From positions 1-64,000 of IMG/VR virus record IMGVR_UViG_3300048606_000186: a stretch of 64,000 nucleotides of DNA. One strand, 5' to 3'. This stretch comes from a virus. Its lineage: Duplodnaviria > Caudoviricetes. Numbering within the stretch: the stretch's first letter is position 1; each line of letters begins with the position of its first letter. Below the pieces are notes generated by a model that did not search any database, had not been told where the DNA came from, and worked only from the letters and a program-made list of their open reading frames with translations. This document shows positions 1 through 64,000 of this stretch, in pieces. The position numbers were made by a program, and so were the translations under genes.

Positions 1-10
1 AGCGAGCTAT

Positions 11-45
11 AAAAACGCCCCGCGGCGGCGTGCGCGCGCGGGGCG
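11..45 (-). terminator. Putative intrinsic terminator / stable hairpin
   Basis: 9-bp stem CGCCCCGCG (16-24) / CGCGGGGCG (37-45) preceded by AAAAA, i.e. hairpin plus U-tract on the minus strand. Confidence 0.45.
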
Positions 46-177
46 GGTTCAATGGCCGGAATGGAGTGAGCAGCGAATGGTGCCGTGGCCGGGTGTGGCA
101 CCGCATCGCTTGCGCTCTCACGCTAACTCATGGTGCCACCTGCGAGCATCGCTCAAATCCTTTCGTCGGCTCGCAAT

Positions 178-212
178 ATCAGTTTATACTTGAAAGTCAA
201 GTTTTAACCGGC
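178..212. promoter_or_regulatory. Pair of degenerate 17-bp operator-like sites upstream of alpA
   Basis: ATCAGTT-TAT-ACTTGAA (178-194) and GTCAAGT-TTT-AACCGGC (196-212) resemble the genome-wide TTCAWGT-N3-ACWTGAA motif. Confidence 0.5.
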
Positions 213-229
213 TAGACGCGTCCCATGCA

Positions 230-619
230 GTGCCAACGGGGACCGGGCCGATGACGCCACCGCTGATGCAGACGCTGGCGCCGCTGACCGAAGTCGCGGT
301 GCCAGACGTCGAACTGTGGCCGTGCCGCACGGTCGTCGGCAAGGCGGGCATATCGAAGACTGAAATCTATCGCCGCATGAAGGATCGGGATCCGGCACTC
401 AACCCGTTTCCCCAGTCATTCCATCGACCCGGCCGCAAGCAAGGGGTTTTCTGGGCCTCGGTCGACGTCCTTGCTTGGCAGGTTGCCGAGATGGGCTTGA
501 CCCCCTCGCCCCATCCGACTTGGCCGAGCGCCTGGCTAGGGCTGACGTCGATCACCATTCCGGCGCACCAGATGCCCGTGGAGGCCGTGCGGGCGAGCCT
601 CGCGAGCTTTCTCGGATGA
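230..619 (+). CDS. alpA: AlpA-family (excisionase-like) HTH regulator
   Basis: 'RTVVGKAGISKTEIYRRMK...FPQS...VFWASVDVLAW' matches the AlpA HTH pattern; stop overlaps the next ATG. Confidence 0.7.
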   Translation: MPTGTGPMTPPLMQTLAPLTEVAVPDVELWPCRTVVGKAGISKTEIYRRMKDRDPALNPFPQSFHRPGRKQGVFWASVDVLAWQVAEMGLTPSPHPTWPSAWLGLTSITIPAHQMPVEAVRASLASFLG

Positions 620-2832
620 GCGAATCATGTTTTACTGGATTGACGTTCGGTTCCGTCTGTTCCGGCATCGAGGCCGCGAGCGTCGCGTGGGAGCCGTTCG
701 GCTGGCGACCGGTCTGGTTTTCGGAGATCGAGCCGTTCCCGACGGCGCTGCTCGCCTGGCGATTCCCCGACGTTCCGAACCTCGGCGACATGACCTTGCT
801 TGCCGCGCGGGTGCGCGCCGGCGAGATCGAGGCGCCGGACGTGCTCGTCGGCGGCACGCCCTGCCAGGATTTCTCGGTCGCCGGGCTGCGGGTGGGAATC
901 GTGGGTGCCCGCGGCAATCTTACCCTTTCCTTTGTGGAGTTGGCCGATGCAATCGATGACCGTCGCGGACTTCTTGGGCTGCCCCCCTGCATCGCCGTTT
1001 GGGAGAATGTTCCCGGTGTCCGGTCGCTCGACTGCAATGCGTTCGGCTGCCTGCTCGCCGGGCTCGCCGGGGATGACGAGCCTCTTGTCCCAGGCCCGCG
1101 ACCCGAGCGGGGAAAGTCCAACGACTGGTGGACGTGGCGCGCGAAACTGGGCGACCATGTGGCGAAGTGGTCGGTCGCGGGTGCTGTCGCTGGCCCCGAA
1201 AGAGCAGTCGCGTGGCGGAGCTTCGACGCCCAATTTTTCGGTCTGGCCCAACGACGCGAGCGTGTGTTCGTTGTCGCAGGTGCTGGTGAGGGGTTCGATC
1301 CCGCCGCAATACTTCTTGAGTGGGAAGGCCTGCGCCGGGATTCTGCGCCGAGCCGAGAAGCGCGGGAAGAAGCTTCCCACCCCTTTGCTCCTTGCCTTAC
1401 AGGCAGCGGTCGCGGCGTCGAACGAACCGGCGACCCTCGAGGACAGGACCCCGACGACGGGGTCCTGTCTACAGGCGGGGCGGCAGTCGACGAAGCTGGG
1501 GACGCAGTTTCCAGGCCTGGCGACCTTTCTCGCGTAGCGGACACTCTTGAAGCCACGGCTGCGCCCAGCCGTGGCGCAGGGACTCCGCTCAGCATGCTCG
1601 TCGTCGAAGATCGGATAGCCCCGACGCTCGACGCCAGTTTCGCGCGCCTTCAGGGCTGCTCCGGTCAGGACTTGCGCCACGGCCACGGCCACGGCCACGG
1701 GCATCCGGTCACGGCGCCGCGCGGCGACCCGGATGAGGCCGTCCCACAATGGTGGGACGGCCGAGACGTCTCCCAGACATTGGATGCCGTGTTGCACAAG
1801 GGCCAGACCATGCCCGAGAAGGACCGCTTCCCCGCGGTGCTGCAACCGGTAGCCGCGAACGCGGCTACCGGACACTTCGCCGGATTCTGCGAAGTCGACG
1901 TATCGGATCCGCTGAGAGGTACGGGGGGTGATGCCGGTGACGGCAGCGAGTCGCTGATTGGTGAGGCGATCTGCGTCACCGGTTCGGTGACGCATACGCT
2001 CAAGGCCAACGGTTTCGACGGCAGCGAGGACGGGACCGGGCGCGGGCAGCCGATCGTGGCCTTCAATCCACGATCTACCGGCGTCAACGTCTACGTCGAG
2101 CTCGCCGGCACGATCGACGGCAGCGAGCCAGCACAGGCTGTGCTGGCTTTCAACGGTAAGGGTTACGCTCAGGACCATATCGAGAACCTGTCACCAACTC
2201 TGCGCGGGGGCAACACCGAGGGTCACGCTAACGCGGGTGTCCCGCCTGCGATTGCCTATGCGATTCAGGAGCGCGCCGTTTGCGAGAATCCGGATGCGGG
2301 CCCTGACGCCGACGGCGTCAGGGCCGACGATTGCGCCTACACGATGGAGGCGCGCAGCGTGCCGCAGAGTGTCGCCTTCGTCCAGAACAGCCGGAGCGAG
2401 GTGCGCCTGATCGGCGGTGACGGGCAGATCACCGGCGCGCTTGCTGCTGAGCTCCCGGCTCAGCAGCAGAATTATGTCGCCTCGGGTGCCCAGACCATGG
2501 CCGTCCGCCGCCTGATGCCCGTGGAATGTGAGCGTTTGCAAGGCTTCCCGGACGGCTGGACCCTGATCCCGTGGAAGGCGCTGAGCCGCTTCATGAAGCG
2601 CGAGGCCAGGGCCGGCACGCTGACCGACGCCGGCCTGCGCGCCTATGCCGCGACCTTGCCGCCGCCGACCGACCCCGCCGAGTGCCCGGACGGGCCGCGC
2701 TATAAGGCGATCGGCAATTCGATGGCGGTGCGCTGCATGGCGTGGATCGGCGGCAGGATCGAGCGTCATCGCCATCTGCCGAACGCCCTCGCATCCGTCG
2801 CCGCGCCAAGCATTGAGGGCTTCCTCGGATGA
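616..2832 (+). CDS. DNA cytosine-C5 methyltransferase with very long variable region
   Basis: Motif I SVCSGIE, catalytic GGTPCQDFS, motif VI WENVPG, QRRERVF, motif IX RRLMPVECERLQGFPD, motif X GNSMAV; start at 616 (ATGA overlap) is preferred over 475. Confidence 0.95.
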   Translation: MSESCFTGLTFGSVCSGIEAASVAWEPFGWRPVWFSEIEPFPTALLAWRFPDVPNLGDMTLLAARVRAGEIEAPDVLVGGTPCQDFSVAGLRVGIVGARGNLTLSFVELADAIDDRRGLLGLPPCIAVWENVPGVRSLDCNAFGCLLAGLAGDDEPLVPGPRPERGKSNDWWTWRAKLGDHVAKWSVAGAVAGPERAVAWRSFDAQFFGLAQRRERVFVVAGAGEGFDPAAILLEWEGLRRDSAPSREAREEASHPFAPCLTGSGRGVERTGDPRGQDPDDGVLSTGGAAVDEAGDAVSRPGDLSRVADTLEATAAPSRGAGTPLSMLVVEDRIAPTLDASFARLQGCSGQDLRHGHGHGHGHPVTAPRGDPDEAVPQWWDGRDVSQTLDAVLHKGQTMPEKDRFPAVLQPVAANAATGHFAGFCEVDVSDPLRGTGGDAGDGSESLIGEAICVTGSVTHTLKANGFDGSEDGTGRGQPIVAFNPRSTGVNVYVELAGTIDGSEPAQAVLAFNGKGYAQDHIENLSPTLRGGNTEGHANAGVPPAIAYAIQERAVCENPDAGPDADGVRADDCAYTMEARSVPQSVAFVQNSRSEVRLIGGDGQITGALAAELPAQQQNYVASGAQTMAVRRLMPVECERLQGFPDGWTLIPWKALSRFMKREARAGTLTDAGLRAYAATLPPPTDPAECPDGPRYKAIGNSMAVRCMAWIGGRIERHRHLPNALASVAAPSIEGFLG

Positions 2833-3620
2833 CGGTCTCGCTCGCCGATCTGCTCGGGCCCGGCATCGCCGCCGCCGACGCGCCGCCCGCAAGGCCGAAG
2901 CGCGCGCCCCGCGCCAAAGCAACGCCTGCGCCGGCCGCGCCCCCCGAGGAATGGAGCCTGGTCGCGCTCGAAGACCTGCCGGAGACCGCGGCGGGCGTCC
3001 GCGCGCACGCGATCAAGATGGCAGGATCGGGCCGCGCCTGGATCGAGGCCGGCGTGCTGCGGCTTCCGGTCAGCAAGAATTTCCTCGCCCAGATTTTCCA
3101 GATGGACCCGGCGACGGTGACCAAGCGGCTGCTGACCTGTCCGACCGCGGGCATGGCGGGCGGCGGGCGGCCGGTCTACGATTTCCGGACCGCGATCGGC
3201 TATTTCGTGCCGCCGAGGATGAGCATCGACGATTATATTGCGTCGATCGACCCGAGCGAGCTGCCGCCGCACCTCAACCGCTTCATCATCGGCGCCAAGC
3301 GCGAGGCGCTGCGCTATGCGCTCGAGGCGGGCGACGCCTGGCTGACCGCCGACATCATCGACACGCTCGGCGACCTGTGGATGACGATCAAGAACCAGAT
3401 GCCGCTCCTGGTCGAATCGATGCGCGAACTCGGGCTCGACGATATCCAGGCTGACGCGCTGCGCGCCAAGCTCGATGCGTTCCAGGCGCGGCTGCACGCC
3501 GGACTGGTCGAGATGCCGAAGAAGAAGAAGACGCTGTCGATGCTCGGCCAGGCGCCGGTCGCCGCGCCGATCGATGCGGTGGGCGGCGAAGGGGACGACG
3601 GGCCCGCGGTGACGGCGTGA
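2829..3620 (+). CDS. terS: Terminase small subunit (chi/Nazgul-type, DUF1441-like)
   Basis: HTH 'LAQIFQMDPATVTKRL...VYDFRTA' plus helical C-terminus; lies upstream of terL in a chi-like gene order. Confidence 0.7.
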   Translation: MTVSLADLLGPGIAAADAPPARPKRAPRAKATPAPAAPPEEWSLVALEDLPETAAGVRAHAIKMAGSGRAWIEAGVLRLPVSKNFLAQIFQMDPATVTKRLLTCPTAGMAGGGRPVYDFRTAIGYFVPPRMSIDDYIASIDPSELPPHLNRFIIGAKREALRYALEAGDAWLTADIIDTLGDLWMTIKNQMPLLVESMRELGLDDIQADALRAKLDAFQARLHAGLVEMPKKKKTLSMLGQAPVAAPIDAVGGEGDDGPAVTA

Positions 3621-4942
3621 CGGGCCGCATTCTGACCGGCGACGCGCTGGAGATGCTGCGGCGGTTGGCCGACGCCAGCGTCCATTGCGTGGTGACGTCG
3701 CCGCCCTATTTCGGGCTTCGGGATTATCAAACAGGGACGTGGGATGGCGGCGACCCGGAGTGTGATCACGCGCCGGCGCAGGATTGGGTCGCCGACGGCG
3801 GTGACATGCGGCGATCGCACCCTGCGATCGCCGGCAACCAGGCGAAAGCCGAGCGCAGACGCGGCGCGAGGTGTGCGTGCGGCGCGGTCAAGGTCGACCA
3901 GCAGGTCGGGCTGGAATCGTCGCCCGACGCCTATATCGTGCGCCTAGTCGAACTGTGCCGAGAGGTCCGCCGCGTGCTGCGCGACGACGGGACCTTCTGG
4001 CTGAACCTCGGCGACACCTATTGCAACGACCAGAAGGGTCCGAAAGGCGCCGACAAATCGACGCTGACGGGGGGCGGCGACTATCAGATGATCGCCGCCC
4101 CCCGCTCGCTCGGGCAGATGCGCTACCGGGAATGGGGCAACAAGCGCAAAGACCTGCTGATGATCCCCGCCCAGGTCGCCTTGGCGCTGCGCGACGACGG
4201 CTGGTATCTGCGTCAGGACATCATCTGGGCCAAGGACAATCCGATGCCCGAGAGCGTGCGCGACCGCTGCACGCGAAGCCACGAGCACCTGTTCCTGCTG
4301 ACCAAGCGCGAGCGCTATTATTTCGACGCAGAGGCGATCAAGGAGCCAGCCGTCACCGAGTCGCGCGGCAAACGAAATTCGTTTGCCCGCAAGAGCGCGA
4401 TCGGGCTCGACGAGGTCCATTACGGCAAGGGGACGATGCGCAACAAGCGCGACGTCTGGCGCGTCAACACGCGGCCGTTCGCCGAGGCCCATTTCGCCAC
4501 CTTCCCGCCGGCGCTGATCGTCGATTGCATCCGCGCCGGGACATCGGCCGCAGGCGTCTGCGCGGATTGCGGCGCGCCGTGGCAGCGGGTCATAACGCGG
4601 ACGTCGATGGTGATCGACCGCTCGGAACGGACGCACGATCTCGGCCGCACCCGGACGTCGGGTACGATGGTCGAGCCGCCGACGACGACGACGACGACGA
4701 CGACGGGATGGAAGCCGGGCTGCGGCTGCGCTGCCGGCATCGTCCCCGCCACGGTCCTGGACCCGTTCTTCGGCTCCGGCACGACCGGACTCGTCGCCGA
4801 GGTCGAGGGCCGCGACTGGATCGGGATCGATCTGAACGCCGACTATGTCGTGATCGCGCGGCGCCGCATTGCCAAGGCCCGGCTCGCGCGCTTCGCCGCT
4901 GCGGGCGTCGGGGCGCTGGCGTGGCTGGCCTGCGCCCAATGA
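3617..4942 (+). CDS. DNA amino-methyltransferase, beta class (SPPY, probably N4-cytosine)
   Basis: VVTSPPY catalytic motif at the N-terminus, HFATFPP, SAM-binding VLDPFFGSGTTG at the C-terminus. Confidence 0.92.
   Translation: MTGRILTGDALEMLRRLADASVHCVVTSPPYFGLRDYQTGTWDGGDPECDHAPAQDWVADGGDMRRSHPAIAGNQAKAERRRGARCACGAVKVDQQVGLESSPDAYIVRLVELCREVRRVLRDDGTFWLNLGDTYCNDQKGPKGADKSTLTGGGDYQMIAAPRSLGQMRYREWGNKRKDLLMIPAQVALALRDDGWYLRQDIIWAKDNPMPESVRDRCTRSHEHLFLLTKRERYYFDAEAIKEPAVTESRGKRNSFARKSAIGLDEVHYGKGTMRNKRDVWRVNTRPFAEAHFATFPPALIVDCIRAGTSAAGVCADCGAPWQRVITRTSMVIDRSERTHDLGRTRTSGTMVEPPTTTTTTTTGWKPGCGCAAGIVPATVLDPFFGSGTTGLVAEVEGRDWIGIDLNADYVVIARRRIAKARLARFAAAGVGALAWLACAQ
4682..4705 (+). repeat. (ACG)8 in-frame microsatellite encoding poly-Thr
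   Basis: Eight tandem ACG codons inside the MTase. Confidence 0.9.
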
Positions 4943-4973
4943 ATTCTTCGATGGCAACCAAGGAGACTGACAA

Positions 4974-5354
4974 ATGAAGACGCTTTACCTTTGCGGACCG
5001 ATCAACGGCTGCACCGATGAAGAATGCACCGATTGGCGGAGCTACGTTACCAAGAGTTGGGACGGCCGTTGCATTGATCCGATGGTGCGCGATTATCGTG
5101 GCCGGGAGGCCGAGGCGTTCCGAGAGATTGTCGAGTTCGACAAGATCGATGTCACCGAAGCTGACATCATCCTCGTCAACTATGACAAACCGAGCGTCGG
5201 CACCAGCATGGAAGTGCTTTATGCTTGGGAGCGGGGCAAACGCGTAATCGTCGTCCTTCGCGAGGATGCGGTGATCTCGCCATGGCTTCGCTATCATGCG
5301 CACCATCTGGCCCACAGCTTCGATGAGGCGATGAGAATCGCAAGCGCCGCGTGA
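4974..5354 (+). CDS. Nucleoside 2-deoxyribosyltransferase / Rcl-like N-glycosidase
   Basis: 'LYLCGPI', 'D..DVTEADIILVNYDKPSVGTSMEVLYAWERGKRV' is the NDT fold signature with the catalytic Glu in GTxxE. Confidence 0.8.
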   Translation: MKTLYLCGPINGCTDEECTDWRSYVTKSWDGRCIDPMVRDYRGREAEAFREIVEFDKIDVTEADIILVNYDKPSVGTSMEVLYAWERGKRVIVVLREDAVISPWLRYHAHHLAHSFDEAMRIASAA

Positions 5355-5596
5355 AGATCGAACACCGCCTTCGCGCGCATGGGCGTTGTCCCGTGGACGG
5401 AGCGCTAGACGCTTATCAAGTGATCGTGCGCTGCCACCGGGTCATCAAGGTCGAGGATATCCTGGCGGCTGTCGAATCCTTCACCACTGAACCGGTGTTG
5501 CAGGAGCAGTTCACTCGTCAGCTTGCGGCCCGACTGCGCGCGGAGGTGGAAACTATCGGGTTTCACTCGGGCGTCGAGACGCGGGTTGTCGCATGA
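5351..5596 (+). CDS. Minimal T-fold, QueF-like protein
   Basis: CPVDGALD (C13, D20), VE35 and QE52 have spacing like the QueF active-site residues; only 81 aa. Confidence 0.55.
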   Translation: MKIEHRLRAHGRCPVDGALDAYQVIVRCHRVIKVEDILAAVESFTTEPVLQEQFTRQLAARLRAEVETIGFHSGVETRVVA

Positions 5597-6318
5597 TCCA
5601 TTATCACGGCGGACCCATCACTCCAGACCCGTGCGCAATTCGCGCATGGCAGGCTGGGCACGCGTTCATCTCGTATGCCGACAGTCGTCAAATTGGCTTG
5701 GCCGCAGAGATTTGCCAGTCGTTTGCGCTGGATAACGGTGCCTACACCTTCTGGAAGACCAAGCGACCGGTAAACTGGCCCGGATACTATGCGTTCGTCA
5801 ATGAGTGGAGACGGCATCCCGGATTCGATTTCGCAGTCGTCCCGGATGTCATCGAGGGAAGCGAAGAAGAAAACGATGCGCTTGCGGACGCATGGCCATT
5901 TTCCCGGCACGAAGCTGGCGTTGTGTGGCATATCAACGAAAGCTTCGAAAGGCTGAAGCGCCTCGCTTTGGCATGGCCGCTAGTCTGCATTGGCTCCTGT
6001 GGAGAATATGATGTCGCTGTTCCGGCCCGTTATTTGCCGCGCGCTAGGGCGGCAATTCGGACCATTTGTGATCGCCGCAGTCGGCCAATATGCAAGCTGC
6101 ATGGGCTGCGAGTTCTCAACCCTGCGATATTCACCCAGTTGCCGTTAGCCAGCGGCGACAGCACCAATATCGCTCAGAACATCGGCGTCGACTCGTCCTG
6201 GAAGGGCACCTATCAGCCGCGAAGCAAGGAAACGCGCGCCGCCATTCTTCGTGAACGCATTGAATCAATCAATAGCATTGGGCACCTCCCGTCACCAGTT
6301 GAAGCTTTTCTGGCATGA
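5593..6318 (+). CDS. dpdA: DpdA-like (TGT-fold) DNA 7-deazaguanine transglycosylase
   Basis: TGT-like motifs LDNGAY, VPDVI, VWH, LHGL, SGDSTN; adjacent QueF-like gene. Confidence 0.7.
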   Translation: MIHYHGGPITPDPCAIRAWQAGHAFISYADSRQIGLAAEICQSFALDNGAYTFWKTKRPVNWPGYYAFVNEWRRHPGFDFAVVPDVIEGSEEENDALADAWPFSRHEAGVVWHINESFERLKRLALAWPLVCIGSCGEYDVAVPARYLPRARAAIRTICDRRSRPICKLHGLRVLNPAIFTQLPLASGDSTNIAQNIGVDSSWKGTYQPRSKETRAAILRERIESINSIGHLPSPVEAFLA

Positions 6319-8531
6319 GAGTCTTCCACACCCTCGAGGACCTGATCCTCGCGTCAGCCGAGGCGGTGCGGCCGACCGAGCGGATCGACGTCGCCCAGGC
6401 GGCGGAGCGCTACCATATCGTGCGGCTTCCCGGCATGCATGACGGCCCGTTCAGCCTCGACAGGACGCCCTATCTGCGCGAGCCGATGGAGGAGATGACC
6501 TCGCTCCAGTTCGAGGGGATGGTGTTCATCGGGCCGGCGAGGACCGGCAAATCCGCCATGGGAATGAATTGGGTCTGCCATAGCGTCAAGGAAGACCCGA
6601 ACGACATGATGCTGGTCCACATGGCCCAGCACACCGCGCGCGAGTGGAGCCAGCAGGATCTGGAGCGGATGTTGCGCCACAGCCCGAAGATTCGCGAGCA
6701 GCTCGTCCCCGGCCGCCAGAACGACAACGTCTACGACAAGAAGTTCCTCTCCGGCATGCGGATCGAGGTGACCTGGCCGACGCCGTCGAACCTGTCGGGT
6801 AAGACCTACCGCTACACCTTCATCTTCGATTACGACCGTGAGCCGATCGTCATCGCCGGCGAGGGCGACAAGTGGGGGCTGACCTTCAAGCGCGGCGAGA
6901 CGTTCGGCCGCTACCGAATGCACGTCGCCGAGACCTCTCCCGGCCATCCGGTCAAGGACGCCAAATGGGTGCCGCCGCCCGGCGAGCCGCACGCCGCGCC
7001 GCCCTGCGATGGGCTGCTCAGCGTCTATAACGAATCGGACCGGCGCCGCTGGTACTGGCGCTGTCCGCAGTGCCATGAGGCGTTCGAGCCGCACCGCCGC
7101 CTGCTCAACTATCCCGATTCGAAGGACCCGATGGAGTGCGCCGAGGGCGTGACGATGATCTGCCCGCACGATGGCTTCCCGATGCTGCCCGACATGCAGC
7201 ACGAGCTCAACCTCGGCGGCCGCTGGGTCAAGGAGGGGCAGGTCTGGATCCCCGACGCGCGACTGGTCGGTCCCGAGACCGGCGAAATCCTCGGCGAGGC
7301 GCGCCGGTCGAACATCGCGGGCTTTTGGATGTTCGGCCCGGCGGCCGGCTTCACCGACTGGAAGAAGCTGGTCTACCGCCTGCGCGTCGCCGAGCAGGAT
7401 TATGAGCGCAACGGCGGTGAGGACAAGCTCAAGACCTGTCTCAACACCGATTTCGGCGAGCCGCACGTTCCCAAGAATCTCGCCGCCGGCCGCCTGCCCG
7501 AGGAGTTGAAGGCGCGCGCCAGGGAGTGGAGCGAGCGCGGCACGGTGCCGCCTGGTGTCGGCTTCCTGGTCACCACGATCGATGTTCAGGCGGGCGGGCG
7601 GCCGAGCTTCGTGTGGCACACTTACGGGATCGGCACGCAGGGCGTCACGCCGGAGCAGGCCGAAGCTGGCGATTTCTCCACCGCCGCCGACATCTGGCAC
7701 GTCGACATGGGCAAGATCCGCAAGTCCGAGCGCCTCGACGGGGATGGCGAGCGCAAGTTGATCGACCCGGCAGCTTATCCGGAGGACTGGGACCTGCTGA
7801 CCGATGCGGTGCTGCTCAAGACCTACCCCCTGTCGGATGGCAGCGGGCGGCGCATGGCGGTCAAGATCACGGCCTGCGACTCGGGCGGCGCCGCGGCGGG
7901 CGGCTACGGCAAGCGGGCCGCGGCCAAGGCCGGCGAGGCGAAGATCAGCGTCACCGCCAACGCCTACGAATATTGGCGGCGACTGAAGAAGGATCCGGAG
8001 GGGCGCCAGCTCCACCTGCGCTTTCACCTGGTCAAGGGTGAGAAGAGCGACTCGGCCCCGGAAATCCACAAGAGCTTCCCCGATTCGCAGCAGAAGGACA
8101 AGTTCGCGATCGCGCGCGGCGACGTGCCGATCTGGAAGATGAACTCGGACAAGCTGAAGGATCGCCTGTCGAACAAGCTCGGCCGCATCGACCCGGGCGG
8201 TCGGATCAATTTCCCGCTGTGGCGCGACGATGAAGGCGGCTGGGTCGATATCGGCTGGCTCTACCAGCAGCTGACCGCCGAAGTGCGGACCGCGCGCGGC
8301 TGGGAGAATCCCGGCAATAGGCGCAACGAGGCGTTCGATCTGCTCTATTATTGCCTCGGCGTCCTGCTGCACCCCGATATCCGGGTCGAGCGGATCGACT
8401 GGCGGGCGCCGCCGAGCTGGGCCGATCCCGACTGGGACCGCAACTCGCTGGTGTTCCTGCCCGGCGGCGCCCCGTCGCTGATCGCCCCGCCGAAACGCAA
8501 CATCGCAGATTTGGGCAAGGAACTGGGCTGA
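6315..8531 (+). CDS. terL: Terminase large subunit (lambda gpA type)
   Basis: Walker A GPARTGKS, 'RRWYWRCPQCHEAF' Zn motif, nuclease 'TIDVQ' and 'NEAFDLLYY'. Confidence 0.96.
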   Translation: MRVFHTLEDLILASAEAVRPTERIDVAQAAERYHIVRLPGMHDGPFSLDRTPYLREPMEEMTSLQFEGMVFIGPARTGKSAMGMNWVCHSVKEDPNDMMLVHMAQHTAREWSQQDLERMLRHSPKIREQLVPGRQNDNVYDKKFLSGMRIEVTWPTPSNLSGKTYRYTFIFDYDREPIVIAGEGDKWGLTFKRGETFGRYRMHVAETSPGHPVKDAKWVPPPGEPHAAPPCDGLLSVYNESDRRRWYWRCPQCHEAFEPHRRLLNYPDSKDPMECAEGVTMICPHDGFPMLPDMQHELNLGGRWVKEGQVWIPDARLVGPETGEILGEARRSNIAGFWMFGPAAGFTDWKKLVYRLRVAEQDYERNGGEDKLKTCLNTDFGEPHVPKNLAAGRLPEELKARAREWSERGTVPPGVGFLVTTIDVQAGGRPSFVWHTYGIGTQGVTPEQAEAGDFSTAADIWHVDMGKIRKSERLDGDGERKLIDPAAYPEDWDLLTDAVLLKTYPLSDGSGRRMAVKITACDSGGAAAGGYGKRAAAKAGEAKISVTANAYEYWRRLKKDPEGRQLHLRFHLVKGEKSDSAPEIHKSFPDSQQKDKFAIARGDVPIWKMNSDKLKDRLSNKLGRIDPGGRINFPLWRDDEGGWVDIGWLYQQLTAEVRTARGWENPGNRRNEAFDLLYYCLGVLLHPDIRVERIDWRAPPSWADPDWDRNSLVFLPGGAPSLIAPPKRNIADLGKELG

Positions 8532-8533
8532 GT

Positions 8534-8574
8534 TTCAGGTTTCACTTGACACTCATGTGCGAATCGGTTTAGAA
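8534..8574 (+). promoter_or_regulatory. Sigma70-like promoter overlapped by an operator
   Basis: TTGACA (8546-51), 17 nt, TTAGAA (8569-74); operator TTCAGGT-TTC-ACTTGAC at 8534-50. Confidence 0.6.
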
Positions 8575-8579
8575 GCGAA

Positions 8580-9270
8580 TCAATCCCCGGTGCCCTGTCG
8601 GTTCGCCGACTAGCAAGGATTTGGCGAGGAACAGGCCCGGTAGGCCTCGCTGTTTCGAAGTGGTGAAGCCAGGTAAATCCAAGGCCGGTTGCAAACGATC
8701 GAGGAAGCCAGCACGGGCCCGCTTACCCCGAGGCCGTAGTTATAAAGAGTATCGGGGATAGAACGATCTGCTGCCGGGTGGCGCTGGCGACTTCGAAGTG
8801 TTTCAGAGGTGAGCTTCGGCACCGGGTAACCGGACGGGCTTACGGGAGATGACGCCGAAAACTCTCCCGGAGTAGTGCGCGCTTATCAAGAGGTGGCCGG
8901 GCGTCTCATAGCGCACATCCCGAGCAAGCGACAGGCGGGTGTCAACCACAGCCGCAAGGTCGAGAGTTGGCCCGCCTGTCGCTTGCATAATCAGTTTTTA
9001 CCCACTCACACACGCATGTGGGTGGCGACAGAGGGCAGTGAACCGGGCGCGGAAGCTGCCCTCGACCAGTACGGGGTTTTGCAGGGTCGCCGGGGACCCG
9101 GTGCCGTACGTCCCGGTAATATTTGAAGTGCTGCTGCGCCTGGGGCCGCGTGATTGGCGGCCACAGCAGGATGGCGCAGGGCATCGGGTGAACTCCACCG
9201 ATAACCCGCCTGGGAGGTTGCTGAAATCCCAGGGCTGTCGCAGTAGAATCAGTTTTTACTTGATTCTCCG
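8580..9270 (+). ncRNA. Putative large structured non-coding RNA (family unknown)
   Basis: ~700 nt without a credible ORF between terL and gpW; more than 10 helices visible by eye, including a perfect 16-bp stem (8924-39/8971-86) and UUCG and GNRA loops; own promoter. Confidence 0.55.
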
Positions 9271-9319
9271 GCTTAAACATGCCACCACCCGCGTTCGGCC
9301 CCGAACGAGCGGATTGAAT

Positions 9320-9529
9320 TTGGCAACCCTTCAGCAGCGATACGATGAGGCGCTCGACGCCCAGCATGCGCTGCTGACCGGCACCGCGGTCGTGGAGTTC
9401 CGCGACCAGAATGGCGAGCTCGTCAAATACAACCAGGCCAGCGCCGGTCGCCTCGGCGCCTATATCCAAGACCTCGCCCGCCAGCTCGGCACGGTTATCC
9501 CGCAGGGGCCGATGAGCGTGTTTCTGTGA
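9320..9529 (+). CDS. Head-to-tail joining protein (gpW-like)
   Basis: 'ALDAQHALLTGTAVVEFRDQNGELVKYNQAS...LGAYIQDL' is a gpW pattern; TTG start after GAGCGGA; overlaps the portal start. Confidence 0.8.
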   Translation: MATLQQRYDEALDAQHALLTGTAVVEFRDQNGELVKYNQASAGRLGAYIQDLARQLGTVIPQGPMSVFL

Positions 9530-11367
9530 GCCTCGCAGTAGCCACCCCCGCCGCCGCGCCGCCGCTCGCGGCCTTCCTCGGATTCGATCCGCGACTCGAA
9601 GCCTCAGCGCAAGCCGCTTCGAGCGTGGCGACCCCCGCCGCGCCGCCGGTCCTCGCGCCGGCGGGGGTCGATCCGGGCGGAAGCGGCGATGGCATCGTCA
9701 AGGTCAGTATCCACCGCCGCACCGGGCAGGGTGGCGAGATGGCGATGGGCGCGTTCGAGGCCGCAGACGTCTACGACAAATCGCTCGCTTTGTGGGGCGC
9801 CCCGGTCATGTCGGCCGACTTGTCGATCATCCCCGACAAGGAGATGATCGACGGCCGCGTCGCCGACCAGATCCGCAACGATGCCTACATCTCCGGCGGC
9901 GCGACGCTCCGCAAGGACAATATCGTCGGCGCGCACTTCATGCCCAACGCGCGACCGGCGACAGGCTACCTGAAGCGCAAGCTCGGAAAGACGTTCGACG
10001 ACGCCTGGGAGCAGGAGTTCCAGGAGGAAGTCGAGGAGCTGTTCGACCTGGTGGCCGAATCGCCCGACAATCTGCTCGATGCGTCCGGCGCCTCGACCCT
10101 GACCGGGCTGGTGCGCCTGGGCGTCGGCGTCGAGATCGCGGCCGGCGAGATGCTCGCCGCCGCCGAGTGGGACCGCGACCGCGCCAGCCGCGGCGAGTTC
10201 GCGACGATGATCCAGATGCTCGATCTGGCGCGCCTCTCGACCGACCCTAAATCGGCGATGGACAAGGCCGTGGTCGCCGGCATCCGTCAGGACCGCAACG
10301 GCCGGCCGCTCGCCTATCAGATTCGCACTCAGCATCCCAACGACATCCGCTGGGATTTCACGATGCCGGAGTGGAAGGAGGTCGAGGCCAGAAAGCCTTG
10401 GGGCCGCCAGCAGATCATCCACATCAAGGAGCAGATGCTGCCTGGCCAGACCAGGGGCATTTCCGAGCTCGCTTCAGCGCTCAAGGTCAGCCGGATCGGC
10501 CACAAGACCCGCGACATCAACCTGCAGCGGCTCGCCGCCCAGGCGCTCTACGCCGCCGCGATCACGTCCGACATGCCGACCGAGCAATTGTTCGCGTCGC
10601 TTGGCGGCGAGACGACCGCCGAGCGGATCACCAACACGGTCACCCAATATGCCGAAGGGTTCCTTGGCTCGGTCGCCAGCTATGCCGGCAGCGCGCGCAA
10701 CCTCCACGTCGACGGCGTCAAGATTCCCCACCTCTTCCCAGGCACCAAGCTCGAATTGATGTCGCCCGGCAAGGACGCGTTCCCGATCGCCGAATGGGAG
10801 CAGTCGTTGCTCCGCTACATCGCCGCGGCGATGGGCGTCTCCTACGAGCAGTTGAGCCGCGACTATACCAACACCAACTACAGCTCGGCGCGCGCGGCGA
10901 TAACCGAGACCTGGAAATATATGCAGGCGAAGAAGAAGGTCGTCGCCGATCGCTTCGCTTCGATCATCTGGCGCCTGTTCCTCGAGGAGGCGATCAACCA
11001 GAATCATCTCTCGACGCTGCCGAAGTCGAAGGCCGGGCTGTTCTATAGCGGCAACCGGCTCAATCTGGCGTTCGAGGCGGTGAGCAAGGTCGACTGGATC
11101 GGCGCCTCGCGCGGCCAGATCGACGAGCTCAAGGAAACCCAGGCGGCGATCGCGCGGATCGATGCCGGCATCTCGACCCGCGAAGACGAGCTTGCCCGGC
11201 TCGGGAAGGACTGGCGCAAGGTGTTCCGCCAGCTGGAGCGCGAGGCGATCCTCGCCAAGAGCTGCAAGCTGATCTTCATCACCGGCAAGGCCAGCGCCGT
11301 GGCCGGCGCCAATTCGAATGACGACGACGCCAACGACGAATCCGAAAACAGGAAGAAAGCGGCATGA
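9526..11367 (+). CDS. Portal protein (lambda gpB family)
   Basis: 'LSRDYTNTNYSSARA', 'IDELKETQA'; position after gpW; true start may be downstream (MAMG). Confidence 0.95.
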   Translation: MSLAVATPAAAPPLAAFLGFDPRLEASAQAASSVATPAAPPVLAPAGVDPGGSGDGIVKVSIHRRTGQGGEMAMGAFEAADVYDKSLALWGAPVMSADLSIIPDKEMIDGRVADQIRNDAYISGGATLRKDNIVGAHFMPNARPATGYLKRKLGKTFDDAWEQEFQEEVEELFDLVAESPDNLLDASGASTLTGLVRLGVGVEIAAGEMLAAAEWDRDRASRGEFATMIQMLDLARLSTDPKSAMDKAVVAGIRQDRNGRPLAYQIRTQHPNDIRWDFTMPEWKEVEARKPWGRQQIIHIKEQMLPGQTRGISELASALKVSRIGHKTRDINLQRLAAQALYAAAITSDMPTEQLFASLGGETTAERITNTVTQYAEGFLGSVASYAGSARNLHVDGVKIPHLFPGTKLELMSPGKDAFPIAEWEQSLLRYIAAAMGVSYEQLSRDYTNTNYSSARAAITETWKYMQAKKKVVADRFASIIWRLFLEEAINQNHLSTLPKSKAGLFYSGNRLNLAFEAVSKVDWIGASRGQIDELKETQAAIARIDAGISTREDELARLGKDWRKVFRQLEREAILAKSCKLIFITGKASAVAGANSNDDDANDESENRKKAA

Positions 11368-12734
11368 CCAGGCCCAACGTCAATCCGCTCGTCGCTCGCT
11401 TCTCCGGCGAACTCGCGCTGATCGAGGAATCGATGGCACCGCGCATCGATGCGGCGATGGAAGTGCTGTCGAGCCACGAGCACGGCGCCGAATTGCTCGC
11501 CGAGACCGCTGGCGCGAGCGACACCTTCTGGCCGGCCGCCGACGATTGGCGCGCCGCCTACCGCCCCTATGTGATCGACAAGGGCGTGCTCCAGATTCCG
11601 GTCAAGGGCGTGCTGCTGCACAATTTCCCCTGGGCGCTCGGCGGATGGGCGACCGGCTATGTCTACATACAGCGCGCGATCGAGCGAGGCTGCGAGGATT
11701 TCGCGGCCGGCAATATCAAGGGCATCGCCTTCGTGGTCGACAGCGGCGGCGGCTTCGTCGCCGGTCTCTACGATCTGCTCGACGCCGCCGCTCCGCTCAT
11801 TCGCGCATGCGGCGTCCCGGTTCGTGCTTTCGTCCAGAACAGCGCCTATTCCGCCGCCTACGCGGTGATCACGCTCGCCGCGGCCTCACCCGACGGCAAG
11901 ATCGTCGTCAACAAGGTCGGCGGCACCGGATCGATCGGCACGCTCGCCACGCACATCGATTGGTCGGGCTGGAACGAGAAGATGGGGTTGAAATATACCT
12001 TCCTCCACGCCGGCGAATGCAAGGTCGACGGCAGCCCCGAGATGGCGCTGTCTGACCGCGCGCGCAAGCGCATCCAGTCGCGCGTCAACGAGCTCAACGA
12101 ATTGTTCATCGCGGTCGTCGCGGAGGCGCGTCAGATCGCGCCCGCGATTGTCCGCGGCTTCGAGGCGGCCACCTTCACGCCGTCCGAATCCATGTCCAAC
12201 GGGCTGGCCGACGAAATCGGCTCGCTCGACGACGCCCTGGCCGCTTTTGCGGCCGACCTGTCCGAATCAACCGGAGACGAAACCATGACTACCGCAACAA
12301 AGGACACGTCGGCGACCGTCACGCGCGCCGATCATGACACCGCCATCGCCGCCGCGCGCGCCGAGGGCGTGACCGAAGGCACCGCGGCCGGCCGCACCGC
12401 GGGCCTGGCGGAAGGCACCACGGCCGAGCGCACCCGCATCGCCGCGATCCTCGGCTGCGACGAGGCCAAGACGCGCCCCGCCGCCGCGATGGCGGTCGCG
12501 ATGCAGCGCTCCGACTCGCTCGAGGACGCCCAGGGGTTCCTCGCCAGCATGCCCGTCGAAGCCAAAGCCTCCAACAATGGTCCCGGCTTCAAGGAGGCGA
12601 TGGACCAGCAGAATCCCGATCTCGGCGGCGGTGGCGGCAACGAGGGCGAGGAAGGCACTGACGACGGCAGCGCTACAATCTCGCTCGCCCGTTCCGTCGG
12701 CCTCTCGGGCGTCCGCCCGGCGCCCAAGGTCTGA
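11364..12734 (+). CDS. S49 prohead protease with C-terminal scaffold
   Basis: VDSGGG, AYSAAYA (catalytic Ser), GSIG, AGECKVDG; Ala-rich scaffold tail. Confidence 0.93.
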   Translation: MTRPNVNPLVARFSGELALIEESMAPRIDAAMEVLSSHEHGAELLAETAGASDTFWPAADDWRAAYRPYVIDKGVLQIPVKGVLLHNFPWALGGWATGYVYIQRAIERGCEDFAAGNIKGIAFVVDSGGGFVAGLYDLLDAAAPLIRACGVPVRAFVQNSAYSAAYAVITLAAASPDGKIVVNKVGGTGSIGTLATHIDWSGWNEKMGLKYTFLHAGECKVDGSPEMALSDRARKRIQSRVNELNELFIAVVAEARQIAPAIVRGFEAATFTPSESMSNGLADEIGSLDDALAAFAADLSESTGDETMTTATKDTSATVTRADHDTAIAAARAEGVTEGTAAGRTAGLAEGTTAERTRIAAILGCDEAKTRPAAAMAVAMQRSDSLEDAQGFLASMPVEAKASNNGPGFKEAMDQQNPDLGGGGGNEGEEGTDDGSATISLARSVGLSGVRPAPKV

Positions 12735-12764
12735 TCCGAACGAAATCCTTAAGGAGTCCCCGAA

Positions 12765-13508
12765 ATGACCGACGTCCCCATCTCTTATCGCAACGCTGAC
12801 GTGCGCGGCACGCCCAGCTTCGAGGCGCTCGACCAGCATACCGACCAGGCGCTTCTGGCCGGCAGCGAGCCCGGATTGTCCGCGACCGTGCGGATCCTGC
12901 TCGCCGACAGCCTCACCCTGGCGGCTCTGACCGTCGTCGGACTCAACGCGGCCGGCAAGCTCGACAAGGCCACTTATGCCGCGGCCGCCGCTTCCCTGGC
13001 GATCGGCACCGGCAACGCCGCGCTGACCTTCACCGCGGTCGAGCCCGGCGCCGACGGCAACGACATTTCGATCATTCTCGCTGCCTCCGACACGACCGCC
13101 TCGGTCAGCGTCGACGGCAACGAAATCACGATCGTTCCGCTGACCGGTGCCAAGAGCGCTACCGCCGTGGCGGCATTGGTAAACGCCGACGAAGCGGCCC
13201 GTCTGCTCGTTTCGACTGCAGCGGGCGGCACTGGCGCTTCGGATGTCGGAACCGCCGCCGAAACGCAGCTCGCAGGCGGCGTCGACATCGTCGAGGTCTG
13301 CGGTGTGCTTGTCCACGCGGCGACGAGTGGCGCTTCGAATACGACGATCCACGGCGAGGTCTTCCCGACCGGGAACTTCAACGTGGGCGATGACAGCCCC
13401 CTCGTCTTCCATGCGTCGTTCAACACGCTCGCGAAGAAGCAGAGCCTGACCCGGCTGCCTCACCTCGTTTTCCGCAGCCGCCGGGCGACCGGCTCCCCGG
13501 GCATCTGA
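12765..13508 (+). CDS. Head decoration protein with inserted beta-rich domain
   Basis: Lies between protease and capsid; decoration-like halves split by an ~100-aa insert. Confidence 0.7.
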   Translation: MTDVPISYRNADVRGTPSFEALDQHTDQALLAGSEPGLSATVRILLADSLTLAALTVVGLNAAGKLDKATYAAAAASLAIGTGNAALTFTAVEPGADGNDISIILAASDTTASVSVDGNEITIVPLTGAKSATAVAALVNADEAARLLVSTAAGGTGASDVGTAAETQLAGGVDIVEVCGVLVHAATSGASNTTIHGEVFPTGNFNVGDDSPLVFHASFNTLAKKQSLTRLPHLVFRSRRATGSPGI

Positions 13509-13539
13509 TCCCAGCGCACTTCATCAAGGAATCCATCCA

Positions 13540-14628
13540 ATGACCACCCCCGCCTACAATATCTGGGACCAGCGCAAGTCGCTCGGCGTCATGCGCGACA
13601 CCCGTCCGGAGCCGCGCCCGTTCAGCCGCTTCTTCACCAATACGTTCCTTGCCACCGAGGAATGGATCGACTTCGAGAAGCTGCCGATCCGCTCGCGCCG
13701 GCTCGCGCCGTTCGTCAAGCCGCTCGGCCAGGGCCGCGGCGTCTTCAGCGACAAGGCGCGCGGCTACCGGTTCAAGCCGGCCAACGTCGTGGTCGACGAG
13801 GCGATCGACCCGCTGCGTCCGCTGACCTTCCAGCCGGGCATCGATTACTCGATGTATGACGTCAACAAGCTGTCGCCGATGCAGCGGATCGAACTGCTCA
13901 AGGTGGCCATGGCCGCCGAGGCGCAGGAAGCGATCGAGCGCCGGTGGGAGTGGATGCGTGCCCGCGCCCTGATCGATGGTTCCGTCGTCTGCACCTATGA
14001 GGATGGCGACGTCGTCACGGTCAATTTCCAGCGCGCCGCCGGCCATACCGAGGTACTGACCGCCGGCAACCGGTTCGGCCAGTCGGGCGTGTCGATCATG
14101 GACAAGTTCCAGGAAATCTTCGACACGATGAACGATGCCGAGTTCGGTGGTCTGCCGGTGCAGGCCGAAATGGGCGGCGGTGTCTGGGCCGTGATGCGCA
14201 AGAATGTCGAAATCATGGCCAACCTGGACAAGTTCCGGCCGGTCGGTGGCTTCACCATGGAGCGCGGCGTTGCCGTTTCGGGCGATCGCTCGAAGCGCTT
14301 CAAGGTCGGCGAAGTCACGATCGGCGGCGGTAGCGGTCAGACCGTCGAGCTGTTCGTCAACAACGAGACCTTCGAGGCCGACGATGGCACCCAGACCCGC
14401 TATCTCGCCACCACCGACATGTCGTTCCTCGCGACCCCCGAGACGATCAAGGGCTACGACTGCTTCGGCATGATCGTGGACCGCGACGCCAAGTACCAGG
14501 CGCTGCCGATCTTCCCCAAGAACTATGTGATGGGGAATCGCGTCAAGGTCGAACATCTCTCGTTCGAATCGGCACCGCTTCCGGTGCCGATCAATCCGAA
14601 CGGAACCTACAAGCTGACGGCTGTCTAA
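13540..14628 (+). CDS. Major capsid protein (lambda gpE family)
   Basis: 'LAPFVKP', 'RRWEWMRARALIDG', 'ESAPLPVP'; 362 aa; gene order. Confidence 0.93.
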   Translation: MTTPAYNIWDQRKSLGVMRDTRPEPRPFSRFFTNTFLATEEWIDFEKLPIRSRRLAPFVKPLGQGRGVFSDKARGYRFKPANVVVDEAIDPLRPLTFQPGIDYSMYDVNKLSPMQRIELLKVAMAAEAQEAIERRWEWMRARALIDGSVVCTYEDGDVVTVNFQRAAGHTEVLTAGNRFGQSGVSIMDKFQEIFDTMNDAEFGGLPVQAEMGGGVWAVMRKNVEIMANLDKFRPVGGFTMERGVAVSGDRSKRFKVGEVTIGGGSGQTVELFVNNETFEADDGTQTRYLATTDMSFLATPETIKGYDCFGMIVDRDAKYQALPIFPKNYVMGNRVKVEHLSFESAPLPVPINPNGTYKLTAV

Positions 14629-14651
14629 GGGCGCCGGTAGGACCATCAAGG

Positions 14652-14676
14652 CCCGGCGGTATTCAGCGCCGCCGGG
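14652..14676 (+). terminator. GC hairpin after the capsid gene
   Basis: CCCGGCGG / CCGCCGGG 8-bp stem; no U-tract, so it may stabilise mRNA rather than terminate. Confidence 0.4.
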
Positions 14677-14695
14677 TCAAATGAAAGGTGATTTC

Positions 14696-15100
14696 ATGTC
14701 GAAATCGAATTCCCTGAACCCCGTCTATGCGATCAACCGCATCAACGGGGTCATCTCCCCGGGCACGATCTTTATTCCCGCCGACGAGCAGGATGACGCG
14801 GATCTGCGCCGGCTCGAGGCCGTGCGCGATCTTTCCGAGGCCGAGCTTGCCCTGTTTGATCGCCAGCAGGCGGCAGGCGGTGGTCAGGTTGCGGCAAAGA
14901 ATGCCAAGCCCGTCGGCGACTCCGACGACGGTCTGGTGCTGAAGCATCTCGGCTTCGGCAAATATCAGATCAACGATGCCGAGGGCAATCGCGCCGCGCC
15001 CGCCGAGGGCGAAGATCCCTACGCCGACAAGGCCGCAGCCCAAGCGGCCCTCGACGCTCTGCGCGCCAAGCAGTCCGCCGACGCGCTCGGCCTCGGCTGA
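14696..15100 (+). CDS. Virion/packaging-associated hypothetical protein
   Basis: RBS AAAGGTG before ATG 14696; position after the capsid gene. Confidence 0.6.
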   Translation: MSKSNSLNPVYAINRINGVISPGTIFIPADEQDDADLRRLEAVRDLSEAELALFDRQQAAGGGQVAAKNAKPVGDSDDGLVLKHLGFGKYQINDAEGNRAAPAEGEDPYADKAAAQAALDALRAKQSADALGLG

Positions 15101-15109
15101 CGCAACACG

Positions 15110-15508
15110 ATGGCGGTTCGCCCCATCGACCGGCAGAAGATGCGCCGGGACCTGCACGCGAAAGCGGCGGTCCCGGCGCTCTACTTCGCCGCGTCCGAGG
15201 CCGAGCCGCTGCCGGTCATGGTCCGGGGGCCGCACGATCGCGCGCTGACTCTGGGCGATGAAGTGGGCGACGGCGGCGCCGCGATGCGCGAAGTCTCGAC
15301 CAGGATCATTTTCCTGGTCGATGAGGTGCCGCTGCCGACGCGCGGGGGCTTCGCGACCCTGGCCGCAGGCGAGGCCTACGTATTGGGCGAGGCGCTGCCG
15401 GTCGATGGAATCACGATCACCGTCGCCGCCGCCCGGTTGAGCGCGACCCAACTGGCGCCGCTCGACCTCGCCGTTCCCGATATCACCACGCACCCGGACT
15501 GTTTCTGA
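15110..15508 (+). CDS. Head-tail joining protein (gpFII-like)
   Basis: 'RRDLHAKAAVPALY' start typical of chi-like head closure proteins; synteny. Confidence 0.6.
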   Translation: MAVRPIDRQKMRRDLHAKAAVPALYFAASEAEPLPVMVRGPHDRALTLGDEVGDGGAAMREVSTRIIFLVDEVPLPTRGGFATLAAGEAYVLGEALPVDGITITVAAARLSATQLAPLDLAVPDITTHPDCF

Positions 15509-15510
15509 AT

Positions 15511-16116
15511 GTGGCCGGCTATGCGATCCTCGTCCGCTCCGACATCGTCGACAAGGCGACCGGACCCTTGCTGCCCGACAGCCGCCGCGCTGTCCGGATC
15601 GCGATCAACGAGACGATCGATTGGGCCCGCGCCCGCGCCGCGCGCGACATGCGAGGCCAGGTCGCTTTCCCAGCCTCCTATCTCGGGCCCGCTGGCGGCC
15701 GTCTCACCATCACCAAGAAGGCCAGCGACGACGATTTGGCGGCGATCGTCACGGGACGCCATCGCGCGACCAGCCTCGCCCGTTTCGCGACCAACGCCCG
15801 CGTCGGCGTCCGCGGCGGCGCCCGGGTCCAGGTCGAGCCTGGTCTCGCCCGCTTCCTGCCCAAGGCCTTCTTCATTCCACTTCGCTCGGGCAATACCGAC
15901 ACCAAGAACAACGTCGGCCTCGCGATACGTTTGCCGGACGGCAAGGTGCCGTCGCGCGCCTACAAGCCGCAGCGGCTCGGGCGCGGCCTCTGGCTGCTCT
16001 ATGGGCCGAGCGTTGATCAGGTGTTCGACGACGTCGCCGAGGACATTTCCCCAGAGGCGGCCGAGCGGCTCGGTGATGAATATCTGCGCCAGCTCGATCT
16101 CGTCGCGCGGCGCTGA
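15511..16116 (+). CDS. Neck/tail completion protein (gpZ-like)
   Basis: Basic protein, 'AINETIDWAR', 'LYGPSVDQVF'; synteny. Confidence 0.7.
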   Translation: MAGYAILVRSDIVDKATGPLLPDSRRAVRIAINETIDWARARAARDMRGQVAFPASYLGPAGGRLTITKKASDDDLAAIVTGRHRATSLARFATNARVGVRGGARVQVEPGLARFLPKAFFIPLRSGNTDTKNNVGLAIRLPDGKVPSRAYKPQRLGRGLWLLYGPSVDQVFDDVAEDISPEAAERLGDEYLRQLDLVARR

Positions 16117-16124
16117 GACGGCCT

Positions 16125-16619
16125 GTGGCTGATCCAGTCCGACCGTTCCGTCTGCTGGCGCTCGATGCGCTAAGCGCGGCCCTCGAGGAGATCGAGGCCG
16201 GCGAGACCTACGTCAACTCGCTCGCCGGCAAGGTCTTCCGCGGCCGCGCACATTTCGGAACCAACGATCCGGTTCCTATGGTGTCGATCCTCGAGGATCC
16301 GCGCCTGACCGAACTGGTCGATGGGCCGGACGGTGCGGCGGTTCGCGCCGGCGAATGGCATTTGATCCTGCAGGGCTTCGTCGAAGACGACAACGTCCAC
16401 CCGACCGATCCCGCACACGTCCTCCTGGCCGATGTCGTCGCCCGACTGAATCTGCTGATCGCCTCGGGCGGCGGTTCGACGCGCAACCTGCTCGGCCTGG
16501 GCGAGAAGAAGCCGTGCGTGACCGGGATGCGGCTCGGCGGCAGCTGCGTGCGGCCGCCCGACGAGATTTCCGCCAAAGCCTATTTCGTCCTCTCGCTGAA
16601 GCTGACCCTGGTCGAATGA
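16125..16619 (+). CDS. Tail terminator protein
   Basis: 'VFRGRAHFG..DPVPMVSILE', 'HPTDPAHVLLADV'; precedes the tail tube gene. Confidence 0.65.
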   Translation: MADPVRPFRLLALDALSAALEEIEAGETYVNSLAGKVFRGRAHFGTNDPVPMVSILEDPRLTELVDGPDGAAVRAGEWHLILQGFVEDDNVHPTDPAHVLLADVVARLNLLIASGGGSTRNLLGLGEKKPCVTGMRLGGSCVRPPDEISAKAYFVLSLKLTLVE

Positions 16620-16621
16620 AT

Positions 16622-16654
16622 TTGCATTTCCCCTAGAATCATGTTTTACTGGAA
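16622..16654 (+). promoter_or_regulatory. Promoter/operator upstream of the major tail gene
   Basis: TTGCAT, 17 nt, TTTACT; operator ATCATGT-TTT-ACTGGAA (16638-54). Confidence 0.55.
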
Positions 16655-16675
16655 ACTCAACCTGGAGCACCCGAA

Positions 16676-17458
16676 ATGGCCCTGACCTATACCGAGACCA
16701 AGAATTACACCATCGCCCGCGGCGACCTGTTCTTCGCCGAGCGGAGTGCTGCGGGCGTCCTCAGTGGCGAGCGCGCGATCGGCAACACGCCGTCGATCGG
16801 CCTCACCATCTCCAGCGAATACGCCAAGCATTATGATAGCTCGCGCGGCGTCCGCACCCAGGATCGCGCGGTCCCGGTCCAGGTCGATCGGATGGGCAAA
16901 TTCACCACCGACGACGTCAATGCGCGCAATCTCGCTTTGCTTCTGCTCGGTAGCGCGGAGGCGGTGACGATCACCTCGGCGGCCGCCCAGACCGAGACGT
17001 TCGTCGATGTGCAGCAGGGGCTGCGCTACCAGGTCGGGATCAGCACCGCGCATCCGGCCGGCCTCGAGGCGCTCAGCGCCGTTGTCGTGAAAGTCGGCGC
17101 GACGGCCAAGACGCTCAATACCGACTATACGCTCGACGGCCTCGGCGGCGTGACCGTTGTCGTGGGCGGCGGCATTGCCGCGCTCGCCGACATGATCGTC
17201 GAATATGACCGTCCTGCCTCGACCCAGGACCGGACCGTTTCCGGATCAACGCCCGCCAAGGGCGCGTTGCGCGTGATCGAGCACAACCCCGAGGGCGACG
17301 ACAAGACCTGGTATTTCCCGGACGTGACGCTGACCCCGGACGGCGACTTCACGATCAAGGGCGAGAACGATTGGCAGAGCATGCCGTTCTCGCTGTCGAT
17401 TAACGAGCCTGCCGTCGGCGAAGCGATTCTCGTCAACGGCCGCGCGTTCACGGCCTAG
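16676..17458 (+). CDS. Major tail tube protein
   Basis: 'YTIARGDLFF', 'IGNTPSIGL', 'TPDGDFTIKGENDWQSMPF'; chi-like. Confidence 0.85.
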   Translation: MALTYTETKNYTIARGDLFFAERSAAGVLSGERAIGNTPSIGLTISSEYAKHYDSSRGVRTQDRAVPVQVDRMGKFTTDDVNARNLALLLLGSAEAVTITSAAAQTETFVDVQQGLRYQVGISTAHPAGLEALSAVVVKVGATAKTLNTDYTLDGLGGVTVVVGGGIAALADMIVEYDRPASTQDRTVSGSTPAKGALRVIEHNPEGDDKTWYFPDVTLTPDGDFTIKGENDWQSMPFSLSINEPAVGEAILVNGRAFTA

Positions 17459-17461
17459 GCG

Positions 17462-17962
17462 ATGGCGAGGACCAACCAGGGCGGCTTGCACGGTGGGTTG
17501 ATCGCCCGGCGTCGAGTCACCGTCGACGAGAAGCGGGAAGACGCCTGGTTCGAAGTCGGCGGCCTCAACGCCGAGGCGATCTTCGCGCTGTTCCAGCGCC
17601 GCCGCGCCGAATTGTCGGGACTGTTCGACCGCCTGGTCGTTCAGGGCGACGGCGCGGCGGCGCTGAATCTGGCCCAGTTCCGATCGATCGCCAACACCCT
17701 GCTCGAGCAATCGCCGGCGATTGCTGGCGAGATCATCGCCGCGGGCAGCGGCAAGGCCGATGCGGAGACGATCGCGATCGCCAGGGCGCTGCCGGTTGGC
17801 GCGCAACTGGCCGCCCTGGAGGCGATCGCCGAGCTGACCTTCACCTCGGACATGCCGCCAAAAAAAGTCCTGGAGATCGTCGCACGGGCGATGGGAAGGA
17901 TCGCGATCGGAATCACCGACGCGGCTCGACCGATGGCGGAAGCGAAAATCCCGCCAGCCTGA
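17462..17962 (+). CDS. Tail assembly chaperone (gpG-like)
   Basis: Between tail tube and tape measure; contains slippery CCA AAA AAA G. Confidence 0.75.
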   Translation: MARTNQGGLHGGLIARRRVTVDEKREDAWFEVGGLNAEAIFALFQRRRAELSGLFDRLVVQGDGAAALNLAQFRSIANTLLEQSPAIAGEIIAAGSGKADAETIAIARALPVGAQLAALEAIAELTFTSDMPPKKVLEIVARAMGRIAIGITDAARPMAEAKIPPA

Positions 17963-18225
17963 CGCACTGGATTTGGGATATCCGCCGGCAGGTCAGCCTC
18001 CTGCTGGATCACGGGCATCCCGGCGCCGGTCTCTACACTCCCGGAAGGCTGTTCGACGAAGGCGAGTTGATCGCGGATCGCGACAAATTGCGAATGGCGA
18101 ACGAGGCGCTCCTGATCAACGCGGGCGTCGCGGCTCTCTTCTCGGACGAAGCGGGAAAGCACTTCCAGAACCTGCTGAGCAAATACGGCATCGGCGACGA
18201 CAGCGGCGGAGCAAGACGAAAGTAG
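17462..18225 (+). CDS. Tail assembly chaperone, -1 frameshift product (gpGT-like)
   Basis: A7G at 17860-67; the -1 frame is open to TAG 18223-25 and encodes 'WIWDIRRQVSLLLDHGHPGA...'. Confidence 0.7.
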
Positions 18226-18226
18226 A

Positions 18227-21200
18227 ATGAGCGCCACCGCCCGCAAAGACATCCAGCTGATTGTCCGCGCCCGTACCGAGGGCGAGCGGCTGATCGAGTC
18301 GATGACGGCCGCGCTGGAGCAGTTCCGCGCGGCGCAGAGCGGTATGGGCGCCGACGCCGCCGCCGAGAAGGGTCGCCTCCAGCAGATGGCGGGCGCCCTG
18401 GTCGCGCTCGAAAAGGCTTACGAGGGCATCGCCGGCGCCACGGATCGGGCGGGATCCGCTTCGGATCGGCAGCGGCAGAAGATCGAAGCCACGCGCGCCG
18501 ATCTCGCTCGCGTGCGCGCGGAGATGGAACTGGCGGCGCGCCAGACCGCCGCGATTCCGACCAAGATCGTCGACGCCAAGCTCGGCGGCGGCGACACCTC
18601 GCCCCTGGTCGCCCAGCTCGCCGCCGCCAAGGCCACCTACGCATCGCTGGAGAAGGATGCGACCAGGCTAACTGGCTCGATCCGCGCGCAGCAGGCCGCG
18701 ATCGGCGAAGAGACATCGTCGCTCAATGCGCTCGGCAATGCCGCGATCGCCGCCGAGGCGAGCCTGAATTCCCTGGGCAGCAGCGATCAGCGCGACAAGA
18801 TTAAGGGTGCCGCCGAGGCCTGGGACCGGCAGGTCGCCGCCATGGAAGCGGTCGCCGGCGCAGCACGCGAGATGGGCGCTGCCGACAAGGCCATGGTGGC
18901 GCGCGCCAACGAGATTCGCGGTGTCATCGACCCGCTCGCGCATCTTCAGACCACGTACAATCGCGCGCTGAAGGAAGCCCGCGACCTGAAGCGCGCCGGC
19001 GCGCTGACCGACGCCGAACTGTCGACGCGTGAGAAGCAACTCGCCCTCGACCTCAAGAACACGACCGAGCAGCTGCAGCGCCAGGGCCGGGGCGAGCGCG
19101 GCCGGCCTAGCCTGTTCGGCCTCAAGCCCTACGAGCTGACCAACCTCGGCTACCAGGTCAACGACGTCTTCACTCAGCTCGCCAGCGGCACCTCGCTGAC
19201 CCAGACGTTGGCGCAGCAGGGCGGCCAGCTGCTCCAGCTCTTCCCGAAGGTCGGCAGCGCGATCATCGCGGCGCTGGGAAACCCACTCATCCTTGCCGCG
19301 GCGGCAGGCTTGGGACTGGTCGTGGCCGCCGTCATGCGCGTCCGGACCGAGATGGAGCGTGTCCGCCAGTTCGAAGGCGTGCTGCACGCAATGGGCGACG
19401 GCGCGGCCTACAGCGCACACGCGCTCGCCGATGCCGCCGACCAGCTCGACCGTTACGGGATGAGCGGCGAGGCGGCGATGGCCTCGATCCGCGCCTTCCT
19501 CAACGAAGGTCTCGCCCCGGGCCGGATCGTCGAGTTCGGCCGTGCCGCGCAGAACATGGCCGACGTCCTCAGCATCGAAGTGGTGGACGCAGCGCGGCAG
19601 GTCGGCGAGGGTCTGACCGGCAACTGGGAGGCGATGCAGCGACTGCAGGCGGCGACCCGGTTCCTCTCGAATGAGGAAGAAGCGCGCGTCCGCACCATGT
19701 TCGAGGAGGGCCGTGCCGCCGAAGCGCGGAGCGAAGCGGCGCGTATCTTCACGCTGCGCATGGACGATGCGGCGCGTCGTTCCCGCGGACCGTGGACCGA
19801 TGCGACGCGCGGCCTGAGCGAATCGTGGACCGGTTTTATCGATCGGCTCAGCAGCGGTTCGACGACGATCGTCACGATCAATGCGATGATCGATTCGCTT
19901 TCCAGAAGTCTTGCGGAGCTATCCGGCAGCGCCGATCGCGTTCCGCTGATGTTTGAAGCGTGGAATCAGGCCGCAAATATCGTCGACCTCGAAGCGCGCC
20001 TGCGCCGTGCGCTCTACAACGAGCGGGCGCAAAACTCAATCACAGGTGCCGGTGAGCACAGTTACAGCGATGAACTTCGTGTCCAACTGGAGACTGCCCG
20101 GCAAGAGTTAGCGAGGACCCGCGCCGCGCAGATGCAGGCTGCGGCGGGCGCACAAGGCGGCAACACGGTCACGCAGGCCGAGGAGCAGCGCCGGCGCGCT
20201 ACGGCGCTCCACGATATTCAGTTCCAGCGGGAAATCGCCGATCTCCAGCGCCAGACCCAGGAGGCGGCGCGCGATTCCGATCGGATCCGGCTGCAGGGCG
20301 AGATCGAATATCGCCTCGCGCTCAAGGAAACCAACGACCAGCAGATCGCCGCCGTGCGCCGGCGCAACGCCGAGACGGCCGAGCGGCAGCGCTCGGATGG
20401 ACAAAACAGTGGCGAGTTGATCTCGACCGCGCGGCGCTATGTCGGCCGCGACGAGAATATCGCCTCCGACCGCGGCGTGCTGCAGGAACTGTTCCGCGCG
20501 GCCGGGCAGCAGAATATCGACCCGCGTATCACCGCCTGGTGCGCGGCGTTCGTCAACGCGGTGCTGGCGACCAACGGCATTCGCGGCACCAACAGCCTCA
20601 GCGCGCGTAGTTTCGAGCGGTTCGGCACCGCGACCGATACGCCGCGCGTCGGCGATCTTGCGGTGCTGCGCGACCAGGTGCCCGGACGTGGCGGACGGCG
20701 CGACCCCAATCAGGGCCACGTCGGCTTCGTTACCGGCTTCGATCGCAACGGCAATGTCCGCATCCTCGGCGGCAACCAGGGCGGCGGGCGGCAGGTGTCC
20801 GAACAGACGTTCAACCGGCGCGAGGTCGTCTCGTTCCGGCGCGTCCCGGCGGCGGGCGGCGATGTCGATCCGGTCACGCTCGACGACCGTCGCGCCCAGG
20901 CGCAGGCCGAGCTCAACAACCAGCTCGATCTCGACATCGCCGCGCGCGGCCGCGCCGTCGATCAGGCGCGCAGGCTGCTCGGCCTCAGCGGCGAGCAACT
21001 GAATACCGAGCAACGCCGTCAGACCGTGGACGATGCCGTTCATGCGGCACAGCTGAACGCGGAACAGCGCGGCCTCGAGTTCGACGCGACCCGCAAGGCG
21101 GCGCTCGAGCAGATCGTCGGCCGCGAATATGACATCCTCCACGCCCGCGAGCAGGCGACCCGGGCGGTCGATGATGCGCAGGCCGAGCGGAGCGCGATTC

Positions 21201-22516
21201 TGGAGGGGTTGCAGCAGGCGCAGGCCAACGGCGATACGGCCCTGGTTACGGCGCTGACCGAGAACCTGCACCGCGTCGATGCCGAGGTCGAAGTCGCGAT
21301 CGCCGCGGCCATCCAGTTTTGGCGGCAATGGAACACGCCCGAATCGCGTACGGCGATCCAGGGCCTTGAGAATCTGCGCGGCGGCATCGCCCGCACCGTC
21401 GAAGAGATGCGTCGCGCGCCGCTCGACCAGCAGTCCGACCGTCTGCAAGCCATCCGCACCGGGCTTCAGGAGCAGATTCGCTTCTTCCGCGACCAGGGTC
21501 AGATGGACATCGCCGAGCAACTGCGCGGGCAGCTCGCGCAGATCGACGGAGCGCTGGTCCAGACGATCGACAGCCTGATCGAGATGTGGGCCGTTTCATC
21601 TCGCCCCGAGGCGGCGCAGACGCTGCTGAACCTGCAGAACCTCCGCAACCAAGTCGTCACCACCGGCCAGGAATTCCGGATCACCGCGGGCGAGATCCAG
21701 CAGGCTTTTGCCGGCGACCTGACCAACGCGATCACGCAGTGGGCCCAGGCGATCGGAGAAGGCGGCAACGTGCTTCGCGCCACCCGCGACGCGGCGATGA
21801 GCTTCGCCAGCGATTTCCTCCGCTCGCTCGCCCAGATGCTGCTCCAGGCCTGGGCGCTGAAGCTGGCGATGAAGATCGGCTTCGGCAAGGTCGCCGACGG
21901 CGCCAACAGCCTGTTCAACGCCGCGCCGCTGATCGCGGCGGGCGGCACGCTCAATGTTGCCGGTGCCACTCTCAATCTCGCGGGCGGCACGCTGACCGCA
22001 GCCGGCGTGATGTGGACCGCTACCGCCGGCGCGATCATGACCGCCGCGATGATGCTGATGGCGGCCAACGCCATGAACGGCGGAGGCGGAGGCGGCGGTG
22101 GTGAAACCGGCTCCGGCAAGGGCATTTTCGGCAGCTTCCTGGGCAGCCTGTTCCAGAGCGTCGGTCCCGGCCTGTTCCACTCGGGCGGCATCGCGGGGCA
22201 GGCGACGCAGACACGCGACGTCTGGGCCGGTGTCTTCGCCAACGCGCAACGCTACCATGGCGGCGGCATCGCGGGGCTCAGGCCGCGCGAGGTGCCTGCG
22301 GTGCTCATGGAAGGTGAGGAGATCCTTGCCCGGTCGAGCCCGCGCCACATCATGAACGGCGGCGGTGGGGGAGCGCCCAACATCGATCTCGCGATCTACA
22401 ACGGCATCGATCCCGCCGAGATGGTCGCCAAGGGCCTGGGAAGTCGGTCGGGGCAGATCGCGGTGATGAACGTGATCCGCGCCAATGCTGGCCCGGTCAA
22501 GGCGCTGCTGTCGTGA
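18227..22516 (+). CDS. Tape measure protein with internal NlpC/P60-CHAP-like (TIGR02594-type) domain
   Basis: 'NLGYQVNDVFTQLASG...QQGGQL', helical body, 'AWCAAFVN...GHVGF...LGGNQ', C-terminal 'YHGGG'. Confidence 0.92.
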   Translation: MSATARKDIQLIVRARTEGERLIESMTAALEQFRAAQSGMGADAAAEKGRLQQMAGALVALEKAYEGIAGATDRAGSASDRQRQKIEATRADLARVRAEMELAARQTAAIPTKIVDAKLGGGDTSPLVAQLAAAKATYASLEKDATRLTGSIRAQQAAIGEETSSLNALGNAAIAAEASLNSLGSSDQRDKIKGAAEAWDRQVAAMEAVAGAAREMGAADKAMVARANEIRGVIDPLAHLQTTYNRALKEARDLKRAGALTDAELSTREKQLALDLKNTTEQLQRQGRGERGRPSLFGLKPYELTNLGYQVNDVFTQLASGTSLTQTLAQQGGQLLQLFPKVGSAIIAALGNPLILAAAAGLGLVVAAVMRVRTEMERVRQFEGVLHAMGDGAAYSAHALADAADQLDRYGMSGEAAMASIRAFLNEGLAPGRIVEFGRAAQNMADVLSIEVVDAARQVGEGLTGNWEAMQRLQAATRFLSNEEEARVRTMFEEGRAAEARSEAARIFTLRMDDAARRSRGPWTDATRGLSESWTGFIDRLSSGSTTIVTINAMIDSLSRSLAELSGSADRVPLMFEAWNQAANIVDLEARLRRALYNERAQNSITGAGEHSYSDELRVQLETARQELARTRAAQMQAAAGAQGGNTVTQAEEQRRRATALHDIQFQREIADLQRQTQEAARDSDRIRLQGEIEYRLALKETNDQQIAAVRRRNAETAERQRSDGQNSGELISTARRYVGRDENIASDRGVLQELFRAAGQQNIDPRITAWCAAFVNAVLATNGIRGTNSLSARSFERFGTATDTPRVGDLAVLRDQVPGRGGRRDPNQGHVGFVTGFDRNGNVRILGGNQGGGRQVSEQTFNRREVVSFRRVPAAGGDVDPVTLDDRRAQAQAELNNQLDLDIAARGRAVDQARRLLGLSGEQLNTEQRRQTVDDAVHAAQLNAEQRGLEFDATRKAALEQIVGREYDILHAREQATRAVDDAQAERSAILEGLQQAQANGDTALVTALTENLHRVDAEVEVAIAAAIQFWRQWNTPESRTAIQGLENLRGGIARTVEEMRRAPLDQQSDRLQAIRTGLQEQIRFFRDQGQMDIAEQLRGQLAQIDGALVQTIDSLIEMWAVSSRPEAAQTLLNLQNLRNQVVTTGQEFRITAGEIQQAFAGDLTNAITQWAQAIGEGGNVLRATRDAAMSFASDFLRSLAQMLLQAWALKLAMKIGFGKVADGANSLFNAAPLIAAGGTLNVAGATLNLAGGTLTAAGVMWTATAGAIMTAAMMLMAANAMNGGGGGGGGETGSGKGIFGSFLGSLFQSVGPGLFHSGGIAGQATQTRDVWAGVFANAQRYHGGGIAGLRPREVPAVLMEGEEILARSSPRHIMNGGGGGAPNIDLAIYNGIDPAEMVAKGLGSRSGQIAVMNVIRANAGPVKALLS

Positions 22517-22550
22517 GCAGGCGGCACTCCATATTTGGCGAGGCCGCCCG

Positions 22551-23837
22551 ATGAGCGATGTCCGTCTCCTCTGGCCGTTCGCGGTCAACTGGGCGGCGCC
22601 GGTGCGCGTCACCTATCAGTATAAAACCGACATCTTCGTCAACCGCGCTGGCGGCGAACAGCGCCGCGCGCTGCGGGCCGAGGCCCGGCGCACCTTCGCT
22701 TTTCGCGTTCTGCTCGACGGCGAACGTTTCCCTCTGTTCAACCGCCTGATGACAATCGGCCAGAACGAGGCCTTTGTCGTGCCGGATGTCACGCGCCGCG
22801 CGGTTACTGCCGCAACCAGTGCGATTGATGCGGACCTCCTGGAATTGACGTTCGACGCGCCAGACTGGATTGAGGCGGGCGCCGAAATCGTCCTCGACCA
22901 TCCGCCTACCGGAGCGCGGACCATTGCCCTGGTCGAATCGGTCGATGGCGACGAAGTGACGTTCGGCGACGAGATTGGCGACTGGCCGGCAGGGACCGCG
23001 CTGCATCCGGCCCTGACCGGGCAGATCGCCGCCGATCTCAAGGCATCTCGGGCAACCAACGCCACCGCGTCGACCGAGATCAGCTTCGAAGTCGAGCCTG
23101 GATCGGAGCAGCTCGACTGCGCCGCGCCCGCCACCACGCTTGGCGGGATCGAAATCATGAATCTCCCCATCAACTGGGCGCGGGGCCTCGACACCGCCTT
23201 CGTTTGGCCGGTGGAGCAAGTGGACTTCGGCTTCGGTCGCACCACGCTCCACCGGCCTGTCGATTTCTCCGCGCGGACTCGCGGCGCGACAATCCTTGCC
23301 GCCAGCCCCGCCGAGGCGGAGGCGGCGGTCGCTTTCTTCCTGCGGCAGCGCGGCCGCCGTGGGACCTTCTGGCTGTCGACGCTTGAGAACGATCTGCCGC
23401 CCGTGTCGCCGCTCGCCGCCGATTCAGCGACGCTGACGGTCACCGGCGAAGCGACTGCCGAGGCCTATGGCAATTCGCCGGCGCACAAGGCCGTCGCGCT
23501 TCACTTGGCTGACGGACGAACGATCTATCGCCCTGTCGCCAGCCTCGCCGTCTCGGGGGGCGATAGCCTGCTCACCGTGACCGCTAACTGGGGTGAAGCG
23601 ATACCCGTTGCTCAGGTTCGCGCCTGCTCCTGGCTGATGAAGGCGAGATTCGGGTCCGACGATCTCGTTGTCGAATGGCTGACCAACGAAGTCGCGCAGA
23701 TGCAGTTCTCGACAATGACGCTCCCCGCCGGCGACCCGACCGACTGGATGGCGTTGCGCGCGACAGTCGAAGGCGACGACCGGATCACGCTCGCCGGCGA
23801 TGAGCGGGCCGTGCTCGTCTTCGGAGGCCCGGCATGA
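22551..23837 (+). CDS. Distal tail / baseplate protein
   Basis: Two similar halves ('NWAAPVRVTYQYKT', 'NWARGLDTAF'); follows the TMP. Confidence 0.65.
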   Translation: MSDVRLLWPFAVNWAAPVRVTYQYKTDIFVNRAGGEQRRALRAEARRTFAFRVLLDGERFPLFNRLMTIGQNEAFVVPDVTRRAVTAATSAIDADLLELTFDAPDWIEAGAEIVLDHPPTGARTIALVESVDGDEVTFGDEIGDWPAGTALHPALTGQIAADLKASRATNATASTEISFEVEPGSEQLDCAAPATTLGGIEIMNLPINWARGLDTAFVWPVEQVDFGFGRTTLHRPVDFSARTRGATILAASPAEAEAAVAFFLRQRGRRGTFWLSTLENDLPPVSPLAADSATLTVTGEATAEAYGNSPAHKAVALHLADGRTIYRPVASLAVSGGDSLLTVTANWGEAIPVAQVRACSWLMKARFGSDDLVVEWLTNEVAQMQFSTMTLPAGDPTDWMALRATVEGDDRITLAGDERAVLVFGGPA

Positions 23838-26800
23838 CCCAGAAAACGATCGGCGGCCTTGGCGCGATCACGCCCGACTCGGCAACACTGCTCGAGGGCG
23901 AGAAGGGTGGCGTCAGCGGCAAGTTCACCGCCGAGGCACTCGCAGCCGCGCTGTTCCCGAGCGGACTGCCCGACATCGGCCCGCTCGGCATCGACATCAC
24001 CGCCCTGGAGGAAGGGCTCGCCCTCCTCGTCGAAACCTACGGCACGACCTTGTCGGCGGCCGATTATGCCGACGCGGCGGAAACCGCGCGCGGGGCGGCT
24101 GTTTACGCCAGGGGTCAGGCAGAAACGCTCGCCTCGTCGGCCATGACCTATCGTGACGCGGCCGAAGCGGCGGCGCAGGACGCGATCGACCAAATCAATT
24201 TCCTCGGCGACGACGGACTGATCAGCCGAATCGAGAAGATCGCGGTCCTGCTCCCGCAGAACACCCGGCTTGCCGCCAATTACGACCGCCTCTCAGACCT
24301 CGCGGTCGCGTTCGGCGTGGTCACCGAGCTCGATACCGCCGACACCGCATGGGCGGCATGGGAAGTGTTTCGCGACACCGCCATCATCCCCGACTGGGAC
24401 GACGACACCACCGCCAGCGCTGTCGTGCGCGACAATCTGCGTGATGTACTCCAAGACCTGGACGACGCTCTCGATGCGTTGAGCGACGCGATTCACGAAG
24501 CCGAGGTCGTGCTGCTCGCCGGCCTCAACAGCGCGCTCGCCTATGTTTTCAAGCGCTCGGCTTCGGCGCCGACACTGCCGAGCGCGACAGTGACCTACAC
24601 CTTCGCGACCGGCGGGACGACCGGGCTCAACAACGGCTGGACCGCATCGGTGCCGGCGCCGGACGGCAACCCGCTCTATGTCAGCGTCGCCGTCGCGAGC
24701 GGCACCGGCGCGACCGACACCATCGCAAGCGGAGAATGGGCGAGCGCCGTCATCATGGCCCAGGACGGTGCGACTGGCTCGACCGGTTCGACCGGCGCGG
24801 CCGGCAGCAGCGCGGCGACGGTCTTCCTCTACCAACGCGCAGCGTCCGCGCCCTCGGTGCCCGGGTCAACGACCACGTATACCTTCGCAACCGGCGTGCT
24901 GAGCGGCACGCTTGGCAGCTGGTCCCAATCGGTGCCAAGCGGTTCGAATCCGCTCTACGTTACGACGGCGGCGGCGCTTGGCACCGGATCGACCGACACG
25001 ATCGCGACCGGCGAGTGGGCGACGCCCTCGATCCTCGCCCAGGACGGGGCTACCGGTGCGACTGGATCAACAGGCGCCACGGGTGCCGCTGGCCTCAACA
25101 ACGCGCTGGTCTACATCTTCCAGCGTTCTGTCTCTACACCAAGCCTGCCCAGCGCGACCACAACGTACACGTTCGCGACCGGGGTCCTTACCGGACTCAA
25201 TAACGGATGGACACAGGCCGTGCCCGCTGGATCGAATCCGCTCTATGTGAGCGTCGCAACGGCCAGTGCGAACACCAGCACCGACACGATCGGCTCCGGT
25301 GAGTGGGTCACGGCTGCGGTCATGGCCCAAGATGGCGCAACCGGGGCCACCGGCTCGACGGGTGCTGCGGGAAACAGCGTCGCCACCGTCTACCTCTACA
25401 AGCGTTCCGTCTCGGCCCCGTCGGTCCCGGCCGGAACGCTGACCTTCACGTTCGCCACGGGCGTCCTCGCCAGCATCACCGGCGCCTGGACGCAATCGAT
25501 CCCAGGAGGATCGGACCCGCTTTACGTGACAACGGCGACGGCGCTCGGTTCGGGCGCCACCGATACCATCGCGACCGGAGAATGGGCGACACCCACGATC
25601 ATGGCGCAGGATGGGGCCACCGGCTCGACCGGCTCGACCGGCAGCACGGGCGCAACCGGGCTCAGCAACGCTTTGGTCATGGTATTCCAGCGCGCATCGA
25701 GCACCCCCTCGCTGCCCTCCGCGACGACGACCTATACATTCGCGACGGGCGCCCTGACGGGGCTCAACAATGGCTGGACTCAGGCGGTGCCGGCGGTCAA
25801 CGGCAACCCGCTCTACGTCACCGTCGCAACCGCAAGTTCAAACACGGCCACCGACACTATCGCATCCGGTGAGTGGGCGAGCGCCGTCATTCAGGTCCAG
25901 GACGGCGCGACCGGATCGACCGGCAGCACCGGATCCACGGGCGCCGCCGGAGCCAACGTGGCGACCGTCTATCTCTTCATTCGGTCCGCGTCCGCTCCTT
26001 CGGTGCCAGCCGGCACCCTCACCTATACCTTCTCGACCGGCGTGCTCGCGAGCATCACCGGCGGTTGGACGCAGACTGTACCGGCTGGGTCGAACCCGCT
26101 TTACGTTTCAACCGCGACGGCCTTCGGGACCGGATCGACCGATACGATTCTGACGTCCGAATGGGCGACACCCACGATCATGGCGCAGGACGGGGCTACC
26201 GGTGCCACCGGCTCGACCGGCTCGACTGGCTCGACCGGTGCCGCTGGCAGCAACAACGCCGTCGTGCTGCTCTACAAGCGCGGCACCTCGGCGCCGACAC
26301 TGCCGAGTGGCAGCGCCGCGACATTTACCTTTGCCACTGGGGCCGTGTCTGGTGGCACGCTGAACGGATGGACGACCGCGATCCCCGCCGCCGATGGGAA
26401 TCCGCTGTGGGTCACCGCGCAGGCGGTCAGCTCCACCGGATCGACGGCCTCGCTTCCGATCGCGAGCTGGGCCGCGGCCGTCATCATGGAGGGTGCCGGG
26501 CTCAACACCGCGACCGTGGCGCTCTTTCAGCGGGCCACGACCAACTCGGCCCCAGCCGTTCCCTCCGGCACGCTGACTTACACCTTCTCGACCGGCGTGC
26601 TCGCGAGCATCACCGGCGGGTGGGCCCAAGCCGATCCGGGGCCGACCGCCGGCGCCTGGCTGTTCGTCACACAGGCGCTTGCGCTCAGCACCGGCACGAC
26701 GGACACGATCGCGACCGGAGAATGGTCGACGCCAAGGCTGACGTCTCGCGTATCGATCGACCGACAGATCCTGGGCTTCGATGAAAAACGGCCGCTCCTG

Positions 26801-28348
26801 GTCGATCTCGCGAACCTCGGCGCCCGTTACACGCTCCTGGTCGCCAGAGCGACGGCGTTGGGGCTCAGCACGACCGCGACGACGACCGCCCGAACCGAAT
26901 ATCTCACCTATCTCGGGGCGCTCTCCCCGGTCTATGATGACGTCGTTCAGGACACGCGCCTGGCAACCACGGCGCTGACGGCGGGCACCTATCCAACCGG
27001 ATGGACCGATGTCGGCTTCACCCCTGCCGCGTCCGGCATCTATTACACGCTGACGGACAATGATGCTGGCGCCCACGAATATACACTTCAGTATTTCAAT
27101 ACCACCGCCAGCCAGACCTATACCGCCGCCGTGGTGGTCAAGAAGGACGCGGTTGCGGCAACGACGCGCGTGGCCGGCCTCCGCTTCATCAATGGAAATG
27201 GCACCTCGCGCTACGCTGATTTCACCTTCGACACTTCGAACGGCACCGTCTACATTATCGGGCCGCAGCATTCCGCCTACGGCTGCGTATCGCTGAACGA
27301 CACCGAGTGGTTGATCTGGGTCTCGGTGCTGCTGAACGCCGACAACACACAGTTCATTATGCAGATATTCCCGGCATACGGGACCAATGCGGGCAGTGCT
27401 GTCTCCGCTCAGGGATCGATCGACATTCGCGATCCGATCGTCGTCCTGGGCAATTCCGACAAGCTCGGCCGGGACGCGCTGAACTATCGCCGCAAAAACT
27501 ACGAAGCCGCCCTCGAAACTTTGGCTAAGTCGATCAGTGAAGGGGACGTGGTCGCGGGCAGCGCTGCGCTAACCGGACTCGGCGAAATCATCATTCGCTA
27601 CGACAGCACCGGGGCGGCCCAGACCGGAGAATTGACCCGGTCCGAAATCTACCGGCTGCTGAAGGGCGGCACGGCTGTGACCACCGGCCTTACCTGGTCC
27701 TACACGGTCATCTCGGGGACGGTAAACGGGTTCACCAGCGCATCCGGAGCTCAGACAATCAGCGGTTCGGGCAGCGCGATCTTTGCCGTCGCCACGTTGG
27801 CGACGGCCGAGGCCGTGGTGCAGATCAAGGTGGTCGATGCCAGCGGCGTGACCTATGCCAAGACGGTCAGGGTCGCGCGCTTGACGTCCGATGCGCCAAC
27901 CAGTGGCAGTACCGGCGGTGGCACGGCGGCGAGCGCCAGTTCTTTCTCGAGCTTCACCGCATCCACCATGGCTTCGGTCATGGCGACGCCGACCGAGTTC
28001 GTGGTCACGGTCGGAGGTACATCGGTCGCTCTCACCGCCTCGCTGAGCGTCATGCACAACGGCTCCTCGGCGACCGTCTCCGAATCATATGCGATCTTCC
28101 AGTGGTGGAACGGGGCGGCGTGGGCCGACGTCGGCACCGAAACCGCTTCCAACCCCGATGCCACGCGCGTCCAGTTGTTCGAGCCGACCACATGGGCGAA
28201 CGAAACCTACGGTCAAATCAACATCAGCACTTCGAAGACGGGCCTCACGGCGGCTACCTCCAATCGTTTCCGCTTGATGATGCGGCGCGCTTCGGGCGCG
28301 GTCGCGGCCACTTACTCACCGACCGGGACAGCGGGGGCGCAGGGATGA
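23834..28348 (+). CDS. Long tail fibre / receptor-binding protein with 8 tandem ~95-aa modules
   Basis: Repeats 'YxFxRSxSxPxxPxxTxTYTFxTG..W...P...NPLYV...TDTIxxGEW' joined by GATGSTG linkers. Confidence 0.8.
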   Translation: MTQKTIGGLGAITPDSATLLEGEKGGVSGKFTAEALAAALFPSGLPDIGPLGIDITALEEGLALLVETYGTTLSAADYADAAETARGAAVYARGQAETLASSAMTYRDAAEAAAQDAIDQINFLGDDGLISRIEKIAVLLPQNTRLAANYDRLSDLAVAFGVVTELDTADTAWAAWEVFRDTAIIPDWDDDTTASAVVRDNLRDVLQDLDDALDALSDAIHEAEVVLLAGLNSALAYVFKRSASAPTLPSATVTYTFATGGTTGLNNGWTASVPAPDGNPLYVSVAVASGTGATDTIASGEWASAVIMAQDGATGSTGSTGAAGSSAATVFLYQRAASAPSVPGSTTTYTFATGVLSGTLGSWSQSVPSGSNPLYVTTAAALGTGSTDTIATGEWATPSILAQDGATGATGSTGATGAAGLNNALVYIFQRSVSTPSLPSATTTYTFATGVLTGLNNGWTQAVPAGSNPLYVSVATASANTSTDTIGSGEWVTAAVMAQDGATGATGSTGAAGNSVATVYLYKRSVSAPSVPAGTLTFTFATGVLASITGAWTQSIPGGSDPLYVTTATALGSGATDTIATGEWATPTIMAQDGATGSTGSTGSTGATGLSNALVMVFQRASSTPSLPSATTTYTFATGALTGLNNGWTQAVPAVNGNPLYVTVATASSNTATDTIASGEWASAVIQVQDGATGSTGSTGSTGAAGANVATVYLFIRSASAPSVPAGTLTYTFSTGVLASITGGWTQTVPAGSNPLYVSTATAFGTGSTDTILTSEWATPTIMAQDGATGATGSTGSTGSTGAAGSNNAVVLLYKRGTSAPTLPSGSAATFTFATGAVSGGTLNGWTTAIPAADGNPLWVTAQAVSSTGSTASLPIASWAAAVIMEGAGLNTATVALFQRATTNSAPAVPSGTLTYTFSTGVLASITGGWAQADPGPTAGAWLFVTQALALSTGTTDTIATGEWSTPRLTSRVSIDRQILGFDEKRPLLVDLANLGARYTLLVARATALGLSTTATTTARTEYLTYLGALSPVYDDVVQDTRLATTALTAGTYPTGWTDVGFTPAASGIYYTLTDNDAGAHEYTLQYFNTTASQTYTAAVVVKKDAVAATTRVAGLRFINGNGTSRYADFTFDTSNGTVYIIGPQHSAYGCVSLNDTEWLIWVSVLLNADNTQFIMQIFPAYGTNAGSAVSAQGSIDIRDPIVVLGNSDKLGRDALNYRRKNYEAALETLAKSISEGDVVAGSAALTGLGEIIIRYDSTGAAQTGELTRSEIYRLLKGGTAVTTGLTWSYTVISGTVNGFTSASGAQTISGSGSAIFAVATLATAEAVVQIKVVDASGVTYAKTVRVARLTSDAPTSGSTGGGTAASASSFSSFTASTMASVMATPTEFVVTVGGTSVALTASLSVMHNGSSATVSESYAIFQWWNGAAWADVGTETASNPDATRVQLFEPTTWANETYGQINISTSKTGLTAATSNRFRLMMRRASGAVAATYSPTGTAGAQG
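24520..26740 (+). repeat. Eight coding tandem repeats (~280 bp each), alternating A/B types
   Basis: Visible in the translation; boundaries are approximate. Confidence 0.85.
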
Positions 28349-28674
28349 GTCGGGCCGAGGAGCGTGCACGGGAGCAGTGGTTCAAGGATGCCGATCAGGT
28401 GCGGTTTGTGCCTGTCGGGCGCCTGCCCGAGGAGGTGGGCGTCGATACGCGAATGGCGGTCGAGTTGCCGCGCGAGCCTCTGTTTGGCGAGAGGGCGTTG
28501 GGGAGCGGACGATTGTTCATGCACTCCGACGTTCGCGCGCAACGCTTCGCCGATGCCAGTCGCCGTAGCGGAAACTGGCACGCGGAAATCGAGCGGAGAC
28601 TGGCCACGCTGGAGCGGCTTTTCGCTGCGGCCGGCGATCAGGAAACGGCGGCACCAACGAATGAAGGAGACTGA
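28345..28674 (+). CDS. Hypothetical protein
   Basis: ATGA overlap with the fibre stop; RBS-coupled to the next gene. Confidence 0.55.
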   Translation: MSRAEERAREQWFKDADQVRFVPVGRLPEEVGVDTRMAVELPREPLFGERALGSGRLFMHSDVRAQRFADASRRSGNWHAEIERRLATLERLFAAAGDQETAAPTNEGD

Positions 28675-28676
28675 GC

Positions 28677-28997
28677 ATGGCGAAGATAATCAAGCAGCGG
28701 GCAACGCTCGACGAGCTGGCCCGCGGCCTGAATGCGGCGGCCCGCGACTATGCTGGGCGTGAGTTCCGCCATTATGGCGGCGGTGTCTATCGCGTGATCG
28801 ATGTCGCGCTCGACAGCGAGACGCTCCGCCTCGTCGTCTTCTACGAGAGCATCCCGCTGGTGACCGATGACAGCCAGCGCGCGCCGGTCCGCTTCACCTG
28901 CCCGCTGCGGCGCTTCAATGCCCTGGTCGCCGATCCGAAGGATGCCACGAAGCGCTGCCCTCGTTTCGTCGTCGCGGCGGGGAGCAGGCGCCGTTGA
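28677..28997 (+). CDS. DUF1653-like protein
   Basis: 'FRHYGGGVYRVIDVALDSETLRLVVFYE' matches the DUF1653 pattern. Confidence 0.65.
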   Translation: MAKIIKQRATLDELARGLNAAARDYAGREFRHYGGGVYRVIDVALDSETLRLVVFYESIPLVTDDSQRAPVRFTCPLRRFNALVADPKDATKRCPRFVVAAGSRRR

Positions 28998-29030
28998 CCC
29001 GGCTTGCCAACCGAACGAATCGCGCGTAGG

Positions 29031-29047
29031 CTCATGTTTAACATGAA
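29031..29047. promoter_or_regulatory. Near-perfect palindromic operator
   Basis: CTCATGT-TTA-ACATGAA in the intergenic gap. Confidence 0.6.
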
Positions 29048-29077
29048 ATACATGCCACCTTCCAAAGGCACGGCCCG

Positions 29078-29980
29078 ATGAGCTTCGCGGCACGCGAAGT
29101 CAGCGCGGACCTGGGGTCACCGATTCGGCTTTACCTGTTTCGCTACGGCGCGCCGGCCGGCGCGGTGATCGCTTATACCGATTTCGAACGCGCGATCGAC
29201 TTCGACAATGGCGAGCTCGACGAGGATGACGACCCGATCGGACCGGTCACTTATCAACCGATCGCGATCGAGCAGGACGAAATCAAGGCGGACGGGAAGC
29301 TGACCCGCAATTCGACCGAGATCCGCACCTCCGACGACACCGCGCTCGCCGACCTTTTCCGCCTTTATCCGCCCAGTCGCGTGGTCACGGTGGCGGTTTA
29401 TGCGGGGCACGACGGCGATCCCGACGAGCAATTCCTGCTGGACTATTCAGGCCGCGTGGTCGGCTTCAGCACCGACCTAGACGATGTCGCCCACTTCACC
29501 TGCGAGCCGATCTCGACCTCCATGGCGCGCGCGGGCCTTCGCCGCCGCTGGCAGTTCGGCTGTCCGCACGTCCTCTATTCGCAAGGGCCCCGCAAATGCA
29601 ACGCTAACAAAGCGGCGGCGACCGAAACCCATATCGTGCTTGGCGTCGATGGCGCTCTGATCGGACTTGCCGAGGACTGGAGCGATCGCCGCGAGAAGTT
29701 CGAAGGTGGCCTGGCCGAATGGACGCTCGATTCCGGAGTGAAAGAGGTGCGCACGATCATCCGCTGCGACGAGGATGGCACGGTCGTCCTGTCCGGCGCG
29801 GCGACCGGGCTCGACAGTGGCGATGGGGTCGATCTGGTGCTTGGCTGCAACCACAAATCCGGGGTCGGGCCGCAGCCGGATGGCGATTGCCTGGCGCTCC
29901 ACGACAATGTGCTGAATTTCGGCGGGCAGATGTTCATTCCGACCAAGAACCCGGTCGGGCTCGTAAACAATTATTGGTGA
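29078..29980 (+). CDS. Tail tip/hub protein (DUF2163 / BR0599 family)
   Basis: 'RRRWQFGCPHVLY...C', 'LVLGCNH...C...HDNVLNFGG..FIPTKNP'. Confidence 0.85.
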   Translation: MSFAAREVSADLGSPIRLYLFRYGAPAGAVIAYTDFERAIDFDNGELDEDDDPIGPVTYQPIAIEQDEIKADGKLTRNSTEIRTSDDTALADLFRLYPPSRVVTVAVYAGHDGDPDEQFLLDYSGRVVGFSTDLDDVAHFTCEPISTSMARAGLRRRWQFGCPHVLYSQGPRKCNANKAAATETHIVLGVDGALIGLAEDWSDRREKFEGGLAEWTLDSGVKEVRTIIRCDEDGTVVLSGAATGLDSGDGVDLVLGCNHKSGVGPQPDGDCLALHDNVLNFGGQMFIPTKNPVGLVNNYW

Positions 29981-29987
29981 GCCGGTC

Positions 29988-30218
29988 ATGATCAACTTCC
30001 TTATCCAGGCGGCCATCATGATCGCGATCATGGTGCTCTCGTATGTGCTCGCGCCCAAGCCCAAGAAGCCGAAGCCGGCCGAGCTCAAGGACCTGGAAAA
30101 CCCGACCGCAGAAGCCGGACGCCCGATCAAGAAGTTCTGGGGAACGCTGACGATCAACGACCCGAACATTCTGTGGTTCGGCGACAAATCGATGCGCGAT
30201 TACGAGGTGAATGCATGA
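29988..30218 (+). CDS. Small tail assembly protein
   Basis: 'LAPKPKKPKP...PTAEAGRPI..FWGT....PNILWFGD'; chi-like. Confidence 0.75.
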   Translation: MINFLIQAAIMIAIMVLSYVLAPKPKKPKPAELKDLENPTAEAGRPIKKFWGTLTINDPNILWFGDKSMRDYEVNA

Positions 30219-30460
30219 CCGACGACGAACGCCTCGCCGCCGCCGATCTGCCCGCAACGCTCGTCACGCTCGGCGACTGCCGCAAGGCGGGCTATTGCGC
30301 GGCGGGCGTGCAGCGCTGGTGGCCGCGCCAGGCGATGCCGGTCGGCTTCAACGCCTTCGTCCGCGACGGGCTGAGCGCCGACGTCTTCATGGCAGGCGGG
30401 GACGCGCTCGCCAGGCGCACCGTGATCCGCAAGCTCGAGCGCGAGGCCGACCATGGGTAA
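30215..30460 (+). CDS. Small tail assembly protein
   Basis: 'VTLGDCRKAGYCAAGVQRW' conserved in chi-like tails; coupled by overlaps. Confidence 0.7.
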   Translation: MTDDERLAAADLPATLVTLGDCRKAGYCAAGVQRWWPRQAMPVGFNAFVRDGLSADVFMAGGDALARRTVIRKLEREADHG

Positions 30461-32891
30461 AAGCGGCGGCGCAGCAAAGCAGCAGGTCACCGAGTTCCGG
30501 ATGTCGATTCACTACGGCATCTCGTGGGAGTTCGATGGCCTGACCAAGATCACGCTGGGCGACAAGGTGGCGTGGGAGGGCGACGTCACCACGCCGACGG
30601 CGATCTCGATCAACAAGCCCGATCTGTTCGGCGGCGTCAAGAAGGAAGGCGGCGCGGTCGGCGTCGCTTACTTCCTGCCCGGGAGAGCCGATCAGGTCAT
30701 GCCGGCGCTGCTGGCCGCGCGCCTCGGCCTGACGTCGGAAACCTGCCCCGCCTACCGCGGCATCGGCAGCGTCTTCTTCGTCGGCTCCCCCCAATCGAAC
30801 ACGCTGACCGGACTGCCCGGCGCGCTCGCCGGTGAAATCCTGACGACCAGTGGCAACCTTCAGGGCGGCTTTTACTGGACGGCCAACTCCCCGTTCCTTC
30901 AGCCAGCATCGTTCACCGGCTATTGCGCCCCGATCGGCCTTGATCCCGACTATGCGATGATCGGTCCGGACGCCAACCCCGCCGGCGTCATCTACGAATG
31001 CCTGACCGACAGGGACTTCGGCATGGGTGCCCCCGCCTGGCAGTTCAATACGCCGATGTGGGAGGCGATCGCCGCGCAGCTCTTCAACGAGGGATTCGGT
31101 CTCAGCCTTGGCTGGAACGCGCAGATGGAGATCGAGGCGTTCGTCTCTGAAATACTCGACCATATTCAGGCGACTTTTTACGTCAATCCGAACACCGGCC
31201 TGATGGAGTTGAAGCTGTGGCGCGACGATTACGACATCGGCGATCTGCGCACGATCCATGCCGGCAATTCGAAGCTCTACAGCTTCCAGCGCAAGCTCTG
31301 GGGGCAGGTGGCCAACGAAATCGTCGTCAGCTGGACCAATCCGGTCAACGAGCAGGAGGAAACGGTCAGCGCCCAGATGCTCGGCGCGATCGCCGCGCAG
31401 GGCGACGTCGCCAGCGACAGCCGCAACTATTACGGCATCCGCAACGCGCTGCTCGCAATGGACGTCGCCGAGCGGGACGTCCGCTCCAGTTCGGCGCCGC
31501 TCGCGGCCGGCGAATCCCATCTCGACCGCAGCTTCTGGAACGTGCTGCCGGGCGAACTGCTGATCGCCAACTATCCCGAGAAGGGGGTGAACAATATCGT
31601 CGTGCGCGTGCTGACCGCCGAGCGCGGCCGCAAGGGCGATCCCGCGATCAAGGTCAGCTGGATGGAAGACGTCTTCTCGCTGACCCGCAAGAGCGCCACG
31701 ATACCGCCCGGCACCGGCTGGGACGGCGCCGCCGAGGAGCCGGCGCCGATGGACGCCGCCGCCGTCTTCACGTTGCCGGCGTTCATCGCGCTGCAGCAGA
31801 TCGGACCGCGCGCCGCCGATCTCGCCTATCCCGAGGTCGTCGCCGGACTGCTTTGCCACCGCGACGGTCAGGACACGATCGCCTACAATCTCTACGCCGA
31901 GCAGGCGGCCGCCAACGGCGAGATGTGGTGGACCGATCTCGGCGTCAAATCGGTGCTTGGTCGAGCCTTCTTCGCCACGCCGCTCTATCAGGAAGCGGTC
32001 AGCGAGGTCGCCGGCCTGCCATTGATCGAACGCAACCGGGGGCCCCGCGTCGGCGGCTTCGCGTTCATCGGCGACGGATCCGACACAGGCACCGAGATCG
32101 CGCTGATCGATTCACTCGACGACGATACCGGCGTCTGGACGCTGAAGCGCGGCGTCCTCGATACGGTGCCGCGCCCCTGGCCGATCGACACGCCGGTGTG
32201 GTTCGTACCGCCCGAGGCGGTGATCGCGGACACTGTCGACATCCGCGCCGCAGGCGAAGAACCTGAATATAAGATGCTCACCCGAACCAGCCTCGGGCAG
32301 CTACCGATCGACGAGGCCCCGCTGATCAGCGGAACGATGAGCGCGCGACCCCATTTGCCGTTGCGGCCGGCCAATATCACGATCAACGGCATCGGCTTCG
32401 GCGAGATCGACGCGACCGGCGCGACCGACATCGAGGTGACCTGGGCGAATCGTAACCGTCTGTTCGAGGACGGCCAGGCGGTCGCGTGGGATGAAGCCGA
32501 CGTCGCCGGCGAATATCTTCAGGAGACGCTGATCAGCGTCTACCGGGAGGACGGCAGCCCGTTCTTCCAGGTCCGCGGCCTGTGGACCGAAACCGATTAC
32601 ACCATCCCGCTCGCCTGGGTCGAGGAGGAAACCCGCATCTTCATCCGTGTGTCGTCGGAGCGGCAGGGGCTCGGCTCGCTCCAGTCCTATGGGCTGTGGG
32701 TGGACGATCTGCCCGCAGTGGCGCTGCCATCGCCGCCGCCCGACAGCCCGGTCATCGTCGGCGATGCGCCCGATGCGCCGGACCCCGACCCCGATCCAAC
32801 GCCGCCGCCGCTCGGTGATCCGGATCCGGCGCCACCTCCTGTGCCCGGGGGCGGAGGTGGCGGTTACGAGTGGCAGGTGGCGTCGAGCTGA
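30453..32891 (+). CDS. Central tail tip / host specificity protein (gpJ-like)
   Basis: 'ANPAGVIYECLTD..FGMG', 'NEIVVSWTNP', 'PHLPLRPANI'. Confidence 0.85.
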   Translation: MGKSGGAAKQQVTEFRMSIHYGISWEFDGLTKITLGDKVAWEGDVTTPTAISINKPDLFGGVKKEGGAVGVAYFLPGRADQVMPALLAARLGLTSETCPAYRGIGSVFFVGSPQSNTLTGLPGALAGEILTTSGNLQGGFYWTANSPFLQPASFTGYCAPIGLDPDYAMIGPDANPAGVIYECLTDRDFGMGAPAWQFNTPMWEAIAAQLFNEGFGLSLGWNAQMEIEAFVSEILDHIQATFYVNPNTGLMELKLWRDDYDIGDLRTIHAGNSKLYSFQRKLWGQVANEIVVSWTNPVNEQEETVSAQMLGAIAAQGDVASDSRNYYGIRNALLAMDVAERDVRSSSAPLAAGESHLDRSFWNVLPGELLIANYPEKGVNNIVVRVLTAERGRKGDPAIKVSWMEDVFSLTRKSATIPPGTGWDGAAEEPAPMDAAAVFTLPAFIALQQIGPRAADLAYPEVVAGLLCHRDGQDTIAYNLYAEQAAANGEMWWTDLGVKSVLGRAFFATPLYQEAVSEVAGLPLIERNRGPRVGGFAFIGDGSDTGTEIALIDSLDDDTGVWTLKRGVLDTVPRPWPIDTPVWFVPPEAVIADTVDIRAAGEEPEYKMLTRTSLGQLPIDEAPLISGTMSARPHLPLRPANITINGIGFGEIDATGATDIEVTWANRNRLFEDGQAVAWDEADVAGEYLQETLISVYREDGSPFFQVRGLWTETDYTIPLAWVEEETRIFIRVSSERQGLGSLQSYGLWVDDLPAVALPSPPPDSPVIVGDAPDAPDPDPDPTPPPLGDPDPAPPPVPGGGGGGYEWQVASS

Positions 32892-32968
32892 CGGATGCCG
32901 GCTTATTGACGACCCCGTGATCGCTGCCGAGGCCAAGCGGTTCAGATCAACAATGAACCGAATGCCGA

Positions 32969-33001
32969 TTGACTTTACCGCTCTTTCATGTTTTACTGGA
33001 A
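32969..33001 (+). promoter_or_regulatory. Promoter/operator upstream of the lysis cassette
   Basis: TTGACT, 17 nt, TTTACT; operator TTCATGT-TTT-ACTGGAA (32985-33001). Confidence 0.6.
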
Positions 33002-33020
33002 ATCCAAGCGCGAGGCATGA

Positions 33021-33269
33021 ATGACTCTTTCCCTGATCTCCGATTGGAAAAACAGGCTGCTTCGGCTGTGGAGCGTCCGCCTGCTCGCCCTCTCGACGGC
33101 ATGGACCGCGTTCCTCTGGTCGTCCCCAGACACCGTGATCGCGGTGCTGACCCAGGTTCCGGTCTGGCTTCGTGTCGCGCTGATCCTTTGCTTCTTCGCG
33201 GTGCGTCTCGCCGCCCGCCTGGTGCGCCAGCGAATTCCGGAGGCGGCCGATGGCGCGGAAACCGCTTAA
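33021..33269 (+). CDS. Holin/antiholin-like membrane protein
   Basis: Two hydrophobic segments, 'LISDWK...WSVRL'; directly upstream of the endolysin. Confidence 0.6.
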   Translation: MTLSLISDWKNRLLRLWSVRLLALSTAWTAFLWSSPDTVIAVLTQVPVWLRVALILCFFAVRLAARLVRQRIPEAADGAETA

Positions 33270-33834
33270 TCCGCAGACCAGTCGGCGCCCCGGCCGCAAA
33301 TCGCTCGCCTCGATCGGCGTCGGCCTCGTCGCCGCCGCCTTGCTCTACGTCACCGTTCCCGCCGAGGAAAGCGGGCGCACGGTCGAAGCGACGATCGATC
33401 GGGGGCGGGTTGTCGCGGTTCACAAGTCGGGCCCCCAGCACCTTAAGGCCTATCGCGACATCGTCCGCGTCTGGACCATCTGCGACGGCGACACCCTCGA
33501 CGTCGCGCCCGGCATGGTCGAAACACCGGAAGGCTGTCGCGAACGGCTCGAGGATCAACTGGTCGCCCACGCCGAACCGGTGCTGGCCTGCGTGCCAGCG
33601 TTGCGGGCGCCCGAGCGCCAGCACCAGCTCGCCGCCTCGGTCAGCCTCGCCTACAATATCGGACCCGCGGGTTTCTGCCGCTCCACCGCCGCCCGGTTGT
33701 TCAACGCCGGCCGCTGGCGCGACGGCTGCGAGGCATTCCTTCGCTTCAACAGGGCGGGCGGCCGCGTGATTCGGGGGCTGACTCTGCGCCGTCAGCGCGA
33801 ACGCTCCATTTGCCTGAGAGGACTCCCGGCATGA
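33250..33834 (+). CDS. Endolysin, GH24 lysozyme with SAR-like N-terminus
   Basis: Hydrophobic N-terminus, E...YRDIVRVWTICDGDT, 'SLAYNIGPAGFCRST', 'GLTLRRQRE'. Confidence 0.92.
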   Translation: MARKPLNPQTSRRPGRKSLASIGVGLVAAALLYVTVPAEESGRTVEATIDRGRVVAVHKSGPQHLKAYRDIVRVWTICDGDTLDVAPGMVETPEGCRERLEDQLVAHAEPVLACVPALRAPERQHQLAASVSLAYNIGPAGFCRSTAARLFNAGRWRDGCEAFLRFNRAGGRVIRGLTLRRQRERSICLRGLPA

Positions 33835-34301
33835 ACCCACTCGCCTATATCCGCAGCGCGGTCGGAATCGCCACCATGCTCGCCATCGTATCGGTTTCCA
33901 TGTGGGCCTGGCGCGTCAACAGCCTGCGCGCCAACTGGAAAAACCAGACCGAGACGATCACGCTGGCGATCGGCAAGGCGGCCGGCACCGAGATCCGGCC
34001 GCGCGATGCGGTCGTCACGGTCCAGCGCATCGCCACCGCCCGCGACGATGCCCGCGCCGACCTCGGCCAGTGCCGAACCAACCGGCAGCACCTCGAGGGC
34101 GCGTTAACCAACCAGAATGCAGCGATCGCGGCGTTGCGCGCGGATGGCGAACGCCGCGCCGCCGAGCTGGAGCGAGTCGCCATTGCCGCCCGGGCGAGTG
34201 GCGCCCGCGCCCAGTCCGACGCCGCGGCGATTATGGCGCGGCGCCCAGGCGCAGACGCCTGCACCTCGGCCGATACTCTGATCCTGGAGACCGTGCGATG
34301 A
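33831..34301 (+). CDS. Inner-membrane spanin (Rz-like)
   Basis: N-terminal TM plus coiled coil, after the endolysin. Confidence 0.7.
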   Translation: MNPLAYIRSAVGIATMLAIVSVSMWAWRVNSLRANWKNQTETITLAIGKAAGTEIRPRDAVVTVQRIATARDDARADLGQCRTNRQHLEGALTNQNAAIAALRADGERRAAELERVAIAARASGARAQSDAAAIMARRPGADACTSADTLILETVR

Positions 34302-34624
34302 AAAGTGGAACTTGGCTGCACCGCGGATACGGCGGTTCGGCGTTCATCGCTGGCGGCGTATTGCTGCTGGTCACCGGCTGCGCCGCCGCGCCGGAGCGGC
34401 CCCGCCCCGAACCCGAGATTCGCACCGTCGAGGTGCAGATTCCGGTCGTCGTCGCCTGCCCGGCGCTGGCGCGGCTGGGCCCGGAGCCCGCTTATCCCGA
34501 CACCGCCGAGGCGCTGCGCGCGGCGCCCAACATCTATGTGCGCACCCAATTGCTGCTGGCAGGCCGCGGCCTGCGCATCGCGCGCCAGGCGGCGGTTGAA
34601 GCAGCCCTGGCGGCCTGCGCCTGA
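34298..34624 (+). CDS. Outer-membrane spanin lipoprotein (Rz1-like)
   Basis: Lipobox LVTGC, Pro-rich, 'VEVQIPVVVAC'. Confidence 0.7.
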   Translation: MKSGTWLHRGYGGSAFIAGGVLLLVTGCAAAPERPRPEPEIRTVEVQIPVVVACPALARLGPEPAYPDTAEALRAAPNIYVRTQLLLAGRGLRIARQAAVEAALAACA

Positions 34625-34980
34625 TGGCAAGCGAACCGACGACCGCCCGCGGCGCGACCGCGATCGCCTACCGGGCGATGAACCGCGCCGACGCGGCCTT
34701 CGCCGAGATCGAGAGCCACGAAAAATTGTGCGCGGAGCGCTACCGCGTCATCGAAGAAAAGCTTGGCATGATCACGCGCCTCCTTGCCTGGGCGGGATCG
34801 TTCCTGTTCCTGTTGATCGTCGGCATGCTCGGCTGGTCGCTCAAGATTCAGATCGAAGCGGCGAGTACCGAACGCCGCGCGCTTGAGAACCGCATCGAAT
34901 TGATTCGCCAAGGCATAGTGCCGATTCAGCAATCCATCGAACGATCAGCTGCGCCGGCGCCCCAGACGGAAAGCCGCTGA
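34624..34980 (+). CDS. Single-TM membrane protein of the lysis region
   Basis: 'ESHEKLCAERY' coiled coil followed by a TM helix. Confidence 0.55.
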   Translation: MASEPTTARGATAIAYRAMNRADAAFAEIESHEKLCAERYRVIEEKLGMITRLLAWAGSFLFLLIVGMLGWSLKIQIEAASTERRALENRIELIRQGIVPIQQSIERSAAPAPQTESR

Positions 34981-34984
34981 GCGC

Positions 34985-36652
34985 GTGGCAGGTTGCCCCA
35001 AGGTCAGCGACCAGGAGATCGCGCGCGCCTATAACGATGTCGCGCGGCTGCCGCGCATCGCTGACGTCGCCGCCGAGGTCAAGCTTCAGATTCGCCACCT
35101 TCAGAGTCGCTTGCAGAAAATTCGCCAAGTCGCGCCGGCGGGGACGCTGATCGATCGCCAGGCCGCTTATTATGGCAACCACCGCAAACTCGTCGCCCCG
35201 GGCACCGAGTCCGATCCACGCGTCGGCGGCCGTTATCTGGTCCCGCTGCAACCGAAGCGCTGGCTTCTGACCTCGGCGCAGGACGAAACCGCCGTCCATG
35301 CGCCCTTCTGGACGAACCTGCTGGCCTATGGCGATGCGATCGGCGCCGAGGTACTGGTCGGAGGCTTCACCTACAACAAGAGCCTGTTCGAGGACCATGC
35401 CTCGCGCACCGCAGTTTTCCCCGAGGCGGTGCGGCCCTATCTGATCCACGACGACCGCATGCTCGGCGGCGAGGCCGGGCTGATGTTCGCCGCCAAGATG
35501 AACATCCTGCCGACGGCGGTGCGCCCGCTCTCCGGCCTCGACAATTACAGCCGCGGCCGCTGGGCGGTCTTCCCGCATGCCAAGGTTCAGCTCATCTCGG
35601 TGCCGGCGCTGCCCGGCCGGCACCCGGCGATGGTGATGACCTCGGGCACCTGCACGGTTGAGAATTACATCGAGAAGAAGGCCGGACTCAAAGCGGCCTT
35701 CCACCATATCATCGGCGCGACGATCGTTGAACAGGACAGCGAAGGGCGGCTGTTCTGTCGCCAGATCAGCGCCTCGGACGACGGCAGTTTCCAGGATCTC
35801 GACGCGCGCGTCGATGCCGGCCGGGTCAGCTTCGGCCACCGGGTCGAGGAGATCAGCTGGGGCGACGTTCACATGGAGCAGATCGACCCGCAGGTCGCGA
35901 TGACCTGCTGGGGCTACGATGTCGAGCGCGATCGCGTGACCAGCGAATCATCGATGATCCACGCGCTTCGGCCGCGCCACCAGGCCTTCCACGATCTGCT
36001 CGATTTCCAGGCGCGCAACCATCACCGCCGCGGCGACCATAGCCATGCGTTCAAGATGACCGTGGGTGGCTCAGAGCGGGTCGACGACGGCATCGCCAAA
36101 TGCGCGCGTTTCCTCGCCGCGACCGCGTTCGATTGGACGACCAGTGCGGTCGTAGCTTCGAACCACAGCGACGCGCTGCAGCGCTGGCTGCGCGAGACCG
36201 ATCCGCGCTCGGATCCGGTCAACCTTCCGGCATGGTGCGAGCTCAACCTCGAAATCTATCGGCGGATCGAGGCCGGCGACGCGCATTTCGACATCTTCCC
36301 CTGGGCGCTGCGCCGGCACGATCCGCTCGGCGACATCGTCTTCGTGCCGCGCAACGGCTCCTATCTGGTCTGCCAGCAGCACGGCGGCATCGAATGCGGC
36401 CTGCACGGGGATGAGGGGCCCAACGGTGCCCGCGGCAGCGCGATGAACCTGAACCGGGTCGCCGTCCGGATCAACATCGGCCACAGCCATAGCGCGATGA
36501 TCGTCGACGGGGTCTACCAGGCTGGGCTCTGCGGGACCATGGACCAGGGGTACAATAGCGGGCCCAGCAGTTGGAGTCACTCGCAGATCGTCACATATCC
36601 CTCGAGCAAGCGGACCTTGATAACGATCATTGATGGGAAGTGGCGCGCGTGA
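34985..36652 (+). CDS. T5 A1-like calcineurin-type metallophosphoesterase/nuclease with N-terminal HTH
   Basis: 'LTSAQD', WGDVH, HDLLD, SNH, HGD, IGHSHS metal motifs; 555 aa. Confidence 0.65.
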   Translation: MAGCPKVSDQEIARAYNDVARLPRIADVAAEVKLQIRHLQSRLQKIRQVAPAGTLIDRQAAYYGNHRKLVAPGTESDPRVGGRYLVPLQPKRWLLTSAQDETAVHAPFWTNLLAYGDAIGAEVLVGGFTYNKSLFEDHASRTAVFPEAVRPYLIHDDRMLGGEAGLMFAAKMNILPTAVRPLSGLDNYSRGRWAVFPHAKVQLISVPALPGRHPAMVMTSGTCTVENYIEKKAGLKAAFHHIIGATIVEQDSEGRLFCRQISASDDGSFQDLDARVDAGRVSFGHRVEEISWGDVHMEQIDPQVAMTCWGYDVERDRVTSESSMIHALRPRHQAFHDLLDFQARNHHRRGDHSHAFKMTVGGSERVDDGIAKCARFLAATAFDWTTSAVVASNHSDALQRWLRETDPRSDPVNLPAWCELNLEIYRRIEAGDAHFDIFPWALRRHDPLGDIVFVPRNGSYLVCQQHGGIECGLHGDEGPNGARGSAMNLNRVAVRINIGHSHSAMIVDGVYQAGLCGTMDQGYNSGPSSWSHSQIVTYPSSKRTLITIIDGKWRA

Positions 36653-36655
36653 TCC

Positions 36656-36873
36656 TTAGCGGTCTGCCGGGTTCTCGAACATAGAGCGGTAGCGGTCGGC
36701 CAGGCCCGCCATTTCATCGACATCGATGAGCAGGCTCCAGGATTTGAAGGGTTCCGTGCGACCGCGATAGATGGTGACGATCGGCGTGCATATTCCAGCC
36801 CGTGTTGCGCGCACTTCGAGATCGCCGTGAGTCTCTTGAAGTTGTTGCAGGCAATCAATTCACTGATGACCAT
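36656..36873 (-). pseudogene. Small phage ORF with apparent 1-nt frameshift
   Basis: RBS GGAGGGG plus MVISELIA in one frame continues as LQQLQETHGDLEV...DR* in another; span 218 nt. Confidence 0.4.
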
Positions 36874-36885
36874 ATACCCCTCCCG

Positions 36886-37260
36886 TCACGCAGCCACCAC
36901 CGGCCGGCCGTCCCGTGTCGCGATCCGCAGCATGGGTGAAGCCGCCGCGGCAGCCGCGCCTATCATTGCGCGCGAGTCGGCGAACACCACGTCGGCCGCC
37001 ATCGCGGTCAGCGCCAAGCGCGAGAAGAAACCGGTCTCCATCGGCCCATGTTCCGGAGCGGCACGGCTGATCGCTTCGGCGACATGACCGAGCGCCATGG
37101 GGGCTTGATTGTCGCGCATATACTGGACTAGCTCGTCGGCGCGCGCACGGCCAAGGGCGGCGGGATCCGAAGTTCCGGCCTCGGCCGGCGACCAAAGATT
37201 GGTCCGTTGGTCTTCGGATCGGGCGAATGTGAGGCTTGTAACTGGTGGCTGATGGCTCAT
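36886..37260 (-). CDS. Hypothetical protein (sphingomonad-type)
   Basis: 'GRARADELVQYM...LGHV...ETGFF'; divergent from the XRE gene. Confidence 0.55.
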   Translation of the reverse strand: MSHQPPVTSLTFARSEDQRTNLWSPAEAGTSDPAALGRARADELVQYMRDNQAPMALGHVAEAISRAAPEHGPMETGFFSRLALTAMAADVVFADSRAMIGAAAAAASPMLRIATRDGRPVVAA

Positions 37261-37517
37261 TGGACTGGGCTTTCATCTGCGGTTGAACGACATCCTTCAT
37301 TGAAGGCGGCTCGGCTACCACCGGGCCGCTTTCCGCGTCTAGGTCAGTGCTTTAGCCCATCTTTCCCCTCCCCCTTGTCTCGCCCCCGCGCGACTTGCTA
37401 CAAGCGAATCTCCCGATGGGGAGATCGAACATGAACGTGGTAACTGCAAAATTGCAGGATGGCCAGACCGAAAATGCAGGATGCGCCGGACCGCTTCGTC
37501 TCCTAAGCGTGGAGGGG

Positions 37518-37958
37518 ATGAAGGGGGAGCAGCTCGTAATCGTGCGATGGATGCAGGCCCAGCTTCAGCGGCTGGGCTGGACGGCGCAGTTGTGGGCGAC
37601 CAGGGCGCGCGTCTCGCCGACGACGCTGACCCGATCGATGCAGCCGGCCTATGACAATGTGACGTCGATCCCGACGCTCGATGCGCTGGCGCGCGCGGCC
37701 GGCCTGCCGTCGGTCCTCGACTTCCTCGAGGAGCAGACCGAGCGGCGCAACGCAGCGCCGACACCGGCGGCGACGCGCGCGATCCTGGCCCAGGTGTTGC
37801 CGATGGCCGGATGCAAGGCGATGTCGGATGCGGATCTCGACAAGGCCGCCGAAGCGATCGCGTTCGGCTTCGCGCTGCTGGCACGCGATCCGGCGCGGGC
37901 AGGCGACCCGGGCGCGATCGCCGTAGCTGCGGATGCGGCTGCATCGCGCTTTCAATGA
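37518..37958 (+). CDS. XRE-family HTH regulator (repressor candidate)
   Basis: 'WATRARVSPTTLTR...TLDALARAAG'; RBS GGAGGGG before ATG 37518. Confidence 0.7.
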   Translation: MKGEQLVIVRWMQAQLQRLGWTAQLWATRARVSPTTLTRSMQPAYDNVTSIPTLDALARAAGLPSVLDFLEEQTERRNAAPTPAATRAILAQVLPMAGCKAMSDADLDKAAEAIAFGFALLARDPARAGDPGAIAVAADAAASRFQ

Positions 37959-38131
37959 TTTCAGCCATGTCGGGGCGTGCTCCGGATTGAGGGCAACCAC
38001 TCCGAATGCGGTGAAAATACTGTATGAGGCGTGAACACGAATGAAACCTTCCCAGGTGCGCGTCGGTCTAGGCGCGGCAATATTCCTTGTAAAGCGAAAC
38101 TCTTAGTCACTGTATCATCGATTATGACCTG

Positions 38132-38617
38132 TCAGGCCGCGACCCTTGGAGTCTGCTGTTCGCGATCTGTTCCGCTGTTCAATCCAACATTGCAAGTCTC
38201 GCCGAACGCGGCGGCCAAGCGGGTGACGCCGACCTCGGTCAGATAATAGCCGGCGCCGTGCTTGTTCCCGATCGCATCGCGGCCGATTCGCTTGCGTAGC
38301 TGGCAGATTCTCACGTTGACGATTTGCGGACTGCGATCTCTGGCGTGGTCCTGCCGCGGCATTGCGTTTTCGATTTCGCTAAGGCTGAATACGCGCCCGG
38401 GGCGTTGGTAGAGCATGACGGCAATGGTCGCGATGCTCGGCGGAACTTGAAGCGCCAGAGCCAGCGCCTTAACCCGGTCGATATCGGCACGCATTTCCGC
38501 CTCATCGCGCCAATAATCGCGCTCCTGGGTCATGTTACCGAGCCGGCTGCGCAGCAAGGTGATCTCCCTGACGAGCGCGGACCGATCGTCCGGCGTCAAG
38601 GCAAAGCCACCGCTCAT
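38132..38617 (-). CDS. OmpR/CtrA-type winged-helix protein without receiver domain
   Basis: 'LYQRPGRVFS...IVNVRICQLRKRIG..AIGNKHGAGYYL'. Confidence 0.75.
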   Translation of the reverse strand: MSGGFALTPDDRSALVREITLLRSRLGNMTQERDYWRDEAEMRADIDRVKALALALQVPPSIATIAVMLYQRPGRVFSLSEIENAMPRQDHARDRSPQIVNVRICQLRKRIGRDAIGNKHGAGYYLTEVGVTRLAAAFGETCNVGLNSGTDREQQTPRVAA

Positions 38618-40071
38618 CCGAGCAGCGCGGCTAGTGAGGCGGGTGCTGCCGCCGGCGGCGGGCCCAACAGCGCGCCGAGGTCCAGCGCCGGCGCGGCAAC
38701 TCCGAATCGCGCGCGAATATCGCCGGCGAACTCCGGCTCGGCTTCCATCAGGATGCAGTCGACGCCTTCCGCGCGCGCCGCGGCGCCGGTGGGCCCCGTG
38801 CCAGCGAACGGGTCCAGGACCGTGCCGCCTGGCGGCGTGACGAGGCGCACCAGCCAGGCGAGCATGTCGATCGGCTTGGCGGTCGGATGGCTGCGCAGTG
38901 ACACTTCGCCCGTCTCCGGGTCGATGCAGCCGCAGCCGGGTTTGGCGCCGACGCCGTGGTCGCCGCAGATCCTGCACTGGAATATCCGGTCGCGCGCCGT
39001 CGCCTTGGCGTTGTAGCGCACTGGCGCACCATCCAGTTCGGCGATCAGGCCGGCATCGAGCAGCGCGTCGAGCTCGTCCTCGCGCTGGAAGGCGTTGAAG
39101 AAGCGCGTCGAGCTCGTCCTCGCGCTGGAAGGCGTTGAAGAAGCGGGCCGCGCTGTCCGCTGCCGGGCGCGCGGGTGCATGACGTTGTCTGGCGAGCCGC
39201 GGCGCATTTCCCCGTAGCACGTTTGGTTTTTGCGCGAATTGGAGGAGGAGGAGGGCGCGATCTGGCCGGGCGCCGAGGGGAAGAGCGCCAGCACCTCGGG
39301 CGAGGCGTCGTGCAGGAAATTGGCCGGATGGCGGCCGAGTTGACTCGTCAATGTCACTTCATCGCCTGCGCGACCAAATGACGTCGCGATGGGGGCAGCG
39401 CGCAGTTTCGTGTCGCGCAAGTGAGGGTTGTCCGCGAGATTGCCGCCGTTGATCGTCTGATGCGCCACCCGGCACCCGTCGATGTTGATCGCGCCGGCGC
39501 CGTGCCGCAACAGGTTGAGCGCGCCATTCTTCTCGGCGAACGGCCGCTGGCCGACATAGATCGGCTCGAGCCCGGGCTTCATCGACTGGGTGCCGTATTT
39601 CCAGCCCTGCCAGAATTCGGCGACCTCGGCCCCCAGGCCGGCCTTCTCGATATATTTGGCGGCGTCATAGCCCTTCGGCATGCCCTGACCGTAGAGCCAG
39701 CCCAGGAACGGGTGCATCACGAAGCCGCCCATCTCCATCGCGCAGGCCATCCAGTGGCCGGTGCGCGGGGAGCCGAACGCGATGCAATAGCCGCCGGGCA
39801 ACAGGATGTCGTGGATCAGGCGCCAGAACTCAGGGTCGCGCTCGATGCCGGTCGCGTCCCATTTCGACCCCATGAAGCCGCCGCTCGCGCGCTGGAAGGC
39901 GCCATCGCTGCCGAACTTGGCCGGAGCGGCGCCCGCCTTGCCGAACCGCTTCGCCACGCTGACCAATCCGTAAGGCGCGTCCGTGACGACGCTGTTGACC
40001 CGGACACCCTGGTCGATCAGCCGGCGCAGGTGAGCCCGGTTGTCGCCTTCGTGGAGGATGATCGAGGTCAC
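38614..40071 (-). CDS. DNA amino-methyltransferase, beta class (DPPY-like, probably N6-adenine)
   Basis: VVTDAPY, 'MPKG', 'HPTAKP', VLDPFAGTG. Confidence 0.9.
   Translation of the reverse strand: MTSIILHEGDNRAHLRRLIDQGVRVNSVVTDAPYGLVSVAKRFGKAGAAPAKFGSDGAFQRASGGFMGSKWDATGIERDPEFWRLIHDILLPGGYCIAFGSPRTGHWMACAMEMGGFVMHPFLGWLYGQGMPKGYDAAKYIEKAGLGAEVAEFWQGWKYGTQSMKPGLEPIYVGQRPFAEKNGALNLLRHGAGAINIDGCRVAHQTINGGNLADNPHLRDTKLRAAPIATSFGRAGDEVTLTSQLGRHPANFLHDASPEVLALFPSAPGQIAPSSSSNSRKNQTCYGEMRRGSPDNVMHPRARQRTARPASSTPSSARTSSTRFFNAFQREDELDALLDAGLIAELDGAPVRYNAKATARDRIFQCRICGDHGVGAKPGCGCIDPETGEVSLRSHPTAKPIDMLAWLVRLVTPPGGTVLDPFAGTGPTGAAARAEGVDCILMEAEPEFAGDIRARFGVAAPALDLGALLGPPPAAAPASLAALLG
39062..39141. repeat. 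Perfect 40-bp tandem duplication inside the MTase
   Basis: AGCGCGTCGAGCTCGTCCTCGCGCTGGAAGGCGTTGAAGA x2. Confidence 0.95.
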
Positions 40072-40234
40072 CGGCGGCGCGGTCGTGGGCCGACGCGAAC
40101 GCCGACCATCTCGGTTGCGAGGGTGAGGCGCGCTATCAGTCCTTTGCAGCTCGGTGACAGGCAGCCGCCAAGCGCGATGTCTGGTATCGCGCCGGCGACG
40201 GCTGCAAGAATGTAGGGGAGGATGCTGGGGTCGA

Positions 40235-40549
40235 TCATCCGAGGAACGCCGCCATCGGGTCCGGTACAGCCGCCGCGGGAAGCGCGATCAGCGCCGCGAG
40301 CGGGTCGGCACCCGGCGCCGGGTCTCCTGGCGCGGGCAGCGCGCCGGCGAGTGCCAGGCGCAGGTCGCGCATGCGTTCATAAACCAGTGGCGCCGGACCG
40401 CCCGATGCGCCGCGGACGCGCAGCGCCCGCAGCATTGCCTCGGCCGGGTCCGAGTCGGTCTCAACCGTCCATGGGCCGTGATCCGACTGGACGTTGGCCT
40501 GCCAGCCGCCGTTCTTCGATTCGAACAGGATCATGCGCAGGATGGTCAT
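40235..40549 (-). CDS. Hypothetical protein, paralogue of 40704-41066
   Basis: Shared 'GGWQANV...WTVET..DP.EA..RALR'. Confidence 0.6.
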   Translation of the reverse strand: MTILRMILFESKNGGWQANVQSDHGPWTVETDSDPAEAMLRALRVRGASGGPAPLVYERMRDLRLALAGALPAPGDPAPGADPLAALIALPAAAVPDPMAAFLG

Positions 40550-40707
40550 CCGCAGCCGCTCGCGATCGACGCGAGCCCGCGCGCTAACATCAAGGCAGCG
40601 CCGACGAGATCTCCCAGTGCGAGGACCGTGGCGGCGAGATGGAGCGCCCGCCCGAAGGGCGTCAGGGAAAACCAGAGGGCGAACCAGGCTGAAAGGGCGC
40701 CCGTCAT
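40546..40707 (-). CDS. Small hydrophobic protein (53 aa)
   Basis: ATGA overlaps at both ends; MTGALSAWFALWFSL... Confidence 0.5.
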   Translation of the reverse strand: MTGALSAWFALWFSLTPFGRALHLAATVLALGDLVGAALMLARGLASIASGCG

Positions 40708-41066
40708 CCGAGCAGCGCCGCAAGCGGGCTGCGCGCGACCGCGAATGCCGTATCGAGATTGACGCCGGGCTCGGCGATATTGACCGAAATGGTGATCGCG
40801 TCTTCGAATTCGGTCTGAATCTCGGGCGGCGGCGCATCGACATAGCCGTCACGCGCGACGACCTGGCGGCCGGCGATGCCGCAGCTGCGCTGACGCAGCG
40901 CCTCGCGGCTGGCGTCGACAGGATCGTAGAGCGTGACCACGGTCCAGGCATTGACGCCGGGCTCGCCCACGTTGGCCTGGAAGCCGCCGCCGTGGACCGG
41001 CCACAGGTGCAGACGCACCGGGCCCTTCATGGCGAGGTCGCGCAGGTAGGTTTCGAGGCTGCTCAT
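40704..41066 (-). CDS. Hypothetical protein
   Basis: 'GGGFQANV...WTVVT..DP.DA...ALR'; coupled operon. Confidence 0.6.
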   Translation of the reverse strand: MSSLETYLRDLAMKGPVRLHLWPVHGGGFQANVGEPGVNAWTVVTLYDPVDASREALRQRSCGIAGRQVVARDGYVDAPPPEIQTEFEDAITISVNIAEPGVNLDTAFAVARSPLAALLG

Positions 41067-41251
41067 GGAGTCGCAGCCACCGACATAAGAACCGTTTCCA
41101 GCCGCCCCAGCCAGTCGTCCATGAAGCGTTGATGCTGTTCGAACGCGAACGAGATATTGTTGGCCGCCGATTGCATCTCGCGCGCCGCGCCCGACATGGT
41201 CGATGCGGCGCGGGCTACGTCTTCCGCGCCGGCGAGGTGCATGATTTCCAC
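41063..41251 (-). CDS. Small coiled-coil hypothetical protein
   Basis: Coupled operon position. Confidence 0.55.
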   Translation of the reverse strand: MEIMHLAGAEDVARAASTMSGAAREMQSAANNISFAFEQHQRFMDDWLGRLETVLMSVAATP

Positions 41252-41252
41252 G

Positions 41253-41519
41253 TTACGCCAGCCCCAGCGCGGCTTTGTAGGCGTCGAGGATCGCCTCCGC
41301 CTCCTGGCGATCGTGCGTCTCCATGGCGCGCAGCCGGATGATCACGCGCATCGTTTTGGGGCAGTAGCCGCGGGCTTTGCCTTCGCTGAAGACGTCCTTG
41401 CGATCATCCTGCGCGGATTTGATCTCTTCATTGATCCGCTCGGCGCGCTCGATCAACAGCCGCAGCTCGTCGACTGCGATGCTGGTGCCGCTGTTATGGC
41501 CCGGTCCCGGTTCCGCCAT
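41253..41519 (-). CDS. gapR: GapR / DUF2312 nucleoid-associated protein
   Basis: 'ELRLLIERAERINEEIK...DVFSEGKARGY..KTMR.II.LR.M...R.E.EA.L..Y..ALG'. Confidence 0.88.
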   Translation of the reverse strand: MAEPGPGHNSGTSIAVDELRLLIERAERINEEIKSAQDDRKDVFSEGKARGYCPKTMRVIIRLRAMETHDRQEAEAILDAYKAALGLA

Positions 41520-41570
41520 CGTCTCAACCTTTCGTCTGGTGTTTCCAGTTAAACATGAATTAGCGGCGCG

Positions 41571-41978
41571 TCAACGGGCAATCTGGTCATCCCCGTCGAA
41601 GCCGATCACCCGGCCGTTCCTCAACCGCAGGTATTTCTGGTCGCCGGCGGCAAGGCGCACCTTGGTGCCGCGGATGTCGATGGTCACGTCGTGGGTGATC
41701 CTCGCGAGCGCGCCGCCGTCGGTCCGCACCACGCACGGCGTGCCGGCCGCGATTTCCTCGGTGCGCGAACTGCCCGGCGGACAGTTGACGATGCCACCGG
41801 GCCCCTTCAGCCTGGGATCCGGCTTTGCTCCAACATCGATATTGCCGTGTGGCAAGCGATCCGCCTTCCAGTCGGTCAGCGCGACATAGCTGCCGGTCAC
41901 CAGCGGCGCAGCGGCGATCGCGCGCACCATGCGGTGGGTGACCTCGCCTGGGCCGGATGGCAATGACGAGTCGGGCAC
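41571..41978 (-). CDS. Hypothetical protein
   Basis: ORF in the early operon; start uncertain. Confidence 0.5.
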   Translation of the reverse strand: MPDSSLPSGPGEVTHRMVRAIAAAPLVTGSYVALTDWKADRLPHGNIDVGAKPDPRLKGPGGIVNCPPGSSRTEEIAAGTPCVVRTDGGALARITHDVTIDIRGTKVRLAAGDQKYLRLRNGRVIGFDGDDQIAR

Positions 41979-41984
41979 GGTCGC

Positions 41985-42989
41985 TCAGCCGACCGCCGCG
42001 GCGCGCGCCCGGACGATCTCGACGAAGCCGTCGGTCAGCGCGGCCAGGTTTTCGAGGCTGCTGCTGTTCGGCAGCGTGTCCATCGGGACGTCGTCGAGCG
42101 CCCCTTCGCTGGCATGGCCACGGGGCGGCGCGTCGAAACCCGGCCGGATCTTGGCCGGCACGCCGCCGAGCTCGCAGACAAGGTCGAACTCGTTGGCAAA
42201 GCGCATGTCGTCGATCACGATGTCGCGGCCACCGCCGATGATTCGCCACGCGTCGATCTTAAGGCGCATGATCGCGATCCACAGGTCGGGCCTGACCAGT
42301 TCGCGGCCCCATTCGGTGCCGAGCGTCTGCTGGAGATAGCGCGACGTGAGACCGGTCCGGCCGAGCACCTGGTCGACGATCCATTTGTTGAGCGAGCAGA
42401 TGATGTAGCGCGGCGTCACGCCGAGCCCGTCGATCTCCTGGTTGGCCAGGTCGCCGTGGAGCATGCGATCGATCGTGCGCTCGTCGAATGCGAGGTCATT
42501 CAGCATCGCGCGGACCATGGCCTCGATCATGCGGGACACGACGCAAGGCGGCATGCGCATCGGGAGGCTGTCGGTCACGATTTCCTTGAGGTCGCCCTCC
42601 ACCATGCGCTCGATCATTTCGACCGGATAAGCGAGCGAGCGCAGCATCGCGCGGAGCATCTCCTTCAGCGTGCCGGCGAACTTCAGCGCCATGAAACCGT
42701 GGCGCTCGACCAGGCGACGGGCGACCTCGGATTTCCCCGAACCCATGGCCGGCGCACAGAGCGCGATCAGGATCGGGGGCGGAGGCGGAGGGGCGGGTTC
42801 CGCATAGGCGATGCGGCCGGCGGCAACGGGCCTGCGCTGATATAAGCCCCTGGCACCAGTCTCTCCGGATAGCTCGGTTCTCGCCAGACGATCGATCCGT
42901 GCGTCAATTTCATCGTCCGGCTGTGCGTAGTCCGTGGTTCGGGCTGCATCGCTGAAAACGACTGGGCAGATGGGCTCGTTCATGGCCAC
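41985..42989 (-). CDS. Deoxynucleoside monophosphate kinase (T4 gp1-like) with internal duplication
   Basis: P-loop GSGKS, 'KFAGTLKEM', 'QTLGTEWGR', 'IDDMRFANE', 'HASE'. Confidence 0.88.
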   Translation of the reverse strand: MAMNEPICPVVFSDAARTTDYAQPDDEIDARIDRLARTELSGETGARGLYQRRPVAAGRIAYAEPAPPPPPPILIALCAPAMGSGKSEVARRLVERHGFMALKFAGTLKEMLRAMLRSLAYPVEMIERMVEGDLKEIVTDSLPMRMPPCVVSRMIEAMVRAMLNDLAFDERTIDRMLHGDLANQEIDGLGVTPRYIICSLNKWIVDQVLGRTGLTSRYLQQTLGTEWGRELVRPDLWIAIMRLKIDAWRIIGGGRDIVIDDMRFANEFDLVCELGGVPAKIRPGFDAPPRGHASEGALDDVPMDTLPNSSSLENLAALTDGFVEIVRARAAAVG

Positions 42990-43332
42990 AGGCTCCAGAG
43001 GAGGAAGACAAGGATGGCGAGGCCGATCGTCTCCACACAGCCGGTGTTGCTGCGGTTGACGCGATCCTCGGGAGGTTCGGCGGGAGCATGGTCCGGCATG
43101 TCAAAGCCCCCACGGCGGCAGCAGCCTGGCCAGGAAGCTCAGGTTTTCAACGATCGACTGGACGATCACCGCGATGAGCGCCATAGCCACCGCCGGGCCA
43201 GCGCAGCCGGAACCGTTGGATCGATAAAGGCGTGCGTCGCTCATGCTGATTGCTTCGGCACGGTGGTCAGATGAACCGGTCGAACGATACCGCTTCGGTC
43301 GAGCGCGAACAGATGACCGGGATAGAGCTCGT

Positions 43333-43905
43333 TCATATCGCCACCGCCTCGCCGGTCAGCTCGGTGAAGCGCGCGGCGAACATCCGGGTGGCCGACTCCG
43401 GCCCCCAGCAATGGATTTCGATGTCGGCGGGTTCGCCGGCGACGTTCCAATCGTGGGGGACCGGGTTCATCACCGCCTCGCGCTCGGTCAGCAGGATGGC
43501 GCGGTCGGCCGCCGTGACGCAGTCGGGCTGCATGATCGGCAGATTGAAGCGTGTCGCCACGGCCTGCCAGTTGAGGAATTCGATCTCGCGATAGCCGTGC
43601 AGTTTGTATTTGAACGGCCGCCGCACGTCACCGACATAGGCCTCGGCCGCGTCGTGCATCAGGCCAGCGAAGGCGTGTTCGGGCGGAACGATGTGGCTGA
43701 CGTGGACGCTATGCTCCGCGACCGAATAGAAACGCCGGCACATGCCGTTGTAGCGACAGATCTTGCCAAGCGCCTGGGCGATATCCTCAATGAACACGTC
43801 TTCGGGTCGCGGGTCGAATGGGAAATAGGGCCTTCCGGTCCAACTGTGGGTCCAGTTGCCGCGCGCCTCCTGGCCGGCGATGCGGTTGTCGTAGCCGCCG
43901 CTCAT
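43333..43905 (-). CDS. HD-domain deoxynucleotide phosphohydrolase
   Basis: 'IEDIAQALGKICRYNG...YSVAEHSV...LMHDAAEAYVGD'. Confidence 0.88.
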   Translation of the reverse strand: MSGGYDNRIAGQEARGNWTHSWTGRPYFPFDPRPEDVFIEDIAQALGKICRYNGMCRRFYSVAEHSVHVSHIVPPEHAFAGLMHDAAEAYVGDVRRPFKYKLHGYREIEFLNWQAVATRFNLPIMQPDCVTAADRAILLTEREAVMNPVPHDWNVAGEPADIEIHCWGPESATRMFAARFTELTGEAVAI

Positions 43906-44090
43906 CGGACCATCACCAGAACGATGTAGCTCGCGATGGTCGATGCCGCGGCGATACAGAGGTGGTAGCGCCAGTCGATGGCCCGCAACCGTTCGGAAAG
44001 CGACGGCGGTTTCGGCGCCGACATCCTGGGGCCGAGCAGGATCATCGCGCGTTCGCGCGGTGTCGGCTGTGGCTTGATGCGGATGTTCAT
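43902..44090 (-). CDS. Small protein with C-terminal TM
   Basis: Coupled ORF with a hydrophobic tail. Confidence 0.5.
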   Translation of the reverse strand: MNIRIKPQPTPRERAMILLGPRMSAPKPPSLSERLRAIDWRYHLCIAAASTIASYIVLVMVR

Positions 44091-44413
44091 GCGGCCTCCA
44101 CGGTCAAAGCCTCGAGATGAAGCCGGACATCGTTGTGCACGCGCTCGTCCGCGAGGCAGGTGATGCCCGCGAGAATGTGGCCCCGCAGCTCGATTTCGCG
44201 TTCGGCGAGGCCGTTCAGGAAGGCGTCGGCGACCGGACGCGATGACGGCCCCTTAATCGAGAGCGTGAGCCGGTGACGTTCGCCGGAGAAGGTGACGCTC
44301 GCCCAAGGCCGACCGGTCGCTTCGACGACCTCCACCGTGGCACCGTCGGCGTTGGCTCGGCCGGCATCCAGGCGGAGGGCGGCGGCGAGGGCGGTGGCGG
44401 CGTCCGGTCTCAT
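44087..44413 (-). CDS. Conserved sphingomonad-type hypothetical protein
   Basis: 'RPWASVTFSGERH' motif recalled from sphingomonad proteins. Confidence 0.55.
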   Translation of the reverse strand: MRPDAATALAAALRLDAGRANADGATVEVVEATGRPWASVTFSGERHRLTLSIKGPSSRPVADAFLNGLAEREIELRGHILAGITCLADERVHNDVRLHLEALTVEAA

Positions 44414-44667
44414 GACGCGCTCCGATCAGGGTTCGGTTCTGGGTCATGGTCGGCGCGGCCAAACAGCCAAATCCCGAGTGACCACAGCCCAGCGAACGGG
44501 AGGTAGAGCAGGACAAACGGCCAGAAGCAGCAGCCAATGATGGCGAACTGACCGATGACTATTTGGCCGTGATCTGTCGGCTCTTTGCGGCCCAGATAAT
44601 GCACAGCGAAAAAAACGATGGCGCCGACAATCGCCCAGGCAGTCAAAGAGAGTTGCCACCAATTCAT
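44410..44667 (-). CDS. Two-TM membrane protein
   Basis: Hydrophobic segments 'AWAIVGAIVFF' and 'FAIIGCCFWPFVLLYLP'. Confidence 0.55.
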   Translation of the reverse strand: MNWWQLSLTAWAIVGAIVFFAVHYLGRKEPTDHGQIVIGQFAIIGCCFWPFVLLYLPFAGLWSLGIWLFGRADHDPEPNPDRSAS

Positions 44668-44806
44668 GTCAGTACCGGCGGCGCGAGGCTCATATCCGAC
44701 GCGACGGCGACCTCGACGACGACCGGTGGCAGCGTTTTGGCCATGGCGAGCGAGGAGATGCCGGTCCGCAGGGCGGCTTTGTGGAAGCGAAGGCTGTAAT
44801 CGCGCT

Positions 44807-45109
44807 TCATGCCCGCAAGGCCTTGTTGCGCCAGGCCGGATCGTCGGAGCGGCTCGGCCGGGGGCGATAGAGCTTGCTGGACCGGGGACGCCCGAGCGTG
44901 GCCGCAACGTCGCGATAGCCTTGCTCTTCGGCCTGCACCGGAGTCAGTGCAGGGTTGCGCAGCATGGCCTTGAGAGGGGCCACCGACAGAGCCGCATTGA
45001 TTCGCTTGTTCGAGACGGGCGTAAAACCCGGCTCCCGCGCGAGTTGGCGGACGCGACGCGCCTTCATTTCGGCGCGATGGGCCGCGCTACGTGGATGGTT
45101 TCGGTTCAT
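44807..45109 (-). CDS. Basic hypothetical protein
   Basis: RBS GGGGAG; operator at 45120-36 directly upstream. Confidence 0.55.
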   Translation of the reverse strand: MNRNHPRSAAHRAEMKARRVRQLAREPGFTPVSNKRINAALSVAPLKAMLRNPALTPVQAEEQGYRDVAATLGRPRSSKLYRPRPSRSDDPAWRNKALRA

Positions 45110-45138
45110 TATCTCCCCTTCCCACTAAAACATGAAAC

Positions 45139-45516
45139 TCAGATCGTCGGAACGACGCGCGGCACCTGCTGCACCTGGCCCTGCGAAGCCTCATGTTCCC
45201 GCGCCAGAGCGACCAGGGTCGCGGCGCCGAGGTTGAAGATCAGGCATACTTCGGCGAGCCGCCGCGCTTCGGGCGGCGTCAAATGCGCGGCGCCGGCGAA
45301 GCGGGCGAGGAATGTCTCGTCGCCGTGGTTCAGCCGCGCGCGCAAGGCGGCGGCGCAAATATCGATCGGCGTCTCGAGCAGTGTGCGCGGATCCTGATCC
45401 TGCGCGTAATCGGGCAGCGCGATACCGGTCGCGGACGGCGCTGTGTCGGGCGCCGTGGCGAACGAAGGAGCGGCCAGTGAGACCATGGCTGCAAGGATCA
45501 GGGTTCTTTTGCTCAT
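45139..45516 (-). CDS. Exported hypothetical protein
   Basis: Signal peptide MSKRTLILAAMVSLAAPSFA; promoter/operator at 45545-72. Confidence 0.6.
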   Translation of the reverse strand: MSKRTLILAAMVSLAAPSFATAPDTAPSATGIALPDYAQDQDPRTLLETPIDICAAALRARLNHGDETFLARFAGAAHLTPPEARRLAEVCLIFNLGAATLVALAREHEASQGQVQQVPRVVPTI

Positions 45517-45593
45517 TGCCGACTCCCTCGTTCGAAATTGCGTTATCCAGTAAAACATGAAATAGAGTCAAGCGAAAACGTCAGGCCGGCGCA

Positions 45594-46628
45594 TCATGCG
45601 ATCAACAACCAGGCGAGGCACCGATTGCGGGCGATCTCGACCGAGAAATCAGTCGGAGGTCTAACGGTGATGTTTTCGTTCAAACCCCAGCGCGGCGGGA
45701 AGAATGGTGTCGGCATCGGTGCGGAGAGCGGGCGGTATGTCTGCTTGATTTTGCTGCGGCCGGCCCTGCCTACGATATCGGGGTGTGAAGCGCGTGAATA
45801 TTTGCTGATCTCGCAGAACAGACCTTGGCAGTCGTTGAGTTGCAGCGGTCTGCCGAAAAGGCCCGGAAAATCGAGACCGAGTCGGTCGAATTCCGCATCC
45901 TGCCGGGACCACATTTCACGAATTACATCCTCGGCCGTGGCACCGCCTGTGTCGCTGAAACACTTTGAAATTCCATCCAGGGCGCCCGGTCCGGCGACGA
46001 CAAACTCGGATTCCCCAAACGCAAGCAGGCTGGAATAATTGAGGTCTAGCGCATATTGGAAGGCGAGGAAGCTTCCGAGGCCGGCATAAACATGGAGCAT
46101 CTCATAAACCTGGCTGAGTGAGGTCGCTCCAGCGATTCGACAGGGCAGACCATCGGAAAGCATCCGGCTCAACAACAACAAGTGATTTTCATGTTTTCGC
46201 GCCGCACCGAACGGTGGCGATGACATGATATATGCCGCCGAATAGATGGTTTCCCGCCTGGCCATCGCGCCAGAAAGAATCAACGCGGCGCGCTCAAGAG
46301 TTGCCTGCGTTGCCACAATAGGGCCGAGATCGGCTTCGAGCAGTTGCCAGGTCTCGATCTTATTGAAAATCTTGAACAGGAGCGTTCGGAAGAACAATTC
46401 ATCAGGCGCTTGAGAACGACCCTCGCCATATTGAACTTCGCGGATCAAATACTGGCTGATCCTGTCGGCAGCCCTGTAGGTATTGCAAAACCGCCAGTGC
46501 TGAATGATTGGGTCGTCCGTCCATGGCCCAATAGGATCAACGAGATGGCGGTAATATGCGGCCAAGCGCTCCGCCGCGAACCGCCAATAGCTGTCATAGA
46601 CGGCCGTTGGTTCAAGGTTCGCCATCAA
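45594..46628 (-). CDS. aGPT-Pplase1 / 5-hmdU DNA kinase helical-domain family protein (base hypermodification)
   Basis: 'RFCNTYRAADRISQYLIR', 'YSAAYI', 'FLAFQYALDLNY', 'GPGALDGI', 'DCQGLFCEISKY'. Confidence 0.82.
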   Translation of the reverse strand: MMANLEPTAVYDSYWRFAAERLAAYYRHLVDPIGPWTDDPIIQHWRFCNTYRAADRISQYLIREVQYGEGRSQAPDELFFRTLLFKIFNKIETWQLLEADLGPIVATQATLERAALILSGAMARRETIYSAAYIMSSPPFGAARKHENHLLLLSRMLSDGLPCRIAGATSLSQVYEMLHVYAGLGSFLAFQYALDLNYSSLLAFGESEFVVAGPGALDGISKCFSDTGGATAEDVIREMWSRQDAEFDRLGLDFPGLFGRPLQLNDCQGLFCEISKYSRASHPDIVGRAGRSKIKQTYRPLSAPMPTPFFPPRWGLNENITVRPPTDFSVEIARNRCLAWLLIA

Positions 46629-47245
46629 TAGGATTCCAGCAACGGGATGCAGCGCAGAACCTTGTCCCCCGGTGTGGCGTTCGGATCGCGCAGAACAGCC
46701 AGGGATTGGTCGATCAGGGCCTGCTTGCGGCCGGAGCCGCGGGGGCTCGGCACCGGAGCCCCCGAATAGTAAGCGGCGATCGCCTCGCGCAGCCAGGCCT
46801 GGTGATCTTCATCGCCGTGCCGCAAGGATTGGAATAGCGCTTCCGCTTCATCACCGTTGTTTGCCGTTACCGGATCCCTGGACAGACCTGACGACTCTTT
46901 GAAGGCCTGCTTGTCACGGATCCGGCGCTTCAGGTCGGGCGTATCGATGCGACGAAACTCATCATATGCAGCTGTACTAAGATCGACTTCGAGCACACCG
47001 CACAGAGCGGCGAGCGTCACCATGACACCGCCCACCTCGTTAGGAACAGATCCGATCGGTCGGGCGAACACATAATCCACCACGCGACGAGCCTCGCACT
47101 TCGTCATGCCCACAGCCTGGGCCAATTCGATCGCTTCTTCGGTAAAGCGAAAGCCTCTCAGCACCGGTGTCGTTAGATCGCATGCGCCCTCGAAGACCTC
47201 GCGCATCCAGCGCATCACGTACCACTGGAAGACTTGAATTCTCAT
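46625..47245 (-). CDS. MazG-like NTP pyrophosphohydrolase with C-terminal extension
   Basis: 'RFTEEAIELAQA...YVFARP.G...EVGGVMVTLAAL'. Confidence 0.7.
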   Translation of the reverse strand: MRIQVFQWYVMRWMREVFEGACDLTTPVLRGFRFTEEAIELAQAVGMTKCEARRVVDYVFARPIGSVPNEVGGVMVTLAALCGVLEVDLSTAAYDEFRRIDTPDLKRRIRDKQAFKESSGLSRDPVTANNGDEAEALFQSLRHGDEDHQAWLREAIAAYYSGAPVPSPRGSGRKQALIDQSLAVLRDPNATPGDKVLRCIPLLESY

Positions 47246-47670
47246 ACGACGTGCTCGGCACGCTTAGGCTCTTCCACGGTTTCACATTGCAGGCGATCGA
47301 GCAGCGCAACTCTCCCCGTTCCCATGTCGACTTGGTAAAGCTGCGGATGCGGCGCCCGCCAGTCCCCATAGATATGCTCAAGCGCGCGTTCGACACGGAC
47401 CTCGAGACAGCGACTGGAGAACGGGCCAGCCTTGCCGGTGCCGATCCATTCGGCGAGATCTTCGCCCCAGGCGAGGTGCGGCGGCAACATCTTGTGGTCG
47501 ATCGTCTTCAGGGCCAGCGCGAGCTCGTCGCGCAGCACCTCGGCATCGTGCGGCTCGAACCAGGCGATGACTTGCCAGGTGTGGCCGTGAAGGTTGCCCT
47601 GCGGCCGGCCCGTCTCGCCCCTGGGATAGTGGGCGGCACAAAATACGCCGCTGACTCCGGTGCGCTTCAT
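47242..47670 (-). CDS. QueD/PTPS-like T-fold protein lacking the canonical Cys
   Basis: 'FCAAH...NLHGHTWQV...IDH'; GN replaces the CxxxHGH Cys region. Confidence 0.72.
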   Translation of the reverse strand: MKRTGVSGVFCAAHYPRGETGRPQGNLHGHTWQVIAWFEPHDAEVLRDELALALKTIDHKMLPPHLAWGEDLAEWIGTGKAGPFSSRCLEVRVERALEHIYGDWRAPHPQLYQVDMGTGRVALLDRLQCETVEEPKRAEHVV

Positions 47671-48101
47671 TTCCCCGGCCTCCACGCCGACAGCGACTGG
47701 TAATACCAGTGGTGAAGGAACCCGAGCGGCGCATGGCCGCCCATCATGCGCAGCCATAGCGCGCGGCCCGATCGTCCGTTGCCGTCGGTGAACGGGTGCA
47801 GGTCTTCATAGGCATGGTGAACCTCATATGGATCCGTGCCGTCGAGGATGTTGAACAGCCGGTCGCGGATTTCCGGACATCCGGGCGGTGGAACGTGATC
47901 GCCGACGTAAACATTCAGGCCGACTCGATCACGCAGCAAGGCGTCCGGTTGGACCACCGAGACGAAGCATTGCAACGACGCGATGCTGAGATCGGCGGTC
48001 AGGAACGTGGCATGCGCCTCGATTTCGGCAGCTGTCGCGGGCCGCATGATGCCTTCGATGCGGTTGCTCTCTTCCACGAAGAGGCGGAGGGTTGAGTTCA
48101 T
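47667..48101 (-). CDS. Stand-alone Fic-domain protein
   Basis: Intact HPFTDGNGRSGR motif; 'ESNRIEG'. Confidence 0.9.
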   Translation of the reverse strand: MNSTLRLFVEESNRIEGIMRPATAAEIEAHATFLTADLSIASLQCFVSVVQPDALLRDRVGLNVYVGDHVPPPGCPEIRDRLFNILDGTDPYEVHHAYEDLHPFTDGNGRSGRALWLRMMGGHAPLGFLHHWYYQSLSAWRPGK

Positions 48102-48925
48102 CCGATCATCTCCTGAAGCAATCGCGGCGCGCCCCAGCGACCGCCACCGAGCGACGTGAAGTGGCGTTGCAGCGTCTGGCGAATCTTCGGCCGCCAGTGC
48201 GGCGAGCAGCGCCGTTCCGGCACGATCGCCTCGTAAATGTCCTGAACCGGTGCCGCGCCGCCGAGCTCTCGCAGAGCGATCGACACCGCCTCGCGCCATG
48301 TTCCCGGGCGCGACAGTGCATCGCGCAGCTCGTCGCGCATCCCGTCGACGTCGCGCTTCTCGGCGAACAGCATAAGGCCGGCGACATAGCGGCGACCCGT
48401 CTTGGTGAACTTGGCCCAGGTCAGCGGCTTCGAAAGGCCTGGAAACAGGGTGCGCGGGATCAGATTCACGTCGATTGCGAACCGCTCCATGTAGCGGGCA
48501 ACGCGGCTCGGGGTCTGGAAGGTGTAGGCCGGCAGGATCATCGCGACCAGGCCGTCTTCCGGCAGCAGAACGTGGGCACGATCGAGCAGGGCATCAAGCA
48601 GCGCCATGTCGAACGGCGGGTTGCCGAGCAGCAGTTCTATCTTCCGCCCGGTCAAGTCCACGGTGAGGAAGTCGCCTTCGATAACGTCGCGGCCACTGGT
48701 TGCGCGCGCCACCGCGGCGGCCTTGGGATCGATATCGACGCCGAACGCGGGACAGGCGGCCGGGATAGCAGCGAGAAAGGCACCGGTGCCGCAGAAGGGT
48801 TCGGCGACATGCACCCTGCCGAGCCCGGCGAGCGCGTCCGCAACCAGTTCCTCGGCGGCCCAGAAGGGCGTGAACACCTGGTCGAGCGTAAGGTCGCCGG
48901 TACGGCTATGGGCGTCGATCGTCAC
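48098..48925 (-). CDS. DNA N6-adenine methyltransferase (gamma order) with C-terminal wHTH
   Basis: 'QVFTP', EPFCGTG, GNPPF; tail 'WREAVSIALRELGG....DIY...KIRQTLQ'. Confidence 0.88.
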   Translation of the reverse strand: MTIDAHSRTGDLTLDQVFTPFWAAEELVADALAGLGRVHVAEPFCGTGAFLAAIPAACPAFGVDIDPKAAAVARATSGRDVIEGDFLTVDLTGRKIELLLGNPPFDMALLDALLDRAHVLLPEDGLVAMILPAYTFQTPSRVARYMERFAIDVNLIPRTLFPGLSKPLTWAKFTKTGRRYVAGLMLFAEKRDVDGMRDELRDALSRPGTWREAVSIALRELGGAAPVQDIYEAIVPERRCSPHWRPKIRQTLQRHFTSLGGGRWGAPRLLQEMIG

Positions 48926-49545
48926 GCGGCACCCGGCGGCCGGTCGTGGGTGGCGTCGTAGTCGGGGTCGATCCAGCCATATTCCTCGGCCGCCGCCTGG
49001 AGCGCCGCCGGCACGGCGAGGCCCGCGGCCTGCATCAGGTGCCACAGATCGAACGAGCAGATCACGACGCAGCCGAGCGTCTCAGCGGTGTAGGCGACGG
49101 TTTCGGCGGTGCTGGCGGGAATCGGGTGGCGGGCGACGGCGCGACTGGGGACGCCGGCGACGATCAGCCGCGCATCCTCTTCGCACATGAGACGGGCGAA
49201 CTGACGCCGGGCGCCGGTTACCCGATCCTCTGCGTCAACGGCCCATTCGGCATCGACCGCCCAGGCCTTCAGGGATCCGTCGTCGAGCTTGAAGGCGTGG
49301 TAGGTTTCGACGGTGCTGTCGGCGGCCGCCCGCGCCCCGTCCTGAACTGGGCTGGCGAGGGCGCGGATGGAGGCTGCAATCTCTCGGCGGCAAATACTTG
49401 TTGGTGCCTCGCCGCGCATATATGCTTCCGACGCAGACGCGCAGGCCACCCATGCTTCGGCAATCTGGGCGCACCGCTCGATTAGCGCCCTCTCCCCCAA
49501 GCCCGCTGTCGGCTGGGCGGGGGTGGACTTGTCCTGCTCGGTCAT
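48922..49545 (-). CDS. Hypothetical protein
   Basis: Coupled by 4-bp overlaps on both sides. Confidence 0.55.
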   Translation of the reverse strand: MTEQDKSTPAQPTAGLGERALIERCAQIAEAWVACASASEAYMRGEAPTSICRREIAASIRALASPVQDGARAAADSTVETYHAFKLDDGSLKAWAVDAEWAVDAEDRVTGARRQFARLMCEEDARLIVAGVPSRAVARHPIPASTAETVAYTAETLGCVVICSFDLWHLMQAAGLAVPAALQAAAEEYGWIDPDYDATHDRPPGAA

Positions 49546-49853
49546 TCCGAAAATCCTCCGTCCTGTCGCATGGTCTGCCCGTTCACGCCGGTCAGCGATC
49601 CCGCGTAGGTGGAGTATGGCGCTTTCTTCATCTGCCCTCGATAACTGGCCGATACGATCACATCGGGGCCAGCCTCCCCAAGCGCCTTGTTGAACGCCTT
49701 CCGAACCCACGCTCGGACAACCCCAGTCTTCATCACCGACTGCTGATCGAAGCGGCGCTCAGCTATCACTTTCCCCCGGCCACCCACGATTTCGGCCTCG
49801 ACCCGGCACTGAAAATCGATCGTGCCCCTTTCCTCCGTCGCCTCGCGCGGCAT
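49542..49853 (-). CDS. Hypothetical protein
   Basis: ORF at the head of the modification operon; start uncertain. Confidence 0.45.
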   Translation of the reverse strand: MPREATEERGTIDFQCRVEAEIVGGRGKVIAERRFDQQSVMKTGVVRAWVRKAFNKALGEAGPDVIVSASYRGQMKKAPYSTYAGSLTGVNGQTMRQDGGFSE

Positions 49854-50021
49854 GATCAAAACCTCTCGCGCGGCTGCCGGACGCGGAAGCAAAACAGCCC
49901 GGCGATCACGGCGCAGTCGATTCGTTCCAGCGCCGCTGCTCTTCTCAATTTCCCTGACCATGGCGGCGTTCCCGAATCATGTTGCAGTCGATTCGTTGTC
50001 TACGCCCGCACCCGCCGTATC

Positions 50022-50038
50022 GTCAAGTAAAACCTGAA
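50022..50038. promoter_or_regulatory. Operator overlapping a leftward -35 (TTGACG)
   Basis: GTCAAGT-AAA-ACCTGAA. Confidence 0.55.
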
Positions 50039-50198
50039 ACACAGTTTTCGATTGACATTTCCCCGAAGCCTCGGCAGAGTTCGAGTCCCCCGAATGCGAC
50101 GCGGCTTCCCCCTGTGCCGCGTCCGCGCGCTGGCCCCGCCGTATTCCTCCTCTGGTGCGGCGGGGCCTTTGCGTTTCAGCGGTGCGCTTGGGGCAGAC

Positions 50199-50594
50199 CT
50201 AGCGGGCGAGCGTGGCCTCGAAGCGGGGCGACAGGTCCAGATCGCGCTCCCAGGCGATGCTCTCACCGCTGCAGAAGCTCGCGGCGGAACCGATGCCGCG
50301 GTTGCCGACCAGGACCATCACGCGGCCGTTCACCATCGCTCCTGCGAACACGACCCATCCTGGCTCGCCGCGGGGATCGTCCATGTCGACTTGGCCGCAG
50401 ACCGCCCGCGCCGTGCCGCCCCCTCGAGCGGGCATGCCGATCAGATAGACGCGGCGGAAGCGCGCCGCCGCCGGCTCCGGCAGGACGCGTCCGAGTTGTG
50501 CGATCGTCCCGTCGATTAGCGGCGTGTCGACAGCCGGCGGCGCCGGTGCCTGCGCGGCAAGCAATGCGGCGGCGATCGTCGAGATCATGTTCAT
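50199..50594 (-). CDS. Exported/periplasmic hypothetical protein
   Basis: Signal peptide 'ISTIAAALLAAQA', 'VCGQV' Cys pair; RBS GGAG. Confidence 0.6.
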   Translation of the reverse strand: MNMISTIAAALLAAQAPAPPAVDTPLIDGTIAQLGRVLPEPAAARFRRVYLIGMPARGGGTARAVCGQVDMDDPRGEPGWVVFAGAMVNGRVMVLVGNRGIGSAASFCSGESIAWERDLDLSPRFEATLAR

Positions 50595-50747
50595 TTCTCC
50601 GAGGGATGCCCTCGCGCGCGATGGTGCCGATTTCTCCGGCCCGGTCAAGCGCCGCCCGGATTTTTGAATCCCGGAGACTTGTTCATTTCTCCGAGGTGGT
50701 GCTGGCAGCCTGTCGCGGGGCGGACTTGTTCATTTCTCCGAGGTGGG
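50587..50747 (-). repeat. Three copies of an RBS+ATG cassette (CCTCGGAGAAATGAAC)
   Basis: 24-bp identical copies at 50677-700 and 50724-47; partial copy at 50587-606. Confidence 0.9.
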
Positions 50748-50786
50748 TTCCGCGCGCACCGCCGTTCCTGCTACGTTCCGCGCGAG

Positions 50787-51092
50787 ATGCGGACGCTGCG
50801 GGCGATCGATGAGGCGGGGCAGGATCTACGCCTATGGTGCTTCCGCTGCGGGCGCGGGGCGCGAGTCGACGCGATCATATGGCGACTGTTCGAAGCGCGC
50901 GACTGGGCCCAGGTGCTGCCGATGGCGGCGCGGCGCTTCCGCTGTACCGGCTGCGGCAGCTCGGACCAGGTGGCGCTCTATCCGGCGCGACGTCCGAACA
51001 GGGCGCCGGCGAGCGGGGCGAGCGTCATCGCTGGATATTTCCACCGCTGCCGGGCCGCGGCGAAGCACGCCAGGCGAGACCGGCGGACGTGA
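50787..51092 (+). CDS. Zn-ribbon protein
   Basis: 'WCFRCG...FRCTGCGS'; followed by a hairpin at ~51097-51121. Confidence 0.6.
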   Translation: MRTLRAIDEAGQDLRLWCFRCGRGARVDAIIWRLFEARDWAQVLPMAARRFRCTGCGSSDQVALYPARRPNRAPASGASVIAGYFHRCRAAAKHARRDRRT

Positions 51093-51158
51093 AAAACCCG
51101 CCCGGTTGCGAGCCGGACGGGATTCAGGTGGCGGGTTAGCAGTGGCGCCCTGGCCGGC

Positions 51159-51332
51159 CTAGCGCGGCCCGAACATGCCCCACAGAATGAAGGCCCAGAG
51201 CAGGATCACCGGCCCGATCAGCCATTTGTTGAAACGTCGCATCCTGGCGCGGGCTTCCCTGCGCCCCTCGCGCGTCGACATCACCGCACAGATGATGACG
51301 ATCGCCAGAACTACGGTCAGGCCGCCGGGCAT
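51159..51332 (-). CDS. Small membrane protein
   Basis: Two hydrophobic stretches. Confidence 0.45.
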   Translation of the reverse strand: MPGGLTVVLAIVIICAVMSTREGRREARARMRRFNKWLIGPVILLWAFILWGMFGPR

Positions 51333-51577
51333 GGCTTTAGCTCCACTAGGGCCGTGTAACGCTGACAGTCGCCGGCGAGCGCGCCAAACCGACATCCGTC
51401 ATGATGCCAACAGAAGCCGACGTCCTCGCAGTAGCAGATACGGCCGCCCATGAATGCGGCGAACAGATCGGCCTGACGCTTGTCCTCCCCATCGATACCA
51501 GAGGTGTCATTGTTGATCAGATAGCTCGCCCATGCCGACAAAGCGATTCCGGTGACGGGTTGCAAGGTCGCGCTCAT
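51317..51577 (-). CDS. Hypothetical early protein
   Basis: 'WASYLINNDTSGI' motif recalled from mobile-element early genes. Confidence 0.55.
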   Translation of the reverse strand: MSATLQPVTGIALSAWASYLINNDTSGIDGEDKRQADLFAAFMGGRICYCEDVGFCWHHDGCRFGALAGDCQRYTALVELKPCPAA

Positions 51578-52290
51578 GACAGATACACCTTGCCATCGTC
51601 GCCGATGTACGGGTTACATTCGCCCGCGGCGCCCGCAGCTCGGCTGAGCGGGCGTTCGTCATCGTGGCGATCATCGCTTTTCCAGTCGCCATCCCAGAAT
51701 CCTGCCCCGTGGCCGACTCGCGTCAACCAGAAATCATTCCCGGCGCGCGCCGCCAAGGTTCCATCCGCGCGGCCGGTGAAATTGTCATCGGTTATCAGGT
51801 GGCCGACGGCGTGGAGAAAGGCGCGGCAATCCTGTTCGGCTTCAGCCATGCTCGAGGGCGCGATATCGGCCGCGTCGTAGTTCTGATCGATCGGCTCGCC
51901 GCCGCTATCGTCGGATTCATCGTTCGAGCTCCACAGTGCGCAGCGGACATAGCCGGCGAGGAATTCGGCGACGTCGACTCCGTTCACCTGGGCTGGTTCT
52001 CCGATGACGTGCGGCGCCGGAAAATCGAAGGCCGCCACATAGGAGCGGAGCGCGCGAAGCTTGTCCGGATCCCCGATATATTCCGCGTCGCCGGTCGCTT
52101 CGCGCTCAATGGCAAACGGGAGGCAATCGGAATCGATATGCGCGACGATCGCATTCCGGCTGACCGCATCGGCAGGGCGGCCCAGGCTATCGAGACCATA
52201 CATGCAAGCGCCGGTGTCGCCTGACGTCATGTAACTGCCCCATTGCGGCGCATATTCGGCGGCTTCGGCGCGCGTCATTGCTTGAGTCAT
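51574..52290 (-). CDS. Hypothetical early protein (two-domain)
   Basis: 'PQWGSYM..GD.GACMYG' plus 'GNDFWLTRVGHGAGFWD'. Confidence 0.65.
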   Translation of the reverse strand: MTQAMTRAEAAEYAPQWGSYMTSGDTGACMYGLDSLGRPADAVSRNAIVAHIDSDCLPFAIEREATGDAEYIGDPDKLRALRSYVAAFDFPAPHVIGEPAQVNGVDVAEFLAGYVRCALWSSNDESDDSGGEPIDQNYDAADIAPSSMAEAEQDCRAFLHAVGHLITDDNFTGRADGTLAARAGNDFWLTRVGHGAGFWDGDWKSDDRHDDERPLSRAAGAAGECNPYIGDDGKVYLS

Positions 52291-52323
52291 GGCGTGATTC
52301 CTCCACTAAAACATGAAATGCGG

Positions 52324-53175
52324 TTAATTCGACTGCGCCAAGTCGGCACCGTCCGCGAAGGCATCCCAAAGCCGTTGCCGCCATGTGCCGCGCATATGTT
52401 CGTGGTCAGCGAGGATCCGGGCGCGTTCGGCGCGTGACTCGGTTATCTCCCGCCGCAGAATCGCCAGCTTGTCACGGAATGTCGCGCAAACTCGCGGCGT
52501 GTGAACCGCGCCCGCCGGCCTTAGGCTGCGCAGCTGGCGAAGCTCGCCGAGCAGCTCGCCGGCGAAGGTGCGGGCCGTGGCGATCGCTTCCCCCAGCCGC
52601 TGGAAATGAGCACCGTTGCTCCAGACTTCGTTATACTCGCGCTCGCGCTCGGCGTGACGCATCGCCGTCTCGTCACTCGCCATGACCGCTTCAAGCGACG
52701 CGGTGCCGGGAATATGGACGCCATCGTCAGGCTCGCCGCGATAAATGTTCCTCAGATCAAGGCGGGCAGCACCTGAGTCTTCATCGCGCCATGAGCCTGA
52801 GCATCTGATTGATCCTTCGCGATAACCGGCAACGTACATCGCGCGGCCGTCGCGGCCCGGCAACTGGTAGACGGCGCCGCGGTAGGTTTCTCCGTCTAAG
52901 CCGTTCGGCTCGCTGAAATATCCCTTGTGCTCAATCACGCGCTCCGTCATCTCATCGGCAAAGCCGACGAAGCGCAACCCGATGTCCGCCGGCCGCTCCA
53001 CCCAGCGCAGCTGATCGGCGCTCGAGCCGCTCAGACCGTTGCCCGGCAATTCAGGATAGCGGGGTGTTTCTTCGGCGATGTCCAGCCGCGCCAGTTCCAG
53101 GGCGCGGGCGGCGCTGCAGCCGCGCTGGCGCCAGTAGTGATAGGGCAACGCGATCGGTTGAGATGCAAGTGTCAT
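52324..53175 (-). CDS. Hypothetical early protein
   Basis: 'LRFVGFADE...RGAVYQLPGR'; RBS; operator half-site upstream. Confidence 0.6.
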   Translation of the reverse strand: MTLASQPIALPYHYWRQRGCSAARALELARLDIAEETPRYPELPGNGLSGSSADQLRWVERPADIGLRFVGFADEMTERVIEHKGYFSEPNGLDGETYRGAVYQLPGRDGRAMYVAGYREGSIRCSGSWRDEDSGAARLDLRNIYRGEPDDGVHIPGTASLEAVMASDETAMRHAEREREYNEVWSNGAHFQRLGEAIATARTFAGELLGELRQLRSLRPAGAVHTPRVCATFRDKLAILRREITESRAERARILADHEHMRGTWRQRLWDAFADGADLAQSN

Positions 53176-53304
53176 GGCTGAATCCCCTCTAGAACATGAA
53201 ACAGGGTTAAAACGATATGAGGCCGAGCAACCGGGCCGCCGGCAGAACGATGAATATGAACAGGTTTAAGGCGATGACGCTCGCCACTGCGATACGGGCG
53301 GGGC

Positions 53305-53823
53305 TCATCGGGGCGACTCTGGGATGGCGGCCTTGGCGCGCAACACATCGAGCGCTGCTGGCAAGCCTGCCACGGACAAATAGGAGTAACGAGATGTCTC
53401 TGGGCCGCACTCGGCAATGGTGCGATCGATCAGGTGCGAGGCATCAATGAAAACCGCATGAGCAATCTGGGTTTCCGCACCGCCATGGTCGACGCCCCAG
53501 CGCTCGCAAATTTCCTCGTAACTGTCATCGAGGAAACGCGTGTCGTTGGCGAGTCGGCGGGCGTGCGATAGGCTCCGCAGCGCAGCGGTGATACCGACTG
53601 ACCCGGACAGACCCTCGAGGAAGGCGCCGCCCGACATCCGATCCGAATTGAAGCGCACCTGAACGCCGCGGCTGTAGCGCGCGGTCAGTGCCTCGGCCGC
53701 GGCGATGATTGTCGCGTCGAGCTCGGGCGTGAATCCCGTGCGGCCTCCGCCAGGGTTGAATCCGCCGACATGCACGCCCGGGGAGCGGGTTATCAAGGGC
53801 GCGTCTGGTATTTGGTTAATCAT
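53305..53823 (-). CDS. Hypothetical early protein
   Basis: RBS AAGGGGAAACGAG-ATG. Confidence 0.55.
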   Translation of the reverse strand: MINQIPDAPLITRSPGVHVGGFNPGGGRTGFTPELDATIIAAAEALTARYSRGVQVRFNSDRMSGGAFLEGLSGSVGITAALRSLSHARRLANDTRFLDDSYEEICERWGVDHGGAETQIAHAVFIDASHLIDRTIAECGPETSRYSYLSVAGLPAALDVLRAKAAIPESPR

Positions 53824-53984
53824 CTCGTTTCCCCTTCAGGGCAGGCTTGGTTATCCAACGATGCGAGCGCGGCCGCGCACTTGCCGACGTGACAGTCGCA
53901 AGCGATAGTGTTGCGCCTCGAGCGACAGTGAGGATGATGAATCGAGCGGCTCCCGTGCTCAAGCGCATCCCTTATGAGGTTCAT
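53820..53984 (-). CDS. Small Cys/His-rich protein
   Basis: 'HHPHC...CDCH..KC'; same RBS cassette. Confidence 0.5.
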   Translation of the reverse strand: MNLIRDALEHGSRSIHHPHCRSRRNTIACDCHVGKCAAALASLDNQACPEGETR

Positions 53985-54172
53985 CTCGTTTCCCCTTTCA
54001 TGGGCTTCTGGCGATCGGGGCGCGCCTGGGCCGCAACGCAGCGGCGGCATGCGCCCGTGGACGTGTAGCGCTCGCCGCCGTGGCCGGACGTCCGGCTGCA
54101 GGGTGCGCCCGAGTAAAAGAGGGCTGCGCGGTGCCTTGCTGCTAGGCGAGCTGGATCTGGGCGGCGGGGCAT
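53981..54172 (-). CDS. Small Zn-binding protein
   Basis: 'YSGAPC..GHGGERYTSTGAC..C'. Confidence 0.55.
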   Translation of the reverse strand: MPRRPDPARLAARHRAALFYSGAPCSRTSGHGGERYTSTGACRRCVAAQARPDRQKPMKGETR

Positions 54173-54319
54173 GTCAGCGGCCCCGCATCGCATCGACGAT
54201 GAGCCCGATCCCATAGGCCAAATACATCGTGACTGCGGTGACGCTGACCGCGATCAATGCCGCCATCTCAAGAGTAACATGTTGCATATTCCAAGCCTCC
54301 ACTAAAACATGAAACGGGG

Positions 54320-54544
54320 TTAAATCGGGCGCACCGTCACGCCGATGAGAGTCAGGCCCGGTGCGAACTGCCGCCCGATGCGCTTGGCATGCTCGGCCCG
54401 CTCCTGTTCGGCGCGGTCACGGCTGATCATGTTGATCAGGCTTTCCGTTCCATCGCTCCAATGGCGCACAATCTGGCATGTCACGCGCGCGAATGCGGCG
54501 CGGATGTTGGCGGGGGTGCTACGGTCAGAGGCTATGCTGTGCAT
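54320..54544 (-). CDS. First early gene next to the cos end, hypothetical
   Basis: RBS before ATG 54544; operator at 54610-26 upstream. Confidence 0.5.
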   Translation of the reverse strand: MHSIASDRSTPANIRAAFARVTCQIVRHWSDGTESLINMISRDRAEQERAEHAKRIGRQFAPGLTLIGVTVRPI

Positions 54545-54638
54545 CTCAATTCCCTTCTGCGAATCACTCGATTCCCTATCCATCCTGCCTAAGCTAAATG
54601 GGCCGCTTAATCCAGTAAAACCTGAAACTCACTTCACC

Positions 54639-54717
54639 CTGGCCGGCGCCCGAGCTGCACGCGAACGCGCTCGAGGATGGGTTGCCCTACTGCGACTGGC
54701 CGGCGCCCGAGCTGCAC
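54639..54717. repeat. 22-bp direct repeat
   Basis: CTGGCCGGCGCCCGAGCTGCAC at 54639-60 and 54696-717. Confidence 0.9.
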
Positions 54718-54878
54718 CCTTCCGGACGCATGCCACCTGCAGCGCGCCGATCCACCGATTCCGCTTGGGTCTAGTTGTTACCAGTTGGCACAGCTTGCAT
54801 CGAGCTGCCCCGCGCCCCGCGATGCGACACATGTAGCATGTTGAGCGCGCGAAAACCGTTGCATTGTCAAGCGGTTAC

Positions 54879-54921
54879 GGGTCCCTCCTGCAACATGTGG
54901 CGCGGGTGAGGGGCGCTGAGC
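54879..54921 (+). other. Candidate cos site (cosQ + cosN)
   Basis: TTACGGGTCCC resembles lambda cosQ; 24 nt later GGGGCGCTGAGC matches 10/12 of the chi cohesive end as recalled (GGTGCGCAGAGC); chi-like position next to the primase 3' end. Confidence 0.65.
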
Positions 54922-55004
54922 CACCTTTTTCGGGAGTTTTCAGAAACCCCCTTAGAGCATAGTTCTAATTGTTACCGCATGGGACTGGTCGCCCCGATCG
55001 GCGG

Positions 55005-55288
55005 ACAGGTGGCACAGGTGGTCCAGGTACACCTGTGCCAGCAAAAACCGCAGAATTCCGCCGATTTATGGGCTTTGGACAGGTGGTACAGGTATTTCTA
55101 AGAACTAAATGAGGAGGGGGAATCCAAAAAGCTTGAGGCATGCTGACATGGACGACTGAAACCCTACAGAAGGGGGCCAGTAGAGAGTTTTATGGAAAAA
55201 CCTGTGCCACCTGTGCCAATCGCTCAAAAATCGGCGGAAATCCGCGCGTTTTTGGTGGACAGGTCCCCGGGACAGGTTGTGGACAGGT
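55005..55288. repeat. ACAGGT iteron-like array (ori or cosB)
   Basis: Plus-strand copies at 55005, 55014, 55079, 55088, 55259, 55272, 55283; inverted at 55031, 55200, 55209; AT-rich spacer. Confidence 0.7.
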
Positions 55289-55336
55289 CCCGATTTTCGG
55301 GGGTTGCCGGCTAAAAATATGCGCGGGTGCGCGGGT

Positions 55337-57841
55337 TCAAATGGCCAGTTTCGTCGCCAATATGTCGGAGCCGTCGCGATAATAGGCGCGCTGTCGCCCG
55401 TAAGGATTGTCGAATGTCGCGCGTTCGCCGTCGGTGAACCAACCGGGCACCCGCAGCATGGCTCGACCGAGCGTCTGGGCCTTGATTTGATCGTAGCCGT
55501 TCGCATGCCCGCCGAGGCCTTCGCAGAAGATCTGCATGAGGCAGGTGACGTCGCGAAGGCGAGGCTCGCCACCGGCGTCCTTGTCGTCGAAACCGCCGTC
55601 GCGCATGGGCTTGTCGAGCCAGGCGGCGATGCGGCCGGCGACCCCGTCGTCCGCGCTCTCGACGCGGCGTGATTCCTGCAGCCGTGCGGCGATCTTCGCG
55701 GCGGCCGGGTCCGTCAGGAACAAGGGAAGCGTCCCGTAGGGCTGCGCGGCGCGCATGGCTCGATAGCTCACCAGCGCCTCGGCCCACAACTGGTCGACCT
55801 CGCCTTCGAGCCGCGCGGTGTCGATTTCCTTCACTGTGCAGAGGACCGGCCAGAAGCGACGGCCGCCGGTGTCGTCCTTGAGGTACTCGTGATCGTTGGT
55901 CGAGCCGATGAAGATGCACTGCCGCGGGAAGGCGGCGGCCCGGCGTGCGTAGGCCAGGCGAGCGTGGTCGATCTCGCGGCTGATGAAGGCCTTGATGGCG
56001 CGGACGTCGGAGCGATTGAAGCCGGTCAGCTCCGGGATTTCGAGCACCCAGCCGCCCTGCATCAGCTCGATCATTTGCTTGGCATCGTGGAAGTCGCCGT
56101 CCAGCTCCTTGAACCAGTGCCGGCCGAGGATCTTGATGAAGGTCGATTTTCGCTTGCCCTGGATGCCCTCGAGGATCGTGGCGAAATCGAACTTGTGCCC
56201 GGGCTCGAAGACACGAGTCACGGCCGCGGTCATGACCAGCCTCGCGACGCTGCGGTGATAGGCGTTGTCGGCCGCGCCTACGTAGTCGATGAACAGCCGA
56301 TCGATGCGCGGCGTGCCGTCCCACACCAGCGATTCGAGATATTCCCGGATCGGGTGAAACGGGAAATCGTTCGCCGACAGCACGATCGCCGCGCGCAGGT
56401 CGCGATCGGTCAGCTTGACGCCGTAGCCGCCCTGGGTCTTCGGCGCCTCGAAGATCGCCCGCACGGCGAAGTCGCGATCGTCGGACCACAGCTCGCCGTT
56501 CAGCGTGTCGCGGACGTCCCAGATGCGGCCTTCGAGCTGCAGCGTCGGCTTGGCCTCGTTGCGCCGGCGCGGGGGCTTGCGGCCAGGCGCGGTGCGCTGG
56601 ACGGTCTCCTGTGTGAACTCGTTGATCTGCGGAATGCCTACCAGCCGGCTGTCGTTGCGGACGATCAAGGCGATATTGTGCAGGGTCGGCCGGATGGCGC
56701 CCTCTTCATTGAAGTCGAGGAGCCAACGCCAGTCGTCGGCGGTCGGCTCGGCCGCGGCGGTGTCAAAGGAAGCTAGCGGATCCGAGTCGGTTTCGCCGAG
56801 CAGGTCCGCCAGGCTGCGCGGGGCATCGGGTTCGTCATCGTCGCCGGCGAACGCCCGGATGGTGTCGGGTTTCTCCGGCAGATCATCGAACTCGGACACC
56901 ATCCGGGCGGTGCGGGCGTCGATCGCCCACTGGCGGACCGTGCCCATGGTGACGGGTCGCTTGCGGTTGCGGCCGAATCCGCGATATTTGCTGCGCATCG
57001 TGCGCAGATCGCCGTCGAATTTATCCGACCGCTTCGAATGCTCGACCCAGAGGTCGAAGCCCCGATCGTCGCCGCCGAACTGGTGATGCAGCGCCTGGCC
57101 GAGCTGCACCCAGTCGGCATATTCGTCGAGGCGCTCGATCGGCAGGTCGTCGAGATCGCGCTCCAGCTGCCCGGGCTCGAAGGTCAGCGGCTCGCGCAGC
57201 TCGAATTCGTAGGTCTCGCTGTCGGCGACCTCGGCTGCCTCGATCCAGGCGCTCGGGATGGTCGGGGCCACGCCCAGGGCGAGCATTGGGAGGTCGAACG
57301 GCCGCAGCCAGACGTAAGGGTTGCCGGTGTCCGGATGGATGCTCGGCGGCAGCGCGACCTGCTTGCCGGTGCCGAACAGTTCTATCTCCCAGTCGTAGTG
57401 CCACTTCCCGTCCGCGCCGCGGTGCTTGCCCTCGCTGTGCGCGATCACCTTCGATGAGAAGGCTTTGTCGGTGACGAAATAGAGGTGCCGCGACTCGCCG
57501 CCGGCGCCGGATATGACGCAGGGAAGCGTCTCAGGGTCGAGGTCGGGAAATATGGCAGCGAGCCGGTTCCACGCCTCGCCGGCGAGGTCCGCGATGCGAA
57601 TGTCGAGGTCCCAGGCGTGCAGGAATCCGCCAGATATGAGCGACGAGGGCGCCCCGGTGCGGACGCCGACGTTGTTGCCGGTCGCGTGGGTGCGGCGCAG
57701 CACGTCGAGCGTCGCCACCGGCACCTCGGACCAGCCCTCCCCGATCGGTCGCTTGGTCTTGGGATGCAGCCAGTGGAGCGCGAAGCCCGCCGCGCGCAAC
57801 GGGCCGATAGCGTCCAGAACCGATTGATCGTGATCGTGCAT
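55337..57841 (-). CDS. Primase-helicase: Prim-Pol + PriCT-2 + VirE/VapE P-loop
   Basis: 'GNNVGVRTG...DLDI', 'VALPPSIHPDTG', 'WVQLGQALH', Walker A EGIQGKRKST, 'DDTGGRRFWP'. Confidence 0.93.
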   Translation of the reverse strand: MHDHDQSVLDAIGPLRAAGFALHWLHPKTKRPIGEGWSEVPVATLDVLRRTHATGNNVGVRTGAPSSLISGGFLHAWDLDIRIADLAGEAWNRLAAIFPDLDPETLPCVISGAGGESRHLYFVTDKAFSSKVIAHSEGKHRGADGKWHYDWEIELFGTGKQVALPPSIHPDTGNPYVWLRPFDLPMLALGVAPTIPSAWIEAAEVADSETYEFELREPLTFEPGQLERDLDDLPIERLDEYADWVQLGQALHHQFGGDDRGFDLWVEHSKRSDKFDGDLRTMRSKYRGFGRNRKRPVTMGTVRQWAIDARTARMVSEFDDLPEKPDTIRAFAGDDDEPDAPRSLADLLGETDSDPLASFDTAAAEPTADDWRWLLDFNEEGAIRPTLHNIALIVRNDSRLVGIPQINEFTQETVQRTAPGRKPPRRRNEAKPTLQLEGRIWDVRDTLNGELWSDDRDFAVRAIFEAPKTQGGYGVKLTDRDLRAAIVLSANDFPFHPIREYLESLVWDGTPRIDRLFIDYVGAADNAYHRSVARLVMTAAVTRVFEPGHKFDFATILEGIQGKRKSTFIKILGRHWFKELDGDFHDAKQMIELMQGGWVLEIPELTGFNRSDVRAIKAFISREIDHARLAYARRAAAFPRQCIFIGSTNDHEYLKDDTGGRRFWPVLCTVKEIDTARLEGEVDQLWAEALVSYRAMRAAQPYGTLPLFLTDPAAAKIAARLQESRRVESADDGVAGRIAAWLDKPMRDGGFDDKDAGGEPRLRDVTCLMQIFCEGLGGHANGYDQIKAQTLGRAMLRVPGWFTDGERATFDNPYGRQRAYYRDGSDILATKLAI

Positions 57842-57888
57842 TCAGACGCCTTTTCGCGCCGCTTCGCAGCGGCGGATCACCCCAGATC

Positions 57889-58209
57889 TCACAGGAAATC
57901 GATGAGATCGACCTTCGTGGGGAGCGGGCGACCGAGACGCTGCAACGCCGCGGCGTTTTCCTCGGCCCGGGCGCAGATGATCACGGCGTCGGCGTTCTTG
58001 CCGTTCATTCGGTTGACCCGCAGCCACTGGTAGACCGCCTCGAGCGACTTTGGCGGATTGAGCATGGCGGCGAGTCGCGGCACGTCGAAATGACCGCGTG
58101 GCGTCCGGAATTCGGGGAAAATATCGCGCAGTTTCGCATAGAGGCTGCCCTCTTTCCAGGTCGGCTGCCTGCCGGGCGCCAGATTTGGCTCCATCTGTTC
58201 TCGCTCCAT
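57889..58209 (-). CDS. Cro-like HTH protein
   Basis: 'VPRLAAML....EAVYQWLR'; chi-like position upstream of the primase. Confidence 0.6.
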   Translation of the reverse strand: MEREQMEPNLAPGRQPTWKEGSLYAKLRDIFPEFRTPRGHFDVPRLAAMLNPPKSLEAVYQWLRVNRMNGKNADAVIICARAEENAAALQRLGRPLPTKVDLIDFL

Positions 58210-58246
58210 GTCGTTCGCCCGCTCGCTATATCAGGAAGGCGAGAAA

Positions 58247-58282
58247 ATCAAGTAAAACCGGGCAACACAGGTTTTACTTGAA
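58247..58282. promoter_or_regulatory. Inverted operator pair between divergent promoters
   Basis: TCAAGTAAAACC...GGTTTTACTTGA; TTGAAA rightward and TTGATT leftward -35-like hexamers. Confidence 0.65.
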
Positions 58283-58359
58283 ACCTAGAGCGGGCTGTGC
58301 CAGATACACCGCGACTCGCTGCGGGCGAGCCAACGGATTCAACGAAGGGACCAAGAGCC

Positions 58360-58878
58360 ATGACTATCGAAGCACTTCTGGAGCGCAATGCCGTCGCCGT
58401 CGAAAAGCTTTGCGAACTGACCGAGCAACTGATCGCCGGCCGCGATGCCGCGATCGAGCAACTGAAGGCGGCGGGCGCCGCCGAGAAGCCTGCCACGCGC
58501 ACCAGCGCCAAGAAGAACGGGGAAGCGACCAAAGGCAAGGCGAACGAGACGACGGCGACCAGCCGCCAGATCGACACCAGCGATGCCGGCATCGCGGCGC
58601 TCGTGACGCCGTGGATGCAAAGCCACACGACGGATGCCGAACGGACCGGCGCGGCGGAAGCCGTGCAGGCCATGCTCCAGCATTTTGGCTCGCCGATGCT
58701 GACCGGTGTGAAGTCGACCCTCGACGAGACGCAGCGCTACCAGGCCTATTTCTTTCTGGAGCTGATCATCGCCGGCAAGGCGCCCAACTACAGCGCCGAA
58801 TACGACTTCGACGCCGATCCGCTGCCCCAGGTCGCGGATCCCGCCCCCTCGGCCGCCGACGCGCTCGGCCTCGGCTGA
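58360..58878 (+). CDS. Hypothetical replication-module protein
   Basis: N-terminal coiled coil 'IEALLERNAVAVEKL' then an Ala/Lys linker; chi-like position. Confidence 0.65.
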   Translation: MTIEALLERNAVAVEKLCELTEQLIAGRDAAIEQLKAAGAAEKPATRTSAKKNGEATKGKANETTATSRQIDTSDAGIAALVTPWMQSHTTDAERTGAAEAVQAMLQHFGSPMLTGVKSTLDETQRYQAYFFLELIIAGKAPNYSAEYDFDADPLPQVADPAPSAADALGLG

Positions 58879-58905
58879 TCGCGACCTGAACCAAGGAGCA
58901 GAGAC

Positions 58906-59151
58906 ATGACGACTACGATCACGGTGCGCACGCACGACTGGCCGGTCTACGTCAGCGCCTTCCCGTGCGACAGCAACCGGAAGCCGCTTGAAGACGGTCA
59001 ATATAGCCATATCGCGACGGTCCCGGCCAATAGCGAGCAGGAGTTCATCGTCTATCGGGAACAGGATCTGCTGTTCCAGGAGATGCCGAGCGAGGCGGAG
59101 ACGGCCGACGCGGAGGCAGCCGCGCCCGCTTCCGCTCCGGCGAGCGACTGA
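58906..59151 (+). CDS. Hypothetical protein
   Basis: RBS AAGGAG; 'MTTTITV'. Confidence 0.6.
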   Translation: MTTTITVRTHDWPVYVSAFPCDSNRKPLEDGQYSHIATVPANSEQEFIVYREQDLLFQEMPSEAETADAEAAAPASAPASD

Positions 59152-59208
59152 CGGATTCACCCGGCCCCGCTCGCACGGGGCCGGGCATTCCGCGAAAGGA
59201 ACCACCCC

Positions 59209-59391
59209 ATGCATCTTCTCCGACGAATCGAGCAATATCTGCGAGACAACGCCGTCTCGCCGTCGCGCTTCGGTCGAGATGCGGTCAACGACCCGCGTTT
59301 CGTGTTCGATCTTCGCGACAAAGGTCGAACCGTGCGCGATGCGACCCGGGACAAGGTCACCGCGTACCTGGACGCCAAAGAGGCCGCGTGA
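59209..59391 (+). CDS. Small HTH-like protein
   Basis: 'SRFGRDAVNDPRFVFDLR.GR', recalled as an alphaproteobacterial small HTH family. Confidence 0.7.
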   Translation: MHLLRRIEQYLRDNAVSPSRFGRDAVNDPRFVFDLRDKGRTVRDATRDKVTAYLDAKEAA

Positions 59392-60578
59392 TCGTCCAGC
59401 ATTCCTCCCGCTCCCCGTCGCGCGCCGCCGGCTACTGGGCCTGCCCTGGTAAGCCGGCTGCCGAGGAGGGGCTGCCCGATGTTCCGACGATATTCGCGGC
59501 CGAGGGGAAGTGCGCGCACCTGATCTCCGATCTCTGCCTCAAGACCGGCCTCAGCGCGTTCGATTTCGTCGGCTGCCGGACCGCGGTTGACGAGTTTCGG
59601 TTCGAATGGACCGACGCCGACGCCGAGTGGATGCAGCCAGGCCTCAACCGCGTGACGGGTTTCGAGGGGCAACTGTTCAGCGAGCTGCGAGTCGATATGT
59701 CGCCTTGGCTTGGCGCGGATGAGGGTGGCACGCTCGACCGCGCGGTCGTTTCCCGCGACCTGATCGTGATCGATGATCTCAAATGGGGCTGGGTGCCGGT
59801 CAGCCCGGTCCGCAACAAACAGACCATGTCTTATGCGCTGGGTTTCTGGGAGGAGGTCGCGCGCCACCTTAGCCCGGCCACAGATTTCCTGCTGTCGATC
59901 GATCAGCCGCGGTGCAGCGGTGGCGGCGGGACCTGGCGCGTGACGCTCGATGAATTGCTCGCGTTCGGCGAGGAACTGAAGCGCCGCGTTGCGCTCAGCC
60001 GGCAACCGAACGCGCCGCGGCGGGGCAGCGACGTCTGTCGCAACTGCCGCCGATTTAACACGAAGGGCGGCTGCTACGAAGCCGACCGTTTCTGCCTGGA
60101 GGTGATGGGCATGGCCCCCGAGACTGTCGACAAAAATGACGCGATTTGCGCGCCGCCGCTGATGCTGCCGACGCTCGATGGCGATCGCCGCGCCTATATC
60201 ATCCGCCACTCGAAACTGGTCGAGGCGTGGCTCGAGCGCCAGCGGGACGATGCGCTCACCGACGCGCTCACCGGCCACGAAGTGCCTGGCATGAAGGCCG
60301 TCAACGGCAATCGTCCGCCCCGCAAGTGGAAGGATCCGGAGACGATCGGCGCGGCGTTGATACCGATCCTCGGCGACAAGCGCTGGGCTCCGCCTAAGAT
60401 CAAGACGCCGACCCAGGTCGAGAAGGAGCTCGGCCGCGCGGCCTATGTTGAGAAGATCGAAGACCTGGTCGACCCGGGCGAGCCGAAGCCGGTGCTGGTG
60501 CCGGTGGATGATGCCCGCCGCGCCATCGAGTCTCTGGCGTCGCGCTTCGAGGAGCTGCCCGAACGCGCCGCCGCCTGA
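59388..60578 (+). CDS. DUF2800 PD-(D/E)XK (Cas4-like) nuclease
   Basis: 'AAEGKCAH', 'GTLD', 'DDLKWG', 'NKQTMSYALG', Cys cluster 'CRNC...C'. Confidence 0.88.
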   Translation: MIVQHSSRSPSRAAGYWACPGKPAAEEGLPDVPTIFAAEGKCAHLISDLCLKTGLSAFDFVGCRTAVDEFRFEWTDADAEWMQPGLNRVTGFEGQLFSELRVDMSPWLGADEGGTLDRAVVSRDLIVIDDLKWGWVPVSPVRNKQTMSYALGFWEEVARHLSPATDFLLSIDQPRCSGGGGTWRVTLDELLAFGEELKRRVALSRQPNAPRRGSDVCRNCRRFNTKGGCYEADRFCLEVMGMAPETVDKNDAICAPPLMLPTLDGDRRAYIIRHSKLVEAWLERQRDDALTDALTGHEVPGMKAVNGNRPPRKWKDPETIGAALIPILGDKRWAPPKIKTPTQVEKELGRAAYVEKIEDLVDPGEPKPVLVPVDDARRAIESLASRFEELPERAAA

Positions 60579-60605
60579 TTTTTTCTGTTCCCAAGGAGAC
60601 GAAGC

Positions 60606-61289
60606 ATGACCGAGACCGCCCAGAAGACCATCGACCCGAGGACCGTGCAGCTGAAGGGGTTGCGGCTGTCCTACACCGACACGCTGAAGGAAAAGGGGAA
60701 ACCCGACGGCGTTCCGGACGCAGACCCGAAATATGGCTGCAATTTCCTGATCGAGAAAGCGGGTCCCCAGGCCAACCATTTCGATGAGAATGTCGCCAAG
60801 GTCGTCGCCGCGCTGAAGGCTGCCGGCGATCAGGAATGGGGCAAGCCCGACGCCTATAAGGCGATCTCCGAGGACAATCCGAAACGTGTGGCGTTCCGCA
60901 AGGGGGAGAGATTCAAGAACCCGGATGGCGACATTTACAAGGGCTACGAAGGCAATTTGGCAATCAGCGCCAGCGGCCCCAGCGGTGGCAAGCATCGGCC
61001 GAAGATGTGGGATCGTCACAAGCGCAAGGTCGAAGAAGAGGACATTCTCGTCGTCTGCTACGGCGGCTCCTATTGCGACGCGATCCTGTCGTTCTACGGC
61101 ACCGACAAGGGCAGCCGCGGCATTTTCTGCTCGATCGAAGCCATCCGTTCCTGGCAGGAAGGCGATGTAATGGGCAGCGGCATCACCGTCACCGCCGACA
61201 TGTTCGACGATATGCCCGAGACCGACGCCTTCGCCGGCACGGGCGCGGCCGAGGACAGCGGCGGCGCGGCCTCGCTCGGCCTCGGCTGA
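60606..61289 (+). CDS. DUF2815 ssDNA-binding protein
   Basis: 'RLSY', 'KYGCNFLI', 'YGGSYCDA', acidic tail. Confidence 0.88.
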   Translation: MTETAQKTIDPRTVQLKGLRLSYTDTLKEKGKPDGVPDADPKYGCNFLIEKAGPQANHFDENVAKVVAALKAAGDQEWGKPDAYKAISEDNPKRVAFRKGERFKNPDGDIYKGYEGNLAISASGPSGGKHRPKMWDRHKRKVEEEDILVVCYGGSYCDAILSFYGTDKGSRGIFCSIEAIRSWQEGDVMGSGITVTADMFDDMPETDAFAGTGAAEDSGGAASLGLG

Positions 61290-61299
61290 GAAATCGTCG

Positions 61300-61869
61300 G
61301 TGCCACTGAACCACCTAATGATTGACCTGGAGACGATGGGTCAGCGTTTCGACGCTCCCATCGTCTCCATCGGGGCAGTCTTCTTCGATCCGACAACCGG
61401 AGAGCTCGGTCGCGAATTCTATGTGGCGATCGACATCGAGGACAGTTTTCGCTTTGGCAAGGCTTCAGGGGGAACCGTCAAATGGTGGATGCAACAGAGC
61501 GACGCCGCCCGCCTGGCGGCGATAGCCGGGAATATCCTGCTCGGGGCAGCATTATCCGAGCTGCGTGATTTCTATGAAGCAGGCGTGGAAGGCACTTCGG
61601 TCTGGGGCAACGGGCCGACATTCGATATCTCAATCCTCGAATATGCCTACATGCGCTGTTGCGGGTGTCCTCCTCCGTGGCCATTCTGGGCGGTGAGAGA
61701 CTGCCGCACCATCAAGGACTTAGGTCAGCATCTTTCCATCGGGACGAAGCTTGCTCAAGGAACCGCGCACAATGCGCTCGACGATGCGCTGAATCAGGTG
61801 CGCTGGGTGTCGGAGATGTGGTGCGAACTAACAAAGCCGCAGGCCACCGTCAGCGATTGGCTCGGCTAG
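61300..61869 (+). CDS. DEDDh 3'-5' exonuclease
   Basis: 'MIDLETMG', 'WGNGPTFD', 'RDCRT', 'HNALDDA'. Confidence 0.9.
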   Translation: MPLNHLMIDLETMGQRFDAPIVSIGAVFFDPTTGELGREFYVAIDIEDSFRFGKASGGTVKWWMQQSDAARLAAIAGNILLGAALSELRDFYEAGVEGTSVWGNGPTFDISILEYAYMRCCGCPPPWPFWAVRDCRTIKDLGQHLSIGTKLAQGTAHNALDDALNQVRWVSEMWCELTKPQATVSDWLG

Positions 61870-63783
61870 ATGCCCCGCGACACCCTGCTCTGCGACACTG
61901 AATGTTATCCCGGTTTCTGGGCGATCGGCTTCAAACGGGTCGGCGACGGGAAGCGGGTGACGATCGAACTGTCGCGTCGCACCCCGCCCGCCGAGCGCCA
62001 GGCGCGTTGCGACCGGGTTCGCGATATCATGCTGCAGCACCGGATCGTCACCTTCAATGGCCTCAACTACGACCAGGGGATGATCTTCCTGGCGGCGTCC
62101 GGCGCCTCCAATGAGCAGTTGAAGGCGGCGAACGACAAGATCATCGGCGGCGGGCTGCGCTATTGGCAGGTCGAGGACGCGATCGGCGTTCGGGTGCCGA
62201 AGTTCGACCACATCGACCTGATCGAGCCGCAGCCCAACGCGTTCGCGAGTCTCAAAATCCTGAACGGCCGCCTGCACGGCCGCAAGATGCAGGATCTGCC
62301 CTACGAGCCAGACCACGTCCTGACCGATGAGGAGATGGACGCAACCCTGCTCTACCTCGACAACGATCTCGACGCGACCGGCACGCTGCACGAAGCGCTC
62401 GCCGAGCCGCTCGCGCTGCGCGAGGCAATGGGCGCGAAATACGATCTCGACCTGCGATCGAAGTCCGACGCGCAGATGGGCGAGGCGATCATCAAGAGCC
62501 GCGTCGAAAAGGTCACCGGCGAGCGGGTGTTCAAGGTCGAGACGCCGGCAGGAACGGATTTCCCCTACAAGGTGCCGGAGTGGTTGCGTTTTCAGCGCGA
62601 CGACCTGCGCGAGGTCCTTGATCGGCTGCAGGAAACGCGGTTCGTGGTCAAGGCGGACGGCAAGATCGACATGCCGGCATGGCTCAACGCGAAGCAGGTG
62701 CCGATCGGCGAGACGACCTATGCGATGGGGATCGGCGGGCTCCACTCGACCGAGAAGAATCGGGCGGTCTCTTCGGATGCCGAGCATGTGCTGATCGATT
62801 TCGACGTCGCCAGCTACTATCCGGCCATCATCCTGAACTCCGGCCTTTATCCGAAGGCGCTGGGCCCGGCCTTCCTCGACGTTTTCGGCGAGATCACCCG
62901 CGAGCGCGTCGATGCCAAGCGACGAGGCGACAAGGCGGCGGCCGACGGGCTCAAGATCGCGGTAAATGGCTGCTTCGGGAAGCTCGGCAGCCGCTATTCG
63001 ATCCTCTACGCGCCGCACCTGATGATCGCGGTCACGCTGACCGGCCAGCTCGCACTGCTGATGCTGATCGAGCGGGCCGAGGCGGCAGGCATACCGGTGG
63101 TCAGCGGCAACACCGATGGCGTCGTGTTTCGCTGCCCGCGTAACATGGAAGGTCTGCTGACTGAGATCACCGAGACTTGGCAACGCGAGACTGGCTTCGA
63201 GCTGGAGGCAACCCGCTACACGGCGCTCTACAGCCAGTCGGTCAACAGCTACATCGCGGTCAAGGAGGACGGCAAGACCAAGCGCAAGGGGCCGCTGGCG
63301 AACCCTCGCCTCGAGGGCGACCTGCGCACCCAGATGATGATCAACCCGAGCATGAATGTCTGCTCGGATGCGGTCGTCGCGCTACTGACCAAGGGCGTGC
63401 CGATCGAGCAGACGATTCGCGCCTGTACGGACATTCGCGAATTCGTGACAGTGGTCACCGTCAAGGGCGGCGCGACCTGGCGCGGCGAGTATCTGGGCAA
63501 GGTCGTCCGCTACATCTGGGCCCGCGATGGCGAGGAAATCCTCTACAAGGTGCCGCACGCCGCGACCGGGAACCACAAGAAGGTGTCGCGGACCGACGGC
63601 TGCAGGCCGCTGATGGAATTGCCCGACGCTTTCCCCGCGGACATTGATTACGAGCGGTATATCGAGGCCGCGCGAGAGATCCTGATCGACGTCGGTTATA
63701 CCGCCCGCCCGCACGTCCTGAAGGCGCCCCGGGTCTACAAGGCGCATCGGCAGACCTGGCTGATCCTGTCGCTCGCGGCATGA
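61870..63783 (+). CDS. Family B DNA polymerase
   Basis: Exo 'DTECY', 'FNGLNYD'; pol 'DFDVASYYP', 'KIAVNGCFGK', 'GNTDG'. Confidence 0.88.
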   Translation: MPRDTLLCDTECYPGFWAIGFKRVGDGKRVTIELSRRTPPAERQARCDRVRDIMLQHRIVTFNGLNYDQGMIFLAASGASNEQLKAANDKIIGGGLRYWQVEDAIGVRVPKFDHIDLIEPQPNAFASLKILNGRLHGRKMQDLPYEPDHVLTDEEMDATLLYLDNDLDATGTLHEALAEPLALREAMGAKYDLDLRSKSDAQMGEAIIKSRVEKVTGERVFKVETPAGTDFPYKVPEWLRFQRDDLREVLDRLQETRFVVKADGKIDMPAWLNAKQVPIGETTYAMGIGGLHSTEKNRAVSSDAEHVLIDFDVASYYPAIILNSGLYPKALGPAFLDVFGEITRERVDAKRRGDKAAADGLKIAVNGCFGKLGSRYSILYAPHLMIAVTLTGQLALLMLIERAEAAGIPVVSGNTDGVVFRCPRNMEGLLTEITETWQRETGFELEATRYTALYSQSVNSYIAVKEDGKTKRKGPLANPRLEGDLRTQMMINPSMNVCSDAVVALLTKGVPIEQTIRACTDIREFVTVVTVKGGATWRGEYLGKVVRYIWARDGEEILYKVPHAATGNHKKVSRTDGCRPLMELPDAFPADIDYERYIEAAREILIDVGYTARPHVLKAPRVYKAHRQTWLILSLAA

Positions 63784-63968
63784 TCGAGCCGCCACTTTGC
63801 CCGGGTTGCGGCAAGTCTACGTTCTGGAGCCTGACCCGCTACGGCGCGCGCTGGGACTGCCTGCCGTGCAAACGGTGGGCGTGGAACGATGGCCCTCTGC
63901 GGACCAAGGCCGAGCATGAGGCGGCAAAGCGCGGTCGAGTACCGCGCGTTCAGGATTTCCTCGGCTGA
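63780..63968 (+). CDS. Zn-ribbon protein
   Basis: 'CPGCG...WDCLPC'. Confidence 0.6.
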   Translation: MIEPPLCPGCGKSTFWSLTRYGARWDCLPCKRWAWNDGPLRTKAEHEAAKRGRVPRVQDFLG

Positions 63969-64000
63969 TGCAGGTCGCGCTCGAAACCCTCCTCGTCGCC

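Follow-up and report, generated by a model that had tools for sequence, protein, structure and literature searches.

Relation to described modification systems

The third group of DpdA proteins, found in temperate phages that carry DpdA only and lack preQ0 synthesis genes (Hutinet et al. 2019; e.g. Salmonella phage 7-11), comprises proteins of about 230-240 aa with a TGT-like fold; as published, the group comes with no mention of a small QueD-like partner. Thymidine hypermodification clusters have been described from phages M6, PaMx11, Salmonella ViI, Bacillus SP10 and Delftia phiW-14 (Lee et al. 2018, 2021). Bacterial operons of aGPT-Pplase1 with MazG+MazG_C are Nmad-type nucleotide-modification clusters with a predicted role in defence (PMC13092281), and orphan methyltransferases are carried by temperate phages such as Burkholderia phage phiE125, which has two methyltransferase genes.

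The provirus described here shares features with each of these systems. Its DpdA agrees with the DpdA-only phages in size, fold and the lack of preQ0 synthesis genes, and is 60% identical to the 'queuine tRNA-ribosyltransferase' genes of P22-like and lambdoid prophages (e.g. that of BTP1), but it is encoded between terS and terL together with a methyltransferase, a nucleoside 2-deoxyribosyltransferase-like (Ndt-like) gene and an 81-aa gene, and, in contrast to the usual DpdA loci, its QueD-like gene lies 41 kb away. With the thymidine clusters it shares only the clade 1 aGPT-Pplase, a homologue of M6 gp55, while the dUMP hydroxymethylase, the P-loop 5-hmdU DNA kinase, the clade 2 transferase and the tailoring enzymes (PLP, radical SAM, FAD) are missing. 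As in the bacterial operons, where Pplase1 is 60-66% identical, a MazG-like gene adjoins; however, this MazG-like protein goes unmatched in Pfam and, besides being short, carries no MazG_C, the HTH/M78 regulator pair and the unknown partner of about 330 aa are absent, and the partners are instead a methyltransferase, a Fic protein and a QueD-like protein. Finally, the methyltransferases resemble the phiE125-type orphans in having no adjacent nuclease, and a 130-nt stretch of one gene (SPPY) is 82% identical to phiE125 gp56, but the provirus encodes four of them, from three classes, two within the packaging operon.

The provirus and its nearest relative

The window, 64,000 nt of the 78.8-kb IMG/VR record IMGVR_UViG_3300048606_000186, covers the greater part of a siphovirus-like provirus. 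The names given to its top protein matches suggest an alphaproteobacterial host, perhaps a sphingomonad. No tyrosine integrase was found across the record, and lysogeny is therefore taken from the IMG/VR 'provirus' label. The nearest whole-genome relative found was a collinear IMG/VR provirus of 68.6 kb (IMGVR_UViG_3300006169_000166, hereafter G004), in which 34 of 72 gene calls keep the same order, with identities of 30-74%. Both genomes have the order C5 methyltransferase, terS, DpdA, terL and share a dNMP kinase, a primase-polymerase, a DNA polymerase and a helicase. The modification-type genes of G004 are limited to a C5 methyltransferase (55% identical, equivalent position), a QueD-like gene immediately upstream of DpdA, DpdA itself and the dNMP kinase (39% identical); the SPPY, DAPY and NPPF methyltransferases, the Ndt-like and 81-aa genes, the HD phosphatase and the Fic, MazG-like and aGPT-Pplase1 genes are all missing. 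Because they are absent from this collinear genome, the remaining modification and nucleotide genes of the record are regarded as add-ons.

Modification genes in the packaging operon

616-2832, forward strand: C5-cytosine DNA methyltransferase, 738 aa (PF00145, E 1.3e-26)
2829-3620, forward strand: small terminase subunit, terS (phrog_141, E 4.6e-23)
3617-4942, forward strand: beta-class amino-methyltransferase, SPPY (PF01555, E 6.4e-44)
4974-5354, forward strand: Ndt-like protein, 126 aa (PF15891, 30.5 bits; PF05014, 29.0 bits)
5351-5596, forward strand: 81-aa protein in the slot immediately upstream of DpdA
5593-6318, forward strand: DpdA-type DNA guanine transglycosylase, 241 aa (phrog_887, E 7.8e-69)
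6315-8531, forward strand: large terminase subunit, gpA type, terL (PF05876, E 7.6e-56; PF20454, E 1e-42)

From the C5 methyltransferase through terL the genes overlap by 4 bp, terS doing so with both the C5 methyltransferase stop and the SPPY methyltransferase start, and the only exception is the Ndt-like gene, which follows after a gap of 31 bp. Since terL directly follows DpdA with such an overlap, the modification genes lie within the packaging operon. The C5 methyltransferase starts with the ATG at 616 and its translation carries the full set of core motifs, among them PCQ, ENV, QRRER, RRLMPVECERLQGFPDGW and AIGNSMAV. M.HhaI aligns with its N- and C-terminal parts (residues 5-110, 204-220 and 629-653), and an insert of about 380 aa between motifs VIII and IX, containing an HGHGHGHGH run, is presumed to be the target-recognition region. 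In the second enzyme, motif IV (SPPY) is found at residue 28 and motif I (FFGSG) at 384; PDB matches included CcrM (1.2e-16), N4-cytosine methyltransferases and M.PvuII, among others. The SPPY motif is compatible with either N4-cytosine or N6-adenine methylation and does not settle the target.

Both Pfam scores of the Ndt-like protein are barely above their cut-offs, and a GT..E motif was recognized by eye; no such gene stood next to DpdA among 35 genome loci and 80 viral loci. The 81-aa protein has no match in Pfam, NCBIfam or PADLOC; one homologue is located in the equivalent slot of another locus (L140). Together, the enzymes of this operon would allow cytosine methylation, a second amino-methylation and the exchange of G for 7-deazaguanine on replicated DNA around packaging.

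DpdA and the predicted source of preQ0

DpdA is 31% identical to the Salmonella phage 7-11 protein, and its candidate catalytic residues D47, D85 and D189 are invariant in 24 homologues. Its fold resembles those of tRNA-guanine transglycosylases (TGT) and bacterial DpdA: when its model (pLDDT 88.4) was searched against 48,161 chains, the top four hits were Cap10, ArcTGT, TGT and DpdA 7ui4 (Z 14.5-16.5), with a slight margin over generic TIM barrels (PdxJ, Z 14.4, compared with 14.5 for DpdA). Neither the Pfam TGT model, applied to six frames, nor the PADLOC models recognized the protein, which belongs to the clade of temperate phages without preQ0 synthesis genes. QueC is absent from the six frames of the record, and FolE and QueE had no match on any ORF scanned. 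DpdA would therefore have to be supplied by the host, with preQ0 or a close precursor, possibly with help from the unlinked QueD-like protein, and G may be replaced to a small extent only. Homologues of the latter adjoin DpdA in 20 of 80 related viral loci, an adjacency that is a new observation, and apart from a weak unrelated chain (E 0.56) the family profile matched only QueD/PTPS structures.

Leftward operons with predicted adenine methyltransferases and aGPT-Pplase1

38614-40071, reverse strand: beta-class N6-adenine-type methyltransferase, DAPY, 485 aa (PF01555)
41985-42989, reverse strand: P-loop dNMP-kinase-like protein, 334 aa (phrog_139, E 6.9e-34)
43333-43905, reverse strand: HD-domain deoxyribonucleoside 5'-monophosphate phosphatase-like protein (phrog_318, E 1.4e-59)
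45594-46628, reverse strand: stand-alone aGPT-Pplase clade 1 protein (Pfam HMUDK_hel, PF18723, E 1.2e-96)
46625-47245, reverse strand: putative MazG-like pyrophosphohydrolase, 206 aa, a lead only (Atlas feature matches)
47242-47670, reverse strand: small QueD/PTPS-like T-fold protein (PF01242, 24.4 bits, barely above cut-off)
47667-48101, reverse strand: small Fic-domain protein, motif HPFTDGNGRSGR (PF02661, 25.7 bits)
48098-48925, reverse strand: gamma-class M.TaqI-like N6-adenine DNA methyltransferase, NPPF, 275 aa (motifs FCGTG (I) and NPPF)

The DAPY methyltransferase has motif IV at residue 31 and motif I (FAGTG) at 422, with a middle insert of about 240 aa, and both its ends align with the H. 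pylori DpnA-type methyltransferase 5hfj. It belongs to a family of more than 2885 homologues with the consensus DPPY, DAPY being present in four of 28 aligned members. Homologue lengths indicate that the NPPF methyltransferase probably starts with the GTG at 48925 and not at 49045. Its G-N-P-P residues are invariant across 42 homologues, and its model (pLDDT 87.5), which includes a C-terminal helical domain, best matched M.TaqI (top), M.BseCI, CamA and a type I M subunit; PADLOC returned mad2 (E 1e-14) and type II/orphan methyltransferases. The two enzymes would give N6-methyladenine at further sites.

The NPPF, Fic, QueD-like, MazG-like and aGPT-Pplase1 genes, in this order, form a five-gene operon with translational coupling through ATGA overlaps. 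A C271-E272 pair of aGPT-Pplase1 is invariant in 26 sequences and no P-loop motif could be read in its translation; the protein looks like an intact enzyme. It is 24% identical to M6 gp55 (E 6e-15), and its counterpart in the M6-like phage SN1 has been named aGPT-Pplase1 (PMC9476957). Its closest relatives are stand-alone bacterial proteins, and the clade is mainly bacterial chromosomal and MazG-paired: MazG+MazG_C neighbours were present at 50 of 80 bacterial loci, an HTH plus M78-peptidase regulator pair at 53, a thymidylate synthase at only 14, and Nmad2 or ThsB-type TIR genes at a minority. The MazG-like neighbour had Atlas feature matches that were all to MazG families (0.85), weak similarity to locus L214 that was confined to the MazG core helix, and MazG motifs seen by eye with the final acidic residue absent. 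The Fic protein matched the SoFic motif in PADLOC. Weak matches below cut-off were obtained for the dNMP-kinase-like protein (PF21448) and the HD phosphatase-like protein (PF12917).

Alternative readings of the modification genes

All genes named in the original prediction were found again at or adjoining their positions, but its second, thymine-directed hypermodification module is reduced to a single orphan, aGPT-Pplase1, whose partners are missing from the record. The full version of that reading, in which four bases are modified and aGPT-Pplase1, dNMP kinase, HD and MazG-like proteins serve a thymidine route beside DpdA and the methyltransferases, is highly improbable. It can draw on the intact Pplase1 with its invariant Cys-Glu, which resembles the pair essential in clade 2 transferases (PMC8989533), on the HD phosphatase and dNMP kinase located 2-4 kb away, and on M6-like phages, pelagiphages and locus L009, where the Pplase1 family accompanies a thymidylate-synthase-like gene and an HD nucleotidase (PMC9599517). 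However, no thymidylate-synthase-family hydroxymethylase, Tet/JBP, ParB or aGPT-Pplase3 was found in six frames of the whole record, and neither an M6-like 5-hmdU kinase nor aGPT-Pplase2 was detected, the latter being sought by tblastn with M6 gp51 and Pfam scans of the larger ORFs. Among 26 M6 proteins tested against the record only gp55 matched, and gp51, gp54 and gp58 did not. The dNMP-kinase-like protein has no similarity to gp54, the 5-hmdU kinase of M6, and phrog_800 matches the helical part alone and no kinase. Moreover, gp55 is unnecessary for glycinyl-thymidine formation in vitro (PMC8989533), and the nearest Pplase1 relatives are bacterial chromosomal genes with few thymidylate-synthase neighbours. 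A non-homologous source of 5-hmdU may exist, but thymine modification is unsupported. Here, aGPT-Pplase1 and its MazG-like neighbour would instead form a pair of the kind common in bacterial chromosomes, outside thymidine hypermodification.

That DpdA is idle or nearly so, leaving virion DNA with methylated C and A and essentially no 7-deazaguanine, is a more serious alternative, although we consider it somewhat unlikely. Besides the missing QueC, FolE and QueE, it is consistent with the DpdA-only phages Orion (Mycobacterium), with no deazaguanine, and 7-11, with dADG at 0.02% of G (PMC6884629), and with the inactivity of phiSM DpdA1 in E. coli (PMC10516641). Yet the fold is intact and the three aspartates are invariant, translational coupling ties the gene to terL, a conserved QueD-like partner family exists, and the result for Orion was attributed to a host that lacks the preQ0 pathway. 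Less likely still is that the leftward operon leaves the phage's own DNA unmodified and is cargo protecting the lysogen from other phages or steering host nucleotide metabolism, with anti-restriction left to the packaging-operon enzymes. This would fit the regulator- and MazG-associated bacterial Pplase1 operons, the predicted but unvalidated defence clusters of aGPT-Pplase, MazG and MazG-C (PMC13092281), the SoFic and mad2 matches and the absence of the entire operon from G004; furthermore, the viral Pplase1 relatives L007 and L008 (46-49% identity) have no other gene in common with the provirus, and in L007 Pplase1 has an integrase and an HSDR_N protein nearby. Against it, no aGPT-Pplase/MazG-type defence system has been validated, PADLOC returned nothing for Pplase1, MazG-like or QueD-like proteins, the operon sits amid early and replication genes away from the prophage ends, and at locus L046 a methyltransferase-Pplase1 pairing adjoins dnaE and no defence island. 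The QueD-like family is tied to DpdA, a link that points back to self-modification.

The load of modification genes

Family matches, motifs and folds identify four apparently intact orphan DNA methyltransferases and a DpdA-type transglycosylase within one provirus. The proposed lack of a cognate nuclease agrees with Pfam scans of the ORFs beside the methyltransferases, a non-exhaustive scan that returned no nuclease family, and of three proposed nucleotide-pool enzymes the dNMP kinase and HD protein stand, with the MazG-like protein a lead. This load is greater than in every comparator checked: the 46 viral records whose DpdA proteins are the nearest relatives have at most one PF01555 gene each and none has PF18723, and G004 has one methyltransferase plus DpdA. 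Modification of C and A, and possibly of some G given host-made preQ0, is plausible from the encoded enzymes and could serve in anti-restriction. We regard as probable an inherited core joined by acquired methyltransferase and nucleotide genes, with preQ0 from the host and no route to T: the C5 methyltransferase, QueD-like protein and DpdA at the packaging genes would have been inherited by the backbone lineage, to which this provirus would later have added three further orphan methyltransferases and several nucleotide-handling genes.

Gene layout of the provirus record

The window makes up the first 64 kb of a 78,843-bp IMG/VR record that is classed there as a provirus, although no tyrosine integrase (PF00589) was detected in six frames of the whole record despite this label. 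G+C content lies between 62 and 68% in 4-kb windows across the 64 kb, no tRNA genes were found in this stretch, and about 68 genes were called by third-position G+C. When the first 20 kb were searched at the nucleotide level against phage records, the sole returns were the capsid gene of a Rhodobacter phage (73% match) and, over 130 nt, Burkholderia phage methyltransferase (MTase) genes; no close cultured relative was among them. Two proteins of the record are also listed on a 146,643-bp contig. The final 11.5 kb of the record, past the window end (67348-78843, L002:4348-15843), is occupied by one 3831-aa ORF in which RHS repeats were matched nine times and which ends in a CdiA-CT RNase A-like toxin domain; a LysM match was weak and below cut-off. 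Because the end of this ORF coincides with that of the record, it probably represents host flank or prophage cargo. The blocks and genes considered here are as follows.

Rightward packaging and structural block: terS, gpA-type terL, gpW, a presumed portal (613-aa ORF), capsid, and a presumed tape measure (1429-aa ORF)
Leftward early block
Rightward replication block: primase-polymerase/VapE, DUF2800, Enc34-type SSB, exonuclease, family A polymerase and helicase
616-2832 (+): C5 MTase
3617-4942 (+): SPPY MTase
4974-5354: Ndt-like gene
5351-5596: 81-aa gene
5593-6318 (+): DpdA, between terS and terL
38614-40071 (-): DAPY MTase
45594-46628 (-): aGPT-Pplase1
46625-47245 (-): MazG-like gene
47242-47670 (-): QueD-like gene
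47667-48101 (-): Fic gene
48098-48925 (-): NPPF MTase

Four orphan DNA methyltransferases

The genes listed in the original prediction are present, and its four MTases are real and appear intact, as judged from family matches, motifs and alignments. As had also been predicted, no cognate restriction nuclease is recognisable beside any of the four in the Pfam scans run. NCBIfam named none of the ten key proteins above its cut-offs.

C5 MTases of the M.HhaI type are defined by motif I, the motif IV Pro-Cys nucleophile, ENV of motif VI, QxRxR of motif VIII, and motifs IX and X past a variable target-recognition region. The translation of 616-2832 shows this full series (FGSVCSG, PCQ, ENV, QRRER, the RRLMPVECERLQGFPDGW block and GNS, with the motif IX/X blocks C-terminal), matches PF00145 with an E-value of 1.3e-26, and aligns with M.HhaI in three separate blocks, N-terminal, middle and C-terminal. 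Its variable region is unusually long, with about 380 aa between motifs VIII and IX (residues ~290-670) and an HGHGHGHGH run inside. About ten DpdA-bearing viral records contain large C5 MTases (open frames of 627-797 aa) with the same split Pfam pattern.

In beta-class MTases (PF01555) the motifs follow a circular order, with motif IV (D/S-P-P-Y/F) ahead of motif I (FxGxG) and the target-recognition region between them. The product of 3617-4942 has this arrangement, with SPPY at residue 28 and FFGSG at 384 (E-value 6e-44). SPPY is typical of N4-cytosine MTases according to established motif surveys; the top PDB match of the protein is the N6-adenine enzyme CcrM. The second beta-class enzyme, 38614-40071, carries DAPY (residue 31), in which alanine replaces the first proline of motif IV, and FAGTG (residue 422), and both of its ends align to a DpnA-type adenine MTase. 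Its family comprises more than 2885 full-length homologues with DPPY as the consensus motif IV, and DAPY occurs in four of 28 aligned members, so that we read the substitution as probably tolerated variation.

The remaining enzyme belongs to the gamma class (M.TaqI type), which is defined by an M.TaqI-like Rossmann fold and by NPP(Y/F) no more than about 60 residues past motif I. FCGTG is found at 84 and NPPF at 142 (long-ORF numbering), and G-N-P-P is invariant in 42 same-length homologues. The predicted structure (pLDDT 87.5) gave M.TaqI as the best Foldseek match (2.8e-10, 25% identity), followed by M.BseCI and CamA, with a type I M subunit also among the best, and PADLOC groups the protein with mad2 and type II/orphan MTases. 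Weak similarity to PrmC/HemK is seen as well, so that DNA is named only as its putative substrate. Upstream of this gene lies about 1.3 kb (48926-50200) in which no frame has a clear coding signal, though several long ORFs overlap there; one of them, 48922-49710, was considered as a coding gene or nuclease and dropped, its 3' part lacking a coding-type GC3 signal.

DpdA and a possible QueD-like partner

The 241-aa product of 5593-6318 had been named DpdA, and this identity was borne out by a sequence match to a recognised DpdA group and by a TGT-type fold. It matches phrog_887 (E-value 7.8e-69), is 60% identical to genes of P22-like and lambdoid prophages annotated in RefSeq as 'queuine tRNA-ribosyltransferase', and is related to the gene of Salmonella phage 7-11 (tblastn E-value 5e-17, 31% identity), which has been assigned to the DpdA-only phages (PMC6884629). 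Neither the Pfam TGT model nor the PADLOC models matched the protein, which argues that it is not a bacterial-type DpdA, and a PDB sequence search returned no matches. The predicted structure is a TIM barrel (pLDDT 88.4). A Foldseek-only ranking, with generic TIM barrels first, was set aside because an exhaustive aligner placed the TGT family on top: among 48,161 chains, the first four VIA-align matches were Cap10 (Z 16.5), ArcTGT (16.2), TGT (14.7) and DpdA 7ui4, a bacterial preQ0 insertase (14.5), a narrow lead over generic TIM barrels such as PdxJ (Z 14.4). All of 24 homologues retain three aspartates, D47 (LDNGA), D85 (PDV) and D189 (DSTN), which were tentatively equated by eye with the TGT catalytic aspartates. 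QueC is absent from six frames of the record and neither FolE nor QueE was matched among the scanned ORFs; any 7-deazaguanine would therefore have to derive from host precursors. When two DpdA-only phages were tested elsewhere, dADG accounted for 0.02% of G in one, and the other carried none (PMC6884629).

A link that the original prediction had not seen concerns the small, divergent, PTPS-like QueD-like gene at 47242-47670. Of the 80 viral DpdA loci that are closest, 20 have a homologue of this gene adjoining DpdA, 9-20 bp upstream of it in 14 cases, and these DpdA-adjacent genes encode proteins of about 100 aa (IMG/VR loci L126-L152; for example L128:5705-5992 beside DpdA at 6001-6696). Searched against the PDB, the family profile matched only QueD/PTPS structures (E-values 2e-4 to 0.11) and one weak unrelated chain (E-value 0.56). 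At the canonical QueD cysteine position, located by eye, the provirus copy has glutamine, while cysteine is found in some family members and not in others. Here, the slot upstream of DpdA is filled by the 81-aa gene of unassigned family, one homologue of which occupies the same slot in another locus (L140). With a DpdA-associated gene placed inside the aGPT-Pplase1 operon, the two hypermodification 'modules' of the original prediction are not cleanly separate.

The thymidine hypermodification pathway

The label aGPT-Pplase1 for 45594-46628 is correct. The protein matches PF18723 (HMUDK_hel) over positions 1-280 of 281 (E-value 1.2e-96) and is homologous to gp55 of Pseudomonas phage M6, close homologues are named 'alpha-glutamyl/putrescinyl thymine pyrophosphorylase clade 1' at JGI, and its counterpart in SN1, an M6-like phage, is termed aGPT-Pplase1 (PMC9476957). 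A PDB sequence search with the protein returned no matches. C271-E272 is invariant in 26 sequences, including M6 gp55 and the homologue of Brevibacterium phage LuckyBarnes, and recalls the essential Cys-Glu of clade 2 enzymes (PMC8989533); on this conservation we take aGPT-Pplase1 to be a probable active enzyme.

The second, thymine-directed hypermodification module that had been proposed around this gene was not supported by the rest of the record. As described (Lee et al. 2018, 2021), the pathway comprises a source of 5-hmdU, a P-loop 5-hmdU DNA kinase, and clade 2 and clade 1 aGPT-Pplases; 5-hmdU is supplied either by a dUMP hydroxymethylase of the thymidylate synthase family or by a thymine dioxygenase of the Tet/JBP type, for which ParB is optional. 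Across the 78.8-kb record, translated in six frames, PF00303, PF12851 and PF02195 had no match at E <= 1, clade 3 (PF18746) was absent, and tblastn found neither M6 gp58 nor the clade 2 protein gp51; Pfam scans covering the larger ORFs of the early region revealed no clade 2 family. M6 gp54, the kinase, had no match in the record, and the dNMP-kinase-like protein is unrelated to it by BLASTP. Among 26 M6 proteins tested, gp55 alone found a match. The published reconstitution needed no more than gp54 and gp51 (the clade 2 transferase) and could dispense with gp55 (PMC8989533).

Two further readings of genes in the operon were weighed. That the 344-aa aGPT-Pplase1 protein is itself a 5-hmdU kinase was rejected, since no Walker A/P-loop motif is present and the helical-domain profile covers the whole protein; phrog_800, which appears to hold fused kinase-helical forms, matches through its helical part alone (positions 356-471). 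Alternatively, the 171-aa and 206-aa genes could be halves of a frameshifted aGPT-Pplase, a reading dismissed by the ATGA overlap at their junction and by the assignment of the upstream gene to the separate QueD-like family. The closest cultured-phage homologue of aGPT-Pplase1, that of LuckyBarnes (L003:1843-5858, 38% identity), has as neighbours a pair of glycosyltransferase genes and a thymidylate-synthase-like gene of 517 aa, and no kinase is annotated there. Clade 1 proteins may, on this hint, take part in several kinds of pyrimidine modification.

The leftward operon and its bacterial counterparts

ATGA-type overlaps, read at the junctions, couple the NPPF MTase, Fic, QueD-like, MazG-like and aGPT-Pplase1 genes as one operon. 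The Fic gene, between the MTase and the QueD-like gene, is intact at 144 aa and carries HPFTDGNGRSGR; a longer Fic ORF, listed from 48299, lacks a coding signal in its first part. MazG-type proteins are four-helix bundles with EExxE and ExxD metal-binding motifs. The putative MazG-like gene has no match in Pfam, NCBIfam or PADLOC, its Atlas feature matches are all MazG families (0.85, below the trusted range), and by eye it shows TEEAIE with EVGG in place of ExxD.

Homologues of aGPT-Pplase1 number more than 6000, the closest (60-66% identity) being stand-alone proteins of about 330 aa encoded on large contigs of the bacteria Sphingomonas, Sphingosinicella, Bradyrhizobium and Phenylobacterium. 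Neighbour clustering and Pfam scans of 80 genome loci from cyanobacteria, acidobacteria, proteobacteria and others identified an unassigned protein of about 330 aa in 54 loci, an HTH and M78-peptidase pair in 53 and MazG+MazG_C in 50, followed by thymidylate-synthase-like (14), Nmad2 (14) and ThsB-type TIR (13) genes. This conserved bacterial operon spans many phyla (L206-L285; e.g. L214:2390-7989, L208:3297-7999), has a 95-aa gene as a further partner, and carries thymidylate-synthase-like, Nmad2, ThsB-TIR, DUF1643 and ACPS genes as variable extras. Clusters of the aGPT-Pplase1/MazG type are predicted, unvalidated defence systems (PMC13092281). The putative MazG-like gene upstream of aGPT-Pplase1 suggests that the pairing is kept in the provirus in reduced form.

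In one locus, L046:5941-12240, an NPPF MTase homologue (65% identity), an RNase T-type exonuclease, aGPT-Pplase1 (61%) and DNA polymerase III alpha (dnaE) follow one another; the contig is an alphaproteobacteria-like chromosome (FlbT, FliI and FliJ nearby), and its Mycobacterium label looks like a binning error. A general linkage of MTase and aGPT-Pplase1 was rejected, as none of the 80 other genome loci showed it.

Modification load compared with relatives

An unusual modification load had been predicted, and the provirus indeed stands at the top of the range sampled, which consisted of the 46 IMG/VR records with the closest DpdA relatives, 30 of them at least 90% complete, and G004, the nearest whole-genome relative (IMGVR_UViG_3300006169_000166). 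PF18723 was found in none of the 46 records, PF01555 in seven with at most one gene each, and PF00145 in 17. In one complete provirus (G023), a beta MTase, a C5 MTase and DpdA are contiguous in that coordinate order, suggesting that the DpdA and MTase island is a recurring unit.

G004, a 68.6-kb provirus (L286-L289), is collinear with the present provirus over 34 of 72 gene calls. Both carry the C5 MTase, terS, QueD-like, DpdA, terL, structural, dNMP kinase and replication genes, whereas the SPPY, DAPY and NPPF MTases, the Ndt-like and 81-aa genes, HD phosphatase, Fic, MazG-like and aGPT-Pplase1 are missing from G004. From the comparison with G004 and the 46 records, the additional genes appear to have accreted onto a simpler backbone, and G004, without most of the extra modification genes, is a useful natural 'minus' control.

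Discussion

The ensemble is that of a temperate phage stacking orphan modification enzymes, which is a known kind. The most likely mechanism, as drawn from gene identity and arrangement, would run as follows. Coupling of the C5 MTase, SPPY MTase and DpdA to terS and terL suggests that these three act late, presumably on replicated concatemers; the DAPY and NPPF MTases of the leftward operons would add adenine methylation; DpdA would replace part of the guanines with preQ0, or a related compound, derived from the host, perhaps with help from the QueD-like protein; and the dNMP kinase of the backbone, together with the add-on HD phosphatase, would reshape the nucleotide pools. The layered strategy of the original prediction thus stands in part: methylation of C and A and a possible exchange of G are plausible and richer than in relatives, and thymine hypermodification is unsupported. 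That all four bases may be modified should not be repeated on gene content alone.

Two leads are worth following. One is the QueD-like/DpdA pairing, as 'DpdA-only' phages may often carry a small QueD-like partner, which could bear on their differing modification levels. The other is the orphan aGPT-Pplase1 operon, where the enzyme, without a recognisable hydroxymethylase or kinase, offers a clean setting for what clade 1 does alone. We consider it improbable that 45594-48925 encodes a base modification needing neither 5-hmdU nor the known kinase/transferase pair, perhaps linked to deazapurines through the QueD-like gene; if it did, the phage would have a genuinely second, undescribed hypermodification.

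Phages escape restriction through chemical marks on their DNA, and bacteria evolve enzymes that attack marked DNA. The provirus and G004 offer a natural comparison within this contest, one MTase and DpdA in G004 against three more MTases and the orphan aGPT-Pplase1 operon in the provirus, and this difference on one backbone suggests that modification genes accumulate as movable units.

Follow-up and report, generated by a model that had tools for sequence, protein, structure and literature searches.

A DpdA cassette with a minimal QueF-Like relative and a DNPH1/Rcl-like protein between the terminase genes of a soil provirus

Introduction

7-deazaguanine DNA modifications shield phages from restriction enzymes. 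A bacterial counterpart is the Dpd system, in which a TGT-like DpdA inserts preQ0 into DNA and DpdC converts the dPreQ0 to dADG (PMC10164549). Several phages combine DpdA with an amidotransferase, including Gat-QueC in phage 9g, ArcS in nt-1, and the QueF-L-like Gp33 in Sphingomonas phage MMDA13 (PMC6884629, PMC7472734). The 'DpdA-only' phages, for example Salmonella phage 7-11, form the third group of Hutinet et al. 2019 (PMC6884629). A related chemistry is known from tRNA, where the archaeal enzyme QueF-Like (QueF-L) works through thioimide formation at Cys21 and a general acid/base Asp, and uses free NH4+ without any cofactor (PMC5485725). Its turnover is restricted to tRNA-bound preQ0 and does not extend to the free base (PMC5485725).

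Here we characterize a cassette of three genes from a soil provirus of 78.8 kb (IMG/VR record IMGVR_UViG_3300048606_000186), of which the window covers positions 1 to 64,000. Similar to the 'DpdA-only' systems, among them the singleton DpdA of gamma-proteobacterial prophages, the cassette offers a DpdA but no genes for making preQ0, and the precursor presumably comes from the host or is imported. In 'DpdA-only' phages, however, DpdA stands alone, whereas in the cassette it is translationally coupled to a pair of small accessory genes. The gene sets of 9g, nt-1, and MMDA13 follow a logic in common with the cassette, namely DpdA plus one enzyme predicted to tailor the preQ0 nitrile, but these phages also encode FolE, QueD, QueE, and QueC, and their tailoring enzymes are full-size. 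Compared to bacterial Dpd, the cassette likewise has a TGT-like DpdA, but neither the DpdB ATPase nor DpdC is present, and the putative tailoring protein is a T-fold protein rather than DpdC.

Results

Layout of the locus and precursor supply

The three genes lie on the + strand, where they separate the genes of the two terminase subunits together with a methyltransferase gene. The features of the region are listed below with their coordinates in the window.

2829..3620, + strand: terS (small terminase subunit); phrog_141, E 4.6e-23
3617..4942, + strand: N6/N4 DNA methyltransferase, between terS and the cassette; PF01555, E 6.4e-44; phrog_67, E 1.3e-63
4974..5354, + strand: gene 1, NDT-superfamily protein, 126 aa, nearest to DNPH1/Rcl-type 2'-deoxynucleoside 5'-monophosphate N-glycosidases; Pfam and profile search against the PDB
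5351..5596, + strand: gene 2, 81-aa minimal T-fold protein, a QueF-Like relative ('mini-QueF-L'), with a GTG start
5593..6318, + strand: gene 3, DpdA-type DNA guanine transglycosylase, 241 aa; phrog_887 and structural alignment
6315..8531, + strand: terL (large terminase subunit, gpA type); PF05876, E 7.6e-56; PF20454, E 1e-42

The cassette junctions are 4-base overlaps, GTGA between genes 1 and 2 and ATGA between genes 2 and 3, and a further ATGA at 6315 joins gene 3 to terL. A 4-bp overlap also joins terS to the methyltransferase gene, and the ATG of gene 1 is preceded by AAGGAG, 8 nt upstream. The GC content was 0.55-0.62 over positions 4950-6300 versus 0.65-0.72 on both flanks. A preliminary description of this DNA had claimed three translationally coupled genes with 4-bp overlaps and a lower GC than their surroundings, wedged with a methyltransferase between terS and terL, and each of these observations was confirmed by the junctions, the GC values, and the profile matches listed above. 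No promoter-like or terminator-like site was found on the + strand from 700 to 9221, which is compatible with a single long operon. The cassette was probably acquired horizontally and sits in a late operon.

We searched the complete 78.8-kb provirus for genes of precursor supply, and none was found for QueC, FolE, a radical-SAM protein (QueE), QueF, or YhhQ; the absence of folE, queE, and queC that had been reported at first was borne out over this length. The host is inferred to be the source of preQ0, and the host itself remains unidentified, as the DNA derives from a soil metagenome; the sequencing runs listed for it were two DNA runs from one soil sample, the probable source, and none of RNA. 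It was noted that a weak PTPS-like ORF is present at 47242-47757, about 41 kb from the cassette. It was weighed as a candidate QueD or DpdL and set aside, as it scored only 24.4 bits, lacked a clean CxxxHGH motif, and adjoins an hmdU kinase gene.

Gene 3 encodes a DpdA-type protein of the TGT superfamily

Gene 3 matched the phage family phrog_887, 'queuine tRNA-ribosyltransferase', at E 7.8e-69, and its product shares 54-61% identity with singleton DpdA proteins from Salmonella BTP1 and SPN3UB, Shigella SfI, and Vibrio phages. It had no Pfam match, the TGT family PF01702 included, and no NCBIfam match, and sequence searches of the PDB with two DpdA profiles returned nothing relevant. The AlphaFold2 model (pLDDT 93) was compared with known structures. 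In Foldseek against the PDB, tryptophan synthase alpha and other TIM barrels led the list and TGTs appeared from rank 20 on. This generic TIM-barrel ranking was resolved by a full VIA-align search against 48,161 chains, in which the top four were all members of the TGT superfamily, namely Cap10 (Z 15.8), ArcTGT (Z 15.6), DpdA 7ui4 (Z 15.0), and bacterial TGT (Z 14.4), versus Z 13.7 for the best unrelated TIM barrels. The absence of a structural match to TGT proteins would have refuted the preliminary description; such matches were obtained, a solved DpdA among them. At 241 aa, the protein is much shorter than the solved DpdA chain, which has 413 residues and a large Ins8 insertion.

The motifs LDNGAY, PDVI, and DSTN, pointed out previously as signs of a TGT fold, are present, and their Asp residues D47 (DNGA), D85 (PDV), and D189 (DST) were invariant in 41 relatives, as were H113 and H170. 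The same three Asp motifs recur in a second DpdA subfamily. In the Salmonella DpdA, D95, D130, and D256 act as general acid/base, in base recognition, and as nucleophile (PMC10164549). By motif order only, without a residue-level alignment, we infer that D47, D85, and D189 may correspond to these three residues. The gene 3 product is a protein of the DpdA/TGT superfamily, and its activity on DNA is inferred.

Gene 2 encodes a minimal relative of QueF-Like

The automatic gene call for gene 2 (P0001) covers only 58 aa, beginning at Val24. Homologues of 80-86 aa were found to align from residue 1, which supports the 81-aa form with Cys13. The AlphaFold2 model of gene 2 (pLDDT 97.6) has a beta-beta-alpha-alpha-beta-beta topology, and Foldseek against the PDB placed QueF-Like (5jyx/5k0p) at the top (TMq 0.82-0.85, E 4e-07), followed by GTP cyclohydrolase I. 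A profile of 128 sequences also retrieved QueF-Like from the PDB, at E 6e-07 over residues 6-82, and another sequence search reached it at E 0.0024. The Pfam QueF model PF14489 had no match to gene 2 at E 0.1 and none in a six-frame search of the record. The suggestion of an 81-aa T-fold protein was therefore well founded; gene 2 has the T-fold and, among known proteins, is related most closely to QueF-Like rather than to QueF, and its reaction is inferred.

The CPV-x3-D of gene 2 was aligned to Cys21 of QueF-L and the Asp seven residues on, and its Q/H-E to the H-E of that enzyme. Among the 128 relatives, Cys13, Glu35, Glu52, and His72 were invariant in all and Asp20 in 125. The preliminary description had compared Cys13, Asp20, Glu35, and Glu52 to the active site of QueF; the residues are kept and His72 joins them, but the comparison with QueF gives way to QueF-Like as the closer enzyme. 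QueF-Like of Pyrobaculum calidifontis and gene 2 both have a T-fold, a Cys-Pro followed by an Asp at a distance of seven residues, a Glu opening helix 2, and no NADPH motif. The two differ in length (109 aa versus 81 aa), with an identity of ~22%, and in partner, which is ArcTGT with tRNA for QueF-Like and a DNA transglycosylase in phages for gene 2. Where QueF and QueF-L have their H-E pair, 127 of the 128 close members carry Gln instead of the His that precedes the anchoring Glu, and nothing in QueF-L corresponds to the additional invariant His72; given these two changes, the reaction of gene 2 may differ from that of QueF-L. The gene 2 family is also acidic (median pI 5.5, with 9.5% above pI 8), and as far as composition can tell there is no sign of nucleic-acid binding. 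Since QueF-L is limited to tRNA-bound preQ0 and the mini family is acidic, a free-base substrate and a DNA-bound substrate are both without clean precedent.

One reading of these residues is that gene 2 encodes a genuine nitrile reductase (QueF) producing preQ1, so that the DNA would contain dPreQ1 as in Streptococcus phage Dp-1. The Cys/Asp/Glu core is common to QueF, and predicted QueF-L phage proteins gave dPreQ1 in Dp-1 and HVTV-1 (PMC6884629). However, the QueF NADPH motif, E(S/L)K(S/A)hK(L/Y)(Y/F/W) (PMC10516641), is missing from gene 2, which has E35-D-I-L-A-A-V in its place, and without an NADPH site nitrile reduction is not possible. Along with the lack of a Pfam QueF match and a length of 81 residues, too few to accommodate the additional segments found in unimodular QueF (165 aa), this makes a reductase extremely improbable, and we retain the relationship to QueF-Like.

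Gene neighborhoods link the small families to DpdA

The main evidence for the cassette is a survey of gene neighborhoods. In an exhaustive search, the gene 2 family comprised 643 cluster representatives. DpdA was adjacent to members of this family in 34 of 42 distinct loci, and the DpdAs concerned belong to two subfamilies related at hhalign 93%. The preQ0 transporter YhhQ/Vut_1 was adjacent in 15 of the 42 loci. Fusions were also encountered, one of YhhQ with mini-QueF-L (P0086) and one of DpdA with mini-QueF-L (P0052). For the gene 1 family, DpdA was directly adjacent in 49 of 68 non-redundant viral loci (72%), with three DpdA subfamilies and more than 10 gene orders. One related locus (L050) has the order terS-x-miniQueF-L-NDT-DpdA-terL, in which the same genome slot is occupied with a different gene order. 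The functional link among the three genes, originally a guess, is backed by these surveys and by the fusions. The ~370-aa neighbors of gene 2 relatives in two other loci (L019 and L024) were considered as DpdA and rejected; they are not DpdA and are mutually unrelated.

With tblastn against 50,697 phage records, gene 2 and its relative L011 had no match, to 9g, nt-1, and MMDA13 or to any other record, and another relative (L121) matched only unannotated genes of Pseudomonas phage Epa33, Microcystis phage Mae-JY30, and Rhizobium phage RHph_X2_30; these cultured phages carry an unannotated pair of mini-QueF-L and DpdA. A scan of genome contigs for gene 2 found no relative. One homologue of gene 1 was located in the preQ0 operon of Aminobacter phage Erebus, in overlap with QueD and FolE; another lies near DpdA in Edwardsiella phage vB_EpM_ZHS. 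The closest relatives of the gene 3 DpdA were alone, without either small gene, in 78 of 80 loci, which indicates that the two small genes are optional accessories and that the triad is not obligatory.

These neighborhoods also bear on whether gene 2 is an enzyme at all. The protein may instead be a covalent preQ0 binder without turnover, a carrier or sponge in which a Cys13 thioimide traps host-made or imported preQ0, shields it from host QueF, and delivers it to DpdA. The fusions with the YhhQ importer and with DpdA locate gene 2 at a stage after uptake and before insertion, its product is acidic and of very small size, and the pathway works without gene 2 in the nearest DpdA relatives. In addition, the thioimides of QueF and QueF-L with free preQ0 are stable, and the free-base adduct of QueF-L is unreactive toward ammonia (PMC5485725). 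Such a carrier would nevertheless have to release its covalent adduct, and the conservation of His72, Glu35, and Asp20 exceeds the apparent needs of binding. It also counts against a carrier that, to our knowledge, none that holds preQ0 covalently has been described in the queuosine field, and that the T-fold relatives with this Cys of which we know are all enzymes. A carrier is unlikely in our assessment, though it cannot be dismissed, and we continue with gene 2 as a putative enzyme.

Gene 1 resembles DNPH1/Rcl

Gene 1 barely passed the cut-offs of two Pfam families, with 30.5 bits against PF15891 (cut-off 30) and 29.0 bits against PF05014 (cut-off 28.8); closer homologues carry both families in precomputed tables. 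When the gene 1 family profile was run against the PDB, the best match was Rcl/DNPH1 (E 3.3e-4, residues 2-105), and true NDT was matched only partially, at E 0.08. These results support the NDT/Rcl-like identity assigned at the outset. Tyr5, Asp56, Glu80, Ser74, and Ser102 were invariant in 23 homologues and line up with Rcl at its YFCGS, E-x-D, GYE, PS, and VLS. Following the role names used for Rcl, we take the conserved Tyr, Asp, and Glu to be catalytic and the two Ser to bind the 5'-phosphate. The alignment with DNPH1/Rcl (4fyh, 9da1) is near full-length and keeps all five residues, but gene 1 is distant (profile E 3e-4), viral, and located beside DpdA, and a transferase (base-exchange) activity is not excluded. 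On sequence grounds, gene 1 resembles members of the NDT superfamily, with Rcl/DNPH1 nearest and true deoxyribosyltransferases less similar; its substrate is unknown.

The nearest solved relatives of gene 1, DNPH1, are now named 5-hydroxymethyl-dUMP N-hydrolases, and a gene for a 5-hmdU DNA kinase (PF18723, E 1e-96) is present in this provirus, as is a dNMP kinase-like gene. The action of DNPH1 on 5-hmdUMP, combined with the phage kinase, opens an alternative role for gene 1. It may be unrelated to 7-deazaguanine, either as a general nucleotide-pool enzyme or as a handler of 5-hmdUMP for a separate thymidine hypermodification, so that its proximity to DpdA would reflect a shared 'DNA modification' neighborhood. 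From the examination of distant homologues in bacterial genomes and MAGs, 23 of 26 were without a nearby DpdA, and the gene 1 family is thus not exclusive to the 7-deazaguanine pathway. This alternative does not readily account for the direct adjacency to DpdA in most viral loci, across three subfamilies and varied orders, or for the overlap with QueD and FolE in Erebus. In the present locus, moreover, translational coupling joins gene 1 to gene 2, and the hmdU kinase gene is about 40 kb away. We judge a role outside the 7-deazaguanine pathway to be rather improbable, and a role within it is preferred.

Discussion

With moderate confidence, we lean toward the interpretation that the cassette replaces guanines of the phage DNA with a 7-deazaguanine, using a precursor that the phage does not make. 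The analysis established the folds of genes 2 and 3, the conservation of catalytic residues, the linkage of the genes, and the absence of preQ0 synthesis genes; no chemistry has been measured, and the substrates, products, and order of steps are inferred. The gene 3 DpdA would be the core enzyme, excising guanine from double-stranded DNA via a covalent Asp intermediate and then inserting a free 7-deazaguanine base at the emptied position. Cys13 of gene 2, aided by Asp20, is predicted to attack the preQ0 nitrile to form a thioimide, with Glu52 holding the aminopyrimidine edge of preQ0. The most likely outcome would be that ammonia is added, which would yield the archaeosine base and hence dG+ in DNA; the addition of water, leading to dADG, would be the second choice. 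Gene 2 would probably use the free base as its substrate or work in contact with DpdA, rather than modify DNA unaided. Gene 1 would most likely free the 7-deazaguanine base from (deoxy)nucleoside monophosphates for use or re-use by DpdA.

A bolder proposal, which we hold to be quite doubtful, is that the two small genes perform 7-deazaguanine steps that are so far unknown. Gene 2, with its Gln-Glu pair and the extra invariant His72, could produce a base beyond the eight known derivatives, or could form G+ or ADG as a free base while docked to DpdA, and gene 1 could act as a deoxyribose-5-phosphate transferase, exchanging the guanine of dGMP for preQ0. If the transferase reading of gene 1 were true, a pre-replicative route would run beside DpdA in phages.

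Where the large group of 'DpdA-only' phages obtains the base, and how the dADG observed in some genomes arises, are unresolved (PMC6884629, PMC8306585). The cassette points to two compact accessory families that, together with the known importer YhhQ, accompany DpdA across three DpdA subfamilies. These families were encountered in soil, marine, and cultured phages; neither is annotated in phage records or PHROGs, and no mention of them was found in the searched literature. An 81-residue, cofactor-free enzyme that modifies a nitrile would be of interest to enzymologists, and both families are small and would be quick to test. For phages that lack a preQ0 pathway, the two accessory families may account for how the base is obtained, tailored, or recycled.

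Gene organization of the cassette

The provirus record is 78.8 kb long and is rated complete in IMG/VR, with the window forming its first 64 kb; two runs from a single soil metagenome sample also contain this stretch. The cassette and its neighbors are arranged as follows.

475-2832, + strand: C5-methyltransferase (MTase), from ORF and profile searches
2829-3620, + strand: terS, from ORF and profile searches
3617-4942, + strand: N6/N4-MTase, from ORF and profile searches
4974-5354, + strand: gene 1, first of three cassette genes
5351-5596, + strand: gene 2, second cassette gene
5593-6318, + strand: gene 3, third cassette gene
6315-8531, + strand: terL, gpA-type, directly after gene 3 and overlapping it

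As stated in the preliminary description, overlapping genes lie between terS with its MTase and terL (junctions GTGA for genes 1/2, ATGA for genes 2/3 and ATGA for gene 3/terL), and the cassette is lower in GC (0.55-0.62) than both flanks (0.65-0.72). An AAGGAG of its own precedes gene 1 by 8 nt, and a search of the + strand from 700 to 9221 for promoter-like or terminator-like sites found none interrupting. The public call of gene 2 (P0001) comprises only 58 aa from Val24 and is without the invariant Cys13 and Asp20; comparison with homologues supports a predicted start at the GTG at 5351. It was also noted that both MTase genes carry short, perfect in-frame tandem repeats, the first of the pair being (GCCACG)x4.2 at 1676-1700 in the C5-MTase gene (a His-Gly run) and the other (CGA)x8.7 at 4680-4705 in the N6/N4-MTase gene (eight Thr), which could be slippage-prone linkers.

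Gene 3 is a DpdA

Gene 3 has no Pfam or NCBIfam match, and it matches phrog_887, 'queuine tRNA-ribosyltransferase', at 7.8e-69. Temperate phages, among them Salmonella BTP1 and SPN3UB, Shigella SfI, Stx phages and many Vibrio phages, carry lone DpdA-like genes that share 54-61% identity with gene 3. For the structure model (pLDDT 93, alignment of 41 relatives), Foldseek ranked generic TIM barrels first. When the model was aligned in full with 48,161 representative chains, the top four all belonged to the TGT superfamily: Cap10 (Z 15.8), ArcTGT (15.6), the solved DNA preQ0 insertase DpdA 7ui4 (15.0) and bacterial TGT (14.4), with unrelated barrels at Z 13.7 or lower. The profile and structural matches bear out the TGT-type assignment first made from motifs, and within those motifs D47, D85 and D189 are invariant among the 41 relatives. 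By motif order, these would correspond to the DpdA aspartates that serve as acid/base, in recognition and as nucleophile (PMC10164549).

Genomic neighborhoods of genes 1 and 2

The main evidence for cassette function comes from gene neighborhoods, a survey of which had been suggested at the outset. For gene 2, viral and metagenome contigs yielded 45 loci with a relative, 42 of them distinct, and DpdA lies directly beside the gene 2 relative in 34 of the 42. The adjoining DpdA is of the window type or a second type, phrog_15826, the two being related at hhalign 93%; five of the eight loci without it are contigs of at most 2.6 kb, where DpdA may be cut off. The YhhQ/Vut_1 queuosine-precursor transporter adjoins the gene 2 relative in 15 loci. 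Two metagenomic representatives are apparent fusions, for which an assembly or frameshift artefact is not excluded: P0086 joins YhhQ (2-159) to mini-QueF-L (159-241), and P0052 joins a phrog_15826-type DpdA (1-212) to mini-QueF-L (204-299). A gene 2 relative and DpdA, annotated hypothetical, also lie side by side in three cultured phages, Rhizobium phage RHph_X2_30 (L162, MW980061; DUF165/YhhQ upstream), Microcystis phage Mae-JY30 (L163, PP438422) and Pseudomonas phage Epa33 (L164, NC_073676), where DpdA is unannotated in the records and was recognized by local profile at E 4e-81 to 5e-94.

For gene 1, the 80 viral loci fetched form 68 clusters at 95% identity. DpdA adjoins in 49 of these, gene 2 also in 14 and YhhQ in 12. 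Over ten different gene orders occur, and the DpdAs fall into three subfamilies, the third of which (phrog_1279) adjoins gene 1 homologues in five loci (L061, L065, L066, L077, L129); because the two DpdA profiles used missed it, counts of loci with no DpdA nearby are upper bounds. A Logan contig has the same slot in another order, terS-x-gene2-gene1-DpdA-terL. Cultured phages also have gene 1 homologues in or near 7-deazaguanine gene clusters. In Aminobacter phage Erebus (L158, 5001-5387), the gene 1 homologue sits between QueD and FolE of a preQ0 operon and overlaps both, while in Edwardsiella phage vB_EpM_ZHS (L160, 3995-4405) it lies three genes past DpdA; HRTV-29 (genus Dpdavirus) has both genes, gp33 and gp51 (L159/L161), ~9 kb apart. 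Among the 80 viral DpdA closest to that of the window (57-72% identity), 78 stand alone, as does DpdA in BTP1 and one Vibrio phage, and DpdA is absent near 23 of 26 more distant gene 1 homologues from bacterial genomes and MAGs. Genes 1 and 2 are therefore optional accessories, and the family of gene 1 is not confined to the pathway.

Properties of the two small proteins

Gene 2 is, judged from profiles and a structure model, a minimal T-fold protein of the QueF-Like (QueF-L) kind. A profile of six close homologues found archaeosine synthase QueF-Like as its best PDB match (E 0.0024), and a 128-sequence profile reached it at 6e-07 over residues 6-82, with GTP cyclohydrolase I second. The model (pLDDT 97.6) has the canonical beta-beta-alpha-alpha-beta-beta order, with QueF-Like as the top Foldseek match (TMq 0.82-0.85). 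An exhaustive profile search gave 643 cluster representatives, almost all 79-95 aa in length, of which 393 score E 1e-10 or better; the nearest neighbors in ESM Atlas and BFVD are unnamed viral proteins of 80-88 aa. C13, E35, E52 and H72 are invariant, and P14, D20, Y22 and Q51 nearly so. The T-fold and active-site residues of the preliminary description thus stand, but the closest relative is QueF-Like, and gene 2 lacks the QueF-defining NADPH motif and any match to the Pfam QueF model. In the alignment, the thioimide cysteine of QueF-L, Cys21 (PMC5485725), pairs with Cys13, and the Asp seven residues further on, taken to be the general acid/base of that study, pairs with Asp20. Just before the anchoring Glu, the family has Gln in place of the His of QueF-L and QueF (a subclade from cultured phages retains His), and it also differs from QueF-L in the extra His72 and an acidic median pI of 5.5.

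NADPH-independent ammonia addition, yielding G+ and then dG+ in DNA, would be the preferred reaction for gene 2, because it is the only one known for the nearest relative and needs no cofactor. Since ammonia does not react with the thioimide that QueF-L forms with free preQ0 (PMC5485725), a non-catalytic carrier is a serious rival; hydration to ADG ranks second to ammonia addition.

Gene 1 narrowly passes two Pfam NDT-like models. A 23-sequence profile placed Rcl/DNPH1 first among solved relatives (E 3.3e-4, nearly full length), then the CMP hydrolases BlsM and MilB (0.04-0.07), with classical NDT last (0.08) and partial, so that of the initial NDT/Rcl-like label the superfamily and the Rcl part hold. 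Invariant Y5, D56, E80, S74 and S102 align with the Rcl Tyr, Asp, Glu and two Ser positions, and by these alignments DNPH1/Rcl is a closer relative of gene 1 than the true deoxyribosyltransferases are. Its preferred role would be to salvage or clean up 7-deaza-(d)NMPs, returning them to the base; base exchange is not excluded, nor is a role in the separate 5-hmdU pathway of this phage. The latter belongs to a second DNA-modification module observed in the same provirus (41985-49045, - strand).

41985-42989, - strand: dNMP kinase (phrog_139)
45594-46628, - strand: 5-hmdU DNA kinase (PF18723, E 1.2e-96)
47242-47757, - strand: weak PTPS/QueD-like ORF (24.4 bits)
within 41985-49045, - strand: 206-aa protein of no known function (phrog_14118/8593)
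within 41985-49045, - strand: Fic-like ORF and MTase-like ORF

From sequence matches, this suggests thymidine hypermodification beside the deazaguanine cassette.

Precursor supply and proposed mechanism

No QueC, FolE, radical-SAM enzyme, QueF or YhhQ was found in the 78.8-kb record, extending to its full length the absence of folE, queE and queC noted earlier, and preQ0 genes were not found within 4-5 kb in most related loci. This pattern matches the 'third group' of Hutinet et al., phages that have DpdA without preQ0/G+ synthesis genes and may use host preQ0 or an imported precursor (PMC6884629). By analogy, preQ0 is inferred to come from the host, which is not known, or from uptake.

DpdA systems, phage QueF/QueF-L and phage YhhQ are already known (PMC6884629, PMC10516641, PMC7472734). 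No description of an 80-aa QueF-L-like family or of a DNPH1-like family coupled to DpdA was found in the searchable literature, PHROGs (whose entry here reads 'unknown function') or GenBank phage annotations; Hutinet et al. remarked only that undetected 2'-deoxyribosyltransferases were not to be ruled out (PMC6884629). The DpdA-type system is known, and the two small families coupled to it are new as far as the literature and annotations searched extend. In the proposed mechanism, DpdA would replace guanine in DNA by 7-deazaguanine supplied as the free base, and YhhQ, gene 2 and gene 1 would be accessories all concerned with that base: YhhQ by importing it, gene 2 by cysteine-thioimide chemistry on its nitrile and gene 1 by releasing a base from a nucleotide.

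What the first reader, a model, noticed from the sequence alone, without database searches (positions are those of the whole stretch)
45594..48925. Coupled operon MTase-Fic-QueD-like-MazG-like-aGPT-Pplase1: orphan hypermodification enzyme with unusual partners
Seen: five genes, each overlapping the next by 4 bp. Known: aGPT-Pplase1 (HMUDK helical domain) proteins act in thymidine hypermodification, normally with a dUMP hydroxymethylase and a P-loop 5-hmdU kinase. Neither is recognisable in these 64 kb. Instead the gene sits with an intact Fic nucleotidyl/phospho-transferase, a T-fold QueD-like protein and an NTP pyrophosphohydrolase. Inference: this may be an undescribed base-modification pathway in which Fic supplies the activation step or the T-fold protein makes the donor. 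It could also be a set of independent anti-defence morons.
Basis: partly seen in the sequence, partly recalled or inferred. Interest (0 to 1): 0.85.

Follow-up and report, generated by a model that had tools for sequence, protein, structure and literature searches.

The report
Mosaic phage operon, not one pathway
A temperate phage strings five nucleotide-related genes into one tightly coupled operon, but their relatives elsewhere never travel together: the QueD-like gene belongs with the phage's distant DpdA guanine-swapping gene, and the aGPT-Pplase1 gene is a lone copy of a family whose chemistry is still unknown, so this is not a new DNA-modification pathway.

Summary
Five minus-strand genes (45594-48925) are translationally coupled. 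Their domain calls are right for HMUDK_hel, Fic and the QueD-like T-fold, and plausible for the MazG-like protein and the NPPF methyltransferase. The chain is really seven genes long, and such overlaps are routine in this phage.

The interpretation as one new pathway is not supported, because no pair of these genes co-occurs elsewhere.
- 0 of 24 T-fold-bearing viral genomes carry HMUDK_hel or the MazG-like family.
- 0 of 30 HMUDK_hel-bearing viral records carry Fic, and 1 of 30 carries the MazG-like family, not adjacent.
- The mini T-fold sits beside a DpdA gene in 20 of 24 such genomes. This phage has a DpdA 41 kb away.
- HMUDK_hel is clade 1, the M6 gp55 type, which was dispensable in reconstitution. 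Its nearest relatives (59-66% identity) lie in alphaproteobacterial Nmad2-HMUDK_hel-DCD-MazG_C-UDG islands, a predicted but unvalidated defence system.
- The complete 78.8-kb provirus has no hydroxymethylase, T-dioxygenase, 5-hmdU kinase or clade-2 transferase.

The scan had already noted QueD-DpdA pairs and orphan HMUDK_hel genes on other DNA. Interest is moderate.

The parts
49542..49853 (-). First gene of the coupled unit, 103 aa, no family match
   Evidence: Gene call on an identical Logan contig, with a 4-bp overlap onto the next gene. No NCBIfam, PADLOC or PHROG hit. An operator-like TTCAGGTTTTACTTGAC lies upstream at about 50022-50038.
48922..49545 (-). Second gene of the unit, 207 aa, no family match
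   Evidence: GTGA overlap with the MTase-like gene.
48098..48925 (-). Gamma-class amino-methyltransferase-like protein (FxGxG, then NPPF), most likely an orphan N6-adenine DNA MTase
   Evidence: Motifs seen in the translation. phrog_5172 E 1.7e-17 and phrog_799 'DNA methyltransferase' E 4.7e-11. PADLOC mad2 E 1e-14 and type II MTases. The Pfam hit is below the cut-off.
47667..48101 (-). Minimal 144-aa Fic protein with the canonical HPFTDGNGRSGR motif and an N-terminal S-x-x-x-E-G (SNRIEG) inhibitory-helix-like motif
   Evidence: Pfam Fic at 26.4 bits against a cut-off of 24. PADLOC SoFic and PDC-S04. Relatives at 53-67% identity occur in four viral contigs; in the two whose neighbours were scanned (L014, L015) they lie beside DUF6197, Sipho_Gp157 and Rad52 or unnamed genes, never beside the other four genes.
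47242..47670 (-). Mini T-fold, QueD/PTPS-like. The Zn-binding His14/His28/His30, Asp58-His59 and Glu70 are kept, but Gln replaces the QueD catalytic Cys. It is a member of a roughly 100-aa family that partners DpdA.
   Evidence: Pfam PTPS. Model pLDDT 89, with Foldseek hits to E. coli QueD and PTPS at E 1e-6. The family has 117 cluster representatives and the conserved columns are in A2. A DpdA homologue lies within about 0.4 kb in 20 of 24 viral genomes and in Caulobacter phage DMCA.
46625..47245 (-). MazG-like all-alpha NTP-pyrophosphohydrolase-like domain (residues 1-120) plus a shuffled C-terminal helical module
   Evidence: 1076 homologues, most covering only the N-terminal domain, a few named 'NTP pyrophosphatase' by JGI. 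Invariant EE..E and E70 columns. 4qgp at E 0.21. 3nl9 at Z 6.1, rmsd 3.5, 104 residues. No Pfam hit. GC 0.60 against 0.65 for the genome.
45594..46628 (-). Clade-1 aGPT-Pplase (HMUDK_hel, PF18723), intact and orphan
   Evidence: E 1.2e-96. All family-invariant residues are present, including Gly212-Pro-Gly214 and Cys271-Glu272. 24% identity to M6 gp55 at E 5e-15 and no similarity to M6 gp51. GC 0.56, GC3 0.64. An operator-like TTCATGTTTTACTGGAT follows at 45545-45561.
5593..6318 (+). DpdA-type DNA guanine transglycosylase, the likely functional partner of the T-fold gene, 41 kb away
   Evidence: 60% identity over 96% of its length to proteins of BTP1, SPN3UB and others annotated as queuine tRNA-ribosyltransferase. 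No QueC or FolE in the record.
43333..43905 (-). HD-domain deoxyribonucleoside 5'-monophosphate phosphatase, in the same leftward gene array
   Evidence: phrog_318 E 1.4e-59. Weak Pfam YfbR-like hit.
41985..42989 (-). P-loop dNMP-kinase-family protein, in the same leftward gene array
   Evidence: phrog_139 E 6.9e-34. tblastn hits to phage dNMP kinases. No BLAST similarity to the M6 gp54 5-hmdU DNA kinase.

Best explanation
The region is one repressor-controlled early transcription unit of a temperate, high-GC (probably alphaproteobacterial) tailed phage. Seven genes in it are translationally coupled. It is a mosaic of independently acquired modules, not a single pathway.

(1) The NPPF methyltransferase is one of four orphan DNA methyltransferases of this phage, and most likely methylates adenine to evade restriction. 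This is inferred.

(2) The minimal Fic is a stand-alone protein-modifying enzyme of a type found in other temperate-phage early regions. Its target is unknown.

(3) The QueD-like mini T-fold works with the phage's DpdA (5593-6318). The association is shown; the chemistry is inferred. DpdA swaps guanine in DNA for a 7-deazaguanine. The T-fold protein keeps the QueD zinc and substrate site but lacks the catalytic cysteine. It probably binds or tailors a host-made 7-deazaguanine or pterin precursor, since the phage has no FolE, QueE-type or QueC gene.

(4) The MazG-like protein is a common temperate-phage nucleotide pyrophosphohydrolase-like protein. With the nearby HD dNMP phosphatase and dNMP kinase it probably reshapes the nucleotide pool (inferred).

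(5) The HMUDK_hel gene is an intact clade-1 aGPT-Pplase. By sequence it belongs with the alphaproteobacterial chromosomal Nmad2-HMUDK_hel-DCD-MazG_C-UDG island genes, and its low GC marks it as a recent arrival. Its conserved Cys-Glu pair suggests chemistry at C6/C5 of a pyrimidine, but its substrate is unknown. Here it lacks every partner it has elsewhere.
For: No conserved partnership was found:
- The closest MazG-like relatives sit in early operons without HMUDK_hel, Fic or PTPS.
- The Fic relatives whose neighbours were scanned (L014, L015) sit by DUF6197, Sipho_Gp157 and Rad52, and 0 of 4 of the Fic relatives' records hold HMUDK_hel.
- Of 24 T-fold viral records, 0 hold HMUDK_hel and 0 hold the MazG-like family.
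- Of 30 HMUDK_hel viral records, 0 hold Fic, 1 holds the MazG-like family about 23 kb away, and 1 holds a PTPS.

The T-fold goes with DpdA:
- 20 of 24 records, and 14 of 17 that are at least 90% complete, hold a DpdA homologue.
- By the coordinates it lies within about 0.4 kb of the T-fold gene in all 20.
- The same query found DpdA in 0 of 30 HMUDK_hel records, which serves as a base-rate control.
- In cultured Caulobacter phage DMCA the T-fold gene directly abuts a DpdA-like gene.
- In the relative L071 (DpdA 69% identical) the order is terS, 84 aa, T-fold, 87 aa, DpdA, terL.

The HMUDK_hel clade:
- More than 6000 homologues were found. The best non-self hits are 59-66% identical and come from Sphingomonas, Phenylobacterium, Bradyrhizobium and Inquilinus chromosomes.
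- They lie in islands containing Nmad2, DCD, MazG_C, UDG and HTH-M78 genes.
- Cultured phages reach at most 38% identity.
- The similarity is to M6 gp55, not gp51.

Composition: GC3 is 0.64 for HMUDK_hel and 0.68 for the MazG-like gene, against 0.76-0.81 for the other three and 0.75-0.78 for the flanking genes. Most other genes picked by my scan have GC3 near 0.8-0.9.

Canonical parts are absent from the complete record: TS, Tet_JBP (92), HMUD2 (93), Nmad2 (94), a gp51-like protein (131), MazG_C (132) and DCD (133).
Against: - All five products have nucleotide or nucleic-acid-related folds and are co-translated, which is what a pathway would look like.
- The MazG-like and HMUDK_hel genes share a low GC, so they may have arrived together.
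- The closest viral HMUDK_hel (L106, 59% identity) lies in the order QueE-like, QueD, FolE, HMUDK_hel, MazG, DUF3310, ThyX. That is a second, analogous QueD/MazG/HMUDK_hel neighbourhood.
- Absence searches in fragmentary viral records, and with a Pfam Fic model that barely detects this mini-Fic, are weak negatives.
- The host chromosome was not available, so partners supplied in trans cannot be excluded.
- No function of any of the five proteins was tested.
Confidence: 0.6

Rival explanations
1. HMUDK_hel together with the MazG-like protein, and perhaps the downstream dNMP kinase and HD phosphatase, forms a reduced nucleotide-centred conflict module. It could be a counter-measure against the host's homologous Nmad2-HMUDK_hel-DCD-MazG_C-UDG system, acting as a captured component that competes or detoxifies. 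Alternatively it could be a phage-borne version of such a system aimed at competing phages.
For: - The nearest relatives sit in islands with MazG_C, DCD, UDG and Nmad2, once next to a type I restriction-modification system.
- DefensePredictor lists aGPT-Pplase, MazG, MazG-C, dUTPase, NMAD and UDG as a predicted system. It reports a validated E. coli system whose domains include thymidylate synthase, dNMP kinase, 5-hmdU kinase and NMAD (PMC13092281).
- This phage has HMUDK_hel, a MazG-like gene and a dNMP kinase within 4.6 kb.
- The two genes share a low GC.
- The phage protein has lost the Q-G-x-L-L/F-type C-terminal tail of the bacterial homologues.
Against: - The MazG-like family is unrelated by sequence to the MazG_C proteins, and it accompanies HMUDK_hel in only 1 of 30 viral records.
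- Nmad2, DCD, MazG_C and TS are all absent.
- The unit looks repressor-controlled and early, which does not fit a lysogen-expressed defence.
- All catalytic-looking residues are intact, which does not suggest a decoy.
- The bacterial island itself is unvalidated.
Confidence: 0.17
2. HMUDK_hel, the T-fold and the MazG-like protein cooperate in 7-deazapurine rather than thymidine chemistry. For example, the helix-hairpin-helix glycosylase-like HMUDK_hel might process or exchange a deazapurine in DNA alongside DpdA.
For: - L106, the closest viral homologue, places HMUDK_hel directly after QueE-like, QueD and FolE genes and before a MazG gene.
- The window phage carries DpdA, a DpdA-partner T-fold, a MazG-like gene and HMUDK_hel.
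- In phiST the QueD-like DpdL lies next to a MazG/dUTPase-like gene (bioRxiv 10.1101/2023.04.13.536721).
Against: - There are only two instances, and the QueD and MazG parts in L106 are analogous rather than orthologous. L106 has a full-length QueD, and its record has no match to the A1 MazG-like family.
- 0 of 24 T-fold/DpdA genomes have HMUDK_hel.
- 0 of 30 HMUDK_hel records have this DpdA type, and 1 of 30 has a PTPS.
- 20 of 30 HMUDK_hel records carry a thymidylate-synthase-family gene, which points to pyrimidine chemistry.
Confidence: 0.1
3. This is the first reader's pathway: a new thymidine hypermodification in which Fic phosphorylates or adenylylates a base hydroxyl in place of the P-loop 5-hmdU kinase, the T-fold protein makes the donor, and aGPT-Pplase1 transfers it.
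For: - The five genes are translationally coupled.
- The Fic motif is intact.
- HMUDK_hel is intact.
- The phage invests heavily in DNA modification, with four MTases and DpdA.
Against: - The complete record holds no source of 5-hmdU: no TS-family hydroxymethylase and no Tet/JBP dioxygenase.
- Transfer activity has been shown only for clade 2, and this protein is clade 1.
- Fic and HMUDK_hel never co-occur.
- The T-fold family tracks DpdA instead.
- From general knowledge rather than a test here, known Fic substrates are protein hydroxyls.
Confidence: 0.05

Closest known systems
Thymidine hypermodification clusters of phages M6, PaMx11, ViI, PhiW-14 and SP10 (Lee et al. 2018, PMC5889632; Lee et al. 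2021, PMC8989533)
   Same: They contain a PF18723 clade-1 aGPT-Pplase homologue. The window protein aligns to M6 gp55 at E 5e-15. The conserved Cys-Glu pair recalls the essential Cys/Glu of the clade-2 transferases.
   Different: The window has no dUMP hydroxymethylase, no 5-HMUDK P-loop kinase, no clade-2 amino-acid:DNA transferase, and no PLP, radical-SAM or FAD tailoring gene beside it. Family searches of the whole record were run only for the first three. Identity to phage members is only 24-38%. The clade-1 protein's own activity has never been shown. This is a temperate phage.
Alphaproteobacterial Nmad2-HMUDK_hel-DCD-MazG_C-UDG islands; the predicted aGPT-Pplase/MazG/MazG-C/dUTPase/NMAD/UDG system and the validated TS + dNMP kinase + 5-hmdU kinase + NMAD system of DefensePredictor (PMC13092281)
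   Same: The HMUDK_hel protein is 59-66% identical to the island proteins, far closer than to any phage protein. A MazG-type gene lies next to it and a dNMP kinase lies nearby.
   Different: Nmad2, DCD, MazG_C, UDG and TS are not detected in the record (UDG was not searched). The MazG-like gene belongs to a different family. The phage protein lacks the bacterial C-terminal Q-G-x-L-L/F tail. The gene sits in a phage early operon.
Phage DpdA 7-deazaguanine systems: 'DpdA-only' temperate phages (Hutinet et al. 2019, PMC6884629) and the QueD-like DpdL of phiST and ACP17 (Cui et al. 2023, PMC10516641)
   Same: The phage has a DpdA 60% identical to those of BTP1 and SPN3UB. Its QueD-like T-fold lacks the QueD cysteine, as DpdL does. 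The T-fold and DpdA are adjacent in 20 of 24 viral genomes.
   Different: The T-fold family consensus is G-x-L-H-G-H-T-W, not the L-x-x-x-H-R-H-x-F reported for DpdL. It is only about 100 aa long, and it occurs without FolE, QueE or QueD. In this phage the pair is split by 41 kb. It was not compared directly with a DpdL sequence.
Class II Fic proteins (SoFic type) and PADLOC candidate PDC-S04
   Same: It has the canonical HxFx(D/E)GNGRxxR motif and an N-terminal S-x-x-x-E-G motif.
   Different: At 144 aa it is much shorter than SoFic (361-position model), and only the motif region matches. The target and role are unknown.

Membership tests
Phage thymidine hypermodification pathway (5-hmdU to 5-PmdU to amino-acid adduct) | A source of 5-hmdU: a thymidylate-synthase-family dUMP hydroxymethylase or a Tet/JBP T-dioxygenase | tested here: not met
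   PF00303 is absent from the complete 78.8-kb record, while the control rings in 10 of 14 genomes. PF12851 is also absent, but its control rang nowhere, so that part is weaker.
Phage thymidine hypermodification pathway (5-hmdU to 5-PmdU to amino-acid adduct) | A P-loop 5-hmdU DNA kinase (5-HMUDK or HMUD2) | tested here: not met
   No PF18747 match. The only P-loop kinase found is of the dNMP-kinase family (phrog_139) and shows no BLAST similarity to M6 gp54. A remote relationship is not excluded.
Phage thymidine hypermodification pathway (5-hmdU to 5-PmdU to amino-acid adduct) | A clade-2 aGPT-Pplase (amino-acid:DNA transferase) | tested here: not met
   M6 gp51 finds nothing in the record. 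The window protein does not align to gp51 (best E 0.31). The search used a single sequence, so a distant member could be missed.
PF18723 HMUDK_hel (aGPT-Pplase clade 1) | A full-length domain match above the curated cut-off | tested here: met
   323.9 bits against a cut-off of 25, covering profile positions 1-280 of 281.
PF18723 HMUDK_hel (aGPT-Pplase clade 1) | Family-invariant residues, including G-P-G and the Cys-Glu pair | tested here: met
   All 22 invariant columns of A3 (bacterial, viral, LuckyBarnes and M6 gp55 sequences) are present, including G212-P213-G214 and C271-E272.
Bacterial Nmad2-HMUDK_hel-DCD-MazG_C-UDG island | Presence of the partner genes Nmad2, DCD and MazG_C | tested here: not met
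   PF18753, PF22769 and PF18722 are absent from the record. Only the DCD control rang. UDG was not searched.
QueD / 6-carboxytetrahydropterin synthase | A T-fold with the three zinc-binding histidines | tested here: met
   Foldseek hits to 4ntk and 3qn0 at E 1e-6, probability 1.0, TM 0.6-0.7. His14, His28 and His30 are conserved in the family.
QueD / 6-carboxytetrahydropterin synthase | The catalytic cysteine of the CxxxHGH motif | tested here: not met
   The sequence reads Q-G-N-L-H-G-H, and the position is variable and never a conserved Cys across the 36-sequence alignment. The requirement for this Cys is taken from Cui et al..
DpdA-associated mini T-fold | A DpdA gene in the same genome | tested here: met
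   DpdA at 5593-6318. The family co-occurs with DpdA in 20 of 24 viral records.
DpdA-associated mini T-fold | Adjacency to DpdA | tested here: not met
   The two genes are 41 kb apart here. They are adjacent in all 20 co-occurring viral records and in phage DMCA.
MazG / all-alpha NTP pyrophosphohydrolase superfamily | A four-helix all-alpha fold with the EExxE...ExxD metal-binding motifs | tested here: inconclusive
   No Pfam hit. The EE..E motif is invariant, but the second motif reads E-V-G-G with no Asp. 4qgp at E 0.21. Foldseek found nothing. VIA-align's top hit is 3nl9 at Z 6.1, rmsd 3.5, 104 residues, which is modest for a helical bundle.
Fic/Doc | The HxFx(D/E)GNGRxxR active-site motif | tested here: met
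   HPFTDGNGRSGR at residues 96-107. The Pfam Fic hit is above the cut-off.
Gamma-class N6-adenine DNA methyltransferase | SAM motif I (FxGxG) preceding catalytic motif IV (NPPF/Y) | tested here: met
   F-C-G-T-G at residues 43-47, then N-P-P-F at residues 102-105. PADLOC and PHROG MTase hits. Target base and substrate were not tested.

The most novel reading that the evidence does not exclude
The QueD-like T-fold, the MazG-like protein and the clade-1 aGPT-Pplase form a functional trio that links 7-deazapurine metabolism to the HMUDK_hel family. This is hinted at by the second neighbourhood, QueE-QueD-FolE-HMUDK_hel-MazG in L106. HMUDK_hel would then act on a purine or deazapurine in DNA, or on a new pyrimidine substrate without any 5-hmdU precursor.
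Probability: 0.08. Interest if true: 0.8.

Novelty: new variant of a known kind. Interest (0 to 1): 0.4.

Why it matters
If the operon were a Fic-driven hypermodification pathway it would be a new chemistry. The evidence says it is not, which removes a false lead. Two things are left that deserve modest attention.

First, a roughly 100-aa cysteine-less QueD-like protein is a near-constant neighbour of DpdA in phages that make no preQ0 themselves. I found it described in neither of the two library papers that mention both DpdA and T-fold. It may explain what 'DpdA-only' phages actually insert.

Second, an intact clade-1 aGPT-Pplase sits in a complete temperate phage that lacks a hydroxymethylase, a kinase and a transferase. 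It is a clean natural test case for what this large family does on its own. The family has more than 6000 homologues and is now implicated in bacterial defence.

Tried and rejected
- MazG-like protein against the MazG_C proteins of the bacterial islands. BLASTP and hhalign showed no significant similarity.
- MazG-like protein against the gene after the T-fold in L021 and in phage DMCA. A weak E 0.002 hit to DMCA_034c was spurious, because that protein turned out to be DpdA-like.
- PDB sequence searches with the single MazG-like and T-fold proteins found nothing.
- Foldseek on the MazG-like model found nothing at E <= 0.001.
- Single-sequence scans of viral contigs for the T-fold and the MTase found no relatives. 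The 36-sequence T-fold alignment was too diverse to scan with, so a 7-sequence alignment was used instead.
- The word-index search for the T-fold found only one relative. The full HMMER scan was needed.
- Relatives of a virus record cannot be drawn by the genome search. The host chromosome could therefore not be examined for a hydroxymethylase or an HMUDK_hel island.
- The script machine was lost, so no trees, codon statistics or batch tblastn could be run.
- I considered the dNMP-kinase-family gene as a hidden 5-HMUDK and rejected it. It has no similarity to M6 gp54 and clear dNMP-kinase family membership.
- The sigma-70 promoter scan of 44800-50400 found no site. The palindromic operator pattern matched only 3 sites at one mismatch or fewer, none of them flanking this unit. 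The two flanking sites I cite are looser matches read directly from the sequence.

Full report
WHAT IS THERE. The window is the first 64 kb of a 78,843-bp IMG/VR provirus record that CheckV rates 100% complete. Its GC content is about 65%. The finding's five ORFs lie on the minus strand exactly as described:
- an MTase-like gene at 48098-48925;
- a 144-aa Fic at 47667-48101;
- a 142-aa QueD/PTPS-like protein at 47242-47670;
- a 206-aa MazG-like protein at 46625-47245;
- a 343/344-aa HMUDK_hel protein at 45594-46628.

Three junctions read ATGA. The last reads TTGATG, which gives a 4-bp overlap from a TTG start or 1 bp from the ATG start. Gene calls on an independent Logan contig that encodes the identical HMUDK_hel protein agree with these lengths. 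They also show two more coupled genes upstream, of 103 and 207 aa. The unit is therefore seven genes long. It lies between two intergenic regions that carry similar operator-like 17-mers, at about 50022-50038 and 45545-45561. Four-base overlaps are routine elsewhere in this genome, so coupling alone says little about shared function.

DOMAIN IDENTITIES. HMUDK_hel is unambiguous: PF18723 at E 1.2e-96, full length. It keeps all 22 invariant columns of an alignment that spans bacterial, viral and cultured-phage members, including G-P-G and a Cys271-Glu272 pair.

The Fic protein has a canonical HPFTDGNGRSGR motif and an N-terminal SNRIEG motif.

The T-fold assignment is confirmed structurally. The model has pLDDT 89 and matches E. 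coli QueD and PTPS at Foldseek E 1e-6, probability 1.0. However, the QueD catalytic cysteine is replaced: the motif reads QGNLHGH.

The MazG-like call rests on weak evidence:
- no Pfam hit;
- a profile hit to the MazG-like pyrophosphatase 4qgp at E 0.21;
- a top but modest VIA-align match to the putative NTP pyrophosphohydrolase 3nl9 (Z 6.1, rmsd 3.5, 104 residues);
- nothing from Foldseek.

The MTase-like protein has FxGxG followed by NPPF, with PHROG and PADLOC methyltransferase hits.

DO THE GENES BELONG TOGETHER? I tested each gene's relatives for the other four.

MazG-like: about 1000 homologues share only the roughly 115-aa N-terminal domain. The two closest lie in temperate-phage early operons that have no HMUDK_hel, Fic or PTPS gene.

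Fic: four viral relatives at 53-67% identity. The neighbours of two (L014, L015) were scanned and are DUF6197, Sipho_Gp157 and Rad52 or unnamed genes. None of the four records holds HMUDK_hel.

T-fold: a full HMMER scan found a family of about 100-aa proteins with 117 cluster representatives. The zinc histidines, Asp-His, Glu and Arg are conserved, and no cysteine is conserved. I took 24 viral records of at least 30 kb that carry it. Of these:
- 0 hold HMUDK_hel;
- 0 hold the MazG-like family;
- 20 hold a DpdA homologue, as do 14 of the 17 that are at least 90% complete.

By the coordinates, the DpdA gene lies within about 0.4 kb of the T-fold gene in all 20, usually directly downstream. The same DpdA query found nothing in 30 HMUDK_hel-bearing viral records, which serves as a base-rate control. 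In the cultured Caulobacter phage DMCA the only T-fold hit among 50,697 phage records abuts a 'hypothetical protein' that is DpdA-like at E 3.8e-32. In a relative of this prophage (L071, DpdA 69% identical) the order is terS, 84 aa, T-fold, 87 aa, DpdA, terL.

The window phage itself has a DpdA at 5593-6318. It is 60% identical to the BTP1 and SPN3UB proteins annotated as queuine tRNA-ribosyltransferase. It is preceded there by a nucleoside-deoxyribosyltransferase-like gene and an 81-aa ORF. The record has no QueC or FolE. The T-fold gene is therefore best read as the displaced partner of DpdA, not as a donor-maker for HMUDK_hel.

WHAT KIND OF HMUDK_hel IS THIS? The family is huge: 6265 proteins at E <= 1e-10 among the 8000 candidates scored. 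The best non-self hits are 59-66% identical and come from Sphingomonas, Allosphingosinicella, Phenylobacterium, Inquilinus and Bradyrhizobium, on chromosome-sized contigs. Their neighbourhoods are conserved:
- HTH/M78 peptidase, Nmad2, HMUDK_hel, DCD, MazG_C and UDG, next to a type I restriction-modification system in Sphingomonas sp. LY54;
- an HTH gene, an M78 peptidase and a C1 peptidase upstream, then HMUDK_hel, DCD and MazG_C in Phenylobacterium;
- MazG-MazG_C beside HMUDK_hel in Bradyrhizobium.

This matches the predicted but unvalidated system that DefensePredictor highlights: aGPT-Pplase, HTH, NMAD, UDG, MazG, MazG-C and dUTPase. The same paper reports a validated E. coli system whose domains include thymidylate synthase, dNMP kinase, 5-hmdU kinase and NMAD (PMC13092281).

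Cultured phages reach only 38% identity. The best is Brevibacterium phage LuckyBarnes, where the gene follows a thymidylate synthase and two glycosyltransferases. Against Pseudomonas phage M6 the protein aligns to gp55 (24% identity, E 5e-15). It does not align to gp51, the glycine:DNA transferase.

In Lee et al. 2021 the M6 reaction needed only gp54 (the kinase) and gp51. It still worked when gp52, gp53 and gp55 were left out (PMC8989533). The family this gene belongs to has therefore never been shown to do anything. The Pfam name reflects its fusion to the kinase in SP10 gp186 (PMC5889632).

Among 30 viral records with HMUDK_hel:
- 20 carry a thymidylate-synthase-family gene, including 8 of the 9 that are at least 90% complete;
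- 0 carry Fic;
- 1 carries the MazG-like family, about 23 kb from HMUDK_hel;
- 1 carries a PTPS.

L004 shows the canonical arrangement: HMUD2 kinase, HMUDK_hel, TS-like and HD genes. The window record has no TS, Tet_JBP, HMUD2, Nmad2, gp51-like, MazG_C or DCD gene. A hydroxymethylase-less HMUDK_hel in a complete phage genome is thus unusual. Besides this one I saw only G029 (L002/L110).

A COMPLICATION WORTH KEEPING. The closest viral homologue (L106, 59% identity, on a contig rated 41% complete) lies in the order QueE-like radical SAM, QueD, FolE, HMUDK_hel, MazG, DUF3310, ThyX, methyltransferase. That is a second case of HMUDK_hel between a QueD-type and a MazG-type gene.

The parts are analogous rather than orthologous. 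L106 has a full-length QueD, its record has no match to the A1 MazG-like family, and no DpdA of this type was found in it. With only two instances, this may simply reflect clustering of nucleotide and DNA-modification genes in phage early regions. I keep it as a 10% rival and as the basis of the novel case.

COMPOSITION AND CONTEXT. HMUDK_hel (GC 0.56, GC3 0.64) and the MazG-like gene (GC 0.60, GC3 0.68) are compositional outliers. The other three genes have GC3 0.76-0.81, the flanking genes 0.75-0.78, and most other genes picked in this genome about 0.8-0.9. This fits later acquisition, possibly of the two together.

The same leftward gene array also encodes:
- an HD dNMP phosphatase at 43333-43905 (phrog_318, E 1.4e-59);
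- a dNMP-kinase-family P-loop protein at 41985-42989 (phrog_139, E 6.9e-34);
- an N6/N4 MTase at 38614-40071;
- upstream, a primase/VapE helicase at 55337-57841.

The kinase shows no similarity to the M6 5-hmdU DNA kinase.

VERDICT. The single-pathway interpretation is not supported. The best reading, at confidence 0.6, is a mosaic early operon:
- an orphan adenine MTase;
- a stand-alone mini-Fic;
- the DpdA partner T-fold, displaced from its usual position;
- a common phage MazG-like protein;
- an orphan, intact clade-1 aGPT-Pplase of the bacterial-island lineage, whose chemistry is unknown but is probably Cys-dependent attack on a pyrimidine.

What is shown: gene structure, family membership, and the co-occurrence and non-co-occurrence statistics. 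What is inferred: every biochemical role. The host chromosome could not be examined, and absence in fragmentary viral contigs is weak evidence.

The finding deserves moderate rather than high interest. Its most useful by-products are the near-obligate mini-T-fold/DpdA pairing and a natural 'HMUDK_hel alone' test case.

Noticed in passing
Alignment A3; window 45594-45680 for the phage protein's C-terminus: Bacterial HMUDK_hel homologues end in Q-G-x-L-L/F, Q-L-S-L-L or Q-M-S-F-I at the extreme C-terminus. This resembles the beta-sliding-clamp-binding motif (QL[SD]LF type, recalled from memory) and would tether them to replicating DNA. The phage protein lacks it and ends in ...CLAWLLIA.
   Followed up: partly
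L106:297-5000 (IMGVR_UViG_3300014325_000037): The closest viral HMUDK_hel (59% identity) is embedded in the order QueE-like radical SAM, QueD, FolE, HMUDK_hel, MazG, DUF3310, ThyX, methyltransferase, GIY-YIG. It sits directly between a 7-deazaguanine-precursor gene set and a flavin-dependent thymidylate synthase.
   Followed up: partly
L071:3691-5294, and 20 viral records: A roughly 100-aa cysteine-less QueD-like T-fold gene sits immediately next to DpdA in 20 of 24 viral genomes. In the relative L071 the pair lies between terS and terL, the slot where this prophage instead has an NDT-like gene, an 81-aa ORF and DpdA.
   Followed up: yes
L018:5297-6022 (Caulobacter phage DMCA, DMCA_034c): This gene is annotated 'hypothetical protein' but is a DpdA homologue (E 3.8e-32, 41% identity). 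It lies directly downstream of the gene annotated 6-carboxytetrahydropterin synthase.
   Followed up: yes
window 46625-46860 (C-terminal 75 residues of the MazG-like protein); P0127, P0128 in A1: A small helical module (H-G-D-E-x-H-x-A-W-L ... G-x-P-V-P-x-P-R-G) is C-terminal in this protein and in P0127 but N-terminal in P0128, so it is a shuffled add-on of unknown role.
   Followed up: no
G000 67348-78843 (beyond the window): One open frame of at least 3831 aa with GC3 0.85 runs to the very end of the provirus record. It was not examined.
   Followed up: no
window 45139-45516: The gene after HMUDK_hel (125 aa from its second ATG) begins MSKRTLILAAMVSLAAPSFA, which looks like a signal peptide, so it is a likely secreted or envelope protein. 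It starts a new unit after the operator-like site at 45545-45561.
   Followed up: no
window 45545-45561 and 50022-50038: Similar 17-mers (TTCATGTTTTACTGGAT and TTCAGGTTTTACTTGAC) flank the seven-gene unit. They are loose versions of the palindromic operator that another note reports across the genome. With one mismatch or fewer the strict pattern matches only 29031, 32985 and 41543.
   Followed up: partly
L020:13686-14249 (Pseudomonas phage M6 gp54) and phrog_800: RefSeq annotates the experimentally shown 5-hmdU DNA kinase of M6 as 'terminase small subunit'. The window's HMUDK_hel also gives a weak hit to phrog_800, which carries that same label, so the label in this gene neighbourhood looks like a propagated mis-annotation.
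   Followed up: no
PMC5889632 Table 3 versus PMC8989533 Table 1: The 2018 paper lists M6 gp51 as PPlase1 and gp55 as PPlase2. The 2021 paper, following Pfam, calls gp51 aGPT-Pplase2. Clade labels for M6 are swapped between the two papers, which can mislead readers about which clade has proven activity.
   Followed up: partly
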